Source: a virus
Length of the DNA stretch: 64,000 nucleotides
Reading direction: 5' to 3' (one strand)
IMG/VR virus record: IMGVR_UViG_3300025732_000021
Location: 32,001-96,000 of that record
Positions 1 through 64,000 of the stretch are shown here, piece after piece (position 1 is the first letter of the stretch; each line of letters starts with the position of its first letter). Below the pieces are notes generated by a model. That model saw only the letters and a program-made list of their open reading frames with translations, was not told the origin of the DNA and did no database searches. The position numbers and the translations under genes are program-made.

Positions 1-165
1 TTGCTAATTGAAAAAGGTATCTGCGTGACAGATAACATCTGCGTATTCTGTTCACTACAAATGGACGGGTGGGATAGCATCTGTCGTAGATGTAGAGAAT
101 ACAAAGGTGTAATGAACATAGTAAAAGCCATAGAACACTATGACTTAGAAATTATTGGATACTAA
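1..165 (+). CDS. 5'-truncated small zinc-finger protein
   Basis: Frame 1 is open from base 1 to TAA at 163-165: ...CVFC...CRRCREYKG (two CxxC); not in the ORF track. Confidence 0.6.
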   Translation: MLIEKGICVTDNICVFCSLQMDGWDSICRRCREYKGVMNIVKAIEHYDLEIIGY

Positions 166-182
166 AGAAAGGTAAATAAATA

Positions 183-392
183 ATGTCTATTGAAATTTTT
201 GAAATGAATAAAAGCGGTGCTGGTTGGGTATCGCTAGAAAATGCTTCTGCTGATACTAAATTAGATTTAGAATTAGCAATACTAACAAAAGCAGAAATGA
301 AAATGCTCTGCTTCAAATGCCATGTTGAAATCCCTCGTGGTAATGTTTGCGTAAATCATAAAAATGTAAAAGGAGCAATTTACTTTGAATAA
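183..392 (+). CDS. hypothetical early protein with C-terminal Cys/His motif
   Basis: GAAAGG SD upstream; CFKC...CVNH. Confidence 0.7.
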   Translation: MSIEIFEMNKSGAGWVSLENASADTKLDLELAILTKAEMKMLCFKCHVEIPRGNVCVNHKNVKGAIYFE

Positions 393-411
393 AATGAAAG
401 GAGTAACTAAA

Positions 412-534
412 ATGGTTACAGAAAAAGTAAAACGAATTCAAGAATTGCGTCGTAGCAATGCTGCAACAGCAATTCCTTCAAAGAAAAAATATTCACGAAA
501 AGTAAAACACAAAAATAAATTTACTGATTTGTGA
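412..534 (+). CDS. small basic protein (40 aa) with ArfA-like tail
   Basis: AAGGAG SD; MVTEKVKRIQELRRSNAATAIPSKKKYSRKVKHKNKFTDL; translated by hand. Confidence 0.6.
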   Translation: MVTEKVKRIQELRRSNAATAIPSKKKYSRKVKHKNKFTDL

Positions 535-585
535 TCACAAAAATTTGCCGACCCCCGCGTTCGGGCGTGTCGCATTTACGGGGTT

Positions 586-601
586 TGTGATTTTTCTCAC
601 A
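586..601. promoter_or_regulatory. CRP/GlxR-type box
   Basis: TGTGA-TTTTTC-TCACA, perfect TGTGA-N6-TCACA, about 40 bp upstream of the -35 at 643. Confidence 0.6.
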
Positions 602-642
602 AAAATAATTTCAAAAATGTCCGATTTATCCGCATTTTGGAT

Positions 643-671
643 TTGATTTTGTCAGATAAAAATGCTAAACT
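643..671 (+). promoter_or_regulatory. sigma-A-type early promoter
   Basis: TTGATT-17 bp-TAAACT with TG extended -10. Confidence 0.7.
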
Positions 672-702
672 TACAGAGTAAGAAAATGAAAGAAGGTAAA
701 AA

Positions 703-903
703 ATGAGTGCTAATTTATACTCAATTCCAAGCCTATTAGTAGGCAAAACTTATCGTTCCAATTCCCTTGTTGGAGAAATTGTATCAGCAGAAAAACACCC
801 TGCTTGCGTATGGTATGAAAACGCTGAGGCGTATCTTGTTGAAGTTAGAAATCAAAATGGCGGTTATGCTTACCGCACACTAGCAGTTAGGAATGATGAA
901 TAA
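703..903 (+). CDS. small beta-rich early protein, paralog of 1790..1990
   Basis: YSIxxLLVGxxYRxxS...GEIxxAEK shared with 1790..1990; SD present. Confidence 0.75.
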   Translation: MSANLYSIPSLLVGKTYRSNSLVGEIVSAEKHPACVWYENAEAYLVEVRNQNGGYAYRTLAVRNDE

Positions 904-1015
904 TGAAATTAGATGAATTCAAGGCTCTCATTGAAACACAGCGAAAAGCGCAAAAATTGACAAACCTAGAAAAAATTGCTAAAATAGTAAAAACGAAAGA
1001 AAAGGAAAATAACTA

Positions 1016-1270
1016 ATGACTAACGCAACCTATACAGACTACCCATTCACCTCTAATGGTGTAAATTTTATCTCTCGCATTGCTGACCATTCGCCATTCT
1101 TAGGCGCTATCAAAAACCTGCCTGCGGATGTATTTATTCAGATGAACATTCAAGCAGTAACAGAAATGCTTGGTGACGCTTCACTATTTACTCGTGATGA
1201 ATTACTTGCTGAACTCGATAGAGTAAATGAGGGAGCCACTCACTCATGGATTTTGTTAGGAGATGAATAG
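1016..1270 (+). CDS. hypothetical early protein
   Basis: AAAGGA SD, protein-like composition. Confidence 0.7.
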   Translation: MTNATYTDYPFTSNGVNFISRIADHSPFLGAIKNLPADVFIQMNIQAVTEMLGDASLFTRDELLAELDRVNEGATHSWILLGDE

Positions 1271-1463
1271 AATGACGCTAACTAAAACACATTTCAAGGC
1301 TATCGCTTCAATCCTCGCAGATGTAAAAGATGAAATTCATCCGCAAGTCTATGAGGATTTGGTAGAAGGCTTTTCAACTTATTTCGGAACTAAAAACGAA
1401 TTATTTGATAAGGCAAAATTCGAAACTGCTTGCGGTGTTGATGAGTTAGGAATTATTTCATGA
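1263..1463 (+). CDS. hypothetical phage protein (TKxHFxAIA...F...F..ACG type)
   Basis: Overlaps the upstream stop; motif pattern common in small phage proteins. Confidence 0.7.
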   Translation: MNRMTLTKTHFKAIASILADVKDEIHPQVYEDLVEGFSTYFGTKNELFDKAKFETACGVDELGIIS

Positions 1464-1650
1464 CAAGATTTCTAACTACACTTGTTCAAATTTCGTTATG
1501 GCTTTCAATTTATTTTATAATTAAAATTGCCAAAAAAGAAATTTAAATTTAAAACATGCGAAATCTGCGGTAGAATTTTTGTCGCAGATCTAAAATGTTT
1601 TGTATGCGCTGCTAAACAATAGTTGAACTTTCAACAAAAATGTCGGCCCC

Positions 1651-1670
1651 TTATCCACAGGTTATCCACA
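1651..1670 (+). promoter_or_regulatory. two tandem perfect DnaA boxes
   Basis: TTATCCACA-GG-TTATCCACA (11-bp period) in an intergenic region. Confidence 0.65.
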
Positions 1671-1730
1671 GGCTGTTAAGATGTGATTAAAAACACACCC
1701 AAAATTTTTCTTAAATTACGGCGTGTCGAT

Positions 1731-1759
1731 TTGATTTTATAAAATAAAAATGATAGGCT
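1731..1759 (+). promoter_or_regulatory. early promoter
   Basis: TTGATT-17 bp-TAGGCT, TG extension. Confidence 0.65.
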
Positions 1760-1789
1760 AGAAGCCTGAAAATAAAGAAAGGAAATTCA

Positions 1790-1990
1790 ATGAGAAGTTA
1801 TTCAATTGAAGATTTACTTGTAGGTCAGTATTATAGACCTACCTCTTATGCCCGTAAATTTCAGGGCGGAGAAATAAACTTTGCTGAAAAGCGAGATGAT
1901 GTATGGGTAGGTACTGATTATCAGGCTTATTCAATTAGGTTCAATGGCTCTAAATGGGCTACTATTGCGGTTCGTGTGTCTGACTTGTAA
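1790..1990 (+). CDS. small beta-rich early protein, paralog of 703..903
   Basis: Shared N-terminal motif; AAAGAAAGGA SD. Confidence 0.75.
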   Translation: MRSYSIEDLLVGQYYRPTSYARKFQGGEINFAEKRDDVWVGTDYQAYSIRFNGSKWATIAVRVSDL

Positions 1991-2013
1991 TTGTCAGACC
2001 ACTATGGTAAGAT
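1985..2013 (+). promoter_or_regulatory. early promoter
   Basis: TTGTAA-17 bp-TAAGAT, TG extension. Confidence 0.55.
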
Positions 2014-2038
2014 TTTTATATAAAGAAAGGAAATAAAA

Positions 2039-2251
2039 ATGGATAAATTGGAATACGCACTACGCACAATTCAGAATTGTAATTTGTGTAATGGAAAAGG
2101 TGTTGATTACTTCGGTAATGGAGATGCCTATGATTTTGAGGATTGTATTTGTAATCCTTATGGGCTAATCTTAGATGAAGATGGCTCAGTTATTTTTGAC
2201 AATGGCTTACTAAGTGAGCCTGAACTATTTGCTACTATGGAGGCTAACTAA
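2039..2251 (+). CDS. small zinc-finger protein
   Basis: CNLCNGKG...CIC (DnaJ-like CxxCxGxG repeat). Confidence 0.7.
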   Translation: MDKLEYALRTIQNCNLCNGKGVDYFGNGDAYDFEDCICNPYGLILDEDGSVIFDNGLLSEPELFATMEAN

Positions 2252-2252
2252 A

Positions 2253-2534
2253 ATGGGAAGTAATTTTGCTAATGATTTATCAGACATGGATAATTTAGAC
2301 ATTGAACAACAGATAGGAATTCACTTATCTGCTAATCACTACCCGCCCGTTCCTAAGTCTATGGTTCAGCCTTGTGTTGAGGCTATTGACATGGTTAATG
2401 ATTTAGGACTATGGGACGCTTACATTACCCTGCCAGAAGGCATATCGTGGCAAGGTAAGAATTTTGCCCCTGCTTCTGCTATTATTGAAGCACACCACCT
2501 AGATGCGTGGATTATTGAAAGAGAGGAATACTAA
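2253..2534 (+). CDS. hypothetical phage protein
   Basis: GGAGG SD before ATG 2253; HLSANHYPPVP motif. Confidence 0.7.
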   Translation: MGSNFANDLSDMDNLDIEQQIGIHLSANHYPPVPKSMVQPCVEAIDMVNDLGLWDAYITLPEGISWQGKNFAPASAIIEAHHLDAWIIEREEY

Positions 2535-2535
2535 A

Positions 2536-2745
2536 ATGGAATACACTTATGCGCTTACTACTTCGTATGACGGAGAATTGGTAAATACTATGCGAGTATC
2601 AGATATGCTAACTGCTGTTGATGCGTGGGAAAAATGCGTGGACTTTGGAGATGCTAAAGAATACGCAACCTATAATCTATCTGACCCAACAGGTAAAATG
2701 TATACAAAAACTTTTTATCGTAACGGAGAGGTTGTTATTCGATAA
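2536..2745 (+). CDS. hypothetical early protein
   Basis: GAGG SD; follows the previous stop directly. Confidence 0.65.
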   Translation: MEYTYALTTSYDGELVNTMRVSDMLTAVDAWEKCVDFGDAKEYATYNLSDPTGKMYTKTFYRNGEVVIR

Positions 2746-2973
2746 ATGTCTGATACAATGATGAACATGGAACTTGTCTTTGCTGATTATCTTCTGCCAA
2801 ACCAATTGGCGGAAGGTGATCTAATAAAGGTCGATGAACAATATCTAACAGTAAAAGAAATATCAGAAACTAAAGAAGGTTTCAATTTAGTTTTACTTGA
2901 TGACTTTGATGATGAGGTTGAGACCTTTGTTGGTGATGATGATAAACTTGAGTGGTATGTTTTTATAGAATAA
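2746..2973 (+). CDS. acidic small protein, possible KOW/SH3-like barrel
   Basis: QLAEGDLIKVD...TVKEI pattern; abuts the previous stop. Confidence 0.65.
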   Translation: MSDTMMNMELVFADYLLPNQLAEGDLIKVDEQYLTVKEISETKEGFNLVLLDDFDDEVETFVGDDDKLEWYVFIE

Positions 2974-3097
2974 ACATTCACATAATGAAAATGCAATATA
3001 TATTTTTAGCATGGATGATATTGTTCTTTTTTCTTATTCAATAAATCCCCGCAAAAGTGCTCGGCCCGCAAAACATAGATTTGTCAAGTTACGACTT

Positions 3098-3113
3098 TGT
3101 GATTAAGGTCACA
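3098..3113. promoter_or_regulatory. CRP/GlxR-type box
   Basis: TGTGA-TTAAGG-TCACA, about 30 bp upstream of the -35 at 3144. Confidence 0.6.
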
Positions 3114-3143
3114 TTAAAAAACCTCCCAAAATCCCCCCTTGAT

Positions 3144-3172
3144 TTGTATTTCTTGTATTTTTTTGCTAAACT
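3144..3172 (+). promoter_or_regulatory. early promoter
   Basis: TTGTAT-17 bp-TAAACT, TG extension. Confidence 0.6.
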
Positions 3173-3204
3173 TATACTAAGACCCAAAACAGAAAGGAAA
3201 ACAA

Positions 3205-3372
3205 ATGACACTAGGCGGATACACTTATCAGGTAGGCGATTTATTCACTACTAGCAAGACAGGTGTTACAGGTCGTATTGAGAAGTTCGTTCCAATGCGC
3301 CACAATGTTACAAAGGTCATGCTTCGCTTGGCAAATAATCAAACTAGATTTGCTATGGTCAAAACCTACTAA
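3205..3372 (+). CDS. 55-aa SH3/KOW-like protein (missed by the ORF track)
   Basis: GAAAGGA SD; MTLGGYTYQVGDLFTTSKTGVTGRIEKFVP...; paralog of 3471..3638. Confidence 0.75.
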   Translation: MTLGGYTYQVGDLFTTSKTGVTGRIEKFVPMRHNVTKVMLRLANNQTRFAMVKTY

Positions 3373-3403
3373 TCTCAAAATGTGAGAAATGTCAGGTTTC
3401 GAC

Positions 3404-3432
3404 TTGACATTATCTCTCAAAAATGTCATAAT
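3404..3432 (+). promoter_or_regulatory. early promoter
   Basis: TTGACA-17 bp-CATAAT, TG extension. Confidence 0.65.
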
Positions 3433-3470
3433 AATACAAGTAATAACAACAACTAATAAAGGAGAAAGAA

Positions 3471-3638
3471 ATGGCAGTAAAGAACGCACAATACAAGGTT
3501 GGCGACACCTACACCTCACAGAAGTCAAAGGTGACAGGCGTTATCACAGAAATCAAGCCAAACACAGACGGAACTTCTGTTCGTGTCAAACTTGATGTCA
3601 ATGGCACACCTCGCTGGACTACTTGGACAGCAAAGTAA
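3471..3638 (+). CDS. 55-aa SH3/KOW-like protein (missed by the ORF track)
   Basis: AAGGAG SD; MAVKNAQYKVGDTYTSQKSKVTGVITEIKP...; paralog of 3205..3372. Confidence 0.75.
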   Translation: MAVKNAQYKVGDTYTSQKSKVTGVITEIKPNTDGTSVRVKLDVNGTPRWTTWTAK

Positions 3639-3655
3639 TTTAGCAAACGCTAACG

Positions 3656-3685
3656 CCACCTGAGCAAGTGGAGGCTAAACTGCTC
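3656..3685 (+). ncRNA. pseudoknot RNA motif, copy 1
   Basis: CCAC-CT-GAGCA-A-GTGG-AGGCTAAAC-TGCTC. Confidence 0.7.
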
Positions 3686-3687
3686 AC

Positions 3688-3716
3688 TTGATTTTCTATC
3701 GTAGAAATGCTATGAT
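3688..3716 (+). promoter_or_regulatory. early promoter
   Basis: TTGATT-17 bp-TATGAT, TG extension. Confidence 0.7.
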
Positions 3717-3755
3717 AGTGTAAGACCCAAAAACCCAAAAAGAAAGGAAACACCA

Positions 3756-4178
3756 ATGGCTAGAAATGGCAAAGCGATAAATGTAAAAATCGCTACAACT
3801 AAGGTTATCAAGGCACTAGAAAGCGCACTTGATAAACTAAATAAAGACTTCGCTTCACAAGAGGCGAACGAAGCAAAGCACGACAAGGCAGTAAAGGCTT
3901 GGAACAAGGAAGTCGCTAAATTAGCACTTGATAAAATTGCTAAGGCAGAGGACTTATCTGCTCATAAGAGATACAATAACGAAATCCAAGTATCTTTCTC
4001 TCTACCTGCTGGAACTATCACGCTACCTGATGAACCCAAGAAAGACTATGTGTCTATTCATGAGTGGCAGTATCGTGAGCAGAAAGAGGAAATTGAGAAC
4101 GCAATTCGTATTCTCAAGATGACAGATGAGGAAGTAGTTTCTACTTCTACTTACAACGCTATCGCAAGATACTTGTAA
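3756..4178 (+). CDS. hypothetical coiled-coil early protein
   Basis: AAAGAAAGGA SD; 140 aa, helical. Confidence 0.8.
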   Translation: MARNGKAINVKIATTKVIKALESALDKLNKDFASQEANEAKHDKAVKAWNKEVAKLALDKIAKAEDLSAHKRYNNEIQVSFSLPAGTITLPDEPKKDYVSIHEWQYREQKEEIENAIRILKMTDEEVVSTSTYNAIARYL

Positions 4179-4184
4179 AATTAC

Positions 4185-4211
4185 TTTCCTGAGCATGAAA
4201 TAAAACTGCTT
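4185..4211 (+). ncRNA. pseudoknot RNA motif, copy 2
   Basis: TTTC-CT-GAGCA-T-GAAA-TAAAAC-TGCTT. Confidence 0.7.
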
Positions 4212-4288
4212 AAAGTTTTTCTCTCCTGATAAGCACTACTAAACAATGAAGTGATCGCAGGGTCCTTGTAGTTATTCCTGGAGAGATT

Positions 4289-4351
4289 GTCATAGCAGGT
4301 TTTGAATGTGTAATCGCAATTGCCCCTGCTATGACCACCCCCCCTTTTTTT
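4289..4351 (+). terminator. long hairpin with a downstream T-tract
   Basis: GTCATAGCAGG...CCTGCTATGAC 11-bp stem, then a C-run and T7. Confidence 0.5.
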
Positions 4352-4363
4352 GGGGCCGATCCG

Positions 4364-4379
4364 TGTGATGTAAATCACA
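4364..4379. promoter_or_regulatory. CRP/GlxR-type box
   Basis: TGTGA-TGTAAA-TCACA, upstream of the -35 at 4412. Confidence 0.6.
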
Positions 4380-4411
4380 GTCCATTATGTGAGATTATTT
4401 ACGACTTTGAT

Positions 4412-4440
4412 TTGTATTTCTGCCCTAAAAATGATATTAT
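4412..4440 (+). promoter_or_regulatory. early promoter
   Basis: TTGTAT-17 bp-TATTAT, TG extension. Confidence 0.6.
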
Positions 4441-4466
4441 TAGATTATAGAAAGAAAGGAAACAAA

Positions 4467-4742
4467 ATGATAGCAACAATGCTAGAACTACAAAACGCAA
4501 CACAAGAAGCGGTTCATGATGAAATCATAATGAGCATGGCTTCTGCTATTTATCATCACAAAGACGAAATGTCATCAGAGGAATTCGCTAGGGCTTTATT
4601 TGAGTATTCCGCAGCACTTTCAGCAATGACAACTACACTCGTGACCCATGTATTATTGACAGAATCAGAATTAGGTGTTATGCTTGATACTATTAGAGAA
4701 TTTGATGAACTAGGAAAGGATATCACAAATGGAGACAACTAA
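4467..4742 (+). CDS. hypothetical helical protein
   Basis: GAAAGAAAGGA SD at 4450-4460 fixes the start at 4467. Confidence 0.75.
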   Translation: MIATMLELQNATQEAVHDEIIMSMASAIYHHKDEMSSEEFARALFEYSAALSAMTTTLVTHVLLTESELGVMLDTIREFDELGKDITNGDN

Positions 4743-5187
4743 CGAAGTACTGGTACCTGAGCACTACAATGCAAATCAACTTGTAACTTATAAGAAGATT
4801 GAAAATGATGTAGTATCATTTCCTACTATCAAGGTTAATGACCTTGAATGGGAACTGGACCGTAAGCGCTTATTGCAAAAACAAATCGATGAACTTAATT
4901 ATACAATTAGTCGAATCACCGATAACATGACTGAGGAATCCTGGTATAACCCAAATACAGAGGCTGCAGAAATTTTAAATGATTTGTGTGAAATCCTTGG
5001 CCATAATCCAGTGAAGACAATTGATTTCACTGCAAACGTAACAATTAATGGTCAAATTGATATTCCAATGAATGAGGTCGAAGATTTTGATTTAGATTCA
5101 TTTATCTTTGATGTTGTTTCAATTGACACATATCACGGTAATGTTGAAATTCATGATTGGGACGTAAATTCTGTAGAAGAGTGTTAA
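4729..5187 (+). CDS. acidic hypothetical protein
   Basis: GGAAAGGA SD, overlaps the previous gene; 152 aa, very acidic. Confidence 0.8.
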   Translation: METTNEVLVPEHYNANQLVTYKKIENDVVSFPTIKVNDLEWELDRKRLLQKQIDELNYTISRITDNMTEESWYNPNTEAAEILNDLCEILGHNPVKTIDFTANVTINGQIDIPMNEVEDFDLDSFIFDVVSIDTYHGNVEIHDWDVNSVEEC

Positions 5188-5191
5188 ATAT

Positions 5192-5261
5192 TTGCAGGGT
5201 TCATGAAAGGCCCTGCAATGTACGCAGCATCCCTCTTTCATCCTTTCTTTCAGGGATCTGC
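5192..5261 (+). ncRNA. tandem hairpins; the second displays an anti-SD-like loop
   Basis: TTGCAGGG...CCCTGCAA hairpin, then GCAG(c)ATCCCT-[CTTTCATCCTTTCTTTC]-AGGGATCTGC. Confidence 0.5.
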
Positions 5262-5264
5262 AAG

Positions 5265-5293
5265 GGACCTGAGCATGTCCACGTAAACTGCTC
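5265..5293 (+). ncRNA. pseudoknot RNA motif, copy 3
   Basis: GGAC-CT-GAGCA-T-GTCC-ACGTAAAC-TGCTC. Confidence 0.7.
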
Positions 5294-5372
5294 CCTTCCA
5301 AAAAGTGGTCGGCCCGTTTTGTACTAAATGTCCGTTTTACGTAGTTACGAGCAAATCGCCCAAATTCAGGAC

Positions 5373-5401
5373 TTGATTTTGTCAGCCCATTGTGCTAAGA
5401 T
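5373..5401 (+). promoter_or_regulatory. early promoter
   Basis: TTGATT-17 bp-TAAGAT, TG extension. Confidence 0.65.
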
Positions 5402-5432
5402 TAGAATAACTAAAAATAGAAAGGAAATAAAT

Positions 5433-6440
5433 ATGGCTCATGAATTAGAATCTGCTAATTCTTTCGCTTCATTCCGTGAACCTGCTTGGCATGGTTTAGG
5501 AACTGTTTTTCAGGAGGAAGTTACTACTGAAAAAATGTTAGAACTCGCTAACCTTGATGGTTGGAATGTTCGTCTTGAAGATGTAGAAATCCCATCTACT
5601 CTTACATCTGATAAATCTTATCAATATGTTGTGCGTGATAATCCATTCACAGCAAATCAAGTTGATGTTCTTGGTGTTGTAGGTGAGCGTTATGTCCCAC
5701 TACAAAATGAAGAACTATTCACATTCGGTGACGCAATTCTTGATGGCGGAGGTCGTTGGGAAACTGCTGGTTCATTGCGTAATGGTCGTGTTGTATTCGG
5801 TTCTCTCGCTCTTGAGCGTGAAACTGTTCTTGACCCAAATGGCGTAGCGGATAAAATCAAAACTTATCTTCTTGTCAATACATCACATGATGGCTCAATC
5901 GCTATTCAAGCAAGCGTAACACCTGTTCGTGTTGTATGCGCTAACACTCTCGCTGTTGCGTTAGGTCGCACTAAGAAAAAGAATGGTGTCAAGCAATCTT
6001 TCAAGATTCGCCACACACAATCTGCTGAGGGTAAGGTTCAACAGGCTCGTGAGGCTCTTGCTGTTGCTAATGCCTACATGGACGAATTTTCTATCATGGC
6101 TAAACTCATGATTGAAAAAGAAATCACAGCACAACAATTCAATGATATTGTTCTTGCTGCGTATCCTAAACCTGATGAAACTAAGAAAGGCGCACTTTCT
6201 AAGTGGACAAATAAAGTTGACCTAATCAATGATATTTACACAGGTGAATTCAATGGCATGATTGCTAATACAGCATGGGGTGCTTGGAACGCACTTACAG
6301 AACGAATCGATTGGTATCGTGGTGGTAAGCGTGGTCTTACTGAATCAATTCTAATGGGTTCAAGTGGTTTTGACCCTGCTATTACAGCAGAAAAAAATCG
6401 TTTGCTAAATGTTGTTCGCAACACTTTAGAATTAGTATAA
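5433..6440 (+). CDS. DUF932 / phage-plasmid TIGR03299-type protein
   Basis: MAHELE...PAWHGLG, ETAGSL..G..VF, NTSHDGS, TPVRVVCANTL, RHT, TAWGAWNALTE; GAAAGGA SD before 5433. Confidence 0.85.
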   Translation: MAHELESANSFASFREPAWHGLGTVFQEEVTTEKMLELANLDGWNVRLEDVEIPSTLTSDKSYQYVVRDNPFTANQVDVLGVVGERYVPLQNEELFTFGDAILDGGGRWETAGSLRNGRVVFGSLALERETVLDPNGVADKIKTYLLVNTSHDGSIAIQASVTPVRVVCANTLAVALGRTKKKNGVKQSFKIRHTQSAEGKVQQAREALAVANAYMDEFSIMAKLMIEKEITAQQFNDIVLAAYPKPDETKKGALSKWTNKVDLINDIYTGEFNGMIANTAWGAWNALTERIDWYRGGKRGLTESILMGSSGFDPAITAEKNRLLNVVRNTLELV

Positions 6441-6449
6441 ACTAATTCA

Positions 6450-6476
6450 ACTCCTGAGCATGAGTATAAACTGCTC
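6450..6476 (+). ncRNA. pseudoknot RNA motif, copy 4
   Basis: ACTC-CT-GAGCA-T-GAGT-ATAAAC-TGCTC followed by a T-rich tail. Confidence 0.7.
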
Positions 6477-6549
6477 AATTTTTTATTTGACAAAAGATCA
6501 AAAAAGTGGCCGACTAAAAATATCATCTAATGTTTTTATTACGTAGGAC

Positions 6550-6578
6550 TTGACTTTTCCCCCAAATTTTGGTATTCT
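6550..6578 (+). promoter_or_regulatory. early promoter (leaderless gene at 6585)
   Basis: TTGACT-17 bp-TATTCT, TG extension. Confidence 0.6.
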
Positions 6579-6584
6579 AAATTT

Positions 6585-6746
6585 ATGACCCAAACTAAAA
6601 CACCACTATATGTGGACGAACTAATAATGAAAATCTATGAGGATAATTATTCTCATTTTGATTTTATAGAAAACATGAATGGTGGAGATTGTGATTGTAA
6701 TCTTCATTTTGCTATCAACCTTATCTACGAATATGTGAGGGATTAA
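6585..6746 (+). CDS. hypothetical 53-aa protein
   Basis: MTQTKTPLYVDELIMKIY...GGDCDCNLH; ATG 6 nt after the -10 box. Confidence 0.55.
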   Translation: MTQTKTPLYVDELIMKIYEDNYSHFDFIENMNGGDCDCNLHFAINLIYEYVRD

Positions 6747-6907
6747 TGCTAGGATATACAGTTGAGCAGGTAGAGAATATGGCTACAGTTTTAAACTATT
6801 CTTTACATCATCATATTAAGGATACTAAGTTTGCAGAGGAAGACAAAGCAGTTCTTAGAGATCTAGAAGATTTATTACTAGGATTATTAGCAGAGGGACG
6901 TGTTTGA
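6746..6907 (+). CDS. hypothetical 53-aa protein
   Basis: TAATG overlap; MLGYTVEQV...LLAEGRV. Confidence 0.6.
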   Translation: MLGYTVEQVENMATVLNYSLHHHIKDTKFAEEDKAVLRDLEDLLLGLLAEGRV

Positions 6908-6932
6908 CATCCCCTTGATAATTTGCTAGAAT
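6904..6932 (+). promoter_or_regulatory. early promoter
   Basis: TTGACA-17 bp-TAGAAT, TG extension. Confidence 0.7.
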
Positions 6933-6961
6933 AATACAAGACCTAATAGAAAGGACCCACA

Positions 6962-7648
6962 ATGCCAAATTGGTGTTATAACTATCTATCTGCGGAGGGA
7001 CCTGTAGATGAGATATCAAAACTAAAACAACAACTCAATAAACCATTCACTAAGGTTCACGACCAATGGAATCCTGAGACTGGGCAAATGGAATTGACAG
7101 AAACAACATATTCAAATCCTATATTTGCATTTCATAACATCTATAACCATATTCAAGACGGTGTATCTGAAGAAGAGTACATCAAACAACCTGACCACTC
7201 ATTACCATTAGCAGAAGCATTGAAGTTTGAGGGTAATCATTGGTACGACTGGAATGTACGCCATTGGGGAACTAAATGGGACGTTGCTGTTCATGATGAT
7301 AGAGAGTATTCAGATACTGAGATAACAGATGAAAGCGATAGTTCTATTGGTTATAAATTCAATACCGCTTGGTCTCCACCACATCCTATTATTCATACGT
7401 TGTCAGAGCAATATCCTAATATAAAGTTTACCTTATCTTATGAAGAAGAAACAGGTTGGGGTGGCGAGACTATAATTGTTGCTGGTATGGAAGAATCACA
7501 CGAATCATACGGTTGGAAATGTAGAGAATGTGACCATGCTGAGGAAGAAACACCATACTGTGAAGAATGTGATTTTGACACATGCCCTTCGTGTGGGTAT
7601 AATGAAGCAGACGAACCATGCGAGGAGCACAGAGAGGAACATCAATGA
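6962..7648 (+). CDS. DUF1281/YubB-like ferredoxin-fold protein with C-terminal Cys-rich region
   Basis: MPNWCYN, WYDWNVRHWGTKWD, FNTAWSPP motifs; three CxxC at the C-terminus. Confidence 0.8.
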   Translation: MPNWCYNYLSAEGPVDEISKLKQQLNKPFTKVHDQWNPETGQMELTETTYSNPIFAFHNIYNHIQDGVSEEEYIKQPDHSLPLAEALKFEGNHWYDWNVRHWGTKWDVAVHDDREYSDTEITDESDSSIGYKFNTAWSPPHPIIHTLSEQYPNIKFTLSYEEETGWGGETIIVAGMEESHESYGWKCRECDHAEEETPYCEECDFDTCPSCGYNEADEPCEEHREEHQ

Positions 7649-7860
7649 TTGATTATATAAAAAACTATCTTCAATTACATATGCAGTCTTTGAATCAGGA
7701 CCTAGAAGTATTATCTAATAAAATGGATGAGTTAGACCCTGCCTCAAAAGACTTTGCTGAATTAGATATTGAATATAACTTTATAAGTGGACAAGCAACT
7801 GGTATTAGCCATATAATTGCTGTAATAATGGAAAAGGAGGAAGAAAATGGAACTAACTGA
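7645..7860 (+). CDS. hypothetical helical protein
   Basis: ATGA overlap with the previous gene. Confidence 0.65.
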   Translation: MIDYIKNYLQLHMQSLNQDLEVLSNKMDELDPASKDFAELDIEYNFISGQATGISHIIAVIMEKEEENGTN

Positions 7861-8113
7861 TAATCTACAAAAGCAAGTAGACATTGGCAGCAGTGGCCTT
7901 GACATCATGCACGGTGAACTCAAATGGCTTATGAAAGAGGCTGAAGAGCAACTGGAATTAGCACAAGAAGCAGAGAACCAATCTGGGGAGGCTATGGATT
8001 CCATGGACCGCACATATTGGCAGGGACAGTTAGACGCTTTATCTCACGTATATTCTCTAACTTATCAATTATCATTCGCTATAGCAGAAAGGGAAGACAA
8101 TGGAAGAAACTAA
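7847..8113 (+). CDS. hypothetical helical protein
   Basis: GGAGG SD; YWQGQLDAL motif. Confidence 0.7.
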   Translation: MELTDNLQKQVDIGSSGLDIMHGELKWLMKEAEEQLELAQEAENQSGEAMDSMDRTYWQGQLDALSHVYSLTYQLSFAIAEREDNGRN

Positions 8114-8331
8114 AACATATGAGGTAGAAATCATTCACGAGCCTTCTGGGATCTATATGAACTTTACTACAGAACTAGAAGGAGACCATATTGATGACGA
8201 GAACGCTTGGGAATTCGTAATGGATGAACTCTCAGTTATTTGTAATAGGATAGAATAATGTATGAGCAGTTGATATTAGACCTAGAATTTGATATCATGG
8301 AAGAAAACCCTACTACCGAAAGGACCCTATA

Positions 8332-8688
8332 ATGGGAGCACGTTGTACATTCGTTTTTAAGCAATCAGAGGACCAGGCAGTTGCCTTATACAGCCATTGG
8401 GGCGAGTACTCCATGTATGAAGACCTGGCAGCAGCCTTGCAGCATGCAGCACCACGTCTTGGCGATGAGTCATACTACGTACGTATGGCTGTAAGTTATC
8501 TAATTAAGGATAGTATTATGGATGAGACTGGGTATGGAATTTATGCCTGCAATCCTAACGACCTTGGATTTATGGACCACCCCGTACTAATCGACTTAAT
8601 TAATAAGACTGTAACTGATGACACTGGGACACATTCTATACAAGATTTTATTAACTACCATAATCTTGTGACGACGGTCACATCATAA
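8332..8688 (+). CDS. conserved-type phage protein (MGxR...LYxHWG)
   Basis: GAAAGGA SD; MGARCTF...LYSHWG. Confidence 0.75.
   Translation: MGARCTFVFKQSEDQAVALYSHWGEYSMYEDLAAALQHAAPRLGDESYYVRMAVSYLIKDSIMDETGYGIYACNPNDLGFMDHPVLIDLINKTVTDDTGTHSIQDFINYHNLVTTVTS
8667..8682. promoter_or_regulatory. CRP/GlxR-type box at the gene 3' end
   Basis: TGTGA-CGACGG-TCACA. Confidence 0.4.
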
Positions 8689-8709
8689 AGAGGGTTGGGT
8701 CCCCTCTAC

Positions 8710-8753
8710 GGGAGCGCATGTTTGTCGTGGGCTTGCGCTCCCCCTTTCTTTTT
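8710..8753 (+). terminator. intrinsic terminator
   Basis: GGGAGCGCA...TGCGCTCCC stem plus TTTCTTTTT; preceded by an AGAGGG-TTGGGTC-CCCTCT hairpin. Confidence 0.7.
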
Positions 8754-8776
8754 GATACAATGATGATAGGAGAACT

Positions 8777-8992
8777 ATGATTAGACGACACAGACTAACT
8801 GACGAGGAAAAAGTTGCCATGCGACTTTCTGCCCTTGTTTCTGACCTGCGCCTTGACATCGAACAGGTTGGTGAGTATTTGGCAGTAATAGCACCAACAG
8901 TTTCCTACAACAGACTTATCACAATAGCCCAAAGCGCACAATACCACAAAGAGGAGAAATACAATGAGCAATACCAATACAGACTTTTCTGA
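8777..8992 (+). CDS. hypothetical protein
   Basis: AGGAGA SD; TG-n-TACAAT upstream. Confidence 0.7.
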   Translation: MIRRHRLTDEEKVAMRLSALVSDLRLDIEQVGEYLAVIAPTVSYNRLITIAQSAQYHKEEKYNEQYQYRLF

Positions 8993-9233
8993 TAAGTGTA
9001 ACATCTTGGGAGATTTATGGTGTAACTATAAAGGTGATGTTGACTTCTCTGACTTCATAGAGTACAATGACATTGGTTTGCCATTAGCATTTGCTATCTC
9101 ACAAGAAATTGTTCCTGCCACTGATATGGCAACTAACTATGTAAATGAAACATGGGATTTATTTTTAGAAAGCCTTGAAGTAAAAGATAAGGGTTTCAAA
9201 ACTTTAGATGAAATCCTGGGTCCACTTGCATAA
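8964..9233 (+). CDS. hypothetical protein
   Basis: GAGGAG SD; FIEYNDIGLPLA. Confidence 0.7.
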   Translation: MSNTNTDFSDKCNILGDLWCNYKGDVDFSDFIEYNDIGLPLAFAISQEIVPATDMATNYVNETWDLFLESLEVKDKGFKTLDEILGPLA

Positions 9234-9359
9234 GCCCTGAAACGGGTCGGTCAGTATTTTCAGGTTATCAAACCATTACGATATCAAACCATTTTTCCCA
9301 GATTACGATCCAAACCATTTTATGGCCAAACCATAATAAATTGTGTTATGATAGTTTGT

Positions 9360-9578
9360 ATGGCCAGACACTTTTATAGAATGAAGTATCCAAACCAAGC
9401 AAAAGATCATGATAGGTCTTTATCTAATGCCTTTGTAGCCTTTACTCATATGATTGGTTTGTCTAAGTACTTTTCCTTTACCCCGCTCGATTTTGACAGG
9501 GATGCCTGGAGGACGGCCCATGAGGCGGGGAATAAAAAAGATTACGATCATACCACTAATACCCCTAATAGTCAATAA
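9360..9578 (+). CDS. hypothetical protein within the repeat zone
   Basis: ORF track entry; possibly leaderless after TATGAT. Confidence 0.4.
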   Translation: MARHFYRMKYPNQAKDHDRSLSNAFVAFTHMIGLSKYFSFTPLDFDRDAWRTAHEAGNKKDYDHTTNTPNSQ

Positions 9579-9693
9579 CAAACCATATTTTCTGGTTTTA
9601 AAACATTTTCAAACCTTTTAAATCTTATTTCGGATTATTTCGGATTTATTTTATTTTTTGGCAATTTTCATGCAAATTCCTTTACGAAGACAC

Positions 9694-9722
9694 TTGACAA
9701 ACCATGGTTTTGCATGTATAAT
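9694..9722 (+). promoter_or_regulatory. consensus promoter overlapped by a palindromic operator
   Basis: TTGACA-17 bp-TATAAT with TG extension; AAACCATGGTTT at the -35/spacer. Confidence 0.7.
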
Positions 9723-9955
9723 GCCAAACCTTTTATACATGGTTTGACAGATATGGGGCATATATGATATAAGGGTTTGGGGATATATGGTTTGATAGAT
9801 AGGATGGTTTGTCAGCGCATTACGATCCCCGCCTTAAAAAGCGCTCCATCACCCATTACTCTCCACTATGCTCCACTTTACTCCACTTATAAAATAACAG
9901 TAAGATTTTTATAAGGCTAAATATCATGGTAAACTAACTATTCAGGGGTGGTTAG

Positions 9956-10453
9956 ATGCAAAATATAGTGTTTAAAGATGTTTTTACAGATGAAGAAATT
10001 GCATCCATAAAACAAACAATCAAGGATAACTCTCACCTTAAACTGGTGGGTAAAACAATTCATCAAATTGACAGAGGCAGAGATGACTTATATCTAAACT
10101 ATATTATTGATCCTAAAATCCTAGATAAGATACAAAACTATTTAAATACATTAGGGGATTACGAACTAGGTCCTGTTACTTGGATAGAATATAATAACAA
10201 AATAACAAACCCTAATCTTCCACCACATAAAGATCCAAAAAATGTTAAATTAACATTCGACTATCAACTAGAATCAAACGTAGATTGGCCAATAGTAATT
10301 GATGATATAGAGTATCAATTAAAAGATAATGAAGCCATAGCATTTGACTCAAGATCTCAGTGGCATTGGAGACCAGAGAAAATATTTAAGGATGGGGACT
10401 ATATGCAACTTATATTTTTCTATATCAATGATCCAGATGTGGTGCTTGAATAA
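9956..10453 (+). CDS. 2OG-Fe(II) oxygenase-like protein (HWR subfamily)
   Basis: LPPHKD (HxD), FDYQLESNVDWPI, HWR distal His. Confidence 0.7.
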   Translation: MQNIVFKDVFTDEEIASIKQTIKDNSHLKLVGKTIHQIDRGRDDLYLNYIIDPKILDKIQNYLNTLGDYELGPVTWIEYNNKITNPNLPPHKDPKNVKLTFDYQLESNVDWPIVIDDIEYQLKDNEAIAFDSRSQWHWRPEKIFKDGDYMQLIFFYINDPDVVLE

Positions 10454-11014
10454 TGTTATCTGATGAATCCAAAATAGATATCATATCTGAGATTATTCAT
10501 GAGCACCTTAAGGGCAAACATAAGGATGCTCTATCTAAGAAATTGGCGGGGGATATTGTTGAGGCCTTATCTATAGACGAAGAACCGCCATCATGGTATA
10601 TTCATGGTTAGTGTATAATGGAAATATGATTGAAACATTGAAATGTTATTACTGTGATAACAAACCAGAGTTTACTCAACCAGATAAAGATACTGGCGTT
10701 ATCGTCGATGTATGTAAGAAACATTTCATTTATATGTATATGGGGTAATTATGAACGATAAGAAAGCAAATGAAAGTATCAAGGCTCTAGGGTATATTAT
10801 CCTAGGTATGGTTGTCTTTACTGTACTATGGAGTGTGTTTATTGGGTAATAGGCCTCATAGGGATTACGAAGAACTTCCCTATCCCGTCGAACTTTTGAT
10901 AAAAACAAAAGCACCTACCAAATGGCTCTTAATAGATAGAGAAACAGGACAAGTCTATCAAGGTAATCCTGCTGGTCATTGGGATAGGCTTGATCCAGTT
11001 ATAAAGGAGATAGA

Positions 11015-11419
11015 ATGAAAGTAGTTTGTGTAACAAATAGCGATTTAGCATCCATGATTGGAGAACTATTACGACAGAGATTTGAAATCCCACATGTTCC
11101 AATGCAGTCTTTTGTGGTTTTAAATGTAGATTCTGATACCAAACCAGATTACGAACATGTCCTTATCGGTATTAATGATAAGAACGTATCAAACCTAGTA
11201 TTTGATGCCTTAAGCGATAGTTTAGACTTTAAACTAGACATAGATGTATTGAATAAGGATAACATGATTGATCATATTAAGATTATCTATGAATTCCTTG
11301 CGAAAAATGGTCTAGATGATGATAACTGGAAAAACAAAACAGGCCTAACCTCTCTGATTGATCACATATTAAACATTGAATCAGTTAATTGGAAATGTCC
11401 ATGTGGGCAGTGTAACTAG
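11015..11419 (+). CDS. hypothetical protein
   Basis: AAGGAG SD; C-terminal CPCGQC. Confidence 0.65.
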   Translation: MKVVCVTNSDLASMIGELLRQRFEIPHVPMQSFVVLNVDSDTKPDYEHVLIGINDKNVSNLVFDALSDSLDFKLDIDVLNKDNMIDHIKIIYEFLAKNGLDDDNWKNKTGLTSLIDHILNIESVNWKCPCGQCN

Positions 11420-11483
11420 ATACTAAACCTTATTGACCGTATAGGTCATAAATAGGTTTGATATTTCTATTTACCGCCGAACT

Positions 11484-12362
11484 TTAAATCTTTAATTTTG
11501 AATTTATTAATTGAAGCATTTTGTCCGCTACTTCTTTATTCCATCCGCCACCTGGATGATTGTTATCTCCAGCCTTGCCCCAATACTTTATATCATGATT
11601 TCCATAATCTTTTGACAATGTTTGTGGCCACATAGTATCTAATTCAAAATACGAATCATATGATTTAGAAAAAAACTCAAAAGTATCTCTTGTTCCATTT
11701 TCCCAAAAAGTCCACAAAAATAAAACATTATTTGCTTTACATATTTGGTCAAGCATATGAATCATTGTTGTGTATATAACTAAATTATGATGAGGCAGAT
11801 AATTTTTTTTCCATGATTCTAATGTTTCTTTAATCCAACCACGTGCTGCAATAGTATATAAATTGGTTTCTATAAAACGTGACTGCTCTAAATCAAAATG
11901 AAAACCTCTGTGCATATCTGGAAAAGTAATTAATAAAACATCTGGATATCCGTATTTATTAAAAAATGTGCATACATTTTTTGTTATTAAGTGAATAGAG
12001 GCACTCATCAATGAAACATTATATTCTTCAACATCATATTTATCTCTTAAACTTTCTGCAACTACATTAGAATATCTAAATTCTTCTGGCATGTCTTGAC
12101 CAAAACCAAACGAACATCCTGATGATAGTATAGTTAATTTATTATTGCCTTTTTCAACTTTTTTAAAGTTATTTGTTCTAAAACCTTCTTTATTTATTTT
12201 ATATATTACATCGCTAACATTTTCACTCATAGTGTAATAATAATCATCTACCCATTTTCCTTTTCTTCTTAATAATGATCCGCCCATTCTTTCAGTACAA
12301 AATTGTGAAAAATCAAAAAATGAAATATTGTTTTCTATATCTTTGCTTATATTAAGTTTCAT
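11484..12362 (-). CDS. SGNH/GDSL-like hydrolase or acyltransferase
   Basis: NKEGFR, GCSFGFG (block I), DNNHPG (DxxH). Confidence 0.7.
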   Translation of the reverse strand: MKLNISKDIENNISFFDFSQFCTERMGGSLLRRKGKWVDDYYYTMSENVSDVIYKINKEGFRTNNFKKVEKGNNKLTILSSGCSFGFGQDMPEEFRYSNVVAESLRDKYDVEEYNVSLMSASIHLITKNVCTFFNKYGYPDVLLITFPDMHRGFHFDLEQSRFIETNLYTIAARGWIKETLESWKKNYLPHHNLVIYTTMIHMLDQICKANNVLFLWTFWENGTRDTFEFFSKSYDSYFELDTMWPQTLSKDYGNHDIKYWGKAGDNNHPGGGWNKEVADKMLQLINSKLKI

Positions 12363-13237
12363 ATGTTATCCTTTAAAATTTTTAAAACTCTTTCAGCAAA
12401 TAATTCATGCCATCCTCCGCCAGGATGTTTTCTATCTGCAGCCTTGTCCCAATATTGAACATCATTTTCTCTTAAATTTAATTCATCATTTATTAGGCAT
12501 TCCGATTTAAAAAATGATGGAAGTTCAACAGAAAATTTATCAAAAATATTTTGTGTCATTTTATCATAAGCAGAAAATAAAAATTTAGATCCAGAAACAT
12601 TACATAAATTTTGCAACAAATTTATATTTATAATACTTTGCAAAAATATATTTTCTGGCATCATTTGTTCCATTGAAAGTTTTCCTTCTTTAGTTCTAGG
12701 TGTTAAATCTATATAGCAATCTTCAACTGGATCGTAAGATATTGTTCTAAAAGTATCTGGAACTAACATTATTATTAAATCTGGCATTCCGTATATATTA
12801 ATAAAAGCAGATATATTTTTTATGCAAAGCATTATAGATGAACCCATAATACCTAAATTATAATAATCAATATTATATTTTTTAGATAATTCTTTTGCAA
12901 CTAATTCAGTCCAAAGCATTTCCTCAGGTAGGTCTTGTCCAAATGTAACTGAACATCCTGTAAAAAGTACTGTATATTTATTTTTATCTATATTTTTAAA
13001 ATTGTTAGATCTAAAGCCGTCTTTATTTAATTTATATTGTATTTTAAAATTTTTATGATTGGTATGAACATTTGTTGTATACAAATAATCGTCCTTCCAA
13101 AAACCTTCGCCTTTTCTTCCATCTTCTCTTGGTTTTGCATTTTCAAAAACCTTAAGCATTCTATTATTATAAATAATATTAGGGTTTAATGTTTTCCAGT
13201 TTTCAGGTCTTTCAAAAAACTTATCATCTTGTATCAT
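12359..13237 (-). CDS. SGNH/GDSL-like protein, tandem paralog
   Basis: NKDGFRS, GCSVTFGQDLPE, DRKHPG; likely leaderless start after TATAAT. Confidence 0.7.
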   Translation of the reverse strand: MIQDDKFFERPENWKTLNPNIIYNNRMLKVFENAKPREDGRKGEGFWKDDYLYTTNVHTNHKNFKIQYKLNKDGFRSNNFKNIDKNKYTVLFTGCSVTFGQDLPEEMLWTELVAKELSKKYNIDYYNLGIMGSSIMLCIKNISAFINIYGMPDLIIMLVPDTFRTISYDPVEDCYIDLTPRTKEGKLSMEQMMPENIFLQSIININLLQNLCNVSGSKFLFSAYDKMTQNIFDKFSVELPSFFKSECLINDELNLRENDVQYWDKAADRKHPGGGWHELFAERVLKILKDNI

Positions 13238-13648
13238 GTATACCATTATACTTGACTTTTGAATTAGCATAAGATATAATGATTATATGAATGTTACTTA
13301 TTTACACCCCTTTTGGCTCATTGCTGCTATGATAGCAGGGTGGGTTGTTTGTTATATTCAAATGAAATATGGTAAAAATGACAGGGAATAGAGTAGTCAT
13401 ATGCAGCACGTGTAAAAAAGAAATCGAATTGCGTTGGGGAATATTTGGTCACGATGCATTGTCTAGACACATGAAGGAGCATAAATGAAATCATACAGAT
13501 TTGATGATTTAGATAATGAAGGATATGAAATTGAAATACCTTCTGATATTGTAAAAGACATAATAATAGATCATCTTAGAAAAACATATTATTGGCCAGT
13601 TGCCATACTTTCATTTATTATAGGTATTTTATTAGGAGTTTTAGTATC

Positions 13649-14011
13649 ATGAGTAATTTATTTGAAGACACCGTTAGAATTAATAAATCCCGTCCACCAT
13701 TAAGATGGGTTGCAGATTTATTTGGAGATGTAGCAGGCTGGGCAATACTTCGTATTTCATATTTAGATGAATCAAAAGATTTAGGAATGATGTATCAATT
13801 TTATTCTTTTGTTTGGCGAATGACATGGCCACTATATAATAAGTTTGGCACTGTATATAAATGGGATTTTGATATGAGCGGTGACGGGTGGAATGATTAT
13901 GATGAAGATGGAATACCTTATTGGGAGAAGCCAGACTTTATTGATGCATTTGTTTGGGACTTTGAAGATGAAGAAACAGGCGATGCTTTTAGAGTTTTAA
14001 ATAAAGAATAA
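13649..14011 (+). CDS. hypothetical protein
   Basis: AGGAG SD before ATG 13649. Confidence 0.55.
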   Translation: MSNLFEDTVRINKSRPPLRWVADLFGDVAGWAILRISYLDESKDLGMMYQFYSFVWRMTWPLYNKFGTVYKWDFDMSGDGWNDYDEDGIPYWEKPDFIDAFVWDFEDEETGDAFRVLNKE

Positions 14012-14018
14012 AACTCAT

Positions 14019-14092
14019 GGAGCAGTAGCCAAGTTGGTCAAGGCCCCGAACTCATAATTCGGTTATCGTAGGTTCAAGTCCTACCTGCTCTA
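14019..14092 (+). tRNA. tRNA-Met(CAT) (Ile2 not excluded)
   Basis: GGAGCAG/CTGCTCT acceptor; CCGAA-CTCATAA-TTCGG; GGTTCAAGTCC. Confidence 0.9.
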
Positions 14093-14096
14093 CTTT

Positions 14097-14170
14097 GGAA
14101 TATGGCTGGCTGGTGGTCAGAAGGTGTCTTATAAGCATCTTAGAGTTTGGTTCAATTCCAAAATATTCTA
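14097..14170 (+). tRNA. tRNA-Ile(TAT), G:U-rich stems
   Basis: GGAATAT/ATATTCT acceptor; GGTGT-CTTATAA-GCATC; TTTGG-TTCAATT-CCAAA. Confidence 0.7.
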
Positions 14171-14171
14171 C

Positions 14172-14244
14172 GCCCTTGTAGCCCAGTGGCAGAGGCACAC
14201 GACTTAAAATCGTGCAAGCGTTGGTTCGAATCCAACCAAGGGCA
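14172..14244 (+). tRNA. tRNA-Leu(TAA), short variable arm
   Basis: GCCCTTG/CAAGGGC; CACGA-CTTAAAA-TCGTG; GGTTCGAATCC. Confidence 0.9.
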
Positions 14245-14248
14245 CTAA

Positions 14249-14320
14249 ACCTCTGTAACTCAGTGGAAGAGTAGCGGACTTCTAATCCGTTTGTCGATGG
14301 TTCGAATCCATTCAGGGGTG
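14249..14320 (+). tRNA. tRNA-Arg(TCT)
   Basis: ACCTCTG/CAGGGGT; GCGGA-CTTCTAA-TCCGT; GGTTCGAATCC. Confidence 0.9.
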
Positions 14321-14334
14321 CTACAATTAAACAT

Positions 14335-14410
14335 TGGTCTGTAGTTCAGTTGGTAGAACACTCGACTGTTAATCGAGATGTCGCAGGATCGAGACCTGCC
14401 AGACCAGCCA
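14335..14410 (+). tRNA. tRNA-Asn(GTT)
   Basis: TGGTCTG/CAGACCA, encoded CCA; CTCGA-CTGTTAA-TCGAG; atypical T-loop ATCGAGA. Confidence 0.9.
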
Positions 14411-14411
14411 A

Positions 14412-14488
14412 GGTCCGTTAGTTCAGTTGGTTAGAACGCTACCCTGTCACGGTAGAGGTCGTCGGTTCAAGTCCGATACGGATCGCCA
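14412..14488 (+). tRNA. tRNA-Asp(GTC)
   Basis: CTACC-CTGTCAC-GGTAG; GGTTCAAGTCC; encoded CCA. Confidence 0.9.
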
Positions 14489-14489
14489 A

Positions 14490-14562
14490 GTCTCCATGGT
14501 CTAGAGGCCTAGGACTCCACCCTTTCACGGTGGCAACACGGGTTCGAATCCCGTTGGAGATA
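14490..14562 (+). tRNA. tRNA-Glu(TTC)
   Basis: CCACC-CTTTCAC-GGTGG; GGTTCGAATCC. Confidence 0.9.
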
Positions 14563-14563
14563 C

Positions 14564-14635
14564 GCCTCCTTAACTCAGGGGTAGAGTACTCGCCTTGTAA
14601 GCGAGTTGTCGTAGGTTCAAATCCTACAGGAGGCT
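14564..14635 (+). tRNA. tRNA-Thr(TGT)
   Basis: GCCTCCT/AGGAGGC; CTCGC-CTTGTAA-GCGAG. Confidence 0.9.
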
Positions 14636-14661
14636 CGTAATACTAAACAAAAGGAGAAAAT

Positions 14662-14883
14662 ATGAAACCAGGAATAATTGTAATGGTTATTAGTGATGAT
14701 CATAATGACAAAAAGGCTGCAGAAGTATTATCTGTGGATAATGATTTGTGTACAATAAAAATGTGTGATACTCAAGAAATTATAAAAATGAATCAATCAA
14801 ATTTAAAACGTAAAAAATTATGTGTATGTAATACTTCAAAAAATAAACCATTTTGTGATGGATCTCATTCATTAATGTTTTAG
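14662..14883 (+). CDS. CDGSH iron-sulfur domain protein with N-terminal KOW-like segment
   Basis: CVCNTSKNKPFCDGSH fits C-x-C-x2-S-x3-P-x-CDGSH. Confidence 0.85.
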   Translation: MKPGIIVMVISDDHNDKKAAEVLSVDNDLCTIKMCDTQEIIKMNQSNLKRKKLCVCNTSKNKPFCDGSHSLMF

Positions 14884-15629
14884 TTATAGTTTTTACTTTC
14901 TATTACTATACAAATCTGATCACTCATAATTCTAGTATTAGTATTAAAATATTCTTTTAAATTATCCAATGTATTATGAATAACTTTTTCTGTATCCATA
15001 GTTAAGTTATAACAAAGAGATGCCCATCTGTTTTCCCCTAGTATTTCACATGCTTCTTCTAAAAACTCTGGTATTTCATTATGAAATTCTTGTCCTCTTT
15101 TTACATTTCTAAGCATTATAACCATTGGATAATTGTAGTCTTTTCTTTCTTTTAAGAATTGAATTCTTTCATTTTTTACAAATGGCAAAAAAGATTCAAA
15201 TATAAAATTATGCATAGTTCCAGTAACTGCTACTGCAGCCATAACAACAGAAGGTCCTGGTGTTGATGTCACATGTATTCCTTCAGCAATACATTTTTTA
15301 ACTATCCTTGCTCCTGGGTCTGCTACCCCTGGCATACCTTCATCTGAAATTAAGAATACATCTTCTCCATTTTTTAATAAATCAATTATTTTATTCATGT
15401 TATGAAGTTCGTATGCTTCTCCAGGTTCTCCGCCATCAGAATCATACTCAATGGATATAGTATTGACATTTGGTTTTTGCATTCCAAGTGCGGGCCAAAT
15501 TCTTTCAAATGCCTCTTCTCTTTCTATCACTATATTTTTTGCATTTTGAATATATTTAAATGCTCTTACTGACATATCTTCCCAATTGCCAATAGGCAAT
15601 CCAACTAAATATAATTTTCCAAACGACAT
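14880..15629 (-). CDS. RsmI-like SAM-dependent (tetrapyrrole-methylase fold) methyltransferase
   Basis: GKLYLVGLPIGNWEDMSVRA, LISDEGMPGVADPG, TPGPS. Confidence 0.85.
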   Translation of the reverse strand: MSFGKLYLVGLPIGNWEDMSVRAFKYIQNAKNIVIEREEAFERIWPALGMQKPNVNTISIEYDSDGGEPGEAYELHNMNKIIDLLKNGEDVFLISDEGMPGVADPGARIVKKCIAEGIHVTSTPGPSVVMAAVAVTGTMHNFIFESFLPFVKNERIQFLKERKDYNYPMVIMLRNVKRGQEFHNEIPEFLEEACEILGENRWASLCYNLTMDTEKVIHNTLDNLKEYFNTNTRIMSDQICIVIESKNYN

Positions 15630-15664
15630 ATATTCATTATACACTATGGTATAATTTTAATATT

Positions 15665-16327
15665 ATGAAAACTCCAGAAAAAGGTCCAGCATATAATCAA
15701 TACATTGAATTAAAAAACTCTCAAACTCCTATTTCTAATCAAGATTTTGAGCCAATAATTGTAGATAACATATTTTCAAAAGAAGATATAGATCATTTAT
15801 ATGAAATAATTAATAACACTCCAGAAGAAAAAACTCAAATACAAAAATGGGGCGGAATGAAAGCATGGCATATAGACTTAGGGCCAAGAATAAAAGATAA
15901 AATTAATGAGGCAGTCAAAAAATCTTTAGGCGACCATGTTCGCTTAGTAGAAGATCACTCATTTGCTAGATATAGTATGGAATATGGATGGATGACAAAG
16001 TTATTTCCACATACAGATATGAGAGATAAACAAAGAATTACTTTTGATATTCAGGTGCATGCTGATGAAGAATGGGGAGTAGTTGTTGAAGATGTAGAAT
16101 ACTTTTTACAAGATAATCAAGCATTAGTATTTGCTGGGACGCAACAGCCACATTGGCGTAGAGCAAAAGAATTAAAACCAGGAAGTCATCAAGACATGAT
16201 ATTTTGTCATTTAGAATATGTTGATGATGTACCTTATGATGACGGTCAAGATCAAATATTACATGAAAGAAATAAGTTCTTTTCTGAATATTACGATATG
16301 CATCCAGACCCAACAACTTTTTATTAA
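15665..16327 (+). CDS. 2OG-Fe(II) oxygenase-like protein (HWR subfamily)
   Basis: LFPHTD, ITFDIQ, LQDNQALVFAGTQQPHWR. Confidence 0.7.
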   Translation: MKTPEKGPAYNQYIELKNSQTPISNQDFEPIIVDNIFSKEDIDHLYEIINNTPEEKTQIQKWGGMKAWHIDLGPRIKDKINEAVKKSLGDHVRLVEDHSFARYSMEYGWMTKLFPHTDMRDKQRITFDIQVHADEEWGVVVEDVEYFLQDNQALVFAGTQQPHWRRAKELKPGSHQDMIFCHLEYVDDVPYDDGQDQILHERNKFFSEYYDMHPDPTTFY

Positions 16328-16328
16328 T

Positions 16329-16502
16329 ATGGACAATATAGAAGAGTCAATTAAAAATGTTCTTTTTCAAATTGGAAAAGATATAAAGGTACATAAATTA
16401 ATAGATGGTAACTTAATATTAGATATTGATTATGATAAATATACAAAAGAAATAGTAGATATTTGTAATAAACATATAGAAAGAAGAAAAGGTGTTTGGT
16501 AA
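16329..16502 (+). CDS. hypothetical protein
   Basis: MDNIEESIK..., between coupled genes. Confidence 0.55.
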   Translation: MDNIEESIKNVLFQIGKDIKVHKLIDGNLILDIDYDKYTKEIVDICNKHIERRKGVW

Positions 16503-17253
16503 ATTACATCTAATTGGATCTCCAATTGGCAACATGTTGGATACATCTCAAAGGTTATTAAATGCATTTAATGACGCTAAATATATATGCGTTGAAGATA
16601 TAGATAGATTTAAAGAATATTGTTCTTTTAATAATTTTATATATAATGCAGAACTAATTGATATATGTTTTTCGTTAAACAATAACAGAGAAAACGAAGT
16701 AAAAGAAAGAATAATTTCAATTTTAAAAAATGGCGAGGATGTTTATATAATATCTGATGAAGGTATGCCTGGTCTTGCAGATCCTGGTACTATACTTGTT
16801 GATGAAGCAATTAAAAATGATATACAAATTATAACTACTCCAGGGCCATCTGTTGCTCTTGCTGCAGCATCATTATCCAATATATTAAATAACTTTTTAT
16901 TTGAAGGCTTTATGCACAGCGTAGATGAAGAAAGACATAAAAAGTTTGAATTTTTAAAAATGTCTCCTGTTCCTATGATTTTTTTATTACATAATTCAAA
17001 TCATAGACCAATTGATAAAGAAGATAAAATACACATGCTTCATAATTGTTTTGATCATGATATTTTTATTAATGAATGTATTACATTTTTTGGCGAAGAA
17101 AGAAAAGCAGTTTTTTGTATTGATTTAACTACAGATCATCAAAAAGTAATTCGTAGTACTTTAAAAAATATAAAACAATATATAGATCAAAATAAAATAT
17201 TTGGCAATTTATGCATTGTGGTAGATGGAATAAATAATAATTTATCTATTTAG
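16492..17253 (+). CDS. RsmI-like methyltransferase, second copy
   Basis: GKLHLIGSPIGNMLDTSQR, ICVED, IISDEGMPGLADPG, TPGPS. Confidence 0.85.
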   Translation: MFGKLHLIGSPIGNMLDTSQRLLNAFNDAKYICVEDIDRFKEYCSFNNFIYNAELIDICFSLNNNRENEVKERIISILKNGEDVYIISDEGMPGLADPGTILVDEAIKNDIQIITTPGPSVALAAASLSNILNNFLFEGFMHSVDEERHKKFEFLKMSPVPMIFLLHNSNHRPIDKEDKIHMLHNCFDHDIFINECITFFGEERKAVFCIDLTTDHQKVIRSTLKNIKQYIDQNKIFGNLCIVVDGINNNLSI

Positions 17254-17395
17254 TATCTTTTTTATATTCTCCATATTTACCAAGAATTGCTTTAATTGTA
17301 CCGTCTTTTCTTAAGCGTACAACATTACCATTCTTAATTTGTATGGGATTAAATCCATCGTGCCTTTTGTATGAACCAGATGATTTTTTAGACAT
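17246..17395 (-). CDS. small basic protein (49 aa)
   Basis: MSKKSSGSYKRHDGFNPIQIKNGNVVRLRKDGTIKAILG...; translated by hand. Confidence 0.55.
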   Translation of the reverse strand: MSKKSSGSYKRHDGFNPIQIKNGNVVRLRKDGTIKAILGKYGEYKKDTK

Positions 17396-17398
17396 ATA

Positions 17399-18142
17399 TC
17401 ACCAAATTTCTGTTATTCTTTCTGTTTTTGAAATTATTTTTCCAAAACCTTCAAACAAAGTTTTTTCTACTGGTACACAATTTGGAACCATTTTGCCGTT
17501 TTTTTCTTTCATTCCTCTTTGTACATATCCTTCCCAGCATGGATTTGCTTTATTTACATCCCCGCAGCAATCGCCCTTCATTTCATTGGCTTGACAAACT
17601 GGACATAAATCACAGCACACATTCATATCTTTACATGTAGGACATCCGCAACCATCATATGTACAGGGGTCATTAGACGATTGACCAACTACAGAAATAT
17701 CTTCTTTTATAACTTCAGTCTTGTCCATATTTTCATTTAATTCAAGTGATGGCATTATCATTATATCTTTTGCTTTTGCTCCAACAAAATACTCTGTCTC
17801 TTCAAGTTCGCCATCTTCCATTTCAAATAACTGAATTAAAATAGCAGGATCTTCTGAAGATGCTTCAATAGAATATTCAGATCCTGGCATTCCAAGCATA
17901 CCTTCTGTCATTACGTGAACTACACGACCAACATACATTTCTTCTTCATGTGGGGCCATAACCATATCGCCCTCTTTAACCATGGCCTTACCTATATTTC
18001 CTTCAGATCTATTGATTGCATAAATTTGTCCTGCTGCTTCTTTTTTTGTTTTATGGCAGCCCATGACTTCTCCAGTACTGGTTTTAACTGCAGGGTAACC
18101 AGAACATCCGTGAGATCCTTTAGCACCTACTTTATAAGGCAT
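17399..18142 (-). CDS. modular Cys-rich protein, possibly virion-associated
   Basis: N-terminal GCSGYPAVK...MGCHKTKKEA module, Cys cluster, C-terminal PCWEGYVQRGMK..GKMVPNCVP motif. Confidence 0.7.
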   Translation of the reverse strand: MPYKVGAKGSHGCSGYPAVKTSTGEVMGCHKTKKEAAGQIYAINRSEGNIGKAMVKEGDMVMAPHEEEMYVGRVVHVMTEGMLGMPGSEYSIEASSEDPAILIQLFEMEDGELEETEYFVGAKAKDIMIMPSLELNENMDKTEVIKEDISVVGQSSNDPCTYDGCGCPTCKDMNVCCDLCPVCQANEMKGDCCGDVNKANPCWEGYVQRGMKEKNGKMVPNCVPVEKTLFEGFGKIISKTERITEIW

Positions 18143-18165
18143 AAACCCATTATATCATCAAATAA

Positions 18166-18194
18166 GAGCAGTTTAACCACATGCTCAGGTGGTT
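18166..18194 (-). ncRNA. pseudoknot RNA motif, copy 5 (3' of hsp20)
   Basis: Minus strand: AACCAC-CT-GAGCA-T-GTGGTT-AAAC-TGCTC. Confidence 0.7.
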
Positions 18195-18241
18195 TATCTA
18201 CCGATAGGCCTTGCGGATATGTCGGATTACCTTAGATAATG

Positions 18242-18661
18242 TTATTTGATTTTAATTGCTTTTGGTTTCTTTTCTTCTGGAATGTTTCTTTCCACAAAGA
18301 CGCTAAGAATACCGTCTGCCATTTCAGCACGATCAACCTCCATATACTCTCCAAGAGCAAAGGTGCGTGTGAACTTTCTGCTTGCAATACCCTTGTGAAG
18401 AACATTAGAATTTTCTTCTTCTGTTTTCTCACCCTTGACAATCAAACTTCCATTATCCACAGAAACCTCAACTTCATCCTTGCTAAAACCAGCAATGGCT
18501 AAAGATAGTTTATAAGTATCCTCATCAAGTTTTACCACGTCATACGGTGGATAGGACTGACGAGTTGCCTCACGATGGATATTTGAAAGACGGTCCAACT
18601 CTCTGTTGAAACCAATAAAAAATGGATCTTTAAATAGATCCAATGCAAATGAACTTACCAT
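18242..18661 (-). CDS. hsp20: small heat-shock protein Hsp20 (IbpA-like)
   Basis: SYPPYDVVK, LAIAGFS, HKGIASRKFTRTFAL, DGIL, IPEEKKP. Confidence 0.95.
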   Translation of the reverse strand: MVSSFALDLFKDPFFIGFNRELDRLSNIHREATRQSYPPYDVVKLDEDTYKLSLAIAGFSKDEVEVSVDNGSLIVKGEKTEEENSNVLHKGIASRKFTRTFALGEYMEVDRAEMADGILSVFVERNIPEEKKPKAIKIK

Positions 18662-18725
18662 TTTTCCTCCTTATTAAGCGAGTTCAATTAAGTACCCCCC
18701 TTTGGGCTGGTACATATATATTATA

Positions 18726-19313
18726 TCACAAACTAACCTTGCCAGTAAAGTCTATATTAATAACACATCTTATATCATTCTTTATTGGACTAGAAGATGA
18801 GTGATATTGGAGTCCATTAAATAATATTGCCCTTCCAGCCTTTGGATTAATTTTTTTGTCAATTGTTAAATTTTTATTTTCCATGGGGTATTTTTCATTA
18901 AATAAAATTGTATCACCATCTGAATCATTTACATAATATAAAAAAACAAAATGTTCATGATCTGTATCAATATGAGGATAATGTATTTTATTATTTGTAC
19001 CATCTTTTAAAATAAGATTTGCTTTAATTCTAAACACATTGTCTACAACTATATTATGTTTATTTATAAACTTGTTAAAAATATATAAAAATGTGTCTGA
19101 AAACTGAGAATGTTTTTGTGAGTTATGATAGGCAAGGTGAACAAATTGTTGTGAATCTAAATAATCGTCATTATTTAAGATGACACCAGAACTATCTTTT
19201 TTATTAGTTGAACCATAAAAATACCATGGAAAGTTAGAATTAGGTATATCATACATCATTTTTTGTAAACTAATTATTTCTTCTTGATTTAAAAATGAAT
19301 CATCTATAATCAT
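18726..19313 (-). CDS. 2OG-Fe(II) oxygenase
   Basis: PHID, LYYVNDSDGDT, FNGLQYHSS, R-x-V-I-N. Confidence 0.8.
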   Translation of the reverse strand: MIIDDSFLNQEEIISLQKMMYDIPNSNFPWYFYGSTNKKDSSGVILNNDDYLDSQQFVHLAYHNSQKHSQFSDTFLYIFNKFINKHNIVVDNVFRIKANLILKDGTNNKIHYPHIDTDHEHFVFLYYVNDSDGDTILFNEKYPMENKNLTIDKKINPKAGRAILFNGLQYHSSSSPIKNDIRCVINIDFTGKVSL

Positions 19314-19352
19314 AATAATTAATTCTACCATATGATGGTGTATAATTAAAAT

Positions 19353-20114
19353 ATGCCATTAACTGAAGAACAAAAACAACTTATATTAGAAAAAGAAAAA
19401 AATCATACAGCAAAACGGACCGTTCCACCTTTTGGATTTAATGAAATAAGAATGTTGCAGGAAGATGAAATTGAAGATCCTTATCAATTAAATCAAGAAC
19501 AATTAAACAACGCAAAGATTTTTATATCTAGAGAAGAATATACAAAGCATCTTAAAAAAGGATTAAATTATATGGAGGTTGGAGTTGCATGGGGATATTA
19601 TTCAGAAATAGTATGTCAAAATGCACAACCATCTTTAATCGATTTAGTATGTAGATATGACCAAGACATGAAGTGCTGGTCATGGAGAAGGTTTGGTGAA
19701 TGTCAATGTAGTCCAGTTAAACATACTTATGATTTTACTGCTGAAGAGTCAGAAAATTTTATAAAAAATAAATTTAAACAATATGGAAATGCAAATACAT
19801 ATAAGGGCGATGCAGAGGAAATACTTCCAAAATTTATTGAGGATGGAAAACTTTATGATTATATTTATATAGACATCCATAATGGTAGAAAAGCAACCAG
19901 AGAAGTACTATCTTGTGCATCAAAATTAATTCCTATTGGCGGTATTATTGGACTAAACGATTATACAATTTATGATGGAATAATAGATAATGTTTTTTAT
20001 GGTACATTTCAAACTGTAAATGAATTTTTATATTTTAATAAAAATTGGTCTGTGGATGCTTTAGCATTACATAAACTAGGCTTTTACGATATTTATTTAA
20101 GGAGGAATAGTTGA
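19353..20114 (+). CDS. class I SAM methyltransferase (Methyltransf_24-like)
   Basis: MEVGVAWGYYS motif I, YDYIYIDIH, GGIIGLNDY. Confidence 0.75.
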   Translation: MPLTEEQKQLILEKEKNHTAKRTVPPFGFNEIRMLQEDEIEDPYQLNQEQLNNAKIFISREEYTKHLKKGLNYMEVGVAWGYYSEIVCQNAQPSLIDLVCRYDQDMKCWSWRRFGECQCSPVKHTYDFTAEESENFIKNKFKQYGNANTYKGDAEEILPKFIEDGKLYDYIYIDIHNGRKATREVLSCASKLIPIGGIIGLNDYTIYDGIIDNVFYGTFQTVNEFLYFNKNWSVDALALHKLGFYDIYLRRNS

Positions 20115-20995
20115 GTCTTTCTAAAGAGTATACATTGCCTAAGCATATAAGGTATAACGCAATGGACAGCATATTCAATAATGATTTTGATTTATCTTGG
20201 CATAGGCAATCACAGTCATACCGTGAAACAATTACTAAATCAGAAATAAATACTGGAGTAATTGATGATGGTACAGTTGAATATTTATATAATAAAAACT
20301 TTTTTAGATGTAGCGAATTTACTAAAACTCCATCAAGACCACATATATTGTTTGCTGGATGTTCTCAAACAGAAGGTATTGGAGGAAACTTAAATACTGT
20401 ATGGCCAACAATGTTTTTAAATAAAAGCAATATTGCTGATAAAAGTCTTTATAATTTGGCTAGATCTGGTTGGGGATGGCAAATGATAATATACAATCTA
20501 CATGTTTACGTAGAAAGATATACAAAGCCAGATTATTTATTTATCCTTTTACCTAACATATCTAGAAGATTTGAATTTGATACATATAACAAGGGAGATT
20601 ATTGTTATATGCAACGATATCCAGAAAGCGATTTACCCAAAATTAATGATGTAGGTGATATATCAAAAAATGAATATTTTGTAGAATTAATTAATTTTTC
20701 TGTATTTTGGAAATTCTTTTTACATTACTGTAAAACTAATAACATTAATGTATTATGGTCTACATGGTTTTTTAATGATTTAGAAAATTTAAAAACATTG
20801 AATATGCTTGATGATTCTTATGTTCCTTTAGATTTAAAAGGCCAATCAGAATATGTTGCAGAAATGTATTTATCTGGATGGGAAAAAACAGAGTATGATT
20901 TGAAAAAAAGAGATGGGCATGCTGGAACATTAATTAATATGTATTATGCAGACAGATTTTTAGAAGTAGCAAAGGAGAAATGGAATGTTTTCTAA
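20111..20995 (+). CDS. SGNH/GDSL-like protein
   Basis: HILFAGCSQTEG, YNLARSG, RDGHAG. Confidence 0.7.
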   Translation: MSLSKEYTLPKHIRYNAMDSIFNNDFDLSWHRQSQSYRETITKSEINTGVIDDGTVEYLYNKNFFRCSEFTKTPSRPHILFAGCSQTEGIGGNLNTVWPTMFLNKSNIADKSLYNLARSGWGWQMIIYNLHVYVERYTKPDYLFILLPNISRRFEFDTYNKGDYCYMQRYPESDLPKINDVGDISKNEYFVELINFSVFWKFFLHYCKTNNINVLWSTWFFNDLENLKTLNMLDDSYVPLDLKGQSEYVAEMYLSGWEKTEYDLKKRDGHAGTLINMYYADRFLEVAKEKWNVF

Positions 20996-21066
20996 ATTAT
21001 ATAGAAAAATAAAAAAGTGGTATTACGTTCGTAAATTAAAAAAACAACTTAAAGAGCCACCAAATT

Positions 21067-21642
21067 TTATTTACTAGTTAAAAAACAACGAAGTGCATAT
21101 TTTTTACCATTAATTATTGAATTAGATCTATGACTATAAGGCCAGTTAGATGGAAAAATTATTAAACTATTTGCTGGCGGTTTTATTTTTATATTAAAGT
21201 GCTCAAATTCTAACTCTCCACCATCATAGTTATCGTTTAAATACGCCAATGCAGCGCCTATTCTAAAGTCTTCACCATTCAAGGTATCAGAATGAAATAT
21301 AATATTGTTATCTACTTCATATTTTAATAATGTTGCAACAGCCATATTAGAAGAATTATTTTGTGAAGAATCTGGGATCATAACATTTATATTATATAAA
21401 GATTGATATACTTCGGTTGTTTCTTTAATTGCTTTTTGAAATTCATCATATATTAATCTAGCATCTATATTGTCTGGATAATCACTTAATTGAATTGCAT
21501 ATGATTTTCTAACAATAGATCCATTTCTATTGTTTATTTTTAATTCAAAAAAATCTGATAAGTTTTTTTCAATAAAGTCTATATAGTTTTTACTAAATAC
21601 ATTTTCAAAAATAACTATTCCTGGTGCTAAAATTTTATACAT
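21067..21642 (-). CDS. 2OG-Fe(II) oxygenase (prolyl-4-hydroxylase-like)
   Basis: FHSD, YLNDNYDGGELEF, FPSNWPYSH, GKKY. Confidence 0.85.
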   Translation of the reverse strand: MYKILAPGIVIFENVFSKNYIDFIEKNLSDFFELKINNRNGSIVRKSYAIQLSDYPDNIDARLIYDEFQKAIKETTEVYQSLYNINVMIPDSSQNNSSNMAVATLLKYEVDNNIIFHSDTLNGEDFRIGAALAYLNDNYDGGELEFEHFNIKIKPPANSLIIFPSNWPYSHRSNSIINGKKYALRCFLTSK

Positions 21643-21673
21643 AATTTAAGTATAGCATATGATACAATAAAGT

Positions 21674-22435
21674 GTGACTATTTTTCATAACCACATTCCA
21701 AGAACATCTGGTGGCGTGATTAATCACTATATTAGTCAAAATAAAAATATATCACAATATATTATTGAGCCAACAGATAAAATAGATCCGAAAAATTTTA
21801 AAGATAAACAATATATTGCTGGGCATATAGGACAACTTCCACAACAATATATAGATAATGTTATCTCTTTTTCTTTTGTAAGAAATCCTAAAGAACAATG
21901 GCTAAGTTGGTTTTGGCTTATGTATAGACAAGGTTTAACTGTAATTGATGGAAAAATAACAGAGTCTAGACTTGGCACACCCCAAGCGTATATGGAAAAG
22001 TTTTTATATGATGATTCTTTTTATCCTGGAACATCAAATATACAATCAAAATTTTTAATGGGATATGTTGACATTGATTTATGGAATAGGGTAGAAGAGC
22101 CTATAGATAAAACACAGTCCAATTGGTGTCTCAAAGAGTACAGTCTTGACAGGAAAGATATAGACGATGCTCTTGATAGATATATTGTTGAAACTGTTGA
22201 AAATAGAAATAATTTAATAGAATTTATTAATACCATTTTTGAAAAAAAATATAATATTGTAAGTGCAATTAGTGATTATGAGTGGTCTGGTCACAATACA
22301 CCAAAACCAAACTATCTTGAATTTGAAATCCCTAAGGCGTGGAGTGAAAGAATAAATGAATTAAACCCAGTAGATTATTACCTTTATGATAGGGTAAAAT
22401 CTAAACAGAAAAAATATGCTATAATGTCATTATGA
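21674..22435 (+). CDS. sulfotransferase-family protein
   Basis: HIPRTSG 5'-PSB-like loop, FVRNP..WLS 3'-PB, N..DY.LY. Confidence 0.7.
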   Translation: MTIFHNHIPRTSGGVINHYISQNKNISQYIIEPTDKIDPKNFKDKQYIAGHIGQLPQQYIDNVISFSFVRNPKEQWLSWFWLMYRQGLTVIDGKITESRLGTPQAYMEKFLYDDSFYPGTSNIQSKFLMGYVDIDLWNRVEEPIDKTQSNWCLKEYSLDRKDIDDALDRYIVETVENRNNLIEFINTIFEKKYNIVSAISDYEWSGHNTPKPNYLEFEIPKAWSERINELNPVDYYLYDRVKSKQKKYAIMSL

Positions 22436-22662
22436 GTAATTTTGAAATCGGACGTGCTGGTACGGGGACCTGCCGTGAAAGACAATACCCAGTATACAAA
22501 GATGGCGAAAACATTGGATGTTTTTTCCTTCCAAAAGACGCTGCAAATTTTGCTAAAGATGAGCATGGCGCAACAGAAATTACAGTTTTTGATGTTGATA
22601 GTGTAGAGTCAGACGCAAAGTTTGTTATAACATATCAAGATGGAAAATGGATTCTTAAGTGA
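22432..22662 (+). CDS. small protein with C..YP...GC..K.AA module
   Basis: GTCRERQYPVYKDGENIGCFFLPKDAA. Confidence 0.7.
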   Translation: MSNFEIGRAGTGTCRERQYPVYKDGENIGCFFLPKDAANFAKDEHGATEITVFDVDSVESDAKFVITYQDGKWILK

Positions 22663-22910
22663 ATCAAGTTTTTAAAATAGAGAAGTCAGGAAGTTACGGT
22701 TGTCCTGATAACCAATACCCCCTTCTTGTTGATGAAGAGTGTGTTGGATGTTTTGAATATCCAAAAGAAGCAGCAGCAAAAGCAAGGGATCTTGGAGCAA
22801 ATTCTATAGATGCTTTTGATTATACAATGCCAGAAAGTGAAAGTTCAAGACATGCACTTGCTTTAAAACCAGACGGAACATGGTGCCATACTTTTTCAAA
22901 TATGGCTTAA
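22659..22910 (+). CDS. small protein with the same module (tandem paralog)
   Basis: GSYGCPDNQYPLLVDEECVGCFEYPKEAA. Confidence 0.7.
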   Translation: MNQVFKIEKSGSYGCPDNQYPLLVDEECVGCFEYPKEAAAKARDLGANSIDAFDYTMPESESSRHALALKPDGTWCHTFSNMA

Positions 22911-22926
22911 TAGAAAGAGAAATTCA

Positions 22927-23625
22927 ATGTACGGAGATCCAAATAAATTACAAAACCAAATAGATAAAATAACAGAAAGTAGAAGCGGTGAACGTTTTTC
23001 TTTCACATCACCTATCCCTGGTCTTCATATTTATGATAATGTTTGGCCAAACTCTATGGATTTTATAAATGAAATAAGAACAGAGGAATATTGGAATAAC
23101 AATTCACATCGTGGTAGCAAACCTTGGATTCGTGAAGACTATTATAATGAATTAAATGGTAAAAAAGCAGAAACATGTTGGGTATGGAATGATCCAAGAT
23201 TTGCAGAACATTTTCAAGAAATTGTAGACTCTTATTTATGGCAGTGGGACTTGGCCCCATTAAGTAGAGAAGCCATGAGAATATCAAGATATGAGCCAGG
23301 TGAGTTTTTCTCTTTACATGCAGACGATTCGTATGGAACGCCAAGAACAGTATCCCTAGTTTATTATCCAAATGATGACTATGACGGAGGAGAATTAGAA
23401 TTTATTCATTTTGGTGTTAAAATTAAACCAAAGGCTGGACAACTATTTTTATTCCCGTCTGCGTATAGTTATATGCATAAAATACATGGCATTACTTCTG
23501 GTATAAGGTATACACTTGTTTCGTTTTTTGCAGAAATTTCAGAAAAAGAAAGACAAACTAGGATGTCTTCTATAGAATTTCCATATACTACTGATCTTCA
23601 ATATCAATTTTCAGATAATGCATAA
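22927..23625 (+). CDS. 2OG-Fe(II) oxygenase (P4H-like)
   Basis: LHADD, YPNDDYDGGELEF, FPSAYSYMH, GIRY. Confidence 0.85.
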   Translation: MYGDPNKLQNQIDKITESRSGERFSFTSPIPGLHIYDNVWPNSMDFINEIRTEEYWNNNSHRGSKPWIREDYYNELNGKKAETCWVWNDPRFAEHFQEIVDSYLWQWDLAPLSREAMRISRYEPGEFFSLHADDSYGTPRTVSLVYYPNDDYDGGELEFIHFGVKIKPKAGQLFLFPSAYSYMHKIHGITSGIRYTLVSFFAEISEKERQTRMSSIEFPYTTDLQYQFSDNA

Positions 23626-24509
23626 TGACTTTAAAAAAAATAATTAACGACAAAGTTTATTCTGTACATGATGAAATAGAGTGTGAAAAAGGAATATTTC
23701 CAGCATGGATTGTTCAACCTGGATTTTTTTTAAAGGGTGGAGAATTAGTTTATAGAATTGAATGGGAAGATAACGTTCCAGAAAAGTCATTTTATTTTTT
23801 ACATATTCCAAAAACCTCTGGTATGTCTGTGAAAGAAGTATTGCTACATACCTATAAAGATCATAGAATCTATAGTAACTTTTTACAATATTTAGATGAT
23901 AAAGAAATGTTAAAATGTGATTTTATATCAGGTCATTTTGCGTTATATCCAATAGAATTATTTAAAAAACATGAAAAGAAATTATTTACATATACAATAC
24001 TTAGAAATCCAACAGACAGATATATAAGTAATTATTTATATAAAAATGAAAATCCTAGTTTAGAGAAGTTAGAAGAGCATATGTTTGATAATAGAAATGA
24101 TAATATGCAATATAAATATTTAACATGTACTCTCAATATGTCTGATTTAAAAAGATTTTATGATAAATTAGCATCAAAAGAAATTACTTTTGATCAATAT
24201 AAAGAATTTTCGTTATCATATAATGATTTAGTTCGGGTGTATAGCAACATTGATAGTGCTCTTTCAAATATAGATTATATTGAAACTATAGACAATCAAA
24301 ATGATTTATCAAATTTAAATAATTTTTTAGAAAAAAATATTAATATTTCTTTGTCAACAAAAATTAAAGGATATCAAAATACTGGAAGTGAAAAAAATAA
24401 TGAATTTAAAAAAACAATTCCAGATAGTTTTAAAAAATTAATAACAGAAAAACAAAATTTAGATTATGAATTATATGAAAAAGTAAAGATGGGCTACTAC
24501 AAAGAATAG
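23625..24509 (+). CDS. sulfotransferase-family protein
   Basis: FLHIPKTSGMS, SGHF, ILRNPTDRYIS, LDYELYE. Confidence 0.75.
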   Translation: MTLKKIINDKVYSVHDEIECEKGIFPAWIVQPGFFLKGGELVYRIEWEDNVPEKSFYFLHIPKTSGMSVKEVLLHTYKDHRIYSNFLQYLDDKEMLKCDFISGHFALYPIELFKKHEKKLFTYTILRNPTDRYISNYLYKNENPSLEKLEEHMFDNRNDNMQYKYLTCTLNMSDLKRFYDKLASKEITFDQYKEFSLSYNDLVRVYSNIDSALSNIDYIETIDNQNDLSNLNNFLEKNINISLSTKIKGYQNTGSEKNNEFKKTIPDSFKKLITEKQNLDYELYEKVKMGYYKE

Positions 24510-24522
24510 CCCATCCCTTTTA
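24488..24522. terminator. hairpin between convergent genes
   Basis: GATGGGCTA...TAGCCCATC stem followed by CCTTTTA. Confidence 0.55.
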
Positions 24523-24774
24523 TTACTTCTTTTTTGCAGGAGCCTTCTTAGGCTTTACATTCTTAAGAACATCTTCAACAATAGATACTGCTGGTAATCT
24601 ACCAAATGCAGGATCGTTTGGATTCAATGCACGTAATGCAACTGGTGCTACAGCAGATACAAGAGACCACAATAATGTCTGTGGATCTGTAACTCCAGCC
24701 ATATATAAAGCAATTGCACCAGCGAGTACTGAACGTCCATATGATGCAAGCATTGCCTTCATTTCTTTATTCAT
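24523..24774 (-). CDS. small membrane protein, holin-like
   Basis: Two hydrophobic helices, LNPNDPAFGR, basic tail; GGAGGA SD. Confidence 0.6.
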   Translation of the reverse strand: MNKEMKAMLASYGRSVLAGAIALYMAGVTDPQTLLWSLVSAVAPVALRALNPNDPAFGRLPAVSIVEDVLKNVKPKKAPAKKK

Positions 24775-24783
24775 TTATTCCTC

Positions 24784-24942
24784 CTAGGATATGAATCTAG
24801 TTATGGCATCGTAACCTAGCCATAATCCAATTATACCAGCAACTCCTGCAAAAACTGGAGGTGCTGGAACTGGAAGTTTAAATGCTGCAAAAATAACTCC
24901 GCAGCCAAAACCAGTTATTATAGATAATAGTATATCTTTCAT
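24784..24942 (-). CDS. XapX/DUF1427 small membrane protein (missed by the ORF track)
   Basis: MKDILLSIITGFGCGVIFAAFKLPVPAPPVFAGVAGIIGLWLGY; the LPVPAPP motif fits XapX. Confidence 0.75.
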   Translation of the reverse strand: MKDILLSIITGFGCGVIFAAFKLPVPAPPVFAGVAGIIGLWLGYDAITRFIS

Positions 24943-25148
24943 GTTTCTCCTTTGATATTGTTTGGATGATCCATTGGTGTTGGAATGGTCATTAATGTAT
25001 CACACTCACTACACTCTCCATCTAAGAAATACATTCCAACTTCATAGTCAACTGGATCAAATATAACTTTAACCTTTATTATTTTTGATCCACACAAGGG
25101 ACAACAAGCAGAAGGAATGCCTCTTAAATCTAGTTTATTCTGTTTCAT
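24939..25148 (-). CDS. zinc-ribbon protein
   Basis: CPLCGS...ECSECD. Confidence 0.7.
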   Translation of the reverse strand: MKQNKLDLRGIPSACCPLCGSKIIKVKVIFDPVDYEVGMYFLDGECSECDTLMTIPTPMDHPNNIKGET

Positions 25149-26679
25149 AAAATTTTTCTTTTAGTATTTCAAAATGCGACTTAGAATTATCTACAATACT
25201 ATCCCAATTTTTCTTTGCCTCTAATCTCTTACTAAAATATTCATCCATTTTAGTTTTTATATCAGAGTTATTAAAGTGCGACATTTTTTCTAATAAACTA
25301 ATATATGTTTTGTGGAAAGGCCTTATGCCAAATCCAGTTTTAATTGTATCAACATTTTTATTTGCCCACTCAACTGATGATTTAAAATAGTTTTCTGGAT
25401 ATTTTTTTGAAGTTATATGCTTCCAATATGGCGTATCTTCTCTTTGAGATAATGCATAATGCATTCCAACAAAATCAAACATTCTTTCAATTCTAGTTTT
25501 TGTCTTATAGTTAAAATTATCTATATCGTATTGTGTTACATGCTCTCTTTCAAGAGCATCAACCAAAGTAAAACAATTTTGATGAGTTAGTAACAATCCA
25601 GTACTTTCTAATGGTTCTAAAAATCCTGCAGATAATCCAATAGCAACTACATTTTTAACCCAAAATCTGTCATAATACCCATTAGTAATTTTTATATTTT
25701 TAAAAGTTAAATTTTTAGATCTATTTGGATCATGAACTACCATTTTGTCTGAATCTAAATAATTTTTATATTCTTCTAATGCATCATCATCTGAAATAAA
25801 TTCATTACAGTATACGTACCCAGAGCCTATTCTATTCCATAAAGGAATATTCCAAATCCACCCATTATTTATAGCAGTACAATTTGTAAAAGTTTGTAAT
25901 TCTTTCTCTTTATCAGTATATGGAATATGTGCAGTCCATGCTCTATTATTTGGAAGGTATTCAGCAGTAGAAATAAATTTTTCTTTCATAAAATTACCCA
26001 AAAGGATACTTTTAAATCCAGAACAATCTATAAATAAGTCAGCATAAACTTTAGTGCCATTGTCTAAAAGTATAGATGTTATACCATTTTCATTTCCATC
26101 AATATCAGTAACTGTACCAAATATTCTATTTACACCCCTGGGGATAGCATAATATTCTGCAAGCCAGTTACCAAGTTTAGTAGCATCCATCTGCAATGCT
26201 AAATCCCTATGAGGCTGATATGGATTCATTGAGTCTATATGATCAATTACAAGTTTGTTTGTTTCCATGCTTTTAGCCTGCGGGAAAAAATATCTTACAT
26301 AATCTTGATCTTCTGTTTTTGGATAAAATGCTTTTTTATAATGCCAATCATCAAGTCCATAATGTGTTATTTCTGGGTCTAAATTGGGGTGTCCAAACGG
26401 ATAATAAAATGTTGGCGAATCTTTAGTTTTAAAGTTAGTAAAACCTATTGCCACTTTATAGGCAGCATTTGTATATTTCATAATGCTTGAATAGTCTAAA
26501 TCTAAAAAATTAAAAAATCCATTTATTTCAAATGTAGTACTTTCTCCTACACCAATAATTGGAATATCTGTGCTTTCAATTAAAGAAATATTTTTTTCTG
26601 GGTATGCTTTTATTAGTGCAGATGCAGTCATCCATCCAGCAGAACCCCCGCCAACTATTACTATTTTATTAATTTGCAT
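25135..26679 (-). CDS. flavin-dependent tryptophan-halogenase-family protein
   Basis: GGGSAGWMTA, IGVGEST, K, FIDCSGF, WIWNIPL (WxWxIP), GFLEPLESTG. Confidence 0.9.
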   Translation of the reverse strand: MQINKIVIVGGGSAGWMTASALIKAYPEKNISLIESTDIPIIGVGESTTFEINGFFNFLDLDYSSIMKYTNAAYKVAIGFTNFKTKDSPTFYYPFGHPNLDPEITHYGLDDWHYKKAFYPKTEDQDYVRYFFPQAKSMETNKLVIDHIDSMNPYQPHRDLALQMDATKLGNWLAEYYAIPRGVNRIFGTVTDIDGNENGITSILLDNGTKVYADLFIDCSGFKSILLGNFMKEKFISTAEYLPNNRAWTAHIPYTDKEKELQTFTNCTAINNGWIWNIPLWNRIGSGYVYCNEFISDDDALEEYKNYLDSDKMVVHDPNRSKNLTFKNIKITNGYYDRFWVKNVVAIGLSAGFLEPLESTGLLLTHQNCFTLVDALEREHVTQYDIDNFNYKTKTRIERMFDFVGMHYALSQREDTPYWKHITSKKYPENYFKSSVEWANKNVDTIKTGFGIRPFHKTYISLLEKMSHFNNSDIKTKMDEYFSKRLEAKKNWDSIVDNSKSHFEILKEKFYETE

Positions 26680-27031
26680 CTGGCTTCATACTTTCTAAGT
26701 TATCAAAAGCCTTTTTAATTCTAAGAACAGATAAATCATTTGGAGACGATGACTCTTGATCTAAAATTTTAGCAAATGTAATTAATTCTTTTTGTAAATC
26801 TTCAATATACTTATACGCCATATCTCTTGTTTCAGTTAAAAATGCTATTAGATGTTCTTGTTCAATATTTTCTGAATTATTTTCTATTTTTTCTTTAATA
26901 CTGTTTATATCTATGGCAGATTGTGTTAACAAAAACATTAACTCTATATTTTTATTTTTTAATCTTATGTTTTCTATAACTGCGCCAACAATAACTATAA
27001 CAACTAAAATAAAAACTAATAAATCAAGCAT
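26669..27031 (-). CDS. membrane-anchored coiled-coil protein
   Basis: N-terminal TM helix. Confidence 0.65.
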   Translation of the reverse strand: MLDLLVFILVVIVIVGAVIENIRLKNKNIELMFLLTQSAIDINSIKEKIENNSENIEQEHLIAFLTETRDMAYKYIEDLQKELITFAKILDQESSSPNDLSVLRIKKAFDNLESMKPDAN

Positions 27032-27521
27032 ATTTATCCTCGTGTGTTGGCCAATAATACTTACAAGGTTCTTTACGATTTGGACAGCAAGGTGAGTTAT
27101 TTATGCTATAAATAGCGTGTTGAAATTTTGCATAATAAAGAGGATCTTTTTTAAATAAATTTGCTTTGTGTGTGGTAATAACAAGCATTAATTTATTTTT
27201 ATCTATAAACCATTTAGGTTTATTTTTACCCCAAATTTTAGAAAATCTTGTTTTTAATAATTTCATATTTTCTTGATTTTTATCAACTTTTATATTTCTA
27301 GACTTTGCTTCTTTAATCATTGCATAAACGTATTCATTAAGCATCCATTCGCTGCCTTTCCACATAAGTACGGCAGGATGATTGCGCCAACCACCAGTAG
27401 GTGAGTTTCCAGAGAGCACATTTAGTATTTGGTAGCCTTCTAATATTTGCTTATTTAATCTTTTAGAATCAAGCATTTTTGCACAGATATTAAAATCTGA
27501 TGATGGTAGAAATGTTTGCAT
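27024..27521 (-). CDS. pyrimidine-dimer DNA glycosylase family (MSMEG_6728-like)
   Basis: MQTFLP, LDSKRLNKQILE, GWRNHPAVLMW, YYWP. Confidence 0.85.
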   Translation of the reverse strand: MQTFLPSSDFNICAKMLDSKRLNKQILEGYQILNVLSGNSPTGGWRNHPAVLMWKGSEWMLNEYVYAMIKEAKSRNIKVDKNQENMKLLKTRFSKIWGKNKPKWFIDKNKLMLVITTHKANLFKKDPLYYAKFQHAIYSINNSPCCPNRKEPCKYYWPTHEDKYA

Positions 27522-27651
27522 TATAGATCTTCCTCGTCTTCTATATCTCCAAATATATCAAAGTCTTCAATTTTTGTCAACTGCCTAACCCAAAATGTTA
27601 ATATTGTTGATAAGGTTATTATTCCAATAATGCCAAAAATAAATTTATTTT

Positions 27652-27888
27652 TCATTTTCCGCCTTCTCTTACTAATAAGACAATGGCACCATTATCTTCT
27701 AATGCTTTTTTTACTCTTACCATATATTCTACAGCACGACGCTTGTCTTCGTCAAGTAACGACATAAAAGATTTTTCTGATGCTTTAACAGTAATAAAAT
27801 TATCATTATCTATAAGTTCTAAACTAAAACCTTTAGGACAAAAATGGTTTAATGACCTAAAAGCCCTACGCATTCCATCTGTATACAT
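27652..27888 (-). CDS. hypothetical protein
   Basis: Coupled to neighbours in a minus-strand operon. Confidence 0.7.
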   Translation of the reverse strand: MYTDGMRRAFRSLNHFCPKGFSLELIDNDNFITVKASEKSFMSLLDEDKRRAVEYMVRVKKALEDNGAIVLLVREGGK

Positions 27889-28191
27889 TTATGACAAAAG
27901 GTCTTCTGATTGTTTTGGCGCTGTAATAATAATAGCCTTAGAACCTTCCCAACGAACTCTTCCCTTACATCCAACATTCCATTTTGTCTCACCGTTATGC
28001 TGATTCACAATATCATAAACATATCCATGAATTTCAAATCCACTTGCTAAATTTTCAACTCCATTAATAAAAATTCTCCATACCAAAGGATCTTCTGGTT
28101 GTGCCTTTGTATTAAACCTTACAGTAATTTCATCATATGGTCTAATCCAACGGTCTTTTACTATTTCCCAAATATATTTAATTTTATTCAT
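27889..28191 (-). CDS. hypothetical protein
   Basis: Coupled; RFNTK...WRIFING. Confidence 0.7.
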   Translation of the reverse strand: MNKIKYIWEIVKDRWIRPYDEITVRFNTKAQPEDPLVWRIFINGVENLASGFEIHGYVYDIVNQHNGETKWNVGCKGRVRWEGSKAIIITAPKQSEDLLS

Positions 28192-28949
28192 ATTCCCATT
28201 TCCTTACGTTTTTGTGTCGCAGAAATAGCCTGTATTTCTGGAGCAAGTTCAATCTGTTCAATTTTATATCCTACATCACGACCATAAACTATGTTAGTAA
28301 TATTTGGCAAACGTAGCACCATTGCCCCATCCATAAACTCATCTTTTGAAATATATTCTTTAACTTGATCAAATTTAAGCGGATCTTTTGGACTTGTGTT
28401 ATATGTATTGCGTACCCCAAGAAGCACTTGTTTTGTTCTTTTCCCAGCCTCTTCATACAAAGCATGATGGCCTTCATGCCAAGGCTGATATCTACCAAGC
28501 ATTAATGTTGTAGGTGCTGACCAATCGTGTAAATTAAATTGATTAATGATTACCGATGCTTTTTCATTGGCATCCCATTCATGACTAATAAATGCCATAT
28601 CAAAGTTAGATGGCACTTCAAACATTTTATTAGTATCTTCAAATCTACCAGCCTCAATTGTTTCCATATAAACTAAAATATCTGGCTTACCAAATGCTGC
28701 ACGAGTTAATTCTGTAGGACAAACAAAATCAACTACTACTGGTGCAACCCCTTGTTTTGCAATAAGACGAGCCATCTCACCCATTCGTCTTGCCTGCTCA
28801 ATCCTATCTTCATGGCTAAAGCCAAGGTCAGAATTTACGGTAGCACGAACCTCATCCGCATTAAGATGAATAGCATTAATTCGTTCTTTTAATGCTTTTG
28901 CTAACTCTGTCTTACCAGAACCTGGTAATCCTATAATTTGTATAATCAT
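28188..28949 (-). CDS. adenylylsulfate-kinase-like domain fused to an HxGH nucleotidyltransferase
   Basis: GLPGSGKT P-loop, NADEVR, DLGFSHEDR; C-terminal GRYQPWHEGH. Confidence 0.85.
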   Translation of the reverse strand: MIIQIIGLPGSGKTELAKALKERINAIHLNADEVRATVNSDLGFSHEDRIEQARRMGEMARLIAKQGVAPVVVDFVCPTELTRAAFGKPDILVYMETIEAGRFEDTNKMFEVPSNFDMAFISHEWDANEKASVIINQFNLHDWSAPTTLMLGRYQPWHEGHHALYEEAGKRTKQVLLGVRNTYNTSPKDPLKFDQVKEYISKDEFMDGAMVLRLPNITNIVYGRDVGYKIEQIELAPEIQAISATQKRKEMGI

Positions 28950-29152
28950 TCAAAATCCCTCTGACTTTCAAAAATTTTATTTATATCATCTTCAATTATA
29001 TCAAATGATCTATTATCATGATTTTTACATACAGGATGTATTGAGTAACCATCTGCAATTATTGTTATTGCAAAACCATCACAGTAATAACATTTAGACA
29101 TAATTTTTTTATTTTTTTGTCTTAAAAATTCTAAATATTCTTTATTGTTCAT
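28946..29152 (-). CDS. small Cys/His protein
   Basis: CYYC...CKNH. Confidence 0.6.
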   Translation of the reverse strand: MNNKEYLEFLRQKNKKIMSKCYYCDGFAITIIADGYSIHPVCKNHDNRSFDIIEDDINKIFESQRDFE

Positions 29153-29154
29153 TT

Positions 29155-29595
29155 TTATACTCTTCCAATATGATCACTACAGATTCCAGCCATCTGCATA
29201 TTTAAAACATCTGCGGTTGGCATTTCTTGATGAACCAAAATACTTTTTGGTGTAACTGGCATACCAGGGTATGTCCATATATAATGATTAGTAGTTATTG
29301 TAAAATCATCTTCTTGGTGCCAAAACGCATTATAATATTTTGGCATTGATAAAACTAAATCTAAGGCTTCTAAATTTTTACAATGAATCCATAACTTTTT
29401 AATATAAGAATTTAAAAAATATATGTCGATCTCATATGTTGGTTTATCATGTCCTAAATACATTTTATTATTTACAAACCAAAAATCTATTTCAACATTG
29501 TATCCAGCATTTATAGCCTCAGCAATATAATCTGGGGAGTTTTCTCTTGATTCATTTTTACCATATAGATTACCCCTATGTGATATTTTAATCAT
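29155..29595 (-). CDS. glycerophosphodiester-phosphodiesterase-like (PLC-like) protein
   Basis: ISHRGN, ENS, VEID, LGHD, WIHCKN, GICSD. Confidence 0.8.
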   Translation of the reverse strand: MIKISHRGNLYGKNESRENSPDYIAEAINAGYNVEIDFWFVNNKMYLGHDKPTYEIDIYFLNSYIKKLWIHCKNLEALDLVLSMPKYYNAFWHQEDDFTITTNHYIWTYPGMPVTPKSILVHQEMPTADVLNMQMAGICSDHIGRV

Positions 29596-30793
29596 TAACA
29601 ATTCCCCACTTTTCTATAGCAGAAATATATTCTGGACCATAGGACTTATCTATAGCCTGCCTCATGGCCATAGTGCCCCCTAAAGTGCCACCAGAATGCC
29701 CGTGGATGGCTCCTCCTACGTTTGCCATATAGTTTATACCAAACCTTCTGCTTATAGCCTCTACAAGGCCAGGATGCATTCCGCAACTTAGCGCTGGCAC
29801 AACATTATTATCATTTAATAAATCTATAGATCTTTTTAAATTATCTTCGTCATCACTTAAATACCCACCCCACATACCAGTATGTATCGTATCTACTCCC
29901 ATTAATGCTGCTAACTTACAAATAACATACCAATCAATTCTAAAATTATGACTAGGATTTGTTAATATCTTATCCCCGCTTTTTTGAAAATGCATATATA
30001 TTGGAAGATCCATTTTTCGTATAGAGTTATATGCTCCAAATCCGCTCCAGAAGTTTACATGTACACCATTACCACCATTTTCATATACTGTTTTTACTCT
30101 ATTTAAAATAGCATGTGGATCAGCATTAATACAATGAGCAAAAACTACCTTTCTTCCAGAATCTGCGATAATGTTAGCAATGTGCTCAACTCTTTCTTCT
30201 AGCCTACAAAATGTTGGGTTAGATAATATTTCATCTTCTTTAATAAAATCAACGCCACCATCAATTAACTCTTTAACTATATATCCTAGTTGTTTAACTG
30301 ATATTCCAGTTTTAGGTTTTACAATACCGCCTAACAATGGCTTATTTTTTTGTCCAGTTAACTCTCTTATTCCAGACATACCAAACTTAGGGCCAAGAAA
30401 ACTCTTTTTTACACTTTCTGGAAATTCAACATCTACCACTCTACATACTTTAAATACATCAATGTCTAATTGTCCACCCATAATCTGACATAAGAAATGC
30501 GAAATACCATCGTTATCCCAATCTGAATTTATTTTTGGAAAACCAATTTTAACAAAACCATTTAGTGCTAATTTTAATTTTTCTTCATCATCATAAATAA
30601 CACATGATGACATTTCAAATATATCATCAGTTTCCCAACTATTTCTTTGTTTTGGATTACCAACACTTTGTCCAATAGCAAGCGCCCATGCAGCATCATT
30701 TAATCTACCATGTGAAGGATTGACTTCTATATAATATGTTACAACTATACATCTTTGTTTTTCAGAGTCGTCTAAGTCTCTATAAAACTTCAT
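29588..30793 (-). CDS. RuBisCO-like protein (form IV RLP)
   Basis: GPKFGMSGIREL, PLLGGIVKPKTG, GGVDFIKEDE, IHTG, ALSCGMHPG, VGGAIHGH. Confidence 0.9.
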   Translation of the reverse strand: MKFYRDLDDSEKQRCIVVTYYIEVNPSHGRLNDAAWALAIGQSVGNPKQRNSWETDDIFEMSSCVIYDDEEKLKLALNGFVKIGFPKINSDWDNDGISHFLCQIMGGQLDIDVFKVCRVVDVEFPESVKKSFLGPKFGMSGIRELTGQKNKPLLGGIVKPKTGISVKQLGYIVKELIDGGVDFIKEDEILSNPTFCRLEERVEHIANIIADSGRKVVFAHCINADPHAILNRVKTVYENGGNGVHVNFWSGFGAYNSIRKMDLPIYMHFQKSGDKILTNPSHNFRIDWYVICKLAALMGVDTIHTGMWGGYLSDDEDNLKRSIDLLNDNNVVPALSCGMHPGLVEAISRRFGINYMANVGGAIHGHSGGTLGGTMAMRQAIDKSYGPEYISAIEKWGIVND

Positions 30794-31103
30794 ACTTATC
30801 TCCTATAATAGATGGAACTTTTACTACTAAAACTGAACAATCTTCTAAAAATATTGGATCTGCTATATCTCCTGGATTAAAAACAAAAACGTCTCCAGAT
30901 TTTAATTCTTTTCCTTGTATTATCATTCTACCAGATACAAGAACATTATATTCTGTTGCAACCTCATGGTAATGTTTTGGCCACATTTCTCCAGCCTTAT
31001 GAGTTAACAAACCAACCTCAAATTTATCTGTTTTTAATAAAGACGGATCAAAGTTTCCTATAATCCATCCTCTGGTAAAGTCTTCTATTCTTCTAATTTC
31101 CAT
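30780..31103 (-). CDS. cupin-domain protein
   Basis: RGWIIGNF, HYH..ATEYN, GDVFVFNPG, VKVPS..GDK. Confidence 0.8.
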   Translation of the reverse strand: MEIRRIEDFTRGWIIGNFDPSLLKTDKFEVGLLTHKAGEMWPKHYHEVATEYNVLVSGRMIIQGKELKSGDVFVFNPGDIADPIFLEDCSVLVVKVPSIIGDKYEVL

Positions 31104-31813
31104 AGTTTCTCCATATATAGTTCTAAATCAGAAGGTACTCCAACAGCATTATGTTGAAAAGAAGGTATGTGATAAATTCCAATTTTTTTACCATCTTTAA
31201 TCATTGAATTATAAGTAGGTCCTACATAAAATTCTCCATTATATCTTTCGTTATTTAATATCATTTTGCTTGCACTATCAACAAAATCTTTTCCATGTTT
31301 CCAATAATGTATTCCATTTAATGATATATCACTTATAATTTCTTTTTCTTTTATTTCTAAAACTAATCCATTTTTATTTATTTTAGCATAACTATTTTTA
31401 TCTGTATTTGCGGTATAAGTTACAATCATTCCATCATATTTTGAATTACGTGCTACCTGTAAAAATAAATCAGAATCCCACCACATTATTTGATCAGAGT
31501 TAGCAATTATGAGTTCTTCATCATTATTGATAAAATCTTTTGCCATCAAGCATGTTTCTGCTGGTCCATTTGTTAATTTATCAATCTTAATAATATTACA
31601 TGTTGGCTCAATGTTTTTTAATGTTGAATATAATTCATCAAAAAATATGTTATCTCTAACTACAAAATTATACTTTCCTTTTATAGATAAAGAATTTATG
31701 GCATGCTGTATCATAGAAATTCCATTTATTTTTATTAATGGCTTAGTTGTTTTATATATGTCTACTGGAAACCTACTACCAAGTCCAGCAATTGGAATAA
31801 GTATATTAGTCAT
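31085..31813 (-). CDS. sugar-phosphate nucleotidyltransferase (GT-A/NTP_transferase)
   Basis: IPIAGLGSRF...KPLI, GPAET, ANSDQ, EIKEK, NGEFYV. Confidence 0.85.
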   Translation of the reverse strand: MTNILIPIAGLGSRFPVDIYKTTKPLIKINGISMIQHAINSLSIKGKYNFVVRDNIFFDELYSTLKNIEPTCNIIKIDKLTNGPAETCLMAKDFINNDEELIIANSDQIMWWDSDLFLQVARNSKYDGMIVTYTANTDKNSYAKINKNGLVLEIKEKEIISDISLNGIHYWKHGKDFVDSASKMILNNERYNGEFYVGPTYNSMIKDGKKIGIYHIPSFQHNAVGVPSDLELYMEKLWKLEE

Positions 31814-32768
31814 ATATTTTTATAAACCTTTCAAGTTCTTTTTCTATTTTATCATATTTTCTAGTGACATTTGGTACTGATACATATATTTTTTCAGAAA
31901 ATAAAGAAGATATTAGATAAAAATGAAAATGAAATTCTATATTCTGTTTAAGTAATTGTGTTGTACTTAACTCTATAATGGTTGTATTTTTTCTCATAAA
32001 AAGCAAATTAGTGAGTCCTGATCCAGATAATGAAACTATAATTTTTGCTTTATCAAAATATTTTATTTGATCTTCAATGCTATTAAACATTTCTGGGGTA
32101 CATATTTCAAATCCATTGGCTCTTAATAAATTCTCTAAATATTCTTCATTATCAATTCTTAAATCATCTTTAAATTCTAATTTATCTATTTCTTCTTGTG
32201 ACATTTGGTGTAATTGTGTTGCCATCATGTTTTGTTTTTTTTGTCTAGAAACATATATTTTTTTGTCATTAGATATAGAAAGATCTCGATATCCTTCAAC
32301 CATCTCATCAAGACAGCGAATAAATTCTCCACATAACTCTGTCTCTTCGTAATAATAAAAATTTCTAACTATTGGGGGATAAATAGAATGTGTTTGCACA
32401 ACGCTATACGGAATACCATATTTTCTTAATACATTTATTACAAATAATCCACTATTATGAAAAATATCTTTTTCTTTGCTTGGATGTAATAGTATTACCT
32501 CAATGTTTTTATCTTGTTTATATTCATATAAAATTGGACCAAGTACGTGAAAAAATATATGAAAAAATGCTGACTCAAATCTAACGACTATCCTTTTTCT
32601 ATTAGTATCATCTAAAAAGTGATCTCCGTTATTATGTTGATTAAATGTATAGCCCTTAAATTCTTCATGAGTTATCTTAGTAATAATTGGCATAGAAGCA
32701 TTAAATCCATCTTCAATTTTAAATAAGCCATCATAATATATTGGCTTTCTTGGTTCCATTCTTATCAT
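31806..32768 (-). CDS. glycosyltransferase family 61-like
   Basis: FFH, KIYVSR, R..NE, EDQIKYF, SGSGLTNLLFM, IIEL. Confidence 0.75.
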   Translation of the reverse strand: MIRMEPRKPIYYDGLFKIEDGFNASMPIITKITHEEFKGYTFNQHNNGDHFLDDTNRKRIVVRFESAFFHIFFHVLGPILYEYKQDKNIEVILLHPSKEKDIFHNSGLFVINVLRKYGIPYSVVQTHSIYPPIVRNFYYYEETELCGEFIRCLDEMVEGYRDLSISNDKKIYVSRQKKQNMMATQLHQMSQEEIDKLEFKDDLRIDNEEYLENLLRANGFEICTPEMFNSIEDQIKYFDKAKIIVSLSGSGLTNLLFMRKNTTIIELSTTQLLKQNIEFHFHFYLISSLFSEKIYVSVPNVTRKYDKIEKELERFIKIYD

Positions 32769-33694
32769 AAATACTCCAAAAATTTTCTTTTTTCAAAATA
32801 TTCTATTATATGCTCTGATTTTCTTTCATGTGGAATAGTAATAAGATTATGTTTTTTTGCCCAAGCAAAACCTTCATAAAATGGATGCACTTGTTGTGTT
32901 CCACCTATTAATACTGGGGTTTGCAATTCCACCACAATTTGTGATGGCTGCAAAAACATCATATTAGCCATGCCAGAACCAGATGGACATATCATTGCCT
33001 TTACACTGTCAAAATAAATAATTTGTTCTTCAAAACTTGCAAAATCTTCTGGATAAACTATGTCAAAACCTTTTTGCTTAAAATATTCAATTAATACCTC
33101 TTCATCTTCTATCCTTAAATCATTTTTTATTCTAAAAGAATTTTGATCTTTTCCATTAAAAATACTATTTTCTGCTTTTGGTGGAACTTTTGATCTTGCT
33201 AAATAGGCAACTTTATTAGGAGATTTAACTCTATTTATTTTAGTACTACAATAGTCATACACTTCTTTAAAAACAAAAGAAGAAAAAGGTATAACTGACA
33301 TATATGTTGCATCTTTAACTACAATTGACTCTTCTTTTAAATAAACTAATTCATATTTAATTTTTTTATCATCTAAAAGTTTTAAGATAAACTTAGCATG
33401 ATTTATTTCTTTGTCTTCTTCACGATAATCTAATCCAAACATTATGACAAAATAAGCATCATTATTTATTCTATGATAGTGTAAAATGTACTGAACCATA
33501 TTAAAAAATGCATGTAAAAAATTTTTTTGCCATAAGACTAAATGAAGATCAGGTTTTTCAATTAGTCTTTCAGAAAATTCCTCATTATCTTCTAACTGTC
33601 CCATAATTGGCCATACATAACCTAATTTTGGAACACTTATTCTATGTAGTCCCTCTAGTTTATTTGGCTGCTTCCAATCTCCGTATACAAACAT
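32765..33694 (-). CDS. glycosyltransferase family 61-like, tandem paralog
   Basis: AYLARS, RIEDE, EEQIIYF, SGSGMANMMFL, VVEL. Confidence 0.75.
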   Translation of the reverse strand: MFVYGDWKQPNKLEGLHRISVPKLGYVWPIMGQLEDNEEFSERLIEKPDLHLVLWQKNFLHAFFNMVQYILHYHRINNDAYFVIMFGLDYREEDKEINHAKFILKLLDDKKIKYELVYLKEESIVVKDATYMSVIPFSSFVFKEVYDYCSTKINRVKSPNKVAYLARSKVPPKAENSIFNGKDQNSFRIKNDLRIEDEEVLIEYFKQKGFDIVYPEDFASFEEQIIYFDSVKAMICPSGSGMANMMFLQPSQIVVELQTPVLIGGTQQVHPFYEGFAWAKKHNLITIPHERKSEHIIEYFEKRKFLEYL

Positions 33695-33979
33695 TTATTT
33701 TTCATTTGTCAGGATAGTCCAGACATTGCTCCAATCTTTTTCTGATCTATGGGAATTAAATTCTTTAGAAATATCACCATTTTCTAAATAAACTCCACCC
33801 CAAACTCCCCATTCTTTTTGAGAAACACCTACAGAAAAACAAGTTTTTAAGACTGGACAACTTAAACATAATTTGTCTATTGCTTCTCTAAAAGACTCAG
33901 ATTCTTCATATTTATCAAAAAATATATTTGTGTCATATCCAAGGCAACTGGCATTATCTTTCCATTTTATTTTATGCAT
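33695..33979 (-). CDS. whiB: WhiB-family Fe-S transcription factor
   Basis: W...ASC...IFF...CLSCPV..TC...WGVWGG (four Cys plus GVWGG). Confidence 0.9.
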   Translation of the reverse strand: MHKIKWKDNASCLGYDTNIFFDKYEESESFREAIDKLCLSCPVLKTCFSVGVSQKEWGVWGGVYLENGDISKEFNSHRSEKDWSNVWTILTNEK

Positions 33980-34547
33980 TTTTTTCCACTACCTTTATCA
34001 TTTTTTTACCCCATTTACTTTTTCGTGTGCTTTGCCATCGATCTAATTCTTTATCTTCAGGCCATTCATGCACCCATTCTTCCATTCCAATGGAGTATGC
34101 TATATTTAGTGCCTCTTCTTTATTATTTGCAAGAACATCTAAATAATATTTATCTGAAAAAATTATTTCTGCCCTATATATTTTTTCTCCATTGCCGTAA
34201 TTTTTTTTATTAACTATTCTAAATTTATATGTATCTATTTTGCCATGTGTTATTGTATAATTTGTTGAATTTAATAATAAAAATCCATCTCCAATATTTC
34301 CAACAACACCACTAACCACAAAAGAAAAAATATTATTATCCCAATAAGATATTCTTGTATTGTTTTCTTTTATTACTAAAACAAGTATATGTGGATCTAG
34401 AAAATTAAACGGCTCAGTATCTACATCAATTCCTTTTTCAATACATTTAGATTTAGCAGATGAAATTGCTGTATCAAAATCATCAGAATCTTCATTAAAT
34501 ATTTGAGGAAGAGTAATAACTGAACCTTTAAATATATTAAATTTCAT
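33972..34547 (-). CDS. hypothetical protein
   Basis: ORF track; operon context. Confidence 0.6.
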   Translation of the reverse strand: MKFNIFKGSVITLPQIFNEDSDDFDTAISSAKSKCIEKGIDVDTEPFNFLDPHILVLVIKENNTRISYWDNNIFSFVVSGVVGNIGDGFLLLNSTNYTITHGKIDTYKFRIVNKKNYGNGEKIYRAEIIFSDKYYLDVLANNKEEALNIAYSIGMEEWVHEWPEDKELDRWQSTRKSKWGKKMIKVVEKNA

Positions 34548-34548
34548 A

Positions 34549-34755
34549 TTATGTCAGTTTTTCTGGTATATACCAACCATCTCTGTTTAACTTAATTTTA
34601 TTAACAATATACCATTTTCCATTAATAAACTTACCATTTTTAGAAGTTCTACCTTTGTCTGTTTTTGTTTTATGCATTACATCCCAGCCAGACCAAAACA
34701 GCGATCTATTATTTTTTACAATATTTTCCATTTGTTCTAATGACTTAATATACAT
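34549..34755 (-). CDS. hypothetical Trp-rich protein
   Basis: AAAGGA SD; LFWSGWDV. Confidence 0.7.
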   Translation of the reverse strand: MYIKSLEQMENIVKNNRSLFWSGWDVMHKTKTDKGRTSKNGKFINGKWYIVNKIKLNRDGWYIPEKLT

Positions 34756-34765
34756 TTTTTATCCT

Positions 34766-35116
34766 TTAGTATTTAAAAATTCCAACTTCAATATTATTTA
34801 ATTCTGCTTCTTTAACTAAATTACCTTTACCCTCATTTGGTGTTGCAAGGTAAGCAAAATAATCAATAGAAGACATATTTTCAATAACCCATGAAGGTGG
34901 GGTATGTATTAACTTAATTTTAATTCCACGAGATTTCATACTTCTTTCTGAAATATTTACAAATTCCATGGCCATAGAGTTTACCCTTGCAGGACCTACG
35001 CTATGTATATAAAAGTATTTGTCATCGTTTTTTAAACTAGTAAGAGCAACAGCAATAGCACGTAAAAAGACCTGGTAATCATTAAAACCATTAGTCCCTT
35101 GAACCACCACTATCAT
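34766..35116 (-). CDS. SLOG/YspA-like protein
   Basis: MIVVVQGT..FNDY..F pattern resembles the SLOG N-terminus. Confidence 0.5.
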   Translation of the reverse strand: MIVVVQGTNGFNDYQVFLRAIAVALTSLKNDDKYFYIHSVGPARVNSMAMEFVNISERSMKSRGIKIKLIHTPPSWVIENMSSIDYFAYLATPNEGKGNLVKEAELNNIEVGIFKY

Positions 35117-35516
35117 ATGTATCCTCTCTAAGCCTATCAATGATGAACATCATTTTATCTAATTGTACCTTATTCATAGCCATTGTGTCAACTATCCTAG
35201 TCGTATCTTTATCGACCATTCCATCTGAACTCATATCAGCCATATAAAATACATTATCTTTAATCCAATAAGCATTGTTATCCATAAGGATTACTTTGAT
35301 GCTATATTTTGATTCATGAATAGATGCCTGAGATTTTTTTCTATTATTTCTTTTTGTGTTTTTTGGTAATAAAGGAAGCACTATAGAATGTATATGGCTT
35401 TGACTGTATTTAATTTTTTTTATTTTTGGCTCTTTAAAAATATCATTTTTTATTTGAAGTTTAAACAAAACATAAATCAATAAAAAAGAACTAAAAAACC
35501 CCACTAAGTACTTCAT
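35091..35516 (-). CDS. membrane-anchored hypothetical protein
   Basis: N-terminal TM; AYWIKDNVFY. Confidence 0.7.
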   Translation of the reverse strand: MKYLVGFFSSFLLIYVLFKLQIKNDIFKEPKIKKIKYSQSHIHSIVLPLLPKNTKRNNRKKSQASIHESKYSIKVILMDNNAYWIKDNVFYMADMSSDGMVDKDTTRIVDTMAMNKVQLDKMMFIIDRLREDTYDSGGSRD

Positions 35517-35531
35517 AATAGAACTATTATA

Positions 35532-35858
35532 CTACTTGTTATACAAGGTTCTTTTTATTTCTTTTAAAGTATGTGATGTTTCTTTGTCTAACTGCTTAAT
35601 TAATTTTAAATTAAAGGCCTTTGGTGTTAATCTAATAAGTGGATTTACTTCAGTAGGATCCATATCTACCATACCCTTTTCCCATAAATCCATAACTTGT
35701 TGAGAAAACATATTATTTACCTCTCTGTGTAGGGCGGGATGAACATGTTTTAATTTTTTAGTAAAACTATAAAGCATTTCACCAGTCTCTGGATCAATGC
35801 CAGCAGGTTCTATTGCCCCAGATAAAATAAGTTTATCAAAATCATTACTTTGTTGCAT
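35532..35858 (-). CDS. hypothetical (winged-helix-like) protein
   Basis: LWEKGMVDM...IRLT. Confidence 0.65.
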   Translation of the reverse strand: MQQSNDFDKLILSGAIEPAGIDPETGEMLYSFTKKLKHVHPALHREVNNMFSQQVMDLWEKGMVDMDPTEVNPLIRLTPKAFNLKLIKQLDKETSHTLKEIKRTLYNK

Positions 35859-36261
35859 TTTTTGACTTTTCTCTTTGTTTTGCAAGTACTGAAAAATCTT
35901 TAATTTTTGTTTCTCCCATGTAAGACCATGCATAACCATTTTCTATCATATAATCATTGACAGAAATTGTATCACCATCTACATAAAGCCAGCCTAAAAT
36001 ACGACCATATTTTTCTGAAGAATCTGGTTTTTCTGTTTTAATTACTATTTCCTTGGCGTCTTTAAGTTTATTTTTTAGGTATTCTTTTGCCTCAAGTCCT
36101 AACGCTTTTTCAAATTTATCTGATGTTCTTGATTCTGGAGTATCTATTCCCGCAAGTCTAACCCTTTGAGAAAAAGATACATTAAATCCTAAATCAATAT
36201 CAACATCAATAGTATCTCCATCCACAACACCAGTAATTTTTTTTACTCTATATATATACAT
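35845..36261 (-). CDS. thermonuclease (SNase-like)
   Basis: VVDGDT, RVRLAGIDTPE, KYGRILG. Confidence 0.9.
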   Translation of the reverse strand: MYIYRVKKITGVVDGDTIDVDIDLGFNVSFSQRVRLAGIDTPESRTSDKFEKALGLEAKEYLKNKLKDAKEIVIKTEKPDSSEKYGRILGWLYVDGDTISVNDYMIENGYAWSYMGETKIKDFSVLAKQREKSKNATK

Positions 36262-36956
36262 TAAACAACCTCCACTATATTTGGCAATACAATTATATTA
36301 GCATCTGGAATATCTTTTAAAATTAATTCCTTTACCTGTCTTAAAGACAATTTATCTTCATCAGTCATACCCATACAATGCTTAATTCCTATGACTACAT
36401 TTCTTGTTTCAGATAATTCTTTATATTTTTGAAAATCTTCTTTTGTCCATGGTTGAAATTTTCCTACCATTAATGTTTGCTCTGGTTTCCAGTCAAAAGT
36501 TTGATATTCTTTAATTACACTAAAAGCCCTAGTTGGCAATGCATCTAGATATTCATTTCCAGTGTTTGTAATTCTAAAGTCATACTCATTTTCGTTTGGT
36601 TCTTCCCATGCAATAGTTTTGCCAAATTTATCAGTAAATTCTTTTTTGTCTGTAGTATCAACCCATACAGAAATATCTGGAAATTTATTTATTTCAGATA
36701 AATGCATGTAACCACTGATGTCTCTATATTGATCTCTTGCTTCTTTAGTTGGGAAATATCCACTAACTACAATTGATGAATTATAGTCTTTTGTAAAAAA
36801 TATAGATATTGTTCTAAGCCACCTAGCATACTGTGCTTGTAGTTCTGCCATAGGCAAATCTGTATCTAAAACATGCCAAGAATTTGTACGTTCAGCATAT
36901 GCTATAGAAATCTCTGTTCTTGTTTTTTCATCCATTCCAAAAAATTGAACTATCAT
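36261..36956 (-). CDS. degenerate paralog of the APS-kinase/nucleotidyltransferase fusion
   Basis: MIVQFFG start, VWVDT, QTLMVGKFQPW, LPNI align to 28188..28949, but the P-loop and HxGH are lost. Confidence 0.6.
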   Translation of the reverse strand: MIVQFFGMDEKTRTEISIAYAERTNSWHVLDTDLPMAELQAQYARWLRTISIFFTKDYNSSIVVSGYFPTKEARDQYRDISGYMHLSEINKFPDISVWVDTTDKKEFTDKFGKTIAWEEPNENEYDFRITNTGNEYLDALPTRAFSVIKEYQTFDWKPEQTLMVGKFQPWTKEDFQKYKELSETRNVVIGIKHCMGMTDEDKLSLRQVKELILKDIPDANIIVLPNIVEVV

Positions 36957-37207
36957 GAATAAGATTCTCCCTTGGTTCTATTTTCATCCAGCCTGTTTCT
37001 TTCATCAACAACTTCTAAAGCAAATTTCATCATATTGTCATAACCTATTGCATTATCCATTGCTTTATTATAATGGTGTGCACAAAATAATAAATCTGAA
37101 TTATTTTTACCAATAACCTTTACATACGCTTGTGCCCCACATCTATCACATCTATCTGTTGCATCAAGAATCCAAAGTTCTTCTTTTGGTTTAAGCATAC
37201 TAGACAT
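36953..37207 (-). CDS. actinobacterial zinc-finger protein (DRCDRCGAQAYV type)
   Basis: DRCDRCGAQAYV...LLFCAHH. Confidence 0.75.
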   Translation of the reverse strand: MSSMLKPKEELWILDATDRCDRCGAQAYVKVIGKNNSDLLFCAHHYNKAMDNAIGYDNMMKFALEVVDERNRLDENRTKGESYS

Positions 37208-37208
37208 A

Positions 37209-37394
37209 TTATACCTTTCTATTATCTGTTGTGTAAAAACCAGATCCGTTAAATGAAACTCCTACGTTAGAGTATACACGAACTAATGGCTTGTTGCAAG
37301 TTTCACAGGAATAGCCTGGATCTGACTCTGACATTCCACGAACTTTGGTATATCTTGTAGCACACCCCATACAATCATACTCGTAAGATGGCAT
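37209..37394 (-). CDS. FmdB-family zinc-ribbon protein
   Basis: MPSYEYDCMGC...CETC...FNGSGFYTTD. Confidence 0.85.
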   Translation of the reverse strand: MPSYEYDCMGCATRYTKVRGMSESDPGYSCETCNKPLVRVYSNVGVSFNGSGFYTTDNRKV

Positions 37395-37494
37395 TACTTT
37401 TTCTTTCGTAATTGCCAAACAGGGATTCCCCTTGGTGCGGCACTAAGTTCATAGCCCAAAACTTTAGCAATAAATCTAATTATTTTAATACGCA

Positions 37495-37695
37495 TTATCT
37501 AATCTTTCCCCCAAACTTAGCCCAAACTCTTTCGTGAATAAAGTATCCAAGTGCTTCCCAACCAATATAGATGAGCGCACCAAGACTTGCATATTCCCAT
37601 TCACCTGTAAATAGGTAAATAACTCCAGCAACACCAACAAGATGGAATGTTTCCCAACTTGCTGTCTTTAATAATGTACGTTTTGTAGATTCCAT
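37495..37695 (-). CDS. DUF2061 small membrane protein
   Basis: ESTKRTLLKTASW...YFIHERVW; GGAGGA SD. Confidence 0.8.
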   Translation of the reverse strand: MESTKRTLLKTASWETFHLVGVAGVIYLFTGEWEYASLGALIYIGWEALGYFIHERVWAKFGGKIR

Positions 37696-37717
37696 AATTC
37701 CTCCTATATATATTGTA

Positions 37718-38437
37718 TCATTTGATTTGAGATATGACAAGTGTGTAATGTGAGTAAAAGGTATGTATATTGTTTTTCCATCCATTTATTATGTCAAAAT
37801 TAAATGGAAAAAGTCTATATGGCTTTATAAATTCTAGAGCATTAGTAGTCTTCCCCCTTATAATTTTCTGTGTTGGCTTACTAAGATCAATACATATGGC
37901 AATATCTCTATATGGAAAAACAGTTGCTATATCCTCTAAATGTTTATTTAAAAATGGAATACATATCAGCACTATAGGACAATTAATATTAGATAATGTT
38001 TCTAAAAATTTAACTGTATCAGTATTTGGTATTCTTCCTCCAAAATAGAATTGTCCACTATCTCCATCAAATCCTGAAAAAAATAAAGATTGTAATATTG
38101 CATTTGGACCAGGAATTAATTCAATTTCTATGTTGTTCTCTATTAAAGATTGTATTAATGGTGAAGCAAAATCTTGTATATTTGGATATCCATCATTTGA
38201 CACAACAAGTATATTTTTGTTATTTTTAATACCATTTAAAATTATTTCTAAAGAATTAGAGTTATTATATTCATATATATTGTTAATATAAACACCATTA
38301 ATATCGCAAAAATTTTTGAAAACTTTTTCTGTTTCAACAATTGCTATATCTGTTTGATTTAAATAATTTTTAAATGCTATAGCAATATGATCATTATTGC
38401 CTATTGGCATAGCAGCAAATACAACTTTTTTGTTCAT
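37718..38437 (-). CDS. RsmI-like methyltransferase, third divergent copy
   Basis: AMPIGNND, VSNDGYPNIQD, IPGPNA...SG, DLSK. Confidence 0.75.
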   Translation of the reverse strand: MNKKVVFAAMPIGNNDHIAIAFKNYLNQTDIAIVETEKVFKNFCDINGVYINNIYEYNNSNSLEIILNGIKNNKNILVVSNDGYPNIQDFASPLIQSLIENNIEIELIPGPNAILQSLFFSGFDGDSGQFYFGGRIPNTDTVKFLETLSNINCPIVLICIPFLNKHLEDIATVFPYRDIAICIDLSKPTQKIIRGKTTNALEFIKPYRLFPFNFDIINGWKNNIHTFYSHYTLVISQIK

Positions 38438-39870
38438 CGTACTATTTTAGTATTGTATGCTTTTTCCCATTCTAAAATATCATTTTCATCATTTAATAAT
38501 GGCTGACCTTTAATATTTAAACTTGTATTAAGTAATATTGGGATTCCAGTGACAGCATACCATTCCGATAATAGATTGTATAGTCCTGGATGTTGATTTT
38601 TATTTACAGTTTGAACTCTAGATGTACCGTCTTTATGTACTACAGACGGTATAAGTTCTGGCTTTAAACATTTAGGAGTATACTGCATATAAGGAGAAGT
38701 ATAATTCATATCAAACCATTTTGATGCATGCTCTTCTAAAATTACTGGAGCAAAAGGCCTGAATAATTCTCTTTTTTTAATTAAATTAACCTTATCTTTA
38801 ATGTCAGGATCCCTTGGATCTGCCAAAATACTTCTGTTTCCAAGTGCTCTTGGTCCGTATTCTGCACGTCCAGTTGCAACTGCTGCAATTTTATTTCTTA
38901 TTAATTCTGCCATAATTTTACTGACTGGATACTCTCCACCAAGATCGTAACCTAAATATGGATGCTCCCAATTTAAATGATTTCCATATGCTGCTGCTGC
39001 TGCGCCAAGAGAGGATCCAGCGTCGCCTGGATTTGGCATAATCCAAACATCATCAAACATCCTCCATAACATTGTGTTTGCTGCACAATTAAGGGCGCAT
39101 CCACCCATAAAAACAAGATTCTTTTTACCAGTTAATTTTTGAGCCATGGCCATGAAATTAACTAATCTATCCTCATATATTTTTTGAACTGCTGCTGCTA
39201 TATCAAACTTGGCTTGTTCATCTATTATTTCATTCCAATCTAAAATACCATTATGGAATCCATATTTTTGGTCATCTATAGATGAAAAGTATTCTTTTAC
39301 CTTGTTATAATATCTTGTCCAGTCACCATATGCAGCCATGCCCATCATAATATACTCTTCTTCATTTGGTTTTAATCCAACTAATTGAGTAAAGGCAGAA
39401 TAGAATAGCCCAAAACTAAATGGATGATTTTTTTTATAGACCTGCTTAATATATGATCCCTGTCCAGTCCAGATTGTTGATGTATTATATTCCCCTATGG
39501 CATCTAAAACAACTATTACTGCATCATTAAATTTACTCGTGTAATAACCTGCTGCTGCATGAGAATGGTGATGGCTAAAAGATTCTCTTGGTATCCATCT
39601 TAAATCATTTCTTTCAAGATAATAAGGTTTTCCTCCTCCGAAGCCACCCCTAGTCATTATTCTTATTTTTTTTAACCAACGATTTTCATAATATGCTATT
39701 TGATCTGGCTTACCATACGAAAGTGCTTGATCTATTAGTTCGTCGTTTGTAAACCAATCATTTTTTTCTTTACTGTATCTTTCAGCATGGCCAGCAAACA
39801 AAATGCTACCATTATCTATTAATGATACAGAAGCATCATGTGTTGTTTCATTAATTCCTAAAATTTTCAT
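38434..39870 (-). CDS. carbamoyltransferase (NodU/CmcH/TobZ family)
   Basis: HDAS, ERYS, HHHSHAA, DAIGE, MGMAAYG, GGCALN, EYGPRALGNRS, RPFAP, NTSLN. Confidence 0.92.
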   Translation of the reverse strand: MKILGINETTHDASVSLIDNGSILFAGHAERYSKEKNDWFTNDELIDQALSYGKPDQIAYYENRWLKKIRIMTRGGFGGGKPYYLERNDLRWIPRESFSHHHSHAAAGYYTSKFNDAVIVVLDAIGEYNTSTIWTGQGSYIKQVYKKNHPFSFGLFYSAFTQLVGLKPNEEEYIMMGMAAYGDWTRYYNKVKEYFSSIDDQKYGFHNGILDWNEIIDEQAKFDIAAAVQKIYEDRLVNFMAMAQKLTGKKNLVFMGGCALNCAANTMLWRMFDDVWIMPNPGDAGSSLGAAAAAYGNHLNWEHPYLGYDLGGEYPVSKIMAELIRNKIAAVATGRAEYGPRALGNRSILADPRDPDIKDKVNLIKKRELFRPFAPVILEEHASKWFDMNYTSPYMQYTPKCLKPELIPSVVHKDGTSRVQTVNKNQHPGLYNLLSEWYAVTGIPILLNTSLNIKGQPLLNDENDILEWEKAYNTKIVR

Positions 39871-40540
39871 AATTAATCCTCTTCTTAAATTCATTATACC
39901 AAATTAAATGTGCTGCAGGTCCAGGATGATGTTTATCATCACCAAGAATTTCACCACCATAATAATCTATATCGCTTTTATTAATTTCAAAAAAAGTATC
40001 AAAATTATTTAAAAAATCAAATTCATTTTTAGATGACCAGGAAGATGATAGAAGTTTTATATTATTAAAATAACAAAAAATTTCTAAAGATTTGTAAAAA
40101 TTATAAACAACTTTATCAATATGATCTTTAATTATATATCTTCCATCCCTATGTATTGGTGGCAATAATATAAAAATATAATCTGGATTTCCATATAAAT
40201 TTATATATTTATATATATTTGATATTATTTCTATTGGCGAACCGCCTGGAAGAGAAACATTAAAAAATCCAGAAGAATTTTTGAAATCAGAATAAACTTT
40301 ATATGCCCATGTATCTTCTATATTAACACCTATACCACAAGTTATAGAACAGCCAGCAAATAAAATATGTTCGCCATTATGATTTTTTATAAATTCATCT
40401 GATCTTAATCCATGTGAGTTTAATTTATATATTACATTACTGTTTGAAATATTTTTTCTATAATCTGGCATACCATCTTTATGCCAAAAAACTGGAGAGA
40501 TAGTGGTGTTTTTTGTTAAATAATTTTCATAAAATTCCAT
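39851..40540 (-). CDS. SGNH/GDSL-like protein
   Basis: NSHGLRSDEF, GCSITCG, DKHHPG. Confidence 0.7.
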   Translation of the reverse strand: MEFYENYLTKNTTISPVFWHKDGMPDYRKNISNSNVIYKLNSHGLRSDEFIKNHNGEHILFAGCSITCGIGVNIEDTWAYKVYSDFKNSSGFFNVSLPGGSPIEIISNIYKYINLYGNPDYIFILLPPIHRDGRYIIKDHIDKVVYNFYKSLEIFCYFNNIKLLSSSWSSKNEFDFLNNFDTFFEINKSDIDYYGGEILGDDKHHPGPAAHLIWYNEFKKRINYENFRN

Positions 40541-41211
40541 TATTCCTGGCCAGTCGACATTATTGGAGTCTTCATATTATGATACCAATGTGGCATGGAA
40601 TATCTAGTTCCACTAATAATTGGAGCAACTTCATGTATATATAAATAATTTGAAGGAAAGAAAATAATACTTCCTGGTTCTGGCTTTATTTTAACATTAG
40701 AATTTGGAAAAGATATTTCTCCACCTTCGTAATCATTATTTAAATACATAACAACAGAAATTACTCTGCTACTTACCCCATGATCTTGATGTGCTGGTAG
40801 GTACCCACCTTTTTCATACCTTAAAAGGTGCACACTATATTCTCTAGACTTAATATTTCTTGATGCAAATGGATATATAATATTTGTATAATGATTTGTT
40901 GCAGCATCTAATGCATCATAAAGTCTTTTAGAGACATACTGCTGATCCTTATAATAATAATCATCTGCTCTAATGTCCTCTGGTTTTGGGAAAAATTTTT
41001 GCCAACAAAAAGTTTCTAATGTTCCAGCACTTTCATTTTGCCAAGCATGCCAGGGTTGAACTGCAGTATAATTATCTCCGTGTTCTTTTTGATTATATTT
41101 TTCATCAACAGATTTAACTATATCAATAATTTCTTGTGGATTATTTAAAGCATTTTTATAATAAACTAATCCTAAATCTAATATTTCATAATCATAAGTA
41201 GTTAAATTCAT
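40540..41211 (-). CDS. 2OG-Fe(II) oxygenase (P4H-like)
   Basis: AHQD, YLNNDYEGGEI, FPSNYLYIHEV, GTRY. Confidence 0.85.
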   Translation of the reverse strand: MNLTTYDYEILDLGLVYYKNALNNPQEIIDIVKSVDEKYNQKEHGDNYTAVQPWHAWQNESAGTLETFCWQKFFPKPEDIRADDYYYKDQQYVSKRLYDALDAATNHYTNIIYPFASRNIKSREYSVHLLRYEKGGYLPAHQDHGVSSRVISVVMYLNNDYEGGEISFPNSNVKIKPEPGSIIFFPSNYLYIHEVAPIISGTRYSMPHWYHNMKTPIMSTGQE

Positions 41212-41794
41212 GTTCTGGCGCCCTCCATTTTGGATTCTTATCTTCTCCAAGAAAATCTGGATCTGCATGTTGAGGAAGAGATGTATGCATATATAAAGCG
41301 GTATATCTATTGCCAGAAGTTACTTCTGTTATACCATGAATATATTCACTTCCAGCACTTGGAAAAAAGACTGCAGAATATCTTTTTGGTTGATAAATAA
41401 AATCTTGATTTGGAAAAAATATTTTTCCTCCAGTATAGTCTGGCTCCTCATTTAGATATATTATAGTACTCCACTCAATCCATGGCTCTGGATCTTGTGC
41501 GTCTAAATGTAACGGTCCTTTTGTGCCAGTAGTCCAGTGTGAACCAAATGCCTTAAACACATATATTGGACTATTAAATCCGTTTAATTCTTTGTGAACC
41601 TCATTAGATTTATCGCCATATTTCTTTAATATAGACATTACTGTTGGGTTATATGGTAAAGATGTACCACCAAATCTTTCTTTATAATATTCTGGATATG
41701 GAAGCCTAATTGAGTTTGGATCATTTTGTTGCTGTATTAATGTTAAAGCATCTATTGGCTCTATAAAATTATCTATAATTTTAATTCTATGCAT
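41192..41794 (-). CDS. 2OG-Fe(II) oxygenase (P4H-like)
   Basis: LHLD, YLNE...GG.IFF, YIHGI, GNRY. Confidence 0.85.
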   Translation of the reverse strand: MHRIKIIDNFIEPIDALTLIQQQNDPNSIRLPYPEYYKERFGGTSLPYNPTVMSILKKYGDKSNEVHKELNGFNSPIYVFKAFGSHWTTGTKGPLHLDAQDPEPWIEWSTIIYLNEEPDYTGGKIFFPNQDFIYQPKRYSAVFFPSAGSEYIHGITEVTSGNRYTALYMHTSLPQHADPDFLGEDKNPKWRAPEHEFNYL

Positions 41795-41821
41795 TTTTCC
41801 TCCTATTAACATTATACACTA

Positions 41822-42676
41822 TTAGTAAATATAGTGTAAATGGCCTATAAATTTTCTTCCATCAAGTTTGTCAAAATCATTATTATAACAATCATATTCA
41901 ACATCGTTTGTTTGAAATGGTAACGGAAATATTTTTTCTAAATCTATATTATGATAAGACAAAAAATCATTTACTGTTCTAGCAGTTCCAGGATCAAAAA
42001 ATGAACTATGCTGATTTTTTATAATTTTAATTATTTCATTATAATTATGATCTTTAGAATAAGGTGTATATAAAATATCTATAGAATTCTGATTATTTTT
42101 TGTATAAAAACTACTTGGACAAGAATATATATCTATTCCTCTTGTAAACCAATACATTGATAAATACTCTGCCTCGCCATTATATTTTAAAAAAGTTGGG
42201 TAGTTAGTATTATGAAAAAGTTCTTTTGAAATAAAAATAAAATCTTTGTCTACAAAATTTGATAATATAAAATCATCAGAATTTAGCGAATTATTATAAA
42301 AGTAAAAGTTATCATTTGTTATTGACGGAATTCCTTTTCCAGATATAACAGAATTTGTTTTATAATTTTTAATTAATTCTAAATCCCAGTTATTATTTAC
42401 TAAAATATTATCAGACATTATTAAAATAAATTCTTCTTGTATATTTCTTGCAGTTTCAAATCTATATAAGCACTGACCATATGGGTAGTCCCAAAATTTA
42501 TGTTTATATGAAACATTGCTTATAGAATTATAATATTCATTTTTTATTAATGGTGATTGGTCTAATATATAAATATTGATTGTATGTTCTTTGGATGAAT
42601 TTTCATTAATTTTTTGCACAACATCTTTTAAAGATTTTCCTTTATAAGAATAAATAACTACCCCAATGCTACTCAT
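41822..42676 (-). CDS. GT-A fold glycosyltransferase-like protein
   Basis: VVIYSYK, DQS, ILIMSD...NWD, GEAEYLS..WFTRG. Confidence 0.55.
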   Translation of the reverse strand: MSSIGVVIYSYKGKSLKDVVQKINENSSKEHTINIYILDQSPLIKNEYYNSISNVSYKHKFWDYPYGQCLYRFETARNIQEEFILIMSDNILVNNNWDLELIKNYKTNSVISGKGIPSITNDNFYFYNNSLNSDDFILSNFVDKDFIFISKELFHNTNYPTFLKYNGEAEYLSMYWFTRGIDIYSCPSSFYTKNNQNSIDILYTPYSKDHNYNEIIKIIKNQHSSFFDPGTARTVNDFLSYHNIDLEKIFPLPFQTNDVEYDCYNNDFDKLDGRKFIGHLHYIY

Positions 42677-43451
42677 CGTCGTGATTCGCATCCTTTGAAA
42701 ACATGTTTTTTATTCCGTATATTTTTTTTCTCCAAGTTGTTTTTTTATAATAACCATATAATAATGATCGTCTATCTTCTGCCTTTAATAATTTTTTATC
42801 AACAGAATCATAATCTTCGTCTATAGACATTTCCCAATTTTCTCTTTTAAAAGGAATAATTTGCATAATTGGTGTTCCTTTTGGAATTACGCCTTGAAAA
42901 CCTCTTTTTAAAAAGAATGCTATGAAAACTGGTAAACCCCAAATATCTGATTCTACTATCCCAGACATTGTATAAAATGGAAGATCATGCCTATTCATTG
43001 GATGTGTTATAAGAACAGAATATCCAGGCGGAGTATCATAAAACCAATTCATACGAAATCCATAATGCATAGGATGACAATTATCTGGAACGACTATATC
43101 ATTTGTTGGTCTTTTATCTAATAACATTATATTGCCATTCCAAGATAGTTTTGGTCTTCCATCTGGATCTAATTCAACATATAAATCATCTTCAAGCAAA
43201 TATACATAACCAGCAGTCAATGCATCAAAGAACGGCAAGCACATTTTTGTAGCAACTTGTGCACCATCAGATCCTAAATGATTAACTGGATTTAAATATC
43301 TATCATCGTTCCAATTATCATGCTTTGCTAAACTTTTATACCATTCTGGAACATGTTTAACTGCTGGCTCTGGTGCTGTTTGAACTACTGACCAATGTGG
43401 CTGTGCATTAAGCGCTGGAGTAAAGACAATTTCTAATGGATCTTCATTCAT
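42669..43451 (-). CDS. conserved phage beta-rich protein (DUF6065-like)
   Basis: VPEWYK, TKMCLPFFDA..AGY, TPPGYS..THP, GTPIMQIIPFKRE. Confidence 0.65.
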   Translation of the reverse strand: MNEDPLEIVFTPALNAQPHWSVVQTAPEPAVKHVPEWYKSLAKHDNWNDDRYLNPVNHLGSDGAQVATKMCLPFFDALTAGYVYLLEDDLYVELDPDGRPKLSWNGNIMLLDKRPTNDIVVPDNCHPMHYGFRMNWFYDTPPGYSVLITHPMNRHDLPFYTMSGIVESDIWGLPVFIAFFLKRGFQGVIPKGTPIMQIIPFKRENWEMSIDEDYDSVDKKLLKAEDRRSLLYGYYKKTTWRKKIYGIKNMFSKDANHDDE

Positions 43452-44176
43452 GAAAATCTCTTCATGCTTCTATATTTACCCTTATATCCATTGCTAAATG
43501 TTGATCTTAAATGTATTCTTTGATGACCAATTTCTTTTTTTACTTGATCATGGGGAACCATTTCAGACTCCCAATCTTCTCTCTTAACAGGAATTATTTG
43601 TACTAATGGAGTGCCTTGCTTAATTACACCAACAAAACCTTTTTTGATAAAGAAAGAAAAATGTCCATCAACTATAAACTTATCTGTATCAACGAATCCT
43701 CCAAGTGCCCTAAATGGAAGTTCGTCTTGATGGTTTGGATGAAGAACTAATGTACTATAACCTTTTTCAGTTTTAAATGCCCAAAATGGCATTATTCTGA
43801 ATAATGTTTTATGATACATGTCTGTATCTACAGGATAATGATTATATTGTTCTGGAGCATGCGTTGCAAACATATCTGTTCCAAATCTTTTCATTGGATT
43901 AGGACACTGAATGTTTAATTTATTTGGATCAGATGCATCTATATAAATATCCATAGGTAAAGATAATATATATCCAGCAGTCATTAAGTCAAATATTGGC
44001 ATACATTTTTTTACTGTGCCATTAAAAGATCCCTGAGCAAGCCCTCTCTCATTATCTACTGTAGATGATTGCTTCTTATACCATTCTGGAACAACTCTTG
44101 ATGCTGGCACTGGTGGCGGAGCAAAAGATACTGTCTCTTCACTAAACGGATAAAATTTTATCTTTCGTAAACTCAT
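43448..44176 (-). CDS. paralog of 42669..43451
   Basis: VPEWYK, TVKKCMPIFD..AGY, GTPLVQIIPVKRE. Confidence 0.65.
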   Translation of the reverse strand: MSLRKIKFYPFSEETVSFAPPPVPASRVVPEWYKKQSSTVDNERGLAQGSFNGTVKKCMPIFDLMTAGYILSLPMDIYIDASDPNKLNIQCPNPMKRFGTDMFATHAPEQYNHYPVDTDMYHKTLFRIMPFWAFKTEKGYSTLVLHPNHQDELPFRALGGFVDTDKFIVDGHFSFFIKKGFVGVIKQGTPLVQIIPVKREDWESEMVPHDQVKKEIGHQRIHLRSTFSNGYKGKYRSMKRFS

Positions 44177-44849
44177 AAAACTCCCTAACTCTCTCTATTA
44201 ACATTATATCAGTTGTTTGAACCTCAATATCAAACATTGGTGATTGTTTTTTAATTTTACCAAATTCTGAATCTAACATATGTTTTCCTACATTTTTAAA
44301 ATGAAAATGTATAAAGGGTGGTTCTATTTCTGATGTATTAAATGGTATTTTTGTAAAAGCAATAGAATCCTCATATATATAAAACGGACTATCATCTGCT
44401 TGTTTAAAGTTAACTGTAACATTTTCATCAATAATCCAAGGAACATAGAATCGATATATACCATCAAAACAACCATCTGGAAGAGTATACTCTTTTGCTG
44501 AACTATAGTATTGTCTAACCCATGGCCTATCTATATTATAAAACTGACCATCTCTTCTATAATGATCTACTAATAAGAACATTTCTGCATGATTACCCTG
44601 CCTTAACCTAAATCCATTATCTGTTATAGATATTAATTTTGGTGGAGGATATAGAGTTGCAGCATAATGATTTATTGGCTTTAATATAGAATTTTTAAAA
44701 ATTTCATTTTCTTTAACAGGAACATAAGAAAGCCATTTTTTATAAGGAACTGCTATTTTATTTATATAAAGGAAACTTTCTGTTTTAGAATTATCCCATA
44801 AGTTCCAATCTTTTTTAAAGCCAGAAAACATTTCATCTTGTTGGCTCAA
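44142..44849 (-). CDS. hypothetical protein
   Basis: ORF track; overlaps neighbours. Confidence 0.6.
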   Translation of the reverse strand: MSQQDEMFSGFKKDWNLWDNSKTESFLYINKIAVPYKKWLSYVPVKENEIFKNSILKPINHYAATLYPPPKLISITDNGFRLRQGNHAEMFLLVDHYRRDGQFYNIDRPWVRQYYSSAKEYTLPDGCFDGIYRFYVPWIIDENVTVNFKQADDSPFYIYEDSIAFTKIPFNTSEIEPPFIHFHFKNVGKHMLDSEFGKIKKQSPMFDIEVQTTDIMLIERVREFYEFTKDKILSV

Positions 44850-46356
44850 TTTTTATCACATCCCCAAATGATCCAGATTCTATTACTTGTATTCTAATTC
44901 CATTATACTCTGCAATTTCACCTAATTTAAGTGAAGCGTTTGCATTATTTCCTTGTGATTTTGAATTCATATTATCTGCTCTAAGTATATTTTTATTTTT
45001 TGGCAATATTAATCTAATACCATCAGCATGATTTGTAAGAGACATATCAATAAAATAAACAAGAGCACCCTCTGAAACTTGTGGAAGTTTATAATTTATT
45101 CCCTCTGCTCTTTGTGATTCAATAACAATAGCCTTTGAATTACTTAAAGGAATAACAATCATTTTATCTCTTGTGCTTTTAACTGTAGATGGAGCAATAT
45201 AGGCTATTGATGTCTTTTCTTTATCTAAACAAATAACCTGAGAATCAGAAATAAAGCCAGCAATCCATTTATGCCAAGCAAGCAGATCAAATGTAGATGC
45301 CCAATTAATTAATCCCCACCATGATGGTGAATCATTTTGTGAATGATTATTATCATCAAAGCCAATTCCAACATGCATTAATTCATGCATCCACCATGTT
45401 GGCCATGAAAAATTTCTTTCTAAAGCAATGCTACCGCCACTTGGCATAATAGACCCAACAACATAACCTTCATCTGTTAAAAATCTATTTAGACCTACTT
45501 GATCACCAATTATTTTATTTGTAGATGGTGGAAATAAAATTAATGCAATATTTGATCCAGAAAAATTAATCTTAGAATCTACAGCCTTGACTAAATCACT
45601 TGTAAACCTTTGTGCAGAAGATTCACTTCTTTCGTGTATTAAGTTATATGACGATATGTTTCCAGGCATATAAATATAATTATTAGGCACTCTAAATTCT
45701 ACATTAGATCCATTATCTGATGCCTGCTTAGTCCAAGCAGTAATGAAATCAAAATATTTTTTAAAATCATCATTAGGATTTGTTTTAGAGTTTGGTATGT
45801 CATCAGAATATAAAGGAATAACCTGATAAATAGTATTTGGCGAAGGATGTTTTAGTGATGTTTGCCAGTATGAGTCCCAAGTTTTAAATCCTAAAACATT
45901 TCCTTTATTTCTAGATTGTTCAATTTTGCATTGAGAAAGATTTAAATTAGACTTATCTGTTTGTGTTGTTGGTAACTCTATTAAGGGTTGAGTATTTGGT
46001 ATCCTGAGTGCACTTAAACAACCGCCACCGTTAATATGTTTTCTTTCAAAATCTTTCCATTCTGTTGGAGTATTTGGATCAAGATCGCATGGACTGTTAA
46101 AATATTTTTTAGTAACATTTGGTTTAGTATTAATAGTTGCAGATGGTGTTGGTGTTGGTTTTATGGTTGGCGCTATTGTAGGAACTACATCTAATTTTGC
46201 CCATCTATAAACATTATCAATCTTTTTACAAATAAAACCATCTTTAATTTTATTTAATTGATTTTTTGGACATGCCTTTAATGGTGTTGCTGCGTTAACG
46301 CAAGATGGTAATAATAAAGAAAATGATAAGACGAAAGTTATAAATATTTTTTTCAT
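44833..46356 (-). CDS. secreted zinc metalloprotease (M6-like)
   Basis: Signal peptide, PT linker, HELMH (HExxH), W.KW.AG, IESQR...GALVY. Confidence 0.7.
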   Translation of the reverse strand: MKKIFITFVLSFSLLLPSCVNAATPLKACPKNQLNKIKDGFICKKIDNVYRWAKLDVVPTIAPTIKPTPTPSATINTKPNVTKKYFNSPCDLDPNTPTEWKDFERKHINGGGCLSALRIPNTQPLIELPTTQTDKSNLNLSQCKIEQSRNKGNVLGFKTWDSYWQTSLKHPSPNTIYQVIPLYSDDIPNSKTNPNDDFKKYFDFITAWTKQASDNGSNVEFRVPNNYIYMPGNISSYNLIHERSESSAQRFTSDLVKAVDSKINFSGSNIALILFPPSTNKIIGDQVGLNRFLTDEGYVVGSIMPSGGSIALERNFSWPTWWMHELMHVGIGFDDNNHSQNDSPSWWGLINWASTFDLLAWHKWIAGFISDSQVICLDKEKTSIAYIAPSTVKSTRDKMIVIPLSNSKAIVIESQRAEGINYKLPQVSEGALVYFIDMSLTNHADGIRLILPKNKNILRADNMNSKSQGNNANASLKLGEIAEYNGIRIQVIESGSFGDVIKIEPTR

Positions 46357-46371
46357 ATCTTTAGTATATAC

Positions 46372-46905
46372 TTAAATGCTCAGAATGTCAATAGGACCTT
46401 TACATGACATAGAATGATTAATTGCAGCATTTACTGCAAGTACCGCTCTTTTCCTTGCATCCTTTTGCTTTTGTGTTGAATATAAAGATCCCAATGCCAA
46501 GTCTCCACCAGATCCCATAGCAAGATAATCTTGTTCATACTGAGTTAATGACATATCTCCAGCATTGTGTTCATATATTTTTCCACGAATACAAATAATC
46601 ATTCCAAAGTCTGATGATGGAGATGTATCAACCCACCAACCTTCATAAAAATTACGAAGTGCTTTTAGGAATTTACTATACATAAATTTATCAATACTGC
46701 CACGACCTTCAAATGCTGGGGGAACAAATAAGTGTTTTATTCTATCTCCATCCATAGAGCCAGCATATCCAAATAAATATCCTTCTTTTTTCCATATTTT
46801 AGGACTTGAAGATACATTAATAACATTATCATCAGAAACTCCACGGTCTCCTGCCATCCAAAGTTTATTGTTTATATTATCACGTACGACTGCTATGCAA
46901 GTCAT
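46372..46905 (-). CDS. Ntn-hydrolase / HslV-like threonine peptidase
   Basis: N-terminal (M)TCIAV, AGD, KIW, GYAGS, AMGSGG..ALG. Confidence 0.8.
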   Translation of the reverse strand: MTCIAVVRDNINNKLWMAGDRGVSDDNVINVSSSPKIWKKEGYLFGYAGSMDGDRIKHLFVPPAFEGRGSIDKFMYSKFLKALRNFYEGWWVDTSPSSDFGMIICIRGKIYEHNAGDMSLTQYEQDYLAMGSGGDLALGSLYSTQKQKDARKRAVLAVNAAINHSMSCKGPIDILSI

Positions 46906-46960
46906 TGTAGCCTTTCTGATTGTTTAATATCAGTATATCAGGAAATATTTTTTATGTCAA

Positions 46961-47548
46961 CTACTTTTTTATTTCTTGTCCACATTCTGAACAAGTTTTT
47001 GGCTTAGAGGTTTTATTAGGTAATGTATTAGATTTATTTTCTTTTACAGCACCAAATTTTGGACGACCAAAGCCTACGATAGAAATCATTTCTCCAGCCT
47101 TATTTTTCTTATATGCACGAAGTTTCTTTGAAACCTGTCCACCATTTCTTTGGCTACCCTTTTTATCTGGGCTTGTATTTCCTTCAATGCACCATACAGT
47201 TCCATCTTCATTGTCTGCAATAACAATACCAACATGTGAGATTCTATCAACACCATCTGATGGAAAGTCAAAGTAAGCAATATCGCCTGGTTCTGGATCT
47301 GCTACATCGCCATCAATCCAAGCACCAGCCTTCTTAAATGCTGCTGCGCCTCCTGGAGTATAAACAGTATTAGGAACCTTTACTCCTGCTTCATTTGCAC
47401 ACCACATAACAAATGAGCCACACCATGGCTGAAAGTTTGCTTTAGTAAAAGCACCATACTTTGTTTCGTTATCTTTTGGACCTTCAATAGTTCCCAATTC
47501 ACCTTTAGCAACTTCAATAAGTCGTGCTGCTGTACCTTGTTCTGCCAT
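46961..47548 (-). CDS. CHAP-domain endolysin
   Basis: QPWCGSFVMW, PGDIAYF, SHVGIV, IEGNT. Confidence 0.85.
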   Translation of the reverse strand: MAEQGTAARLIEVAKGELGTIEGPKDNETKYGAFTKANFQPWCGSFVMWCANEAGVKVPNTVYTPGGAAAFKKAGAWIDGDVADPEPGDIAYFDFPSDGVDRISHVGIVIADNEDGTVWCIEGNTSPDKKGSQRNGGQVSKKLRAYKKNKAGEMISIVGFGRPKFGAVKENKSNTLPNKTSKPKTCSECGQEIKK

Positions 47549-47550
47549 GA

Positions 47551-47994
47551 TTACTCCTTATGCCAATCTAAATCAACTGGTTGCTCTTCTGGCATTTGAC
47601 CATCTGGTTTAGCAGCAAGTCTTGCCATAGTAGCATCAATTTCTGCTTGAGCCTTATTCTCAGCAATTTCCAGTTCTGATTCAAGTTTCTTATCAGCCTG
47701 TGTATTTTTTGCATCCATTTCTTTATTAGATAATTGTGCTGCCATAATATCTTTAGCACCAGACTGCCCAATTAATAGTCCTGCTAATGTTCCTGTAATG
47801 AATGTTGCAACTGATCCAAGCACATTGAAGAACATCTTATCATTTTCTGATTGTGCTCCAACTGGTTGTGTAACAAACAACAAACCATATAAAATTCCAA
47901 GTGCTGTAAATAAAAGAATTCCTCCAAGAATTAATCCTAGGGTAAACTTTAAACGAGCATCCAACTCTGCTGGTGTTAATCTTTCTTTAGCCAT
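47551..47994 (-). CDS. two-TM membrane protein (holin-like)
   Basis: Two hydrophobic helices, directly upstream of the endolysin. Confidence 0.6.
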   Translation of the reverse strand: MAKERLTPAELDARLKFTLGLILGGILLFTALGILYGLLFVTQPVGAQSENDKMFFNVLGSVATFITGTLAGLLIGQSGAKDIMAAQLSNKEMDAKNTQADKKLESELEIAENKAQAEIDATMARLAAKPDGQMPEEQPVDLDWHKE

Positions 47995-48202
47995 TTTTCT
48001 TTCCGTTCTGGTATTCGTCCCATACTGTTTTTCCTACTAGATCCCGTGAACAAGTTCCAGAAGGTTCACAAACTGGTGGATTGCATTCCTTTGCTTCCCA
48101 GTTTGCTGGGTCTTGGCAAGGGTAACGATAAAAACCGCTATACCCACAGCCACTAAGACTTAATATAAGTATACACGATAGTAAAATATGACGAATTCTC
48201 AT
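47987..48202 (-). CDS. small Cys-rich lipoprotein
   Basis: Lipobox LSGC; YPCQDPANW..ECNPPVC...GTC. Confidence 0.7.
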   Translation of the reverse strand: MRIRHILLSCILILSLSGCGYSGFYRYPCQDPANWEAKECNPPVCEPSGTCSRDLVGKTVWDEYQNGKKNG

Positions 48203-48222
48203 GTCAACATTATACCAATTTA

Positions 48223-48432
48223 TTATTCTTTTTCTTCACGAAGCGGGATTGTAATAAGCCATATGGCTATTGATATTAATGTGGCTACCCCCACTACCTG
48301 CTGGGCGGTACCTGTAAGGGTAAGCCAAGCAATAAAGAAGCCAAGAATGGTAAATACCTGGGCTATGCTCTCAATAACAGCAGCCTTAAGCCACTTTAGT
48401 AAACCCTTAACTATCTTTTTAATCATGTTCAT
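48223..48432 (-). CDS. small two-TM membrane protein
   Basis: Two hydrophobic helices. Confidence 0.65.
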   Translation of the reverse strand: MNMIKKIVKGLLKWLKAAVIESIAQVFTILGFFIAWLTLTGTAQQVVGVATLISIAIWLITIPLREEKE

Positions 48433-48433
48433 A

Positions 48434-50068
48434 TTATAACCTCCTTAGTGACATAACTGAACTAACAATATTCCCTACCAAAATAACAGGAATAACTACT
48501 TCCTGAACCTTTTCTCTTTGATCATCTGTCATATCCTTACCCCATTCTGTAGGACTTAATAACTTTTCAAAGTCTATATCTATTAGTACTCCAAGTGGAT
48601 CAGCCAAAAATGCTTCTGTTTGTATTTCTGTAATTGCATCTGCTAATGTATAAGGCATTGGAGCATTTTGATTTTGTGCTGCTTTATCCGTAAATTGAAC
48701 TACGGCTGCTGCAACTGCAGGGTTTTCTTTTGCTATCTCTGCTATCAGTGCTACTTCTTCTGTTTTAATACCCAAATCTTTTGCCAATTCTTTTGACTGC
48801 CCTGGATTTAATTCAGTTAAAAATGTTGATACTGCTGACATTAATTTAGCATCATTAACACTAATTAGTTTGTTTAACTTTTTAAGTTCCTCGTCAGAAA
48901 TAGGATCGCTATCTGTGTTATTATTATCTGGTGTTACTACAAGATCTTCGTCAACAGGTTGCTCAGGTTCAGGTTCTGGGCTTGGATCTGTATCCTCTGG
49001 CTGAGATGAAGGCTCTTGTGAAGGTTCTGGAGTTGGATCAGTCTCTTCGTTCTCCCCATTTGTGGTATCAGGACTTGGAGTTGGATTGGGATCGTCTGGT
49101 TGAGTTTGCTCATCATCTGGCCAACGGGGATCGTCTGGTGTAATAACTTCTGGGTCAACTTCAATATCAGGGTCAGGCAAATCAGGGTTTTCTGTAGAGT
49201 CAGGAGTAGGATCAACAGATGGTTCTGGATCAACAGATGGCTCTGGATCTGGTGTAGTTACAGTAGAACCATCACTATTAATGGAAGCAATAAGGCTATT
49301 TAAATCAGCAATATCACTAGCAAGTTGTGCTGCCTCTGCTACTTGTGCTTGCTGTTCTTCAGCCGTTATAGGCGTTTGTGAGGGCGTTGGAGTTGGAGTA
49401 GGGGTAGGGCTTAGGGTTGGATCTGGAATAGGCTCTGGAGCCAATGTAGGCGTTGGGCTTCCAGCCTGCACCTGTGTTGCCCCCCAAGCCTCAAGGGAAA
49501 CTATAGATCCATCATGTAGACGAACACCTGTTCTAAGATTATTATATTCTGGCCCTTGATAACTATAGGATACTGCAAGACTGCCTGTATTAGTAATGGC
49601 AACTAATATATTTACAGTACTTGGCTGTGCTCCATAATTGCCATATGGAACCATATTAAGATTTAACTGAAAACCACCTTCTGAATAATAAATATCCAAA
49701 CCAGATGTCCCACTTGCTCCTGGAAACCAATCCATAGAATATAGGGAAATAGATGGTGTGGATGGGTAAGTCCAATATGTACCATCAGGTTGACCAAATG
49801 TAATTACTGAGTTAGTTGTTGCATAAATGTTTTCATACTGTACCCCGTCAAAAGTCACGGTAGTTGCAATTGGAATTTGATAAGAAACATCATCACCAGA
49901 ACATGTATCCATTGTATGAACTGTTGGTTCTGCATCACCTTCGTATGCTGCTGCTATAGTTTGTGATTGTATAAAATTAATGCATGTTGCGTTTGCATTT
50001 TCTGGAAGCCAAAGATTGAATCCAAATGCTAATAAACTTGCTGATAATATTCTGATTAATTTTTTAAT
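48434..50068 (-). CDS. large exported protein: signal peptide, beta-rich (nidogen-like) domain, Pro/Asp-rich stalk, C-terminal anchor; probable ATT start
   Basis: Frame stays open 52 codons upstream of ATG 49912 and encodes IKKLIRILSASLLAFGFNLWLPENANA; GGAGG/GAAAGGA upstream. Confidence 0.7.
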   Translation of the reverse strand: MKKLIRILSASLLAFGFNLWLPENANATCINFIQSQTIAAAYEGDAEPTVHTMDTCSGDDVSYQIPIATTVTFDGVQYENIYATTNSVITFGQPDGTYWTYPSTPSISLYSMDWFPGASGTSGLDIYYSEGGFQLNLNMVPYGNYGAQPSTVNILVAITNTGSLAVSYSYQGPEYNNLRTGVRLHDGSIVSLEAWGATQVQAGSPTPTLAPEPIPDPTLSPTPTPTPTPSQTPITAEEQQAQVAEAAQLASDIADLNSLIASINSDGSTVTTPDPEPSVDPEPSVDPTPDSTENPDLPDPDIEVDPEVITPDDPRWPDDEQTQPDDPNPTPSPDTTNGENEETDPTPEPSQEPSSQPEDTDPSPEPEPEQPVDEDLVVTPDNNNTDSDPISDEELKKLNKLISVNDAKLMSAVSTFLTELNPGQSKELAKDLGIKTEEVALIAEIAKENPAVAAAVVQFTDKAAQNQNAPMPYTLADAITEIQTEAFLADPLGVLIDIDFEKLLSPTEWGKDMTDDQREKVQEVVIPVILVGNIVSSVMSLRRL

Positions 50069-50120
50069 TTTCCTTTCTTCCTCCAGTTATAATAAGATTA
50101 TTATAACATTATATTAAAAC

Positions 50121-50149
50121 AAAAAAAGGCGTAGAAATTAATCTACGCC
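50121..50149 (-). terminator. intrinsic terminator
   Basis: GGCGTAGA/TCTACGCC stem with T7 on the minus strand. Confidence 0.8.
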
Positions 50150-50168
50150 CTTAATGTTTAAGTTTTAA

Positions 50169-51317
50169 TTACTTAAGTGTGGCAACCTTAGCCTTTGGAT
50201 TAGCCTTGTTCCACTTTGCAGCAAGAGAATTAAATGCCTTCTTGATTGCAGCGAGTGCAACATCATTGTCAGCCTTTACCTTTGCAAGTTCTACAGCGTG
50301 TGCAGCAGTTGCATCAGCAAGAGCCTTATCAGCAGCAGCCTTTGCAGTTACAGCATCAGCCTTTAACTTAGCAACTTCAGCATTAGCCTTAACAAGTTCT
50401 GCAGCAGCAGTGATTGCAGCAGCAGCAGCCTTGTCTTGTTCTGCCTTTACAGCAGCAGCAAGAGCAGCAGCAGCAGTAGTTGCATCAGCAGCACGAGCAG
50501 CCTTTTCTGCAGCAAGCGCAGCATTAGCAACAGCAAGTGCAGATGAAAGATCAGACACTGTTACGATTGCAGTCTGTGAAGTTGTAGCCAACTTAATTGT
50601 TGGAACTGATGTAGGTGCAGTAATAGATGCACCGACAGCAACGCTTCCAGCAGTTGCAGGAAGTGTAATATCTGATGTGTAACGACCTGTTACAAGAGCA
50701 TCAGCAGTTACTGTTCCAGCAGTTGCGCCACCAAGAGTAGTTACTGTCACTGTATCAGCAACAGCGTTTCCAAAGATATCTGCAACATCAAAAGTTGCTG
50801 TTACCTTACCAGAAATGTTTCCTGAAGCAGGAATTGACATCTTAAGATCGTATGCAGGACCTGCAACACCCTTAAGATAGATTGTTGTTGCTGCACCAGT
50901 TACAGAAACTGTAACAGCAGAAGCAGCAGTTGTAGTTGTATATGCATATACAGTCGCTGTTGTTGAAGCAGGTGTGACTGTGATTGATGAGGATCCAGCA
51001 GATGCATTAACTGTTGAACCAATTGCAGAGACGAGGCGTGTATTTGCACCTACTGCTGTAAATGTCACTGGTGTTCCAGCAACTACAGTTGCAGTAAGAA
51101 GCAATGCTTCGTTGTTTGTTACAGTTGTGGTATCTGCAACGCTTACTACGTTATCAGAAGGAACCTTAACTGTGAATGGTGAGGCTGCAGTACCTGCGCC
51201 AGAAATTTCTGTTGTTACGTCTACAGAAACGGTATTGGCACTTGCAGGTGTCACTACTAATGTGCCCAGTGTCATGGCTGCAACCACGGCAAGAGCGATC
51301 TTCTTAAATGAATTCAT
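50169..51317 (-). CDS. secreted Ala/Thr/Val-rich surface protein (Ig-like region plus Ala-rich coiled coil)
   Basis: MNSFKKIALAVVAAMTLGTLVVTPASA signal; AGGAGA SD; own terminator. Confidence 0.75.
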   Translation of the reverse strand: MNSFKKIALAVVAAMTLGTLVVTPASANTVSVDVTTEISGAGTAASPFTVKVPSDNVVSVADTTTVTNNEALLLTATVVAGTPVTFTAVGANTRLVSAIGSTVNASAGSSSITVTPASTTATVYAYTTTTAASAVTVSVTGAATTIYLKGVAGPAYDLKMSIPASGNISGKVTATFDVADIFGNAVADTVTVTTLGGATAGTVTADALVTGRYTSDITLPATAGSVAVGASITAPTSVPTIKLATTSQTAIVTVSDLSSALAVANAALAAEKAARAADATTAAAALAAAVKAEQDKAAAAAITAAAELVKANAEVAKLKADAVTAKAAADKALADATAAHAVELAKVKADNDVALAAIKKAFNSLAAKWNKANPKAKVATLK

Positions 51318-51343
51318 TTTTCTCCTTTTATTATTCATTTGGC

Positions 51344-53128
51344 TTATATTGTTTTTAGTCTATCCAAATAGTTATTTATTTGTTCTATTTGACTAGGTTT
51401 ATATTGTATCACGTTCTCAGGGAGCGTGTCAACTCTACGTGGTTTATCTTTAAAGGTATGAACTTCAACTTCAAGGTTTTGATCTCTTGGTGTATAAGAA
51501 ATAGCACCAAAAATAGAACCACACACAGCATCTGCTAAGTCTTTTGACAGTTTCCTGGGGTGATCTACCTTATCTGTTTTTGTAATTTTAAGTTCTGTTA
51601 ACTCTTCAAACAAAAGTTCTACAGCAGGCATAGCCAATCTTTCTTCATATACAAGCATAGCCATATCTTCATAATGTTTTTTTGCTACAGATACAGTTTC
51701 TGTCCTCATCCCAACAGCCTGTAATTCGTTTTGAATATCGAATGATTGCCATCGGTCAAATGTCACTAATCCAATATTAAACCCTATTCTACGTAAATTT
51801 TGAATCCATTGTTTTACTTCGGATAAGTTTACTGGCCCTTCTATTCTTGGTTCCCACCAAGCAACGGCATCTACTACTACAACTGGAGATATTTGTTCAT
51901 AATCTTTAATTACCTGAACGTTTACCCATTTCTCTACATGTGCAATTGCGACAGCACACTTGTCATGTTTTTGAGCAAGGTCAGCATGAACATAATAAAC
52001 TTTTTCTGGATCTGGTTTAAACCCTGCATCAAATCTTCTAAAATTATCCAATGGGTTTCTAATAGTCATACATGCTCTTACCTTATCAGCCTGTTTAAAA
52101 AATGCATCTGATGCATATGTAGGAACACATGCAAAACGCATCATTGCATCACCAAGATCTGTCATAAATGCAATTTTAAAATCATCAACTTTTCTTGTAG
52201 GATTAACTTCCCACGTTGCTCTTTTTAATGCAAATACTCCAGGATATTTATATGATTTAATTTCATCATAATCCCAAGTAATTTCAAACCAATTATCTTT
52301 ATCATCTTCTGGAAGTAATGGATTAATAATAAATCTATGTGTTTTTGCTATAGTTTCTTTTTCTGCAATCACAGCATCATATCTTTCAGAAATAAAGTCA
52401 CCATTAAAACGTGGAAAAGATAGAAGAACTACTTTGCCAAGATCAGGGAAACGAGAATCCACAGATCCACGAAATGCCTTGTATATATTATCTGCTGTTT
52501 TACCTTGCTCATTACCGCTTTGTAATTCTGTTGCAAATCCAGAAATCTCATCAAGAACTGCCAGCAAAAGATTTAAACCCTCATGAGATTCTTTTTCTGA
52601 ATGTCCAGAGTAAACTGTTATTGATTTATTAAAACTAATAGAAGAAACCTTTGCTTCATATTTTCCAGCAAACCACGGAGACTTTTCAATTTTAGTTGCA
52701 AATCCTTTAAAGAAAACGTTTTTAGCCTGTTGAGCATTAATAGCAACGTTAATAAGATCTATGGCATCTCCACTGGGTTTACCGAAATATCTTGCTGGAT
52801 CCTTAAGGCATAGTAACTTATACACAATGTAAGCACAAGCAACAGTAGAAGTAAAATCTTTTCCACTACCCTTGCCAAGTTGAAGAATGATTTCATTTTT
52901 AGTATATTTATTATAATAGTCAGCACCTTCTTTATCACCCATTATTCTTTGTAAGTCTTCTTGTTTATATATCTGACTCATTGCTTCAACAATATCGTAT
53001 TGTGCATCTGACAATGGTGGTTGACCTAAATAGTCTGGAGACTCAACAAATGTTTTTACATCAACAGGAATCTCTTCAAAATGATTATCCTTTAATGCTT
53101 CTAAAAAATCATCAAACATCGTGGACAA
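51344..53128 (-). CDS. terL: terminase large subunit
   Basis: GKGSGKD Walker A, LLAVLDE Walker B, HADLA..D and DHP..SKDLADA nuclease motifs. Confidence 0.85.
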   Translation of the reverse strand: MSTMFDDFLEALKDNHFEEIPVDVKTFVESPDYLGQPPLSDAQYDIVEAMSQIYKQEDLQRIMGDKEGADYYNKYTKNEIILQLGKGSGKDFTSTVACAYIVYKLLCLKDPARYFGKPSGDAIDLINVAINAQQAKNVFFKGFATKIEKSPWFAGKYEAKVSSISFNKSITVYSGHSEKESHEGLNLLLAVLDEISGFATELQSGNEQGKTADNIYKAFRGSVDSRFPDLGKVVLLSFPRFNGDFISERYDAVIAEKETIAKTHRFIINPLLPEDDKDNWFEITWDYDEIKSYKYPGVFALKRATWEVNPTRKVDDFKIAFMTDLGDAMMRFACVPTYASDAFFKQADKVRACMTIRNPLDNFRRFDAGFKPDPEKVYYVHADLAQKHDKCAVAIAHVEKWVNVQVIKDYEQISPVVVVDAVAWWEPRIEGPVNLSEVKQWIQNLRRIGFNIGLVTFDRWQSFDIQNELQAVGMRTETVSVAKKHYEDMAMLVYEERLAMPAVELLFEELTELKITKTDKVDHPRKLSKDLADAVCGSIFGAISYTPRDQNLEVEVHTFKDKPRRVDTLPENVIQYKPSQIEQINNYLDRLKTI

Positions 53129-53645
53129 TTGTAATTACCTCATCTTTTTTAGCAATGTCTGAAAGTCTACGCATGATCTCATCACGAATTTCTGGATACT
53201 CAGAAGCAATATCTCGTAATATACTCATCAAAACTTCTTGCTTTTTTTCTATTTCTAACATTTCTTCTGCTAATTCTTTATTTTCAAGTAGGCCTGCTTT
53301 TTGCAACATATCAATTCTTTTAGATTCAATATCCATAACTAACTTTATTGCTGCGGTCTTTGCGCTTAAATTATTAGTTAATGATGCTTCATCAATAACT
53401 TCATATGATTTACTAATAAGTTTATTATAGTGTGTATCAGCAGTAGCCAATGCTTCTTTTGCACGGGCACGAATGGCATCATTTGCAGACACCATAACTT
53501 TCCATTCATTGATATGCTGGACTACACGAGTACGTGGTATAGAAAGATCTTTAGAAATTTTAGTAGCATCATTTCCCTTTAGATATTCTCCTACTACTAT
53601 ATTTATTTCATCTAAATGTTTAATTAAGTCTTCTTCAGTCGACAT
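53112..53645 (-). CDS. HTH/helical protein, candidate terminase small subunit
   Basis: N-terminal HTH (ATKISKDLSIPRTRV), directly upstream of terL. Confidence 0.55.
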   Translation of the reverse strand: MSTEEDLIKHLDEINIVVGEYLKGNDATKISKDLSIPRTRVVQHINEWKVMVSANDAIRARAKEALATADTHYNKLISKSYEVIDEASLTNNLSAKTAAIKLVMDIESKRIDMLQKAGLLENKELAEEMLEIEKKQEVLMSILRDIASEYPEIRDEIMRRLSDIAKKDEVITIVHDV

Positions 53646-53991
53646 GTCCGTATGCTTCCTGCATTTTTAACTCTTTTGCCTTTGCTATTTTTAATAAAAC
53701 AAGGTATCCAATAAGATCGTCAATATCGTTATCACCAACATACTCTGTGCCACGCATTATCCTACTTAACTTATCGTCTATACGTACATGTAATTGTTCT
53801 CTTGCATCAGCCCTGCTAAAAACACGAACTGGCTCTAATGCGGAATTACCATATGCTATATTTTTTTTAATAAGCATATGTGCAATTTCATGACAAGACT
53901 CATATATTTCTTTACCTGCAGATGTACCTACTGTTAGTAAATATAAATCATCACATCTAAAATTATCAATATCTGGAAATACTGGATTCAT
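53635..53991 (-). CDS. nucleotide-modification-associated domain (DUF1599-like)
   Basis: KKNIAYGNS, RIDDKLSR, DLIGYLVL. Confidence 0.75.
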   Translation of the reverse strand: MNPVFPDIDNFRCDDLYLLTVGTSAGKEIYESCHEIAHMLIKKNIAYGNSALEPVRVFSRADAREQLHVRIDDKLSRIMRGTEYVGDNDIDDLIGYLVLLKIAKAKELKMQEAYGHVD

Positions 53992-54143
53992 CGTTTTGAT
54001 TTCCTCAATCCAAATTTAGCAAGATATACGTATACTGTTTCCACTGTAACACCACACTCCTTTGCTATGGCTTCTGGAGATTTTTTATCAACATGATATC
54101 TCTTTTTTAGCCATAGTTCGTTTGTATATAGTTTAGCACCCAT
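53988..54143 (-). CDS. small HTH protein
   Basis: WLKKRY...SPEAIAKECGVT. Confidence 0.7.
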   Translation of the reverse strand: MGAKLYTNELWLKKRYHVDKKSPEAIAKECGVTVETVYVYLAKFGLRKSKR

Positions 54144-54154
54144 AATATATCCTG

Positions 54155-54754
54155 TCAAATTGCCTTTTCCCAATTATTTATAGCCCAGTGACCTATTCCT
54201 GCTGAGTCTGCAACATCATTGTCTGTTATTTTTTTATCATAAATAACATCTAATAATTTAATGGTTCTTTGTTTTCTAAAGTCTCTTTCATATGTTTTAT
54301 ACCATGATGATGATTTTCCTGGATTAGCGGATCTAATATTTAACTGTTCTTCTTTAGTTAATTTTTTATTTCCTAAGTAAGACTGCCATGTTATTGGAGA
54401 AACCTTACCAATAATTTTAATACCAGCCAGCCCAGCACCGCCTATTATCGCACCTTGAACAAGAGCAAGGTCTGCTGCAGTTTTTGGAGAATTCATAAAA
54501 ACAGTATGCTCAATAATTATTGCTTCAACTAAGTTATAATGGTCAAATAATGCTTTTGTTTTTTTATTTGCATCTATAACTTTTTGATAGATATCTTTAC
54601 CTTTAAATTCTATTTTTCCATGTTCTGATAAGTTTTTATATGAGTAAATTGTAAATGCTAAACTTGTAGTGCTTGCGTCTATTGCACAAATAACTCCTGG
54701 CTGACTAGATAAATCATCTCTAAAATATCTATCTGTCTCTAAAGCCTTAGCCAT
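54155..54754 (-). CDS. RuvC-like Holliday junction resolvase
   Basis: AIDAS, IIIE, DVADSAGI. Confidence 0.75.
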   Translation of the reverse strand: MAKALETDRYFRDDLSSQPGVICAIDASTTSLAFTIYSYKNLSEHGKIEFKGKDIYQKVIDANKKTKALFDHYNLVEAIIIEHTVFMNSPKTAADLALVQGAIIGGAGLAGIKIIGKVSPITWQSYLGNKKLTKEEQLNIRSANPGKSSSWYKTYERDFRKQRTIKLLDVIYDKKITDNDVADSAGIGHWAINNWEKAI

Positions 54755-55025
54755 TTGATAATCCTTTAATTTGTTTTATTGCTTTTTTAACGTCATTTGG
54801 ATTAACAGAACAATTATTACATAACAAATCATCATTATATATTGATAACTTTGATCCACATTTTTTGCATAATCTATTTCTGCCTTTTCTTTTTTGTCTT
54901 CTAGTCTGAATATATCTTTGACTTATTTTTTCTTTTGTAGCAGATTCCCTGCATTCTGGAGAACAATAAATCTGATAAGAAACTGTTGGCTCAAAAGTAT
55001 GATCGCACCAATTACAACTTTTCAT
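54747..55025 (-). CDS. zinc-finger protein
   Basis: CNWC...YCSPEC...CKKC...CNNC. Confidence 0.75.
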   Translation of the reverse strand: MKSCNWCDHTFEPTVSYQIYCSPECRESATKEKISQRYIQTRRQKRKGRNRLCKKCGSKLSIYNDDLLCNNCSVNPNDVKKAIKQIKGLSNG

Positions 55026-55872
55026 CTTCTAGCAACTCCAGAGGTTTAATTTTAATTACCCCTGTCTCTGCTTCAGCACATGCTTTTTGAATAGGACAAA
55101 CTTTGCATATTTTAGAATTAGATCTGTAGGGTTTTTGTGGTAACTCCTGCTTTTTCCAACTTGCATATACATCTTTCATCCAATCAAATGCCTGGTCTAC
55201 CCACCGACGGAAATGATCGTTCATTACAACTGGCAAGGTTAATAGTTCATGATTATTTTTGTTCTCATAAATCATTACACCCTTATCCACTTTCCATACC
55301 CTCATATAAATTAATAGTTGCATAAGATGACCCATCTTAGGCTTCTTACTATTCTTTTTATATTCAAAACCTTCATTAGTGATAGTTTTAATTTCACCAA
55401 TAACTCGCTCATTATTAATATTAAGCATAACATCGCCATAACCATCAAATGGTGGATTTTCTAAACTTACTCTAAACTCCATTGAAGGATGTGTTTGTTT
55501 ATTATACTTTCTTGGAACTGGATCCATAACCATGTCTTTATCAAGCAACCCAGAAGCCTCTATTGCTTCTTGTATTCTTTCATGACCCAAAGTTCCATTT
55601 GTTCTGTTTGCAACACCATATGCATCTGAGTTATCATGAAATACTGCTCCATCAAATGCTAGATACCAATATCTTGGACATTCACCAGCACCATAAGTTA
55701 AGCCAGATGCAGAAAAATTAGTCTTTTTACTAAACTTAGGTTTAGTTTTAGTTAAATATCCAGACTGTATTTTTTCAATTAAACCATCAATAAAAGACAT
55801 ATCTTCTAGATCTTTTGCTGTTTTATTTATTTTTGAATCTTTAATCATTACTTCTTTTAATAAATTTTTCAT
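55012..55872 (-). CDS. Cas4-like PD-(D/E)xK exonuclease
   Basis: CPRYW, GT..HE, GYGD...EIKT, QLLIY, CKVCP...C. Confidence 0.8.
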   Translation of the reverse strand: MKNLLKEVMIKDSKINKTAKDLEDMSFIDGLIEKIQSGYLTKTKPKFSKKTNFSASGLTYGAGECPRYWYLAFDGAVFHDNSDAYGVANRTNGTLGHERIQEAIEASGLLDKDMVMDPVPRKYNKQTHPSMEFRVSLENPPFDGYGDVMLNINNERVIGEIKTITNEGFEYKKNSKKPKMGHLMQLLIYMRVWKVDKGVMIYENKNNHELLTLPVVMNDHFRRWVDQAFDWMKDVYASWKKQELPQKPYRSNSKICKVCPIQKACAEAETGVIKIKPLELLEDEKL

Positions 55873-55905
55873 TGTTATCCTTTGTTTATACTATTATAGC
55901 AGGTA

Positions 55906-56211
55906 TCATCTAGTTATATATTTAAGTGCAGATACAAGATTATTTATAGATTCTGCAGCAGTATAATAAAGGTTCTTTTTGCCTCTATTAGATTTATCTA
56001 CATTTGCCATCCAAGTGGCTCTTAATGCCATCTTAGATGCTATTGCTTGTAATCTAACTATCTCTAAAGTTGCAACATTCATAGGAATATCTGGTTTTAG
56101 TATTAACTTTGCAATTGTAGTTAATGCAACAGTAAACTCTTCATCTTCCATATATTCTGCGATTTCTGAAAGACCATTAATCATTTCTAGTGTAGTTTGT
56201 TGTTGTTCCAT
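55906..56211 (-). CDS. hypothetical helical protein
   Basis: Replication-region context. Confidence 0.7.
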   Translation of the reverse strand: MEQQQTTLEMINGLSEIAEYMEDEEFTVALTTIAKLILKPDIPMNVATLEIVRLQAIASKMALRATWMANVDKSNRGKKNLYYTAAESINNLVSALKYITR

Positions 56212-56999
56212 TACCCCATCGATTCTGGCGGAATGCCGTCTTTTATACCATCTTCAGCCCATAATTTAAATGCAGCCTGCATGTCTGGCCTTGCTTGTAA
56301 TTTATCTAAATATTCACGTCTTTTATCAGGATATTTTTCTGGATCTATTGGATTTTCTTCTCCATTAAATCTATAACTTGTAATAGGGCAATAGTCCATA
56401 CTAATAATTTCACAAAACTCTCCCTCTTTAAACTTACGTTTTGGTCTCCAGTGAATCTGATTTACAGCACTAAATACTATAGTTTGTCCTGGACCAAGTG
56501 TGTATCTTGTAAAGTTTCCAGTATCATCCCAGTTACCAACATATAGATCCCACTCAATATTAGTATCTGGACAATAATTAATAGTAACAAGATTTTCATC
56601 AGCATCTAAATGTGGAGGTAGTGCTGGACTATTATCACCATAACCATATTTTAAATTATAATCAATATAATTCCAATGACATAGAGCGATTGGTTCTTTA
56701 TATAAAGGTTTAGCAATTGAGTCTAATATTTCCTCACAATCTTTAGGCATATCAAATTCAATTAAAACACGGGACATATTTTTTGCTATTTTTGGCTGAA
56801 ACCTACTTTTAAATGTTCCAGTTCTAATATATCCATCTTCAATTCTATCGCCAATAACAAATGGTTCTAATTTTCTGTTTTCTTTAATGATTGACATAAT
56901 TCTATTTTTTTGATCATCATTAAATAAGTTATCTATATAAAATGGTAATGGTTTATTGTACTTATCAAACCCAGTTAAATAATTATGAATCTGAGCCAT
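56211..56999 (-). CDS. 2OG-Fe(II) oxygenase-like protein (HWR subfamily)
   Basis: LPPHLD, NIEWDL, NQIHWRPK. Confidence 0.7.
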   Translation of the reverse strand: MAQIHNYLTGFDKYNKPLPFYIDNLFNDDQKNRIMSIIKENRKLEPFVIGDRIEDGYIRTGTFKSRFQPKIAKNMSRVLIEFDMPKDCEEILDSIAKPLYKEPIALCHWNYIDYNLKYGYGDNSPALPPHLDADENLVTINYCPDTNIEWDLYVGNWDDTGNFTRYTLGPGQTIVFSAVNQIHWRPKRKFKEGEFCEIISMDYCPITSYRFNGEENPIDPEKYPDKRREYLDKLQARPDMQAAFKLWAEDGIKDGIPPESMG

Positions 57000-57600
57000 T
57001 TGTCCAACCTCCTGCATCAAAATATGCCTTTCTATATGCTGCAACCTTTTCGTCCATTCTTTGATTTAGGTCTGGTTCTTTTGGTCCAGATGTTGGATCT
57101 GAAAAATGACAGAATATCATTTCTACAAAATCACCTTCTTTAAATAAAGTTGGCTTTCTCCAATGAACTTGATGAGTTCCACTAAAAGTTATAGCCTGAT
57201 TATCTTTTAATACAAACTCTTTATCTGGCTCAACCACTATTGGCCAACTAATGTTTGAACTTAACTGATAATCAAATGTAAACCTTGGCTCCTTAAAAGT
57301 TTCATCATAATGCGGAAATAAGGAAGGTTTAAAATGAAACTTGCCACAATTACTGGTTACGTTCTCATATCTTGCAAAACAATGCTCTGTTAGTACTAAA
57401 TTATTGTTTCCACTAACCTGTCTTGCTAATCTTGTAAATTTTTCTGCGACAGCATTTTCAAGTTGTATAAATAGGTTTGCCTGACAATGCTCTTGTACAA
57501 AATTACCGCCAGTGTTTCTAGAAATAGATGCTCTTACAGAATTTATTCCATCCTGATTTAAGATATCATCTAGTATTACATTATTTTCATTATGCTTCAT
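56983..57600 (-). CDS. 2OG-Fe(II) oxygenase-like protein (HWR subfamily)
   Basis: LFPHYD, FDYQLSSNISWPI, LKDNQA..FSGTHQVHWR. Confidence 0.7.
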   Translation of the reverse strand: MKHNENNVILDDILNQDGINSVRASISRNTGGNFVQEHCQANLFIQLENAVAEKFTRLARQVSGNNNLVLTEHCFARYENVTSNCGKFHFKPSLFPHYDETFKEPRFTFDYQLSSNISWPIVVEPDKEFVLKDNQAITFSGTHQVHWRKPTLFKEGDFVEMIFCHFSDPTSGPKEPDLNQRMDEKVAAYRKAYFDAGGWTNGSDS

Positions 57601-58232
57601 TATTTTCCTCCGTTATATTTTTCTGCAAAATCCCAAATTTCTTCACTTGTATAAGTACAATCATTTATATTTTTATCCTCTAATTCAATATGAAAAAATA
57701 ACATTTTAACATACTCTCCACTATTCCAACTTCTTTTTGCTCTCCAGTGGTAATTTTTAGTTGTTATAATGCCAAGAGCATCATTATTTGACAATGAGTA
57801 GACGTCTTTATTTATTCCTATTGGCCAATCTATGTTTGAATCTAACTGATAGTCTAAGACAAAATCAGATGCGTCAGGATGGTCTTTATGTGGATTTAAA
57901 TATGGCTGTCCGTTATCTCCATATTTTGGATTATATTCAACATATGTAATTCCAGTAATACCTGTTACTTTCATATTCATTTCTGAACAAATATCATCAG
58001 CACATTCTTTTGCTACAGTAATAATTTCATACGGCAAAACAAACTTATCTATATCTAACCTAGAAAGTAACTCTTTCTTAATTGCAATAAATTTTTTATC
58101 ATTCGGATACTCATGCCCAGTCTTTGAATCATACCAGTCTATCTGTTCTCTACTGGATAACTCTTTATCAACACATTCATATATTTTTGCTATGTGTTCA
58201 TTTGAAAAAACATTTTTTCTAATTAGACCCAT
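57600..58232 (-). CDS. 2OG-Fe(II) oxygenase-like protein (HWR subfamily)
   Basis: LNPHKD, LDYQLDSNIDWPI, YHWR. Confidence 0.7.
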   Translation of the reverse strand: MGLIRKNVFSNEHIAKIYECVDKELSSREQIDWYDSKTGHEYPNDKKFIAIKKELLSRLDIDKFVLPYEIITVAKECADDICSEMNMKVTGITGITYVEYNPKYGDNGQPYLNPHKDHPDASDFVLDYQLDSNIDWPIGINKDVYSLSNNDALGIITTKNYHWRAKRSWNSGEYVKMLFFHIELEDKNINDCTYTSEEIWDFAEKYNGGK

Positions 58233-58239
58233 ATCTCCA

Positions 58240-58524
58240 TTATACCTTATCGATTAACTCTTCTAATATGCTTAGTTCTATAATAGCAAGTCTAACTTTT
58301 TTATTTCCCTCTCCAAGGATAACCATAATTGCTGGGTCATTTCCATTTCTTATGGCATCAGTAGTTGCTTTAGCCCAAACATCATGGTTAAGGGTAAAGG
58401 ATTTTGAATTTTCCTTAAAGTCTATAGTAAAATTTTTCCAAGTAGCGTCGCCCTTTTTTATATTTCTACCAGAATTTTTATGCTGTTTAGCACCTATTCT
58501 TTTACTTTCATTTTTTTCACTCAT
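58240..58524 (-). CDS. small PD-(D/E)xK nuclease (Holliday-junction-resolvase-like)
   Basis: E...SG...KGD...IDFKE. Confidence 0.65.
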   Translation of the reverse strand: MSEKNESKRIGAKQHKNSGRNIKKGDATWKNFTIDFKENSKSFTLNHDVWAKATTDAIRNGNDPAIMVILGEGNKKVRLAIIELSILEELIDKV

Positions 58525-58693
58525 TTGTTTTTATTTTCTTATATCCTACTTTATAAAGTTGTACTTCAGAGAGATGTTTATCTTGACACATCCATGATGC
58601 CATGCCTGTTGCTGGATATAGTCTCATTGTTTTTACCTCTTTTTTACATACTTTACAAGAAAACTTTCCTTGATAAATAGAATATTTATCCAC
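58517..58693 (-). CDS. small zinc-ribbon protein (missed by the ORF track)
   Basis: GTG start; CKVC...WMCQDKH; overlaps the recA stop and the next start. Confidence 0.6.
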   Translation of the reverse strand: MDKYSIYQGKFSCKVCKKEVKTMRLYPATGMASWMCQDKHLSEVQLYKVGYKKIKTNE

Positions 58694-59699
58694 TAATCTT
58701 ATTCTTAATCATATCTTGTAGATCAAGATCCTCTCTTACACGATTTACAAAGGCATCTCTTCCTTGAACCTTAGATCCATCTGGAAGCAAGTACCATGCT
58801 CCAGTACGTTCTACTATGCCAACAAGTTCAGCAGTGTCAACAAGATCAGCGACAGAATCAATGCCCAAACTATCGCCTCTAAAATAGAAGTCATACTCAC
58901 CAGACTGAAAAGCAGGAGAAGTTTTGGAAAACTGGAGTTCCCATCTAATCTTTCTACCAACTTTTTCTTCAATAGCCTTGTCACCAACATATATTTTTCC
59001 TTTCAGTGCTTGATTATCAGATTCAGATGAAAATAATTTAACTACAGTAGAAGAATAAAACTTAGTTGCCTGCCCTCCAGTTGGTTGCTGGCTTGTATAC
59101 ATAGCATTAATATTATTTCTAGATTGAGAAATAAGTATTAGCAATGTTGGCTTCGCTTTATTATTTGCATAGTTAAGCATTTTCCAGGCATTGCTAAAGT
59201 CACGAGACTCAGCACCAATTTGTTTTGTATTTTCTAACTGCTTCAATTCTGACGAATCTTTTTCAAAATAAATTGCTGGCAGCAAAGACGTAATTGAATC
59301 AACAACAATAATATCCACTCCAGCCTCTATTAGATTTACTCCAACATCGACCATTTCATTTATTGTCCTTGCCTGAGAAACAATTAATTTAGATGTATCT
59401 ACTCCTAATTTTTCTGCCCAATCTTTATCATAAGACATTTCTGCGTCTATCCATGCACATATTTTGCCTTCTTTTTGAGCCAGTGCAATTGTCTGAAGAC
59501 ATAGAGATGATTTGGCGGATGACTTTGATCCCCAAATAAGCACTTGGCGACCATAAGGCAAACCACCATTCAGTGCACGATTTAATCCAAAACTTGGTGT
59601 TACGGCATATTCTGTCTTTGGAACTTCGTCACCAACAAGAATGCTTTTTCTTAATTTAGGGTTTAGTTGTGCTAATACATCTTCAAGGCTAACCGACAT
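58686..59699 (-). CDS. recA: RecA/UvsX-like recombinase
   Basis: GGLPYGR, GSKSSAKS (variant Walker A), WIDAE, IVVDS, TGG.ATKFYSS, GAWY. Confidence 0.9.
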   Translation of the reverse strand: MSVSLEDVLAQLNPKLRKSILVGDEVPKTEYAVTPSFGLNRALNGGLPYGRQVLIWGSKSSAKSSLCLQTIALAQKEGKICAWIDAEMSYDKDWAEKLGVDTSKLIVSQARTINEMVDVGVNLIEAGVDIIVVDSITSLLPAIYFEKDSSELKQLENTKQIGAESRDFSNAWKMLNYANNKAKPTLLILISQSRNNINAMYTSQQPTGGQATKFYSSTVVKLFSSESDNQALKGKIYVGDKAIEEKVGRKIRWELQFSKTSPAFQSGEYDFYFRGDSLGIDSVADLVDTAELVGIVERTGAWYLLPDGSKVQGRDAFVNRVREDLDLQDMIKNKISG

Positions 59700-62600
59700 T
59701 TATATCCTCCAATATTACTGTACCGTCTTTAGTTTTACCCAATTCAAATTTATATGCATGTCCTTCTTCAATCTTCATATATGCTTTAGCAAATGCAGTA
59801 GGAAATACTGTTACTGGATGAAGTTCTCTAGAAGTATCTGCCAAAGTTAAAGAAGCCATTTTTTTGCCTGCTTTTGTTATTCTAGGCTTGAATGATATTA
59901 CAAATAGTTCATCATCTTTGTATGGTAGCATCCTGTAATTTAAAAACTTAATTAATGCAGCATCTGAATTTTTTATTTCATCCACAGGAACAGCACTAAC
60001 AATTCTATTATCAGAACAGAGTGCAATATAACTTCGTCCAGCCTCAATTGTTGTTTGCTCTTCATCAAATACTCCTATGCTTCCAGTCTTATCTAATATT
60101 TCTACACGAGACCAACCTTTGCCACGCTTAATTCCTTTAACCATTCCCATAAGAATAAAAGATCCTTTTTCTTCAAAATCTTCTACAGGATTTATAAAAG
60201 CATGATAGTGTGATGGAACTGTCTGCGTGAATTCTGGCAAACCTAAATATTCATAAAGATTTTCACGAATCTCATTATCATTTCTTGGATTATCTGGAAA
60301 TGTTGCAGCACCAATAACTCTTAATGCTTCCAATGCTCTACTGTTTACTCCATTTCCTTTTGTAAACGTGAAATCTCTAAGTGCTTCAAAAGATTTAAAA
60401 GGTCGTGCCGATATATAGCGTTCTGCAATTTTATCAGAGATGAACTTGATCCCCGAGAGTCCAAACCGAATACCCTTACCCTCAATTTTAAAATCAATAT
60501 CCGAATCATTAATGTGAGGCAACTTAATGCTAATGCCCATTCTTTTCGCTTCAATAAGATATTCAGTTCGTGCATCCTTGTCCCTTTCATTTTTTAGCAA
60601 TGAGTACATAAACTCAATTGGATAATAATACTTTAGCCATGCCGTCCAATACGAGAGCGTAGAGTAAGCAACCGCATGAGACTTGTTGAACGAATAACCC
60701 GCATGCGCCTCAAAGTCATGCCATAAATCACGAGCCTGATTAGGACTAATAAACTTAGAAGCACCATCAACGAACTTATCACGAAACGCATCAAACTCTC
60801 TAGCATCTTTCTTTTTACCAATGATCTTACGAACTTTATCAGCCTCAGACCACGACATTCCTCCCAACTGAACACAGGCTTGCATAACCTGCTCTTGGTA
60901 TAGGATACACCCATATGTTTCTTCTGTAAAAGGTTTCATGGTTTGGTGCAAATAATTAACTGACTGCCTACCATGCTTTCTTTCAATATAATCTTTTCCA
61001 ATAGTATTCATGGCTCCTGGGCGAACAAGAGCATTTGATGCAGCCAATTCAGCAAGATTTTTTACTCCCATTTTAACTAAAAGGTTTGTATATGGTGTTG
61101 CTTCACATTGAAATACACCTTTTGTATAGCCTTCAGAAAGCATTTGGTAAACCTTTTGGTCTTGCATATCTAGTCCTAAAAGATTTATTTCTGTTCCTTC
61201 TCTTTCCTTAATAATCTTTAAGGTATCATTAATAACACTTAAAGTTTTAAGACCAAGTGCGTCGATTTTGATGAGTCCGATTTTTTCAGCCTCTTCCATA
61301 TCAACTGCCACAACTGGTATACGATCATCGCTGCCAGGAGAGTTGCGTGTCTCCATCGGTGCGTACCTAAAAATAGGATTTTTACTAGTGACAACACCAG
61401 CAGCATGTATGCCAGTACCTCTAATACGGCCACGAAGTTGTTCTCCATATTGTTCCACCTCTGGATATTTTTCTCTAAACCATGCAGTTGTTTTTGAAGT
61501 ACAATATTCATCCCATGTATCTACTAACTTCAATACTTTGTTTACATCTGCTAATGGAATATTTAATGCACGAGCAACATCTCGCACAACACCTTTATCC
61601 TTAAATTCTAAAAATGTAGCAATAGAAGCAACATGCTTATATTGTCTAACAAGATAATCTTTTACTTCGTCACGACGAGAATCTTGAATATCTGTATCAA
61701 TATCTGGAAAGTCATTACGCTCTGGATTAATAAATCGGAAGAATAGAAGTCCGTGTTTTAATGGGTCAATATCTGTAATACCTAATGCATAACACAAAAG
61801 AGATCCAGCAGAAGATCCACGACCTGGACCAACCATGATTCCTTCTTTTTTAGCCCATGAAATCATGCTTTGTACAACTAGAAAATAAGGTCCAAAATTT
61901 TTATCTTTAATAACCTTTAATTCTTCTTCAAGTCTATCAAGATATTCTTGATTAGTGTCAAGCCCTTTATCTTTCAAACCCTCAATAGCCAGTTCTTTTA
62001 ATTGTTTATCTGGATTTTTATATTGAACTGGCAATAAATTTAATCCATCTTGTATGTCATAATCTTCAATCTTATTGGCAAGATCAATAGTATTTTCATA
62101 AATGTCAGTTCTCCATACCGCCTGCTTTTCCATTGCCTCTTTGATTTCTTCATAAGATAATAGGTGAATATCAAACTTATTAAATGACATCTGTCTATCA
62201 GCACCATATAAATAATCAAGACGCTTCATTAAGTCACCTTGCTTTTTAGACTTTTCATATGTAGCATCTTTTTGAATCTTATTAGAATATGTATTAAGAA
62301 TTAATTTTAATTCTTGAATCTCTTTTTGTGATTGATCAACATGATGACAGTCTGGAGTTACAATTGGCTTAATATTAAATTCATCTGCTAACTGTAAAAT
62401 TGTTCTATTAATTGATTCATTATTATGTGGCATTACCTCAAGATAATAATCACCACCAAATTCTTCTTTAAACCATTTAATATATTTCTTTGCCATACCA
62501 AGTTCACCAAGTTCAATTGATTTAGCAACGATTCCGCTTGGGCATGCAGAAGATACAATTATGCCCTCTTTGTATTTGGAAAGAACTTCAAAATCTATTC

Positions 62601-62967
62601 TGGGTTTTTTGTAATAACCTTCTGTCCAAGCAATTTCATTTAATTTATTCAGATTTTCTAAACCAACCTTGTTCTTGGCTAGAAGGATTATATGGTTATA
62701 AACCATATCTAGTTGATCGGTTCTTTCGCCTTTATCTCTTTGATCAAAGCGATCCTCACACATATAACCTTCTATGCCAAGAATAGGCTTTATACCACTT
62801 GCTTTAGCAACACGATACATCTCTCTATGGCCAGAAAGGGAGCCATGGTCTGTAATCGATATTGCAGGCATACCCAAGTTTTTAGCACGTTCAACATATT
62901 CAGACGGCAACCCAATTCCGTCAAATAGTGAAAAATGGGTATGTAAATGAAGTGGTACGTAGTTCAT
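59689..62967 (-). CDS. dnaE: DNA polymerase III alpha subunit
   Basis: PHP HLHTHFSLFDG/TDHG, GPGRGSSAGS, PDIDTD, KIDALGL, GVFQ, YSFNKSHA. Confidence 0.95.
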   Translation of the reverse strand: MNYVPLHLHTHFSLFDGIGLPSEYVERAKNLGMPAISITDHGSLSGHREMYRVAKASGIKPILGIEGYMCEDRFDQRDKGERTDQLDMVYNHIILLAKNKVGLENLNKLNEIAWTEGYYKKPRIDFEVLSKYKEGIIVSSACPSGIVAKSIELGELGMAKKYIKWFKEEFGGDYYLEVMPHNNESINRTILQLADEFNIKPIVTPDCHHVDQSQKEIQELKLILNTYSNKIQKDATYEKSKKQGDLMKRLDYLYGADRQMSFNKFDIHLLSYEEIKEAMEKQAVWRTDIYENTIDLANKIEDYDIQDGLNLLPVQYKNPDKQLKELAIEGLKDKGLDTNQEYLDRLEEELKVIKDKNFGPYFLVVQSMISWAKKEGIMVGPGRGSSAGSLLCYALGITDIDPLKHGLLFFRFINPERNDFPDIDTDIQDSRRDEVKDYLVRQYKHVASIATFLEFKDKGVVRDVARALNIPLADVNKVLKLVDTWDEYCTSKTTAWFREKYPEVEQYGEQLRGRIRGTGIHAAGVVTSKNPIFRYAPMETRNSPGSDDRIPVVAVDMEEAEKIGLIKIDALGLKTLSVINDTLKIIKEREGTEINLLGLDMQDQKVYQMLSEGYTKGVFQCEATPYTNLLVKMGVKNLAELAASNALVRPGAMNTIGKDYIERKHGRQSVNYLHQTMKPFTEETYGCILYQEQVMQACVQLGGMSWSEADKVRKIIGKKKDAREFDAFRDKFVDGASKFISPNQARDLWHDFEAHAGYSFNKSHAVAYSTLSYWTAWLKYYYPIEFMYSLLKNERDKDARTEYLIEAKRMGISIKLPHINDSDIDFKIEGKGIRFGLSGIKFISDKIAERYISARPFKSFEALRDFTFTKGNGVNSRALEALRVIGAATFPDNPRNDNEIRENLYEYLGLPEFTQTVPSHYHAFINPVEDFEEKGSFILMGMVKGIKRGKGWSRVEILDKTGSIGVFDEEQTTIEAGRSYIALCSDNRIVSAVPVDEIKNSDAALIKFLNYRMLPYKDDELFVISFKPRITKAGKKMASLTLADTSRELHPVTVFPTAFAKAYMKIEEGHAYKFELGKTKDGTVILEDINVG

Positions 62968-62970
62968 CTA

Positions 62971-63633
62971 CTACCAGTCGATGTTTGTCGCTGATGTAGT
63001 AGATGGAGAGTCGAATCCAAGATAAAATGCTTCTTGTTCGGCATATGGCACACGACGAAGCGCCTTCTCCAATGGGTATGGCTCAATACCTTCCCACTTA
63101 AATGGCTCCTTATCTGGAGCAGATGGAATTAAAGTATAAGATGTTTCAGTTCCCTGACCATTACGCTTTAACTTCCATTGTAAATTTGAAATGCTACCAG
63201 TTTCTAGTGCATATTCACGAATTGTATTGAATGCGGATTGCTTGCTTACACCCATAGACCAAATTGCGACATAGGGCTTATCTTCAATCCCATCATCAAC
63301 AAGAACATTACAATAAAAACGAAGACGACCACGCCATCCACTGTTTCCCTTTGGATCTTTGCGATACATCTCTTCAGCCCAGTCACGACCTTCTGTATCC
63401 ATTGTGTCTACAGCCTTACGCTTATAGTCCTTTGGATTTGTATGTTCTTTTACAACAAGTGCAAGACCACGGTCTTCTACATAATGTGCAGAATCTTCAT
63501 CAAGTTCTTCGATGAATCTAATCTTTACAGATTGTCCATCTGCCAACTTGAGCCATCGCACCTTTGGTGCACCTTCATCATTTTTCTTATCGAGCAGGGC
63601 GTTGATATTTTTTAGTCCCTTAATAACGCTCAT
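62971..63633 (-). CDS. single-stranded DNA-binding protein (gp32-like)
   Basis: WLKLADGQSVKIRF, LKRNGQGTETSY, C-terminal ...IDW tail; adjacent to dnaE. Confidence 0.65.
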   Translation of the reverse strand: MSVIKGLKNINALLDKKNDEGAPKVRWLKLADGQSVKIRFIEELDEDSAHYVEDRGLALVVKEHTNPKDYKRKAVDTMDTEGRDWAEEMYRKDPKGNSGWRGRLRFYCNVLVDDGIEDKPYVAIWSMGVSKQSAFNTIREYALETGSISNLQWKLKRNGQGTETSYTLIPSAPDKEPFKWEGIEPYPLEKALRRVPYAEQEAFYLGFDSPSTTSATNIDW

Positions 63634-63663
63634 TTTTTCTCCTTTGTTTTATACTAGTATACA

Positions 63664-64000
63664 TTAAAAGGTAACATCTGTCAAGTGCTTAGATAAATAC
63701 TCTTTAACATCTATTCCTTCAAAGTTTTTTGCTTCATTATACAGTTTATCATATGCTTGCTTAGTTTGCAAATCTGAATACAAATTAGATCTATTAAACT
63801 GTCCAGTATTTACATATGTAGTCATCCATGACTGATATCCAAATGTTTTATTAGTATTTGAAATAACGTATTGTGATATATAATCTTTATCTAATTCTCT
63901 TAATACATTTTCTGCATATTCTGGCATTTTATTTTCTATTTTAAAGTTTTTCCAAAATTCAGAATTATCTTTGTCAGTTAAATAATGTATATAAATAAAT
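63664..64000 (-). CDS. C-terminal part of a second tryptophan-halogenase-family protein (runs off the window)
   Basis: Frame open to the window edge: FIYIHYLTDKDNSEFWK resembles FVGMHYALSQREDTPYWK of 25135..26679. Confidence 0.6.
   Translation of the reverse strand, partial: FIYIHYLTDKDNSEFWKNFKIENKMPEYAENVLRELDKDYISQYVISNTNKTFGYQSWMTTYVNTGQFNRSNLYSDLQTKQAYDKLYNEAKNFEGIDVKEYLSKHLTDVTF

Follow-up and report, generated by a model that had tools for sequence, protein, structure and literature searches.

A conserved H-type pseudoknot behind stop codons in phages of bacteria and archaea, with a possible role at message ends

Why does one small RNA fold recur behind several genes of a phage, and what might it do there? 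The question arises from a 64,000-nucleotide stretch of virus DNA (the window; positions 32,001 to 96,000 of IMG/VR record IMGVR_UViG_3300025732_000021), in which a first-pass annotation had pointed to five copies of an H-type pseudoknot at gene 3′ ends. Here we confirm that this knot is a real, conserved RNA fold in which both stems covary. Its carriers are phages of many bacteria and some archaea, in which it occupies intergenic positions, most often right after a stop codon.

The window holds five copies, each 27–30 nt long, and the count is the same in the entire 121,867-bp virus genome. The pattern CTGAGCA-N(8-20)-AACTGCT matched five times in the window against 0.00 expected from 100 shuffles; on the whole genome it returned the same five, and a reversed control pattern returned 0. 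A covariance model trained on copies of other phages and run with filters off found only these five in the window, at 26.3–48.3 bits (E ≤ 5e-5), with the next match at 11.6 bits. All five lie at the places and on the strands of the first-pass annotation (3656-3685, 4185-4211, 5265-5293, and 6450-6476 on the plus strand, 18166-18194 on the minus strand), and P1 pairs in all five copies as it was written there. The distances from stop to copy (6–80 nt) also agree. On the plus strand, the upstream stops end at 3638, 4178, 5187, and 6440. Copy 1 (3656..3686, 26.3 bits) begins 18 nt past the stop of a small SH3-like gene (3471-3638); its P1 is CCAC/GUGG, its P2′ strand is UGCUC followed by A, its loop is CUGAGCAA, and its linker, AGGCUAAAC, exceeds the standard by 3 nt. 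Copy 2 (4185..4212, 42.0 bits), of standard length and with P1 UUUC/GAAA, begins 6–7 nt past the stop of a 140-aa gene (3756-4178). Its P2 is GAGCA/UGCUU with one G-U pair, whereas GAGCA pairs with UGCUC in the other copies. Copy 3 (5265..5294, 28.1 bits; P1 GGAC/GUCC), with a linker 2 nt over standard, lies 78 nt past the stop of an acidic-protein gene (4729-5187), with a hairpin at 5194-5220 in between. Copy 4 (6450..6477, 47.8 bits; P1 ACUC/GAGU), again of standard length, begins 10 nt past the stop of a DUF932 gene (5433-6440), with a U-rich stretch behind it. Copy 5, on the minus strand (18165..18194, 48.3 bits), is of standard length with a 6-bp P1 (AACCAC/GUGGUU); it begins 47 nt past the stop (18242-18244) of an Hsp20-like gene (18242-18661), also on the minus strand, and the next gene on that strand (17399-18142) starts 24 nt after the copy ends.

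Each copy had also been placed before the next promoter. This stands for copies 1, 3, and 4, where consensus promoter-like sites follow at 3688-3716 (a gap of 2 nt), 5379-5407 (85 nt away), and 6550-6578 (73 nt away), but not for copy 2, behind which no site scored; for copy 5 there is only an extended −10 (TGATATAAT), read by eye. Between 3300 and 6800, canonical terminators number 0, against 2.0 expected.

Beyond the window, the same architecture recurs with little variation. Stem 1, of about 4 bp, is closed by an invariant C-G pair; its 5′ strand is followed by a one-base loop 1 (C) and then by a stem 2 of 5–6 bp, (U)GAGCA/UGCUC(A). The junction is one base, mostly U, and loop 3 is A-rich with AAAC at its end. 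By analogy, loop 3 would occupy the minor groove of stem 1, and we infer tertiary contacts. The nested part is weakly stable (−4.3 to −7.9 kcal/mol). At least three contiguous P1 pairs form in 146 of 150 unique copies (range 3–7 pairs), whereas shifting the partner strand by 1–2 nt left no pair in 117–150 of the 150 and never gave more than 3. The P1-closing C and G are present in 99% and 98% of copies, although the search pattern imposed neither, and AAAC is found in 150/150, although the pattern demanded only AAC. P2 forms 5/5 pairs in 179 of 184 unique candidates that were selected blind to P2. Covariation was scored on an alignment of 114 copies, with both-side changes at 7/9 pairs: P1 covaries at 3/4 pairs, and P2, with 99.6% of its cells paired, changes on both sides at 4/5. 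The covariation score was 0.531 versus 0.136 in shuffles, a value reached by 0 of 500 shuffles, and slid controls scored 0.04–0.13. Selection on a single-stranded structure, proposed from the five copies, is thus borne out by covariation of both stems across more than 100 unrelated phage copies, and because of the G-U pairs the folded strand is the sense strand. Pairing, on whose retention in homologues that proposal had been made to depend, is kept in 99.8% of the cells of the alignment. About 17 of 28 positions are almost invariant in hosts ranging from Patescibacteria to Methanobrevibacter, and conservation extends to the unpaired C, U, and AAAC.

The knot is absent from RNA catalogues, in line with the first-pass annotation, which could assign it to no familiar riboswitch or ribozyme family. 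A gathering-threshold scan of the whole window against Rfam 15 gave only 7 tRNAs, with no match on any knot, and relaxing the threshold to E ≤ 10 in region 3400-6700 gave 4 weak unrelated matches, none on the knot; no riboswitch or ribozyme model, including hammerhead, pistol, twister, and preQ1-I, matched it in these window scans. With a stricter motif pattern, at least 118 loci were found in IMG/VR and at least 119 in prokaryotic genomes and metagenome-assembled genomes (MAGs), and many phyla and some archaea are named among the matches listed. No conserved neighboring gene and no expression platform was found at knot loci.

Knot copies are sense to genes and keep a characteristic distance from stop codons. 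Among 217 copies with an open reading frame (ORF) of at least 40 codons ending nearby, the stop ends 8–12 nt before the invariant C in 80 and 0–7 nt before it in only 4; the spacer from the stop to the first paired base has a sharp minimum and mode of 5 nt. A symmetric count of 207 copies found an upstream ORF end as the sole close gene in 67, a downstream start in 38, both in 80, and neither in 22. Within the window, copy 5 is nearer the next start and copy 3 is near neither gene. Flanking genes are convergent (+,−) at 25 copies and divergent (−,+) at 10. A Shine-Dalgarno (SD)-preceded start lies 13–40 nt downstream of 66/216 copies, a tRNA gene lies 3–12 nt downstream of 13 copies (none within 60 nt upstream), and 3 copies adjoin the 5′ end of the DUF2800 RNA. 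In MAG contexts the knot sits between a tiny ORF and a canonical terminator about 25 nt behind it, and in most of these it overlaps or directly adjoins the stop codon. The flanks are unstructured: the next 28 nt have a mean minimum free energy of −1.65 kcal/mol, versus −2.57 and −3.4 in controls, and a hairpin of at least 4 bp starts 0–3 nt past stem 2 in 36/224 copies versus 63/224 control windows.

Comparison of homologous loci showed that the knot travels with the upstream gene and not with the downstream neighbor. It follows DUF932 in 20/22 homologues, Hsp20 in 19/20, the 140-aa gene in 16/23, and the SH3-like gene in 13/22, in addition to variant knots; the downstream neighbors of these gene-plus-knot units vary. 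Both knot-less DUF932 homologues have a GC hairpin and then a T-rich tail in its place. Knot-less SH3-like and 140-aa homologues mostly have a hairpin of −20 to −27 kcal/mol at the same place, and replacement hairpins in relatives are as strong as −20 to −32 kcal/mol. A TATAAT-like box lies 0–10 nt behind the replacement hairpin in seven loci, with TGCTATAAT in four.

The layout and the NUAAAC-U linker match the coremin motif of plant viruses (xrRNA-C and its Watson-Crick form), a likeness that the first-pass annotation does not mention. In three studies (PMC6546385, PMC10520033, PMC10321173), coremin is carried by beny-, cucumo-, and other eukaryotic RNA viruses, knots of this type stall Xrn1, leaving a stable downstream fragment, as well as ribosomes, and induce frameshifting in an E. 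coli screen, and a second hairpin (hp2) is required for Xrn1 resistance. As described there, coremin shares with the phage knot a first hairpin of variable sequence (3–5 bp) with a C-G closing pair, a one-base pyrimidine (C) loop 1, loop bases that pair with the 3′ part of the linker, a pyrimidine or A opposite the conserved junction C, and a location in untranslated sequence downstream of genes, where there are often several copies. The linker (U)UAAAC-U is common to both (UUAAACUAC in coremin, where the spacer is about 10 nt, and NUAAACUGC in phages, where UGC follows NUAAAC), and its three A's are essential or invariant in each. The loop differs: coremin loops read YGAD (4 nt) or YGNNAD (6 nt), always with G in position 2, and one octaloop is tolerated under a different sequence rule, whereas the phage loop, CUGAGCAU, has 8 nt and G at position 3. 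Stem 2 has 5–6 Watson-Crick pairs in phages versus 2–3, partly non-canonical, in coremin; the Watson-Crick form (xrRNA-WCC) has 3 bp, and the phage stem 2 is antiparallel Watson-Crick, as in that form. The hp2, which in coremin lies directly behind the spacer, is missing from the phage knot, behind which the next 28 nt are less structured than controls. Coremin occurs in eukaryotic RNA viruses, whereas the phage knot is carried by DNA phages and by mobile elements whose bacterial and archaeal hosts have no Xrn1. The likeness may reflect either common descent or convergence.

We tentatively favor, at somewhat less than even confidence, the reading that the knot is a compact roadblock that would cap the 3′ end of the upstream message, marking and protecting message ends. 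Protection is proposed because of the likeness to a plant-virus RNA at which RNA-degrading enzymes and ribosomes come to a halt. Each copy would be transcribed within the mRNA and then fold into a compact pseudoknot acting as a small mechanical roadblock of the coremin kind (xrRNA-C/Watson-Crick coremin). Since coremin-type knots stall ribosomes, it must keep clear of the ribosome's path, and it would lie just beyond the footprint of the terminating ribosome. Read-through transcripts would be cut in the unstructured, G-poor stretch behind the knot, or by RNase P where a tRNA follows. RNase P cutting at a downstream tRNA would leave the knot and a short tail on the upstream RNA. Exonucleases moving 3′-to-5′ would then trim back as far as the knot and halt, so that the upstream message would retain an intact stop codon and a protected end. 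In the phage of the window, early transcription units would be short, each running from promoter through gene to the knot at its end, in a region without canonical terminators.

The 3′-end device suggested by the first-pass annotation is the best-supported reading as a general proposal, and the cap draws on the covarying fold, the coremin look-alike, the position behind stops, the retention with DUF932, Hsp20, and other upstream genes, the equivalent hairpins and terminators at orthologous places, the 67 upstream-only copies, the side on which tRNAs lie, the convergent excess, and, in the window, the promoter-like sites after copies 1, 3, and 4 and the terminator-free region. Against it, coremin and its Watson-Crick form were shown to block only 5′-to-3′ movers (Xrn1, ribosomes), the nested fold is weak compared with the hairpins that replace it, and 38/207 copies have only a downstream start close and 22/207 have neither. 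In MAG contexts, where a canonical terminator follows, a 3′ cap looks redundant. The sequence is also very strongly conserved across host phyla, which a factor or ligand that recognizes it specifically would explain too. Metatranscriptome contigs of relatives run over the knot into the next gene, although DNA carry-over is possible and contigs cannot reveal ends; because they bridge it, the knot is not an obligatory RNA end.

The main rival, which we consider possible but rather doubtful, turns the roadblock around: the knot would shield downstream RNA by stopping 5′-to-3′ decay begun in the upstream cistron, whether by RNase J, archaeal RNase J/CPSF, or 5′-end-dependent RNase E scanning, and what lies behind it, be it the next gene, a tRNA array, or a 3′ fragment, would then persist. 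The SD-preceded starts, the downstream-only copies, the 13 copies directly ahead of tRNAs, and the 3 at the DUF2800 RNA fit this reading. However, at a long spacer the knot is more often near a stop (67) than near a start (38), and at the 25 convergent copies no same-strand gene follows it. In the window, promoters follow the knot, and the next gene's own transcript therefore lacks it. RNase P would separate the knot from a tRNA, and what replaces the knot at orthologous places is either a terminator or a hairpin that precedes a −10 box. Coremin bears on both sides: the closest studied look-alike blocks a 5′-to-3′ exonuclease and H-type knots of such build resist unwinding from the 5′ side, but the hp2 needed for Xrn1 resistance is missing here. 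We judge it improbable that the knot is instead a ribosome insulator adjoining the terminating ribosome, stopping read-through, sliding, or scanning ribosomes and thereby uncoupling neighboring cistrons or keeping ribosomes off structured RNAs downstream. From work on the ribosomal helicase and on frameshift spacers, a structure about 5 nt past a stop codon in the A site sits at the mRNA entrance, which is the spacer minimum and mode found here, though any function requiring a folded knot would be expected to give equal spacing. Machinery common to bacteria and archaea would suffice, and some copies are followed by tRNAs or the DUF2800 RNA; yet the next start is also close in 80/207 copies, where coupling is normally useful, no conserved slippery site or read-through frame was found, and copies distant from any stop are left unexplained. 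Blocking of scanning ribosomes and stimulation of −1 frameshifting, including in the E. coli screen, are reported for coremin.

A binding site or catalytic RNA is unlikely to be the answer: the knot would either bind a universal small molecule or a conserved protein as a minimal aptamer, or process the transcript as a tiny motif that cleaves itself or guides RNase P. In size and topology it is reminiscent of the smallest riboswitch aptamers, its flanks are selected to be unstructured, and the many nearly invariant positions, with the conserved unpaired bases, fit such a role. Nevertheless, relaxing E to 10 in region 3400-6700 brought up no match to an Rfam riboswitch or ribozyme, expression platform and conserved neighbor gene are lacking, RNA contigs cross the knot, and the conserved bases are counterparts of those that coremin needs for the fold itself. 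It is very unlikely that the knot and a U-rich tail form a non-canonical transcription terminator. The 9 positions that follow the knot include at least 6 T in 29/229 copies, versus 4/229 for those before it, and a T-run of at least 4 follows in 52/229 versus 13/229; in the window, copies 4 and 5 each have 6 T in these 9 positions, copy 2 has 5, and copy 1 has 4. The terminator-free region and the terminators that stand in for the knot behind DUF932 in two relatives also fit. The U tract is nonetheless missing in most copies, T tracts are no commoner at unit ends (33/142) than before close starts (14/66), MAG loci have their own terminator about 25 nt past the knot, contigs bridge it, and we know of no termination mechanism common to bacterial and archaeal polymerases. 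The terminator and self-cleaving options raised by the first-pass annotation thus gained little, since T tracts are not tied to unit ends and no ribozyme model matches. We give least credence of all to a primary role at the DNA level, in which the knot would be a short, conserved junction where gene modules are shuffled and its RNA fold would be secondary, a role proposed for the PeSLs (promoter-early stem-loops) of T4-type phages. Gene order at knot boundaries varies among relatives, identical gene-plus-knot cassettes have different neighbors, RNA contigs join the 140-aa gene and its knot to the region of window position 3198, and the knot adjoins promoters, as PeSL stem-loops do (PMC4122927). 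But P1 varies between copies, which limits each identical stretch to about 10 nt; covariation and G-U pairs on one strand indicate selection on a folded sense RNA; and the knot is also present in elements without such cassettes.

Several other known systems resemble the knot in part. Hammerhead "punctuation" of phage and prophage operons reportedly uses small RNA modules, placed between cistrons, to set the ends of RNAs; the knot differs in that no ribozyme model matches it and no hammerhead core lies behind it, such cores being near the knot at 1/221 downstream versus 2/221 upstream loci. The BWYV-type −1 frameshift pseudoknots of luteo- and poleroviruses are, like the phage knot, about 28 nt long and H-type, with a short C-containing loop 1, a single base at the junction, and a loop 3 rich in A. 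The phage knot differs from them in following stop codons, in its longer stem 2, and in that no overlapping −1 frame is apparent; the slippery heptamer X XXY YYZ, which a −1 frameshift signal has 5–9 nt upstream of its knot, is not enriched, with 27 occurrences among 232 copies when 8 spacings are counted together and no single spacing giving more than 7, versus 13 in the upstream control. One of the coremin papers gives BWYV-type dimensions as comparable to coremin hp1 plus spacer and reports no Xrn1 resistance for them. Protective 3′ stem-loops and intrinsic terminators share the position behind the stop and are interchangeable with the knot in orthologous places, whereas the knot has no long GC stem, a U tract in a minority of copies, a weak nested energy, and a sequence conserved across phyla. 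The GC-rich hairpin with adjoining U tract that makes an intrinsic terminator is not seen, with 0 terminator-like sites in 3300-6800 and at least 6/9 T behind the knot in only 29/229 copies.

Finally, PeSLs reportedly combine promoter and terminator in one cassette that separates early genes in T4-type phages. They are described as simple stem-loops of T4-like myoviruses with a promoter fused, whereas the knot is a sequence-conserved pseudoknot that extends far beyond one phage group and has no adjoining promoter in many copies; the phage of the window is not T4-like. The resemblance is that small, variable early genes are separated by conserved small units of structure plus promoter, with gene cassettes shuffled at such units. 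In relatives of this phage, the likeness extends to the plain hairpin with a TATAAT-like −10 box 0–10 nt behind it.

All five copies of the 27-30-nt H-type pseudoknot (the knot) that the first-pass annotation had reported are present in the window sequence, at 3656-3685, 4185-4211, 5265-5293 and 6450-6476 (+) and at 18166-18194 (-). The pattern CTGAGCA-N(8-20)-AACTGCT matches five times in the window, against 0.00 expected, and nowhere else in the 121,867-bp genome; looser scans added nothing credible. A covariance model built from the copies of other phages (R1), scanned over the window with filters off, returned the same five at 26-48 bits and everything else at 11.6 bits or less. The weak match at 17100-17138 (-) was taken as chance, and that at 10112-10148 (+) (10.4 bits, E 0.7), inside an ORF at 9956-10453, is probably chance too; the latter carries the CU and AAAC signatures and could form an alternative stem 2 with every base paired (AGAUA/UAUUU).

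The pattern CCTGAGCATG-N(3-12)-AAACTGCT gave at least 133 matches at no fewer than 118 loci in IMG/VR, and a stricter pattern was found at 119 loci or more in one-genome-per-species prokaryotic contigs. Stem 1 (P1) consists of three variable bases and an invariant C, pairing with a G and three bases around the loop CUGAGCAU. The first-pass annotation had claimed that this pairing is maintained while the bases change, and the larger collection bears this out. At least three contiguous pairs form in 146 of 150 unique copies, and sliding the partner by 1-2 nt leaves 117-150 of the 150 with no pair at all. When extra copies from the same loci were picked by P1 pairing, CCT, G and AAAC only (184 unique), all five pairs of stem 2 (P2) were found in 179, and compensated variants included AAGCA/UGCUU, GAGUA/UACUC, GAACA/UGUUC, GGACA/UGUCC, AGACA/UGUCU and AGGCA/UGCCU. 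A gap-free alignment was made of 114 unique standard-length copies, namely all such copies from viral loci and three of the five window copies. In it, 99.8% of cells are paired and both sides change in seven of nine pairs, although for P1 only the diversity counts as evidence since its pairing, and not that of P2, was a selection criterion. The covariation score of these 114 copies was 0.531 against 0.136 when shuffled, a value reached by none of 500 shuffles, and fell to 0.04-0.13 with slid partners. One row (L069:2730) is a probable chance match and the source of a few rare stem-2 types.

The fold can be placed on the sense strand because G-U pairs occur, such as GAGUA with UGCUC (9-11 copies). 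Nested folding suggests that a sixth stem-2 pair may form between the loop U and an A behind UGCUC, where A is found in 76% of 229 copies (68% of the 150-copy set). Natural variants have longer linkers, a 2-4-nt junction, a hairpin inserted in the junction (L034) or, in one subclass, the ending AAAAGGCUC. The junction between stem 2 and stem 1' thus tolerates insertions, as an extra hairpin or 4 nt is seen there at two of the harvested loci, L034:3080-3146 (-) and L057:7539-7578 (+). The knot is absent from Rfam 15: the comparison proposed in the first-pass annotation gave no match at the gathering thresholds, nor at E <= 10.

As initially described for the five copies, the knot is sense to its genes, with neighbour strands (+,+) in 125 of 210 copies, (+,-) in 25 and (-,+) in 10. 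Between the end of the upstream stop codon and the invariant C, the spacing cuts off sharply at its low end: among 217 copies it is 0-7 nt in only four, 8 nt in 23, 9 nt in 22 and 8-12 nt in 80, and the spacer from the stop to the first paired base peaks at 5 nt. Of 17 apparent ORFs whose end falls within the knot, 12 stop at its internal triplet (UGA in 11); most of the 17 are doubtful frames of 40-50 codons. Downstream, a start preceded by a Shine-Dalgarno sequence (SD) lies at 13-40 nt in 66 of 216 copies and a tRNA gene begins 3-12 nt behind 13 copies; no tRNA gene ends within 60 nt before a knot. A seven-tRNA cluster of this phage, at 14019-14635 (+) (60-70 bits each), has no knot in front. 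Counting close genes symmetrically on both sides gave 67 copies with only the upstream ORF end, 38 with only the downstream start, 80 with both and 22 with neither. G is scarce (3-10% at positions 2-8) and T enriched in the 28 nt behind the knot, and this stretch shows less structure than controls.

In the window, a promoter-like site lies behind each of copies 1, 3 and 4, and region 3300-6800 holds no canonical terminator against 2.0 expected. A GC-rich hairpin lacking a U tract (tgcaggg...ccctgca, 5194-5220 (+)) immediately follows the acidic-protein gene, with 45 nt between it and knot 3, so this unit has both a hairpin and a knot. The short motif AAAAAGTGGYCGRC occurs at 5300-5313 and 6501-6514 (+), 7 and 25 nt behind knots 3 and 4 (two matches against 0.05 expected), and similar strings follow knots in L013 and L056.

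The genes before the knot recur, with DUF932 found there in 23 contigs, Hsp20 in 18, the 140-aa gene in 16, the SH3-like gene in 15 and the acidic-protein gene in 13, and the genes behind these knots vary. We counted knots behind the homologs of the five window genes in all loci and found one in 20 of 22 cases for DUF932, 19 of 20 for Hsp20, 16 of 23 for the 140-aa gene, 13 of 22 for the SH3-like gene and 2 of 6 for the acidic-protein gene. Several orthologous places that the pattern missed hold a variant knot (L182, L179, L033, L071 and L249). At seven other loci there is a GC hairpin of -20 to -32 kcal/mol with a TATAAT-like -10 box 0-10 nt behind it, four of them sharing TGCTATAAT, and behind DUF932 in L121 and L022 a hairpin with a T-rich tail takes the place of the knot. 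No other observation points as strongly to a 3'-end role of the knot as these hairpins and terminators. Gene order is also rearranged at the knot, since in RNA contigs of related phages (metatranscriptome runs X16 and X17, compared with window 3000-4210) the 140-aa gene and its knot run, after about 25 nt, into sequence matching the window from 3198 onward.

Prokaryotic carriers among the matches listed belong to Patescibacteria/Saccharibacteria, Chloroflexota, Aminicenantes, Actinomycetota, Cyanobacteria, Bacillota, Bacteroidota and Pseudomonadota, and archaeal ones are two Methanobrevibacter MAGs and one Woesearchaeota MAG. About a dozen further prokaryotic matches are coding-sequence coincidences without P1 pairing, for example in sigma-54 activators. 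The knot sequence lies inside spacers of two confirmed CRISPR arrays, at L193:212-236 (11 repeats found) and L251:929-953 (37), so hosts target this conserved phage sequence; L146 was rejected as a spacer, as no array was found there. In 14 MAG loci (L158, L161, L199, L213, L163, L178, L208, L224, L198, L169, L195, L211, L234 and L247) a tiny ORF of about 18-20 codons, with a promoter-like box and an SD in front of it, stops just before or inside the knot. Many of these units have an intrinsic terminator about 25 nt behind the knot; the knot is no substitute for a terminator there. The tiny-ORF product is conserved (e.g., MKRFTMPRTAHCSEGCKLKS, or a variant ending HCSACGSMR) and matched no NCBIfam family; synonymous changes argue for its translation. 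In Firmicutes-type loci (L172:887-911, L235 and L181) the knot adjoins the 5' end of the DUF2800 RNA (RF02960, 121-157 bits).

When one copy served as BLAST query, 140 GenBank phage records matched, about 85 of them Staphylococcus phages and others including Synechococcus S-EIVl, Nostoc NMeng1, Mycobacterium Labelle, Arthrobacter Molivia, crAss-like cr7_1 and phage D6E. The two inspected in detail were vB_Sau_IS1, where a variant knot lies between two head genes, those of the minor head protein and the scaffold, 9-10 nt behind the former, and Labelle, where a canonical knot follows gene 85 after 6-7 nt and precedes a tRNA by 180 nt.

The closest resemblance is to coremin (xrRNA-C), a knot of plant viruses. 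According to PMC6546385, coremin stalls Xrn1 and begins with a hairpin of 3-4 bp that has a YGAD loop closed by a C-G pair; a conserved spacer of about 10 nt, in which three A's are essential, and a second hairpin (hp2) follow. PMC10520033 reports loops of 6-8 nt and the blocking of scanning ribosomes. In its Watson-Crick form, according to PMC10321173, loop bases pair with spacer bases 18-20 and the loop-1 base is not changeable; both forms stimulate -1 frameshifting, as found in a screen run in E. coli, hp2 is required for Xrn1 resistance but not for the frameshifting of the Watson-Crick form, and the BWYV knot has no Xrn1 resistance. Mapped on this layout, the phage knot reads hp1 (4 bp, C-G closing), C, UGAGCA, U, hp1', NUAAA, C, UGCUCA, and thus agrees with coremin in the hairpin rule, the loop-1 C, the linker and the junction C. 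However, we do not file it as coremin, because stem 2 is about four pairs longer, the loop register differs and hp2 is absent. We read it as a variant of the coremin kind of knot.

When a stop codon occupies the A site, a downstream structure reaches the mRNA entrance about 5 nt beyond it, at the ribosomal helicase, the distance also known from frameshift spacers. The sharp 5-nt limit behind the stops equals this distance. In the simplest reading, the knot would have to avoid the path of the ribosome and remain folded, as coremin-type knots obstruct ribosomes. It is possible, and tentatively our preferred reading, that the knot caps the 3' end of the upstream message, since it travels with the upstream gene, can be replaced by terminators or hairpins, occurs in convergent contexts and precedes tRNAs. 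The main rival, that it shields the downstream RNA from 5'-to-3' decay, matches the direction demonstrated for coremin and the copies with only a downstream start close by, and we consider it rather unlikely; cap and shield may both be true of one roadblock. That the knot insulates against ribosomes seems to us improbable. A ligand, protein or catalytic site is more doubtful still; a riboswitch or ribozyme was rejected, as nothing in Rfam matched. Transcription termination would fit the T tracts enriched behind the knot (29 of 229 versus 4 of 229), but these copies stay a minority and are not tied to unit ends, and we hold a terminator to be very unlikely; a shuffling joint acting at the DNA level is hardly credible.

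Beyond the 3' cap, one might hold, with rather less than even confidence, that in the knot prokaryotic viruses have an RNA truly resistant to exoribonucleases and ribosomes, a relative or convergent twin of coremin, and that phages and mobile elements of both bacteria and archaea employ it as a universal punctuation mark setting where mRNA decay and ribosome travel stop. Metatranscriptome cover of the early genes comes from four runs as contigs only. Two RNA contigs end 6-10 nt behind a knot (record 1 of run X15 at 3691 and record 25 of X19 near 5303), and others, in relatives, bridge knot 2 into the next gene. As contigs do not reveal where a transcript ends, these runs count neither for nor against, and stretches lacking cover carry no weight as evidence.

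Other readings were rejected. An N4-like hairpin promoter for a phage RNA polymerase was considered since copies sit shortly before starts or tRNAs. It is out because no RNA polymerase family matched among the 14 largest ORFs profile-scanned (four against Pfam, ten against PHROGs, two matching nothing), because elements of bacteria and of archaea both carry the motif and because the G-U pairs place the fold on sense RNA; a MotA box or UP element falls on the same three grounds. Integron attC-like and IS200/IS605-like single-strand DNA sites were dismissed on their general features, a frameshift or read-through signal because a slippery site was not found, and a hammerhead behind the knot because the counts were 1/221 downstream versus 2/221 upstream.

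Literature searches with knot sequence strings returned primers only, and those on phage pseudoknots, mRNA stability and phage xrRNA found no description of the knot in phages or prokaryotes. The main texts (Minerva preprint, PMC10690425) are without it, and it may be among the 10,006 candidates in the supplementary tables of PMC10690425. Of the coremin papers, PMC10520033 contains neither "bacteriophage" nor "prokaryot", and PMC10321173 lacks "phage".

If the knot is a roadblock, programmed nuclease resistance would not be confined to eukaryotic RNA viruses, and prokaryotic viruses would have a general device. This would explain the discrete stable messages of phages whose small early genes are many and whose terminators are few, at least in part of the early region. 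It would also be a 28-nt host-independent part to stabilize or insulate cistrons in engineered operons, and the fold and mechanism of coremin, so far unsolved, would become approachable through hundreds of covarying variants found in nature. The fuller reading as a resistant RNA, if true, would give the first xrRNA class described for DNA phages and a single 28-nt fold effective against unrelated nucleases across the three domains of life. Cultured carriers are at hand in the roughly 85 matching Staphylococcus phage records and in mycobacteriophage Labelle. For annotation, the knot, which occurs as a CRISPR spacer in two arrays, would be a useful phage marker.

Judging from its predicted genes, the virus record (33% G+C), whose bases 32001-96000 make up the window, looks like a tailed phage, with a portal, a protease, a 2,661-aa tape-measure-like protein, DNA polymerase III alpha and ribonucleotide reductase. 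Neither megablast of window 3000-9000 nor tblastn of the 140-aa protein found cultured relatives, and the DUF932 matches are distant actinophages, uninformative on relatives of this phage. A PHROG family annotated as tryptophan halogenase is matched by two genes, at window 25135-26679 (-) (E 1.6e-138) and genome 95664-97172 (-) (E 5.7e-90), an unusual phage cargo.

Follow-up and report, generated by a model that had tools for sequence, protein, structure and literature searches.

A RuBisCO-like protein in the conserved core of an accessory, probably glycan-building, gene cassette of a freshwater phage

What a RuBisCO-like protein (RLP) may be doing in a freshwater phage, among genes for glycan chemistry, is the question raised by a block of six genes directly downstream of whiB. 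The window, namely the whole stretch of 64,000 nucleotides that was analyzed, was taken from the IMG/VR record IMGVR_UViG_3300025732_000021 (a virus record of 121,867 bases). As the sequence-only reading had it, six overlapping minus-strand ORFs follow whiB, running from 33694 to 29155, and they encode GT61a (309 aa, 32765..33694), GT61b (320 aa, 31806..32768), a nucleotidyltransferase (NTase; 242 aa, 31085..31813), a small cupin (107 aa, 30780..31103), the RLP (401 aa, 29588..30793) and a mini-GDPD-like protein (148 aa from TTG, 29155..29601; an alternative in-frame ATG at 29595 would give 146 aa). Successive stops and starts overlap by 4, 8, 19, 14 and 14 nt (the last by 8 nt from the ATG), and the minus-strand gene of the whiB-like regulator (33695..33979; Pfam WhiB, 45.6 bits vs a cut-off of 23.6) abuts GT61a with a gap of 0. 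In phage genomes starts often overlap, and such overlaps do not by themselves exceed chance. The packed co-directional block goes past the six genes into two downstream backbone genes, also on the minus strand: a 68-aa ORF outside the cassette (28946..29152) begins 2 nt after the mini-GDPD ORF, and it overlaps by 4 nt the gene of a P-loop kinase/cytidylyltransferase-like protein (28188..28949; APS_kinase, E 1e-15; phrog_10255, E 7e-65). A promoter and terminator scan gave 60 and 2 sites; as shuffled sequence led one to expect 68.2 and 3.1, the sites are no more numerous than by chance and do not mark the limits of an operon. A cyanophage provenance of the RLP gene was considered and set aside: besides whiB, the window encodes a polymerase of the DnaE-like type and a recombinase of the UvsX-like type, and T4-like marks were not found in its 64 kb. 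A DNA-level search of the phage collection returned only short matches of 74-77%, in Synechococcus phages.

The position of the block was compared with that of sibling loci. When a whiB orthologue was present, a backbone gene was found within 350 nt after it in 50 of 53 loci. Relatives of the downstream P-loop protein were found on at least 590 IMG/VR contigs, and among the best 80 of these (85-92% identical) none carried the RLP. whiB belongs to the backbone of this phage lineage, which is abundant in freshwater, and the cassette lies immediately downstream of it as an accessory insertion of six genes in one branch of the lineage, a finding new to this analysis. In the sibling phage L188, the same slot was occupied by two GT61 genes, a beta-phosphoglucomutase-like HAD domain joined to an NTase, and a mini-GDPD gene. 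Among siblings the slot thus holds no cassette, an RLP cassette or a HAD-NTase cassette. Cassettes of a beta-PGM-like HAD-NTase with a mini-GDPD were also found in the cultured cyanophages S-PRM1, DSL-LC03 and S-CAM9; they share with the window the NTase subfamily (44-46% identity), the mini-GDPD and the setting in a glycan island, but they are without RLP or cupin and have the HAD domain fused to the NTase. One DNA contig (run X9) joined position 29154 to 33902, with 4747 bases skipped; its shorter side was only 30 letters long, which is too weak alone, but the sibling loci establish the same point soundly.

The RLP is a member of the RuBisCO large-subunit superfamily, with both domains above the Pfam gathering scores (RuBisCO_large, PF00016, 132.2 vs 30.1 bits; RuBisCO_large_N, PF02788, 23.4 vs 20.7 bits). 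Its best solved structures were archaeal form III RuBisCOs (8dht, 1.4e-42; 2cwx, 1.7e-39), with which it shares the KPK, K-x-D-E, S379 and GG phosphate-site elements. Residue columns were read from the alignment to 8dht, under position names that we take to be in spinach numbering (R295, H298, K334, H327 and so on). The RLP was found to retain KPK at 159-161, K-E-D-E at 185-188, H304 in the H327 column, S336-C-G338 and G360-G361, while Q270 replaces R295, G273 replaces H298 and Y311 replaces K334; this bears out the kept and lost residues listed from the sequence by eye. The equivalents of N123, E60, T65 and W66 are G, G, N and P. Since all seven of these positions (R295, H298, K334, N123, E60, T65 and W66) are replaced, carboxylation is not expected. 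In 99 of 99 aligned clade members, 31 residues were invariant; among them were K159, K161 and K185-E-D-E188, as well as Q270, G273 and Y311, so that the K334 and R295 equivalents were lost in all. Neither an incorporation of CO2 nor a branched sugar product finds anything in its favor. With a dN/dS of 0.07-0.09 the RLP is under purifying selection, and with the metal/carbamate centre and one phosphate site kept it is predicted to be an active enzyme.

As shown by the NCBIfam models, the RLP scored below every curated RuBisCO, MtnW and OiaX cut-off. The best model was rubisco_III (198.4 bits vs a cut-off of 497.45), and a MtnW model was third (NF007095, 153 vs 409 bits; the other MtnW model, TIGR03332, gave 129.3 vs 513.6 bits); the OiaX model reached 147 bits vs 700. 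In the tree, the RLP clade of 30 rows was split from the other 83 rows at SH-aLRT 99, and the window RLP fell outside both the 26-row MtnW-type group (SH-aLRT 97) and the 15-row OiaX-like group (SH-aLRT 99). Three identities were ruled out on these data: a bona fide RuBisCO of forms I-III, by the replaced R295, H298 and K334 columns and the rubisco_III score; a MtnW-type DK-MTP-1-P enolase, by the scores and the separate clade; and the decarboxylase OiaX, which acts on 3-oxo-isoapionate-4-phosphate, on the same two grounds. The expectation that the RLP would lie outside the characterized methionine-salvage clade was confirmed by its MtnW scores and its place in the tree. The clade is mostly viral, with 234 IMG/VR matches; cells seldom carry it (of the genomes sampled from the SAR11 family, 2 of 151 did), and the RLP was absent from all 50,697 deposited phage records searched.

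To see which neighbors are constant, 80 IMG/VR loci that carry a relative of the RLP were compared with 40 cellular-labelled loci. In the viral set, the NTase was found beside the RLP in 76, the cupin in 69 and the mini-GDPD in 68 of the 80 loci, with NTase-cupin-RLP-GDPD as the prevailing order. In the cellular set (SAR11, Legionella, DPANN and others), the NTase was present in 37 of 40 loci, and the cupin and mini-GDPD were detected in 9 and 16 by tblastn at E<1e-4, a search that may miss short proteins; the gene order differed in Legionella and DPANN. Fusion proteins backed the linkage. P0124 is an RLP-NTase fusion whose NTase part is 39% identical to that of the window (E 2e-51), P0122 and P0121 are RLP-NTase-cupin fusions, with the cupin as C-terminal domain in the former and a matching cupin metal motif in the latter, and a 505-aa protein of L098 consists of an NTase and a GDPD-like domain (hhalign 99.9% and 95%). 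The conserved core is thus NTase, cupin, RLP and mini-GDPD, a linkage that had been proposed from the window and now holds across loci. The cellular RLP-NTase loci, whose inspection had been suggested, lie in glycan clusters, with GT9, GT17, GT61, GT2, LicD, RmlD-like, CTP_transf_3, FkbM and GDPD neighbors.

The core bears on an alternative in which RLP and cupin work as an auxiliary pair in the salvage of methylthioadenosine, 5-deoxyribose or sulfur, after the pattern of MtnW-MtnD or of the RLP-cupin shunt in R. rubrum, and the glycan genes are mere neighbors. In two known salvage routes an RLP and a cupin do catalyze successive steps, and in the MtnW pathway the cupin MtnD and the HAD enzyme MtnX act after MtnW; the third rank of a MtnW model also fits. 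MtnW and the window RLP share their fold, and in both a Mg2+/carbamyl-lysine centre is kept together with a single phosphate site; MtnW enolises a ketose monophosphate, as the window RLP probably does. The window RLP differs from it in clade and in its partners (an NTase and a GDPD-like protein), and the N123 column, presumably the catalytic Lys in MtnW, is an invariant Gly in the RLP clade. The MtnW scores far under the cut-offs of 409 and 514, the separation from the 26 MtnW-type rows, the fusion of RLP to NTase and the finding of no further salvage gene among the neighbors scanned all argue against salvage, which we consider quite improbable.

The two GT61 proteins were assigned to glycosyltransferase family 61 by their PF04577 scores (56.6 bits for GT61a and 65.1 for GT61b vs a cut-off of 27). 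They are 25% identical to each other (E 2e-20) and gave the only GT61 matches in the whole record of 121,867 bases; no tblastn match to GT61b was found in the 50,697 phage records. GT61 genes were linked to the core in 4 of 80 viral and 2 of 40 cellular loci, in the closest relatives only. The pair is therefore lineage-specific and lies outside the conserved core, and its inclusion in a conserved linkage did not stand. Purifying selection acts on the cassette genes: dN/dS was 0.07-0.13 for NTase, cupin and RLP, and 0.17-0.31 for GT61a.

The window NTase (PF00483, 23.7 bits vs 21.2; phrog_3980, E 2.6e-57) is placed by its sequence in the sugar-phosphate NTase superfamily. G10, G12 and R14 of its N-terminal G-x-G-x-R loop were invariant in 66 sequences, and the profile built from these 66 members matched 4evw best in the PDB (E 2.4e-33); sugar-1-P NTases came next (E 1e-10 to 1e-6), and after them IPCT (1.6e-4) and IspD (8e-4). 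The cupin was below the gathering score of Cupin_2 (21.4 vs 27.2 bits, E 2e-4) and matched phrog_24762 (E 3e-33); its metal motif, H44-x-H46...E51, was invariant in 46 aligned sequences, and its profile matched solved cupins at E 2.6e-6. The mini-GDPD was recognized by profile only, as the 148-aa ORF has no Pfam match, PF03009 included. It matched phrog_34507 (E 1e-26), its profile (46 sequences) matched the GDPD 7e0v over the first ~53 residues only (E 7.7e-5), and its whole length aligned, with large deletions, to the GDPD-like C-terminal domain of the L098 fusion (hhalign 95%). With 148 aa it is too short for a full barrel (the GDPD TIM barrel has ~240 aa); the HR...EN...E-D...HD motifs are invariant, and the invariant residues are H8, R9, E20, N21, E37, D39, H51, H73, K75, H95, D98 and C141. 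In the ESM Atlas it fell in unnamed viral clusters, and a GDPD score of 0.86 on 25% of one cluster is a lead only. Single-sequence PDB searches with the mini-GDPD and the cupin gave chance-level or generic matches only.

Because the RLP is grouped with the NTase, the cupin, the mini-GDPD and two GT61 proteins, the cassette probably makes an activated sugar of an unusual kind that goes into a surface glycan. We somewhat favor a reading in which the core makes an NDP-activated unusual sugar and the six genes form an accessory glycan-building module; substrate, order of steps, nucleotide and target glycan are inferred. By means of its intact Mg2+/carbamyl-lysine centre and single phosphate site, the RLP would enolise a monophosphorylated ketose (a pentulose phosphate is the probable one) and would reprotonate the enolised intermediate to give an isomer or epimer. 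The metal-binding cupin would carry out a follow-up isomerisation of the aldose-ketose type, the NTase would couple the product to NMP, and the two GT61 enzymes would use this donor, or build its acceptor, on a glycan of the host envelope or the virion. The mini-GDPD, a constant partner of the NTase in the cassette, is given no step. The HAD and NTase of L188 would amount to the classical mutase-plus-pyrophosphorylase route to an NDP-sugar, and they were counted in favor of this reading.

Counted against the NDP-sugar were the weak GT61 link and the low counts of cupin and mini-GDPD in the cellular loci, as well as two further observations. In the cyanophage S-SKS1, the homologous NTase, at 34% identity, forms one protein with a bona fide RibB domain (188.1 bits vs a cut-off of 177.45); the RibB product has a terminal, non-anomeric phosphate, and the fusion would fit an NDP-ketopolyol better than a glycosyl donor. 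In Legionella nautarum, LicD, of a phospho-group transferase family, adjoins RLP-NTase. Both suit an alternative, which we regard as unlikely, in which the core makes a CDP- or NDP-activated keto-polyol phosphate (like CDP-ribitol or CDP-methylerythritol) that is added as a teichoic-acid-style phosphodiester, with the mini-GDPD handling the phosphodiester. The NTase-RibB fusion recurs in 10-11 IMG/VR contigs, the substrate of RibB is ribulose 5-phosphate, the known RLP substrates (of MtnW and the R. rubrum RLP) are ketose phosphates with a non-anomeric phosphate, and the NTase has a constant GDPD-like partner, to which it is fused in one case. However, the NTase profile ranks sugar-1-P NTases above alcohol-phosphate cytidylyltransferases, members of the same NTase subfamily occur fused to a beta-phosphoglucomutase-like HAD domain, and GT61 enzymes transfer glycosyl groups.

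A glycosylation of the phage DNA (base hypermodification) in place of a surface glycan appears very improbable. Phages do make or use NDP-sugars to decorate DNA, and accessory gene sets such as this one occur where phages and host defences are in an arms race; against this, the same core was found in cellular loci with LPS/capsule-type genes, GT61 is to our knowledge not a DNA glycosyltransferase family, and no thymidylate-synthase-like gene (hydroxymethylase family) was found in the 121,867-base record by a search whose control was positive in 10 of 14 genomes.

The biosynthetic sugar-nucleotide role first proposed for the RLP is thus supported in part, by the core linkage, the fusions and the glycan context, and it loses the branched sugar and the conserved GT61 link. 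A more specific version is tentative and, to our judgment, doubtful: the RLP clade may represent a new reaction of the RuBisCO fold, in which a ketose phosphate is epimerised or isomerised by way of enolisation, and, with the cupin, may feed the NTase directly, as a mutase-free entry to an undescribed nucleotide sugar or NDP-ketopolyol. With this product many phages of aquatic habitats, and also a few strains of SAR11, Legionella and DPANN, would diversify the glycans on their surfaces. Equally tentatively, the beta-PGM-like HAD or RibB domain of related cassettes may fill the slot held here by RLP and cupin.

Contigs from RNA libraries of three studies mapped on the cassette and bridged the RLP/cupin and cupin/NTase junctions, with some parts left bare; they are a weak sign of expression and may be DNA carry-over.

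Phage-borne RLPs are not new in themselves, as about 90 have been reported with their function left open (Jaffe et al., bioRxiv 10.1101/386292, PMC6389311). These proteins, which Jaffe, Castelle, Dupont and Banfield (bioRxiv 10.1101/386292) described from phages and Beckwithbacteria as "form IV-like" and related to RuBisCO, resemble the window RLP in being phage-borne (IMG/VR), highly divergent, equipped with part of the catalytic residues and outside other RLP groups; by these descriptive features, the two clades are likely the same. Unlike for the window RLP, the preprint mentions for its proteins no connection with an NTase/cupin/GDPD cassette and no glycan setting (10.1101/386292). In the literature covered, with most subscription journals outside it, nothing was found that connects RLPs with nucleotide sugars, nucleotidyltransferases, glycosyltransferases or the auxiliary metabolic genes of viruses.

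RLPs are a classic example of how an ancient fold takes on new chemistry, and no more than a handful of functions are known for them. To these the large, mostly viral clade described here would add a role in biosynthesis, and probably an activated sugar that is new as well. The polymorphism of the slot after whiB indicates that phages swap modules of glycan chemistry, and this swapping may bear on the host range and superinfection biology of very abundant freshwater phages.

The cassette follows whiB (33979..33695), which abuts its first gene with a gap of 0 nt, and consists of six genes on the minus strand. The first two, GT61a (33694..32765, 309 aa) and GT61b (32768..31806, 320 aa), scored 56.6 and 65.1 bits for Pfam Glyco_transf_61 (cut-off 27). 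They are followed by a nucleotidyltransferase (NTase; 31813..31085, 242 aa; NTP_transferase 23.7 bits, cut-off 21.2), a cupin (31103..30780, 107 aa) whose Cupin_2 score of 21.4 bits is below the cut-off of 27.2, a RuBisCO-like protein (RLP; 30793..29588, 401 aa; RuBisCO_large 132.2 bits, RuBisCO_large_N 23.4 bits) and a 148-aa ORF (29601..29155) starting at TTG, with an in-frame ATG at 29595, which gave no match in the Pfam search and is called mini-GDPD below. The ORF listing agreed with the six genes and the coordinates given for the operon by the sequence-only reading. The NTase (E 2.6e-57), the cupin (3.1e-33) and the mini-GDPD (1.1e-26) matched PHROGs viral families without known function, and the RLP fell in no PHROGs family. 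Successive genes overlap by 4, 8, 19, 14 and 14 nt. Because the dense co-directional gene block extends beyond both ends of the cassette, and promoter and terminator scans scored the real sequence no better than shuffled sequence, "operon of six" is used here as a description of gene content and not of a mapped transcript. The source virus record (121,867 bases, complete according to CheckV) encodes a DnaE-like polymerase, a UvsX-like recombinase, a Cas4-like nuclease and an endolysin, together with a weak terminase large-subunit-like match (E 4e-10), and the stretch is contained in freshwater metagenomes from many studies.

Among solved structures, the RLP matched form III RuBisCOs best (8dht, E 1.4e-42; 2cwx, 1.7e-39), followed by the MtnW (methionine-salvage) type (2oej, 2.3e-34). 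Alignment to the solved RuBisCO structures bore out the residues that had been listed by eye: K159-P-K161, K185-E-D-E188, H304, S336-C-G338 and G360-G361 are kept, Q270, G273 and Y311 occupy the R295, H298 and K334 columns, and G, G, N and P stand at the equivalents of N123, E60, T65 and W66 (column names in spinach numbering). When 99 distinct clade sequences from 65 viral and 34 cellular-labelled loci were aligned, 31 positions were invariant in 99/99, including K159, K161, K185, E186, D187, E188, R201, H245, N247, Q270, S272, G273, T278, D301, M307, Y311, S336, C337, G338, G360 and G361; at position 304, 85 sequences have H and 14 have Q. This invariance indicates strict constraint on the metal/carbamate centre and on one phosphate site; the second phosphate site and loop 6 are rebuilt in a clade-specific manner under equal constraint.

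The RLP scored under every curated NCBIfam cut-off: 198 bits for rubisco_III (cut-off 497), 153 and 129 bits for the MtnW models NF007095 and TIGR03332 (409 and 514), and 147 bits for the decarboxylase OiaX (700). For the tree, the 150 best of 1419 representatives yielded 112 of at least 340 aa, which were labelled by NCBIfam; fusions or long forms (P0124, P0156, P0161, P0185, P0189, P0205) and partial matches (P0167, P0214, P0223) were left out, and the remaining 103 were combined with the window RLP and nine cellular cassette RLPs to give 113 rows. In this quick search (LG+G4, midpoint rooting, named form I, II, IV-Photo, IV-NonPhoto and DeepYkr references absent), a 30-row group comprising the window RLP, the full set of nine cellular cassette RLPs, 19 representatives without a label and P0171 was split with an SH-aLRT of 99 from the other 83 rows, which include form III, near-form-III, 26 MtnW-type and 15 OiaX-like sequences. 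The sister of the window RLP was that of Candidatus Pelagibacter sp. Uisw_094 (64% identity, support 98). The scores and the separate group thus place the RLP outside the characterised methionine-salvage clade, membership of which would have counted against the sequence-only reading. A salvage role is a less likely reading.

To follow gene linkage, the best 80 of 234 IMG/VR stretches encoding an RLP relative were examined by tblastn, along with 40 cellular-labelled loci from a search through prokaryotes with a single genome for each species. The NTase was found near the RLP in 76/80 viral and 37/40 cellular-labelled loci, the cupin in 69/80 and 9/40, and the mini-GDPD in 68/80 and 16/40. Both GT61 genes were present in 4/80 viral loci (GT61 in 2/40 cellular-labelled ones) and whiB in 4/80 and 0/40; these four viral loci, which carry whiB together with GT61, are those most closely related to the window (L003, L004, L049 and L074; RLP identity 84-86%). 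Non-conserved linkage, which would refute the sequence-only reading, does not apply to the four-gene core of NTase, cupin, RLP and mini-GDPD but does apply to the GT61 pair. The cellular-labelled carriers include SAR11, four Legionellaceae, Woese-, Pace-, Nano- and Micrarchaeota, Verrucomicrobia, Elusimicrobia, Turneriella and Azospirillum, among others. In phages and some SAR11 the NTase lies upstream of the RLP, and in Legionella and DPANN it lies downstream, a difference in gene order that argues for selection on the RLP-NTase pairing over simple inheritance. The partners are also fused: P0124 (667 aa) is an RLP-NTase fusion with 39% identity to the window NTase (E 2e-51), P0121 (813 aa) and P0122 (817 aa) are RLP-NTase-cupin fusions, and a 505-aa protein of a Micrarchaeota MAG, encoded beside its RLP, joins an NTase to a GDPD-like domain (hhalign 99.9% and 95%). 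In the SAR11 single-cell loci L097-L108, the order is mini-GDPD, NTase, RLP, NTase, with NTase-like genes flanking the RLP on both sides and a DUF7796 gene on the opposite strand.

A profile built from 66 cassette NTases matched 4evw, an uncharacterised V. cholerae "NDP-sugar pyrophosphorylase", most strongly (E 2.4e-33), followed by sugar-1-phosphate NTases (GDP-mannose pyrophosphorylases, RmlA, HddC-like and GlmU; 1e-10 to 1e-6); the alcohol-phosphate cytidylyltransferases IPCT (1.6e-4) and IspD (8e-4) ranked lower. The cupin, with invariant H35, H44, H46, E51 and N53, found only generic cupins among solved structures. The mini-GDPD has invariant H8, R9, E20, N21, E37, D39, H51, H73, K75, H95, D98 and C141; its profile matched solved GDPDs over the first ~53 residues only (E 7.7e-5), and its full length could be aligned, if large deletions are allowed, to the GDPD-like domain in the 505-aa fusion (locus L098). 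The most fitting name for it is trimmed GDPD-like protein, "phosphodiesterase" being a family label.

Pfam analysis of 95 neighbour ORFs from eight cellular loci revealed a heptosyltransferase GT9, a 2-hydroxyacid dehydrogenase, CTP_transf_3 and a HAD-NTase fusion in Pelagibacter Uisw_094; GT17, GT61, RmlD-like and DUF4422 in a SAR11 single-cell genome; LicD in Legionella nautarum; GT2 and radical SAM in Turneriella; and GT2, a GHMP-kinase-NTase fusion, an FkbM methyltransferase and a full-length GDPD in Woesearchaeota. Judged by these predicted neighbours, the eight loci are surface-glycan loci. The RLP gene is rare in cells, being found at E<=1e-40, with the centre genome counted, in 2/151 sampled SAR11-family and 1/101 sampled Legionella-family genomes. 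On viral contigs, the core is usually embedded in glycan islands, where DUF7796 proteins, an unnamed family of 257 aa, NAD-epimerases and GT11 are among its neighbours.

The RLP cassette is an accessory insert. Relatives of the kinase-like gene downstream of it occur on at least 590 IMG/VR contigs; the 80 best matches, at 85-92% identity, point to an abundant freshwater phage lineage, and the RLP was absent from all of these 80 sibling loci. A whiB orthologue (identity >=55%) was present in 53 of them, and a backbone gene followed it within 350 nt in 50/53, with a longer gap in two and a cassette in one. In this last locus (L188, 11753-15737), the slot is identical to that of the window and is occupied by whiB, two GT61 genes, a 454-aa HAD-NTase fusion with a beta-phosphoglucomutase-like HAD domain, and a 145-aa mini-GDPD, without RLP or cupin. 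The frame is common to both, and the HAD domain in L188 takes the place of the cupin and RLP of the window. On another sibling contig (L141, 16901-18757, minus strand), an NTase ORF running off the contig end is fused to a HAD-IIIB-like phosphatase domain and followed by a 109-aa ORF that matches the window cupin and a 158-aa ORF that matches the mini-GDPD, with no RLP between. In run X9, a DNA contig of depth 73 connects window position 29154 with 33902, skipping 4747 bases, the whole cassette; this junction is weak alone because its shorter side is 30 letters, and it agrees with the cassette-free sibling loci. The downstream kinase-like gene (28188-28949, minus strand) encodes an APS-kinase-like P-loop kinase as its N-terminal half, followed by a half of cytidylyltransferase type; its relatives, at up to 92% identity, indicate that the freshwater phage lineage is very abundant.

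No match to the RLP was obtained by tblastn against 50,697 phage records. The NTase matched 22 of them, and cultured cyanophages carry the same NTase subfamily without RLP. It is fused to HAD_2 in S-PRM1 and DSL-LC03, and in Synechococcus phage S-SKS1 (L123 5998-7425, SWZG_00042) a 475-aa protein has a cassette-type NTase fused with a bona fide RibB (DHBP synthase) domain, which passes the NCBI ribB cut-off (188.1 vs 177.45); the NTase-RibB fusion recurs on 10-11 IMG/VR contigs. The record annotates SWZG_00042 as RibB only, and a small HAD protein and then a transaldolase-like gene come after it. From the fusions and the L188 cassette, NTase plus mini-GDPD looks like a constant core, with RLP plus cupin, HAD and RibB apparently serving as alternative feeder modules. 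RibB is an Mg2+ enzyme that enolises ribulose-type phosphates, and so, by family precedent, is the RLP. The main rival to a nucleotide-activated sugar is that the core product would be an NDP-ketopolyol phosphate, added as a phosphodiester; the NTase-RibB fusion, the LicD of the Legionella locus and the GDPD-like partner of the core speak for it.

The cassette lies within a long run of tailoring-type genes (window 20000-46000). These include a carbamoyltransferase (38434-39894), a sulfotransferase-like ORF (23625-24509), three 2OG-Fe(II)-oxygenase-like ORFs (21067-21642, 22927-23625 and 40540-41268) and two phrog_7084 paralogues (42669-44176). The window also encodes a 514-aa flavin-dependent tryptophan-halogenase-like protein (25135-26679, minus strand; PF04820 E 3e-103, phrog_2928 E 2e-138). 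Three members of the tetrapyrrole (corrin/porphyrin) methylase family PF00590, odd for a phage, were found at 14880-15644 (minus strand, E 1.9e-26), 16492-17253 (plus strand, E 3.5e-16) and 37718-38437 (minus strand, E 2.4e-9). A pyrimidine-dimer DNA glycosylase (27024-27521, minus strand; PF03013 E 1.6e-18) and a phrog_274 "DNA endonuclease V" ORF (18726-19331, minus strand) suggest UV-repair functions in a surface-water phage. DNA modification by the cassette is less likely, and no thymidylate-synthase-family gene was found in the virus record.

About 90 "form IV-like" RLPs on IMG/VR phage contigs were already described by Jaffe et al. (bioRxiv 10.1101/386292), who left their function open, and the GOS paper (PMC1821046) describes new RuBisCO-homologue groups in ocean data. 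Full-text literature, with few of the subscription journals in its scope, yielded no paper connecting an RLP with nucleotidyltransferases, nucleotide sugars, glycosyltransferases or viral auxiliary metabolic genes. New from the window are a carrier phage that is not T4-like, the pairing of GT61 with the RLP core, the insertion and slot polymorphism after whiB, and the comparison of HAD and RibB feeder modules.

All six cassette genes are under purifying selection relative to the three closest relatives, the dN/dS ratios being rough since dS is ~1, near saturation: 0.07-0.09 for the RLP, 0.07-0.10 for the NTase, 0.08-0.13 for the cupin, 0.12-0.26 for the mini-GDPD, 0.17-0.31 for GT61a and 0.33-0.34 for GT61b. 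Amino-acid identity to the relatives was 84-88% for the core versus 52-63% for the GT61s. RNA-library contigs from three studies lie on GT61a and the NTase and span the RLP/cupin and cupin/NTase junctions at 92-97% identity; given possible DNA carry-over, they are a weak sign of expression only. In the best-supported reading, the core would supply a glycan with an unusual, nucleotide-activated sugar: the RLP would enolise and isomerise a ketose monophosphate, the cupin would complete the isomerisation, the NTase would activate the product, and the GT61 pair may use the activated donor or build the acceptor.
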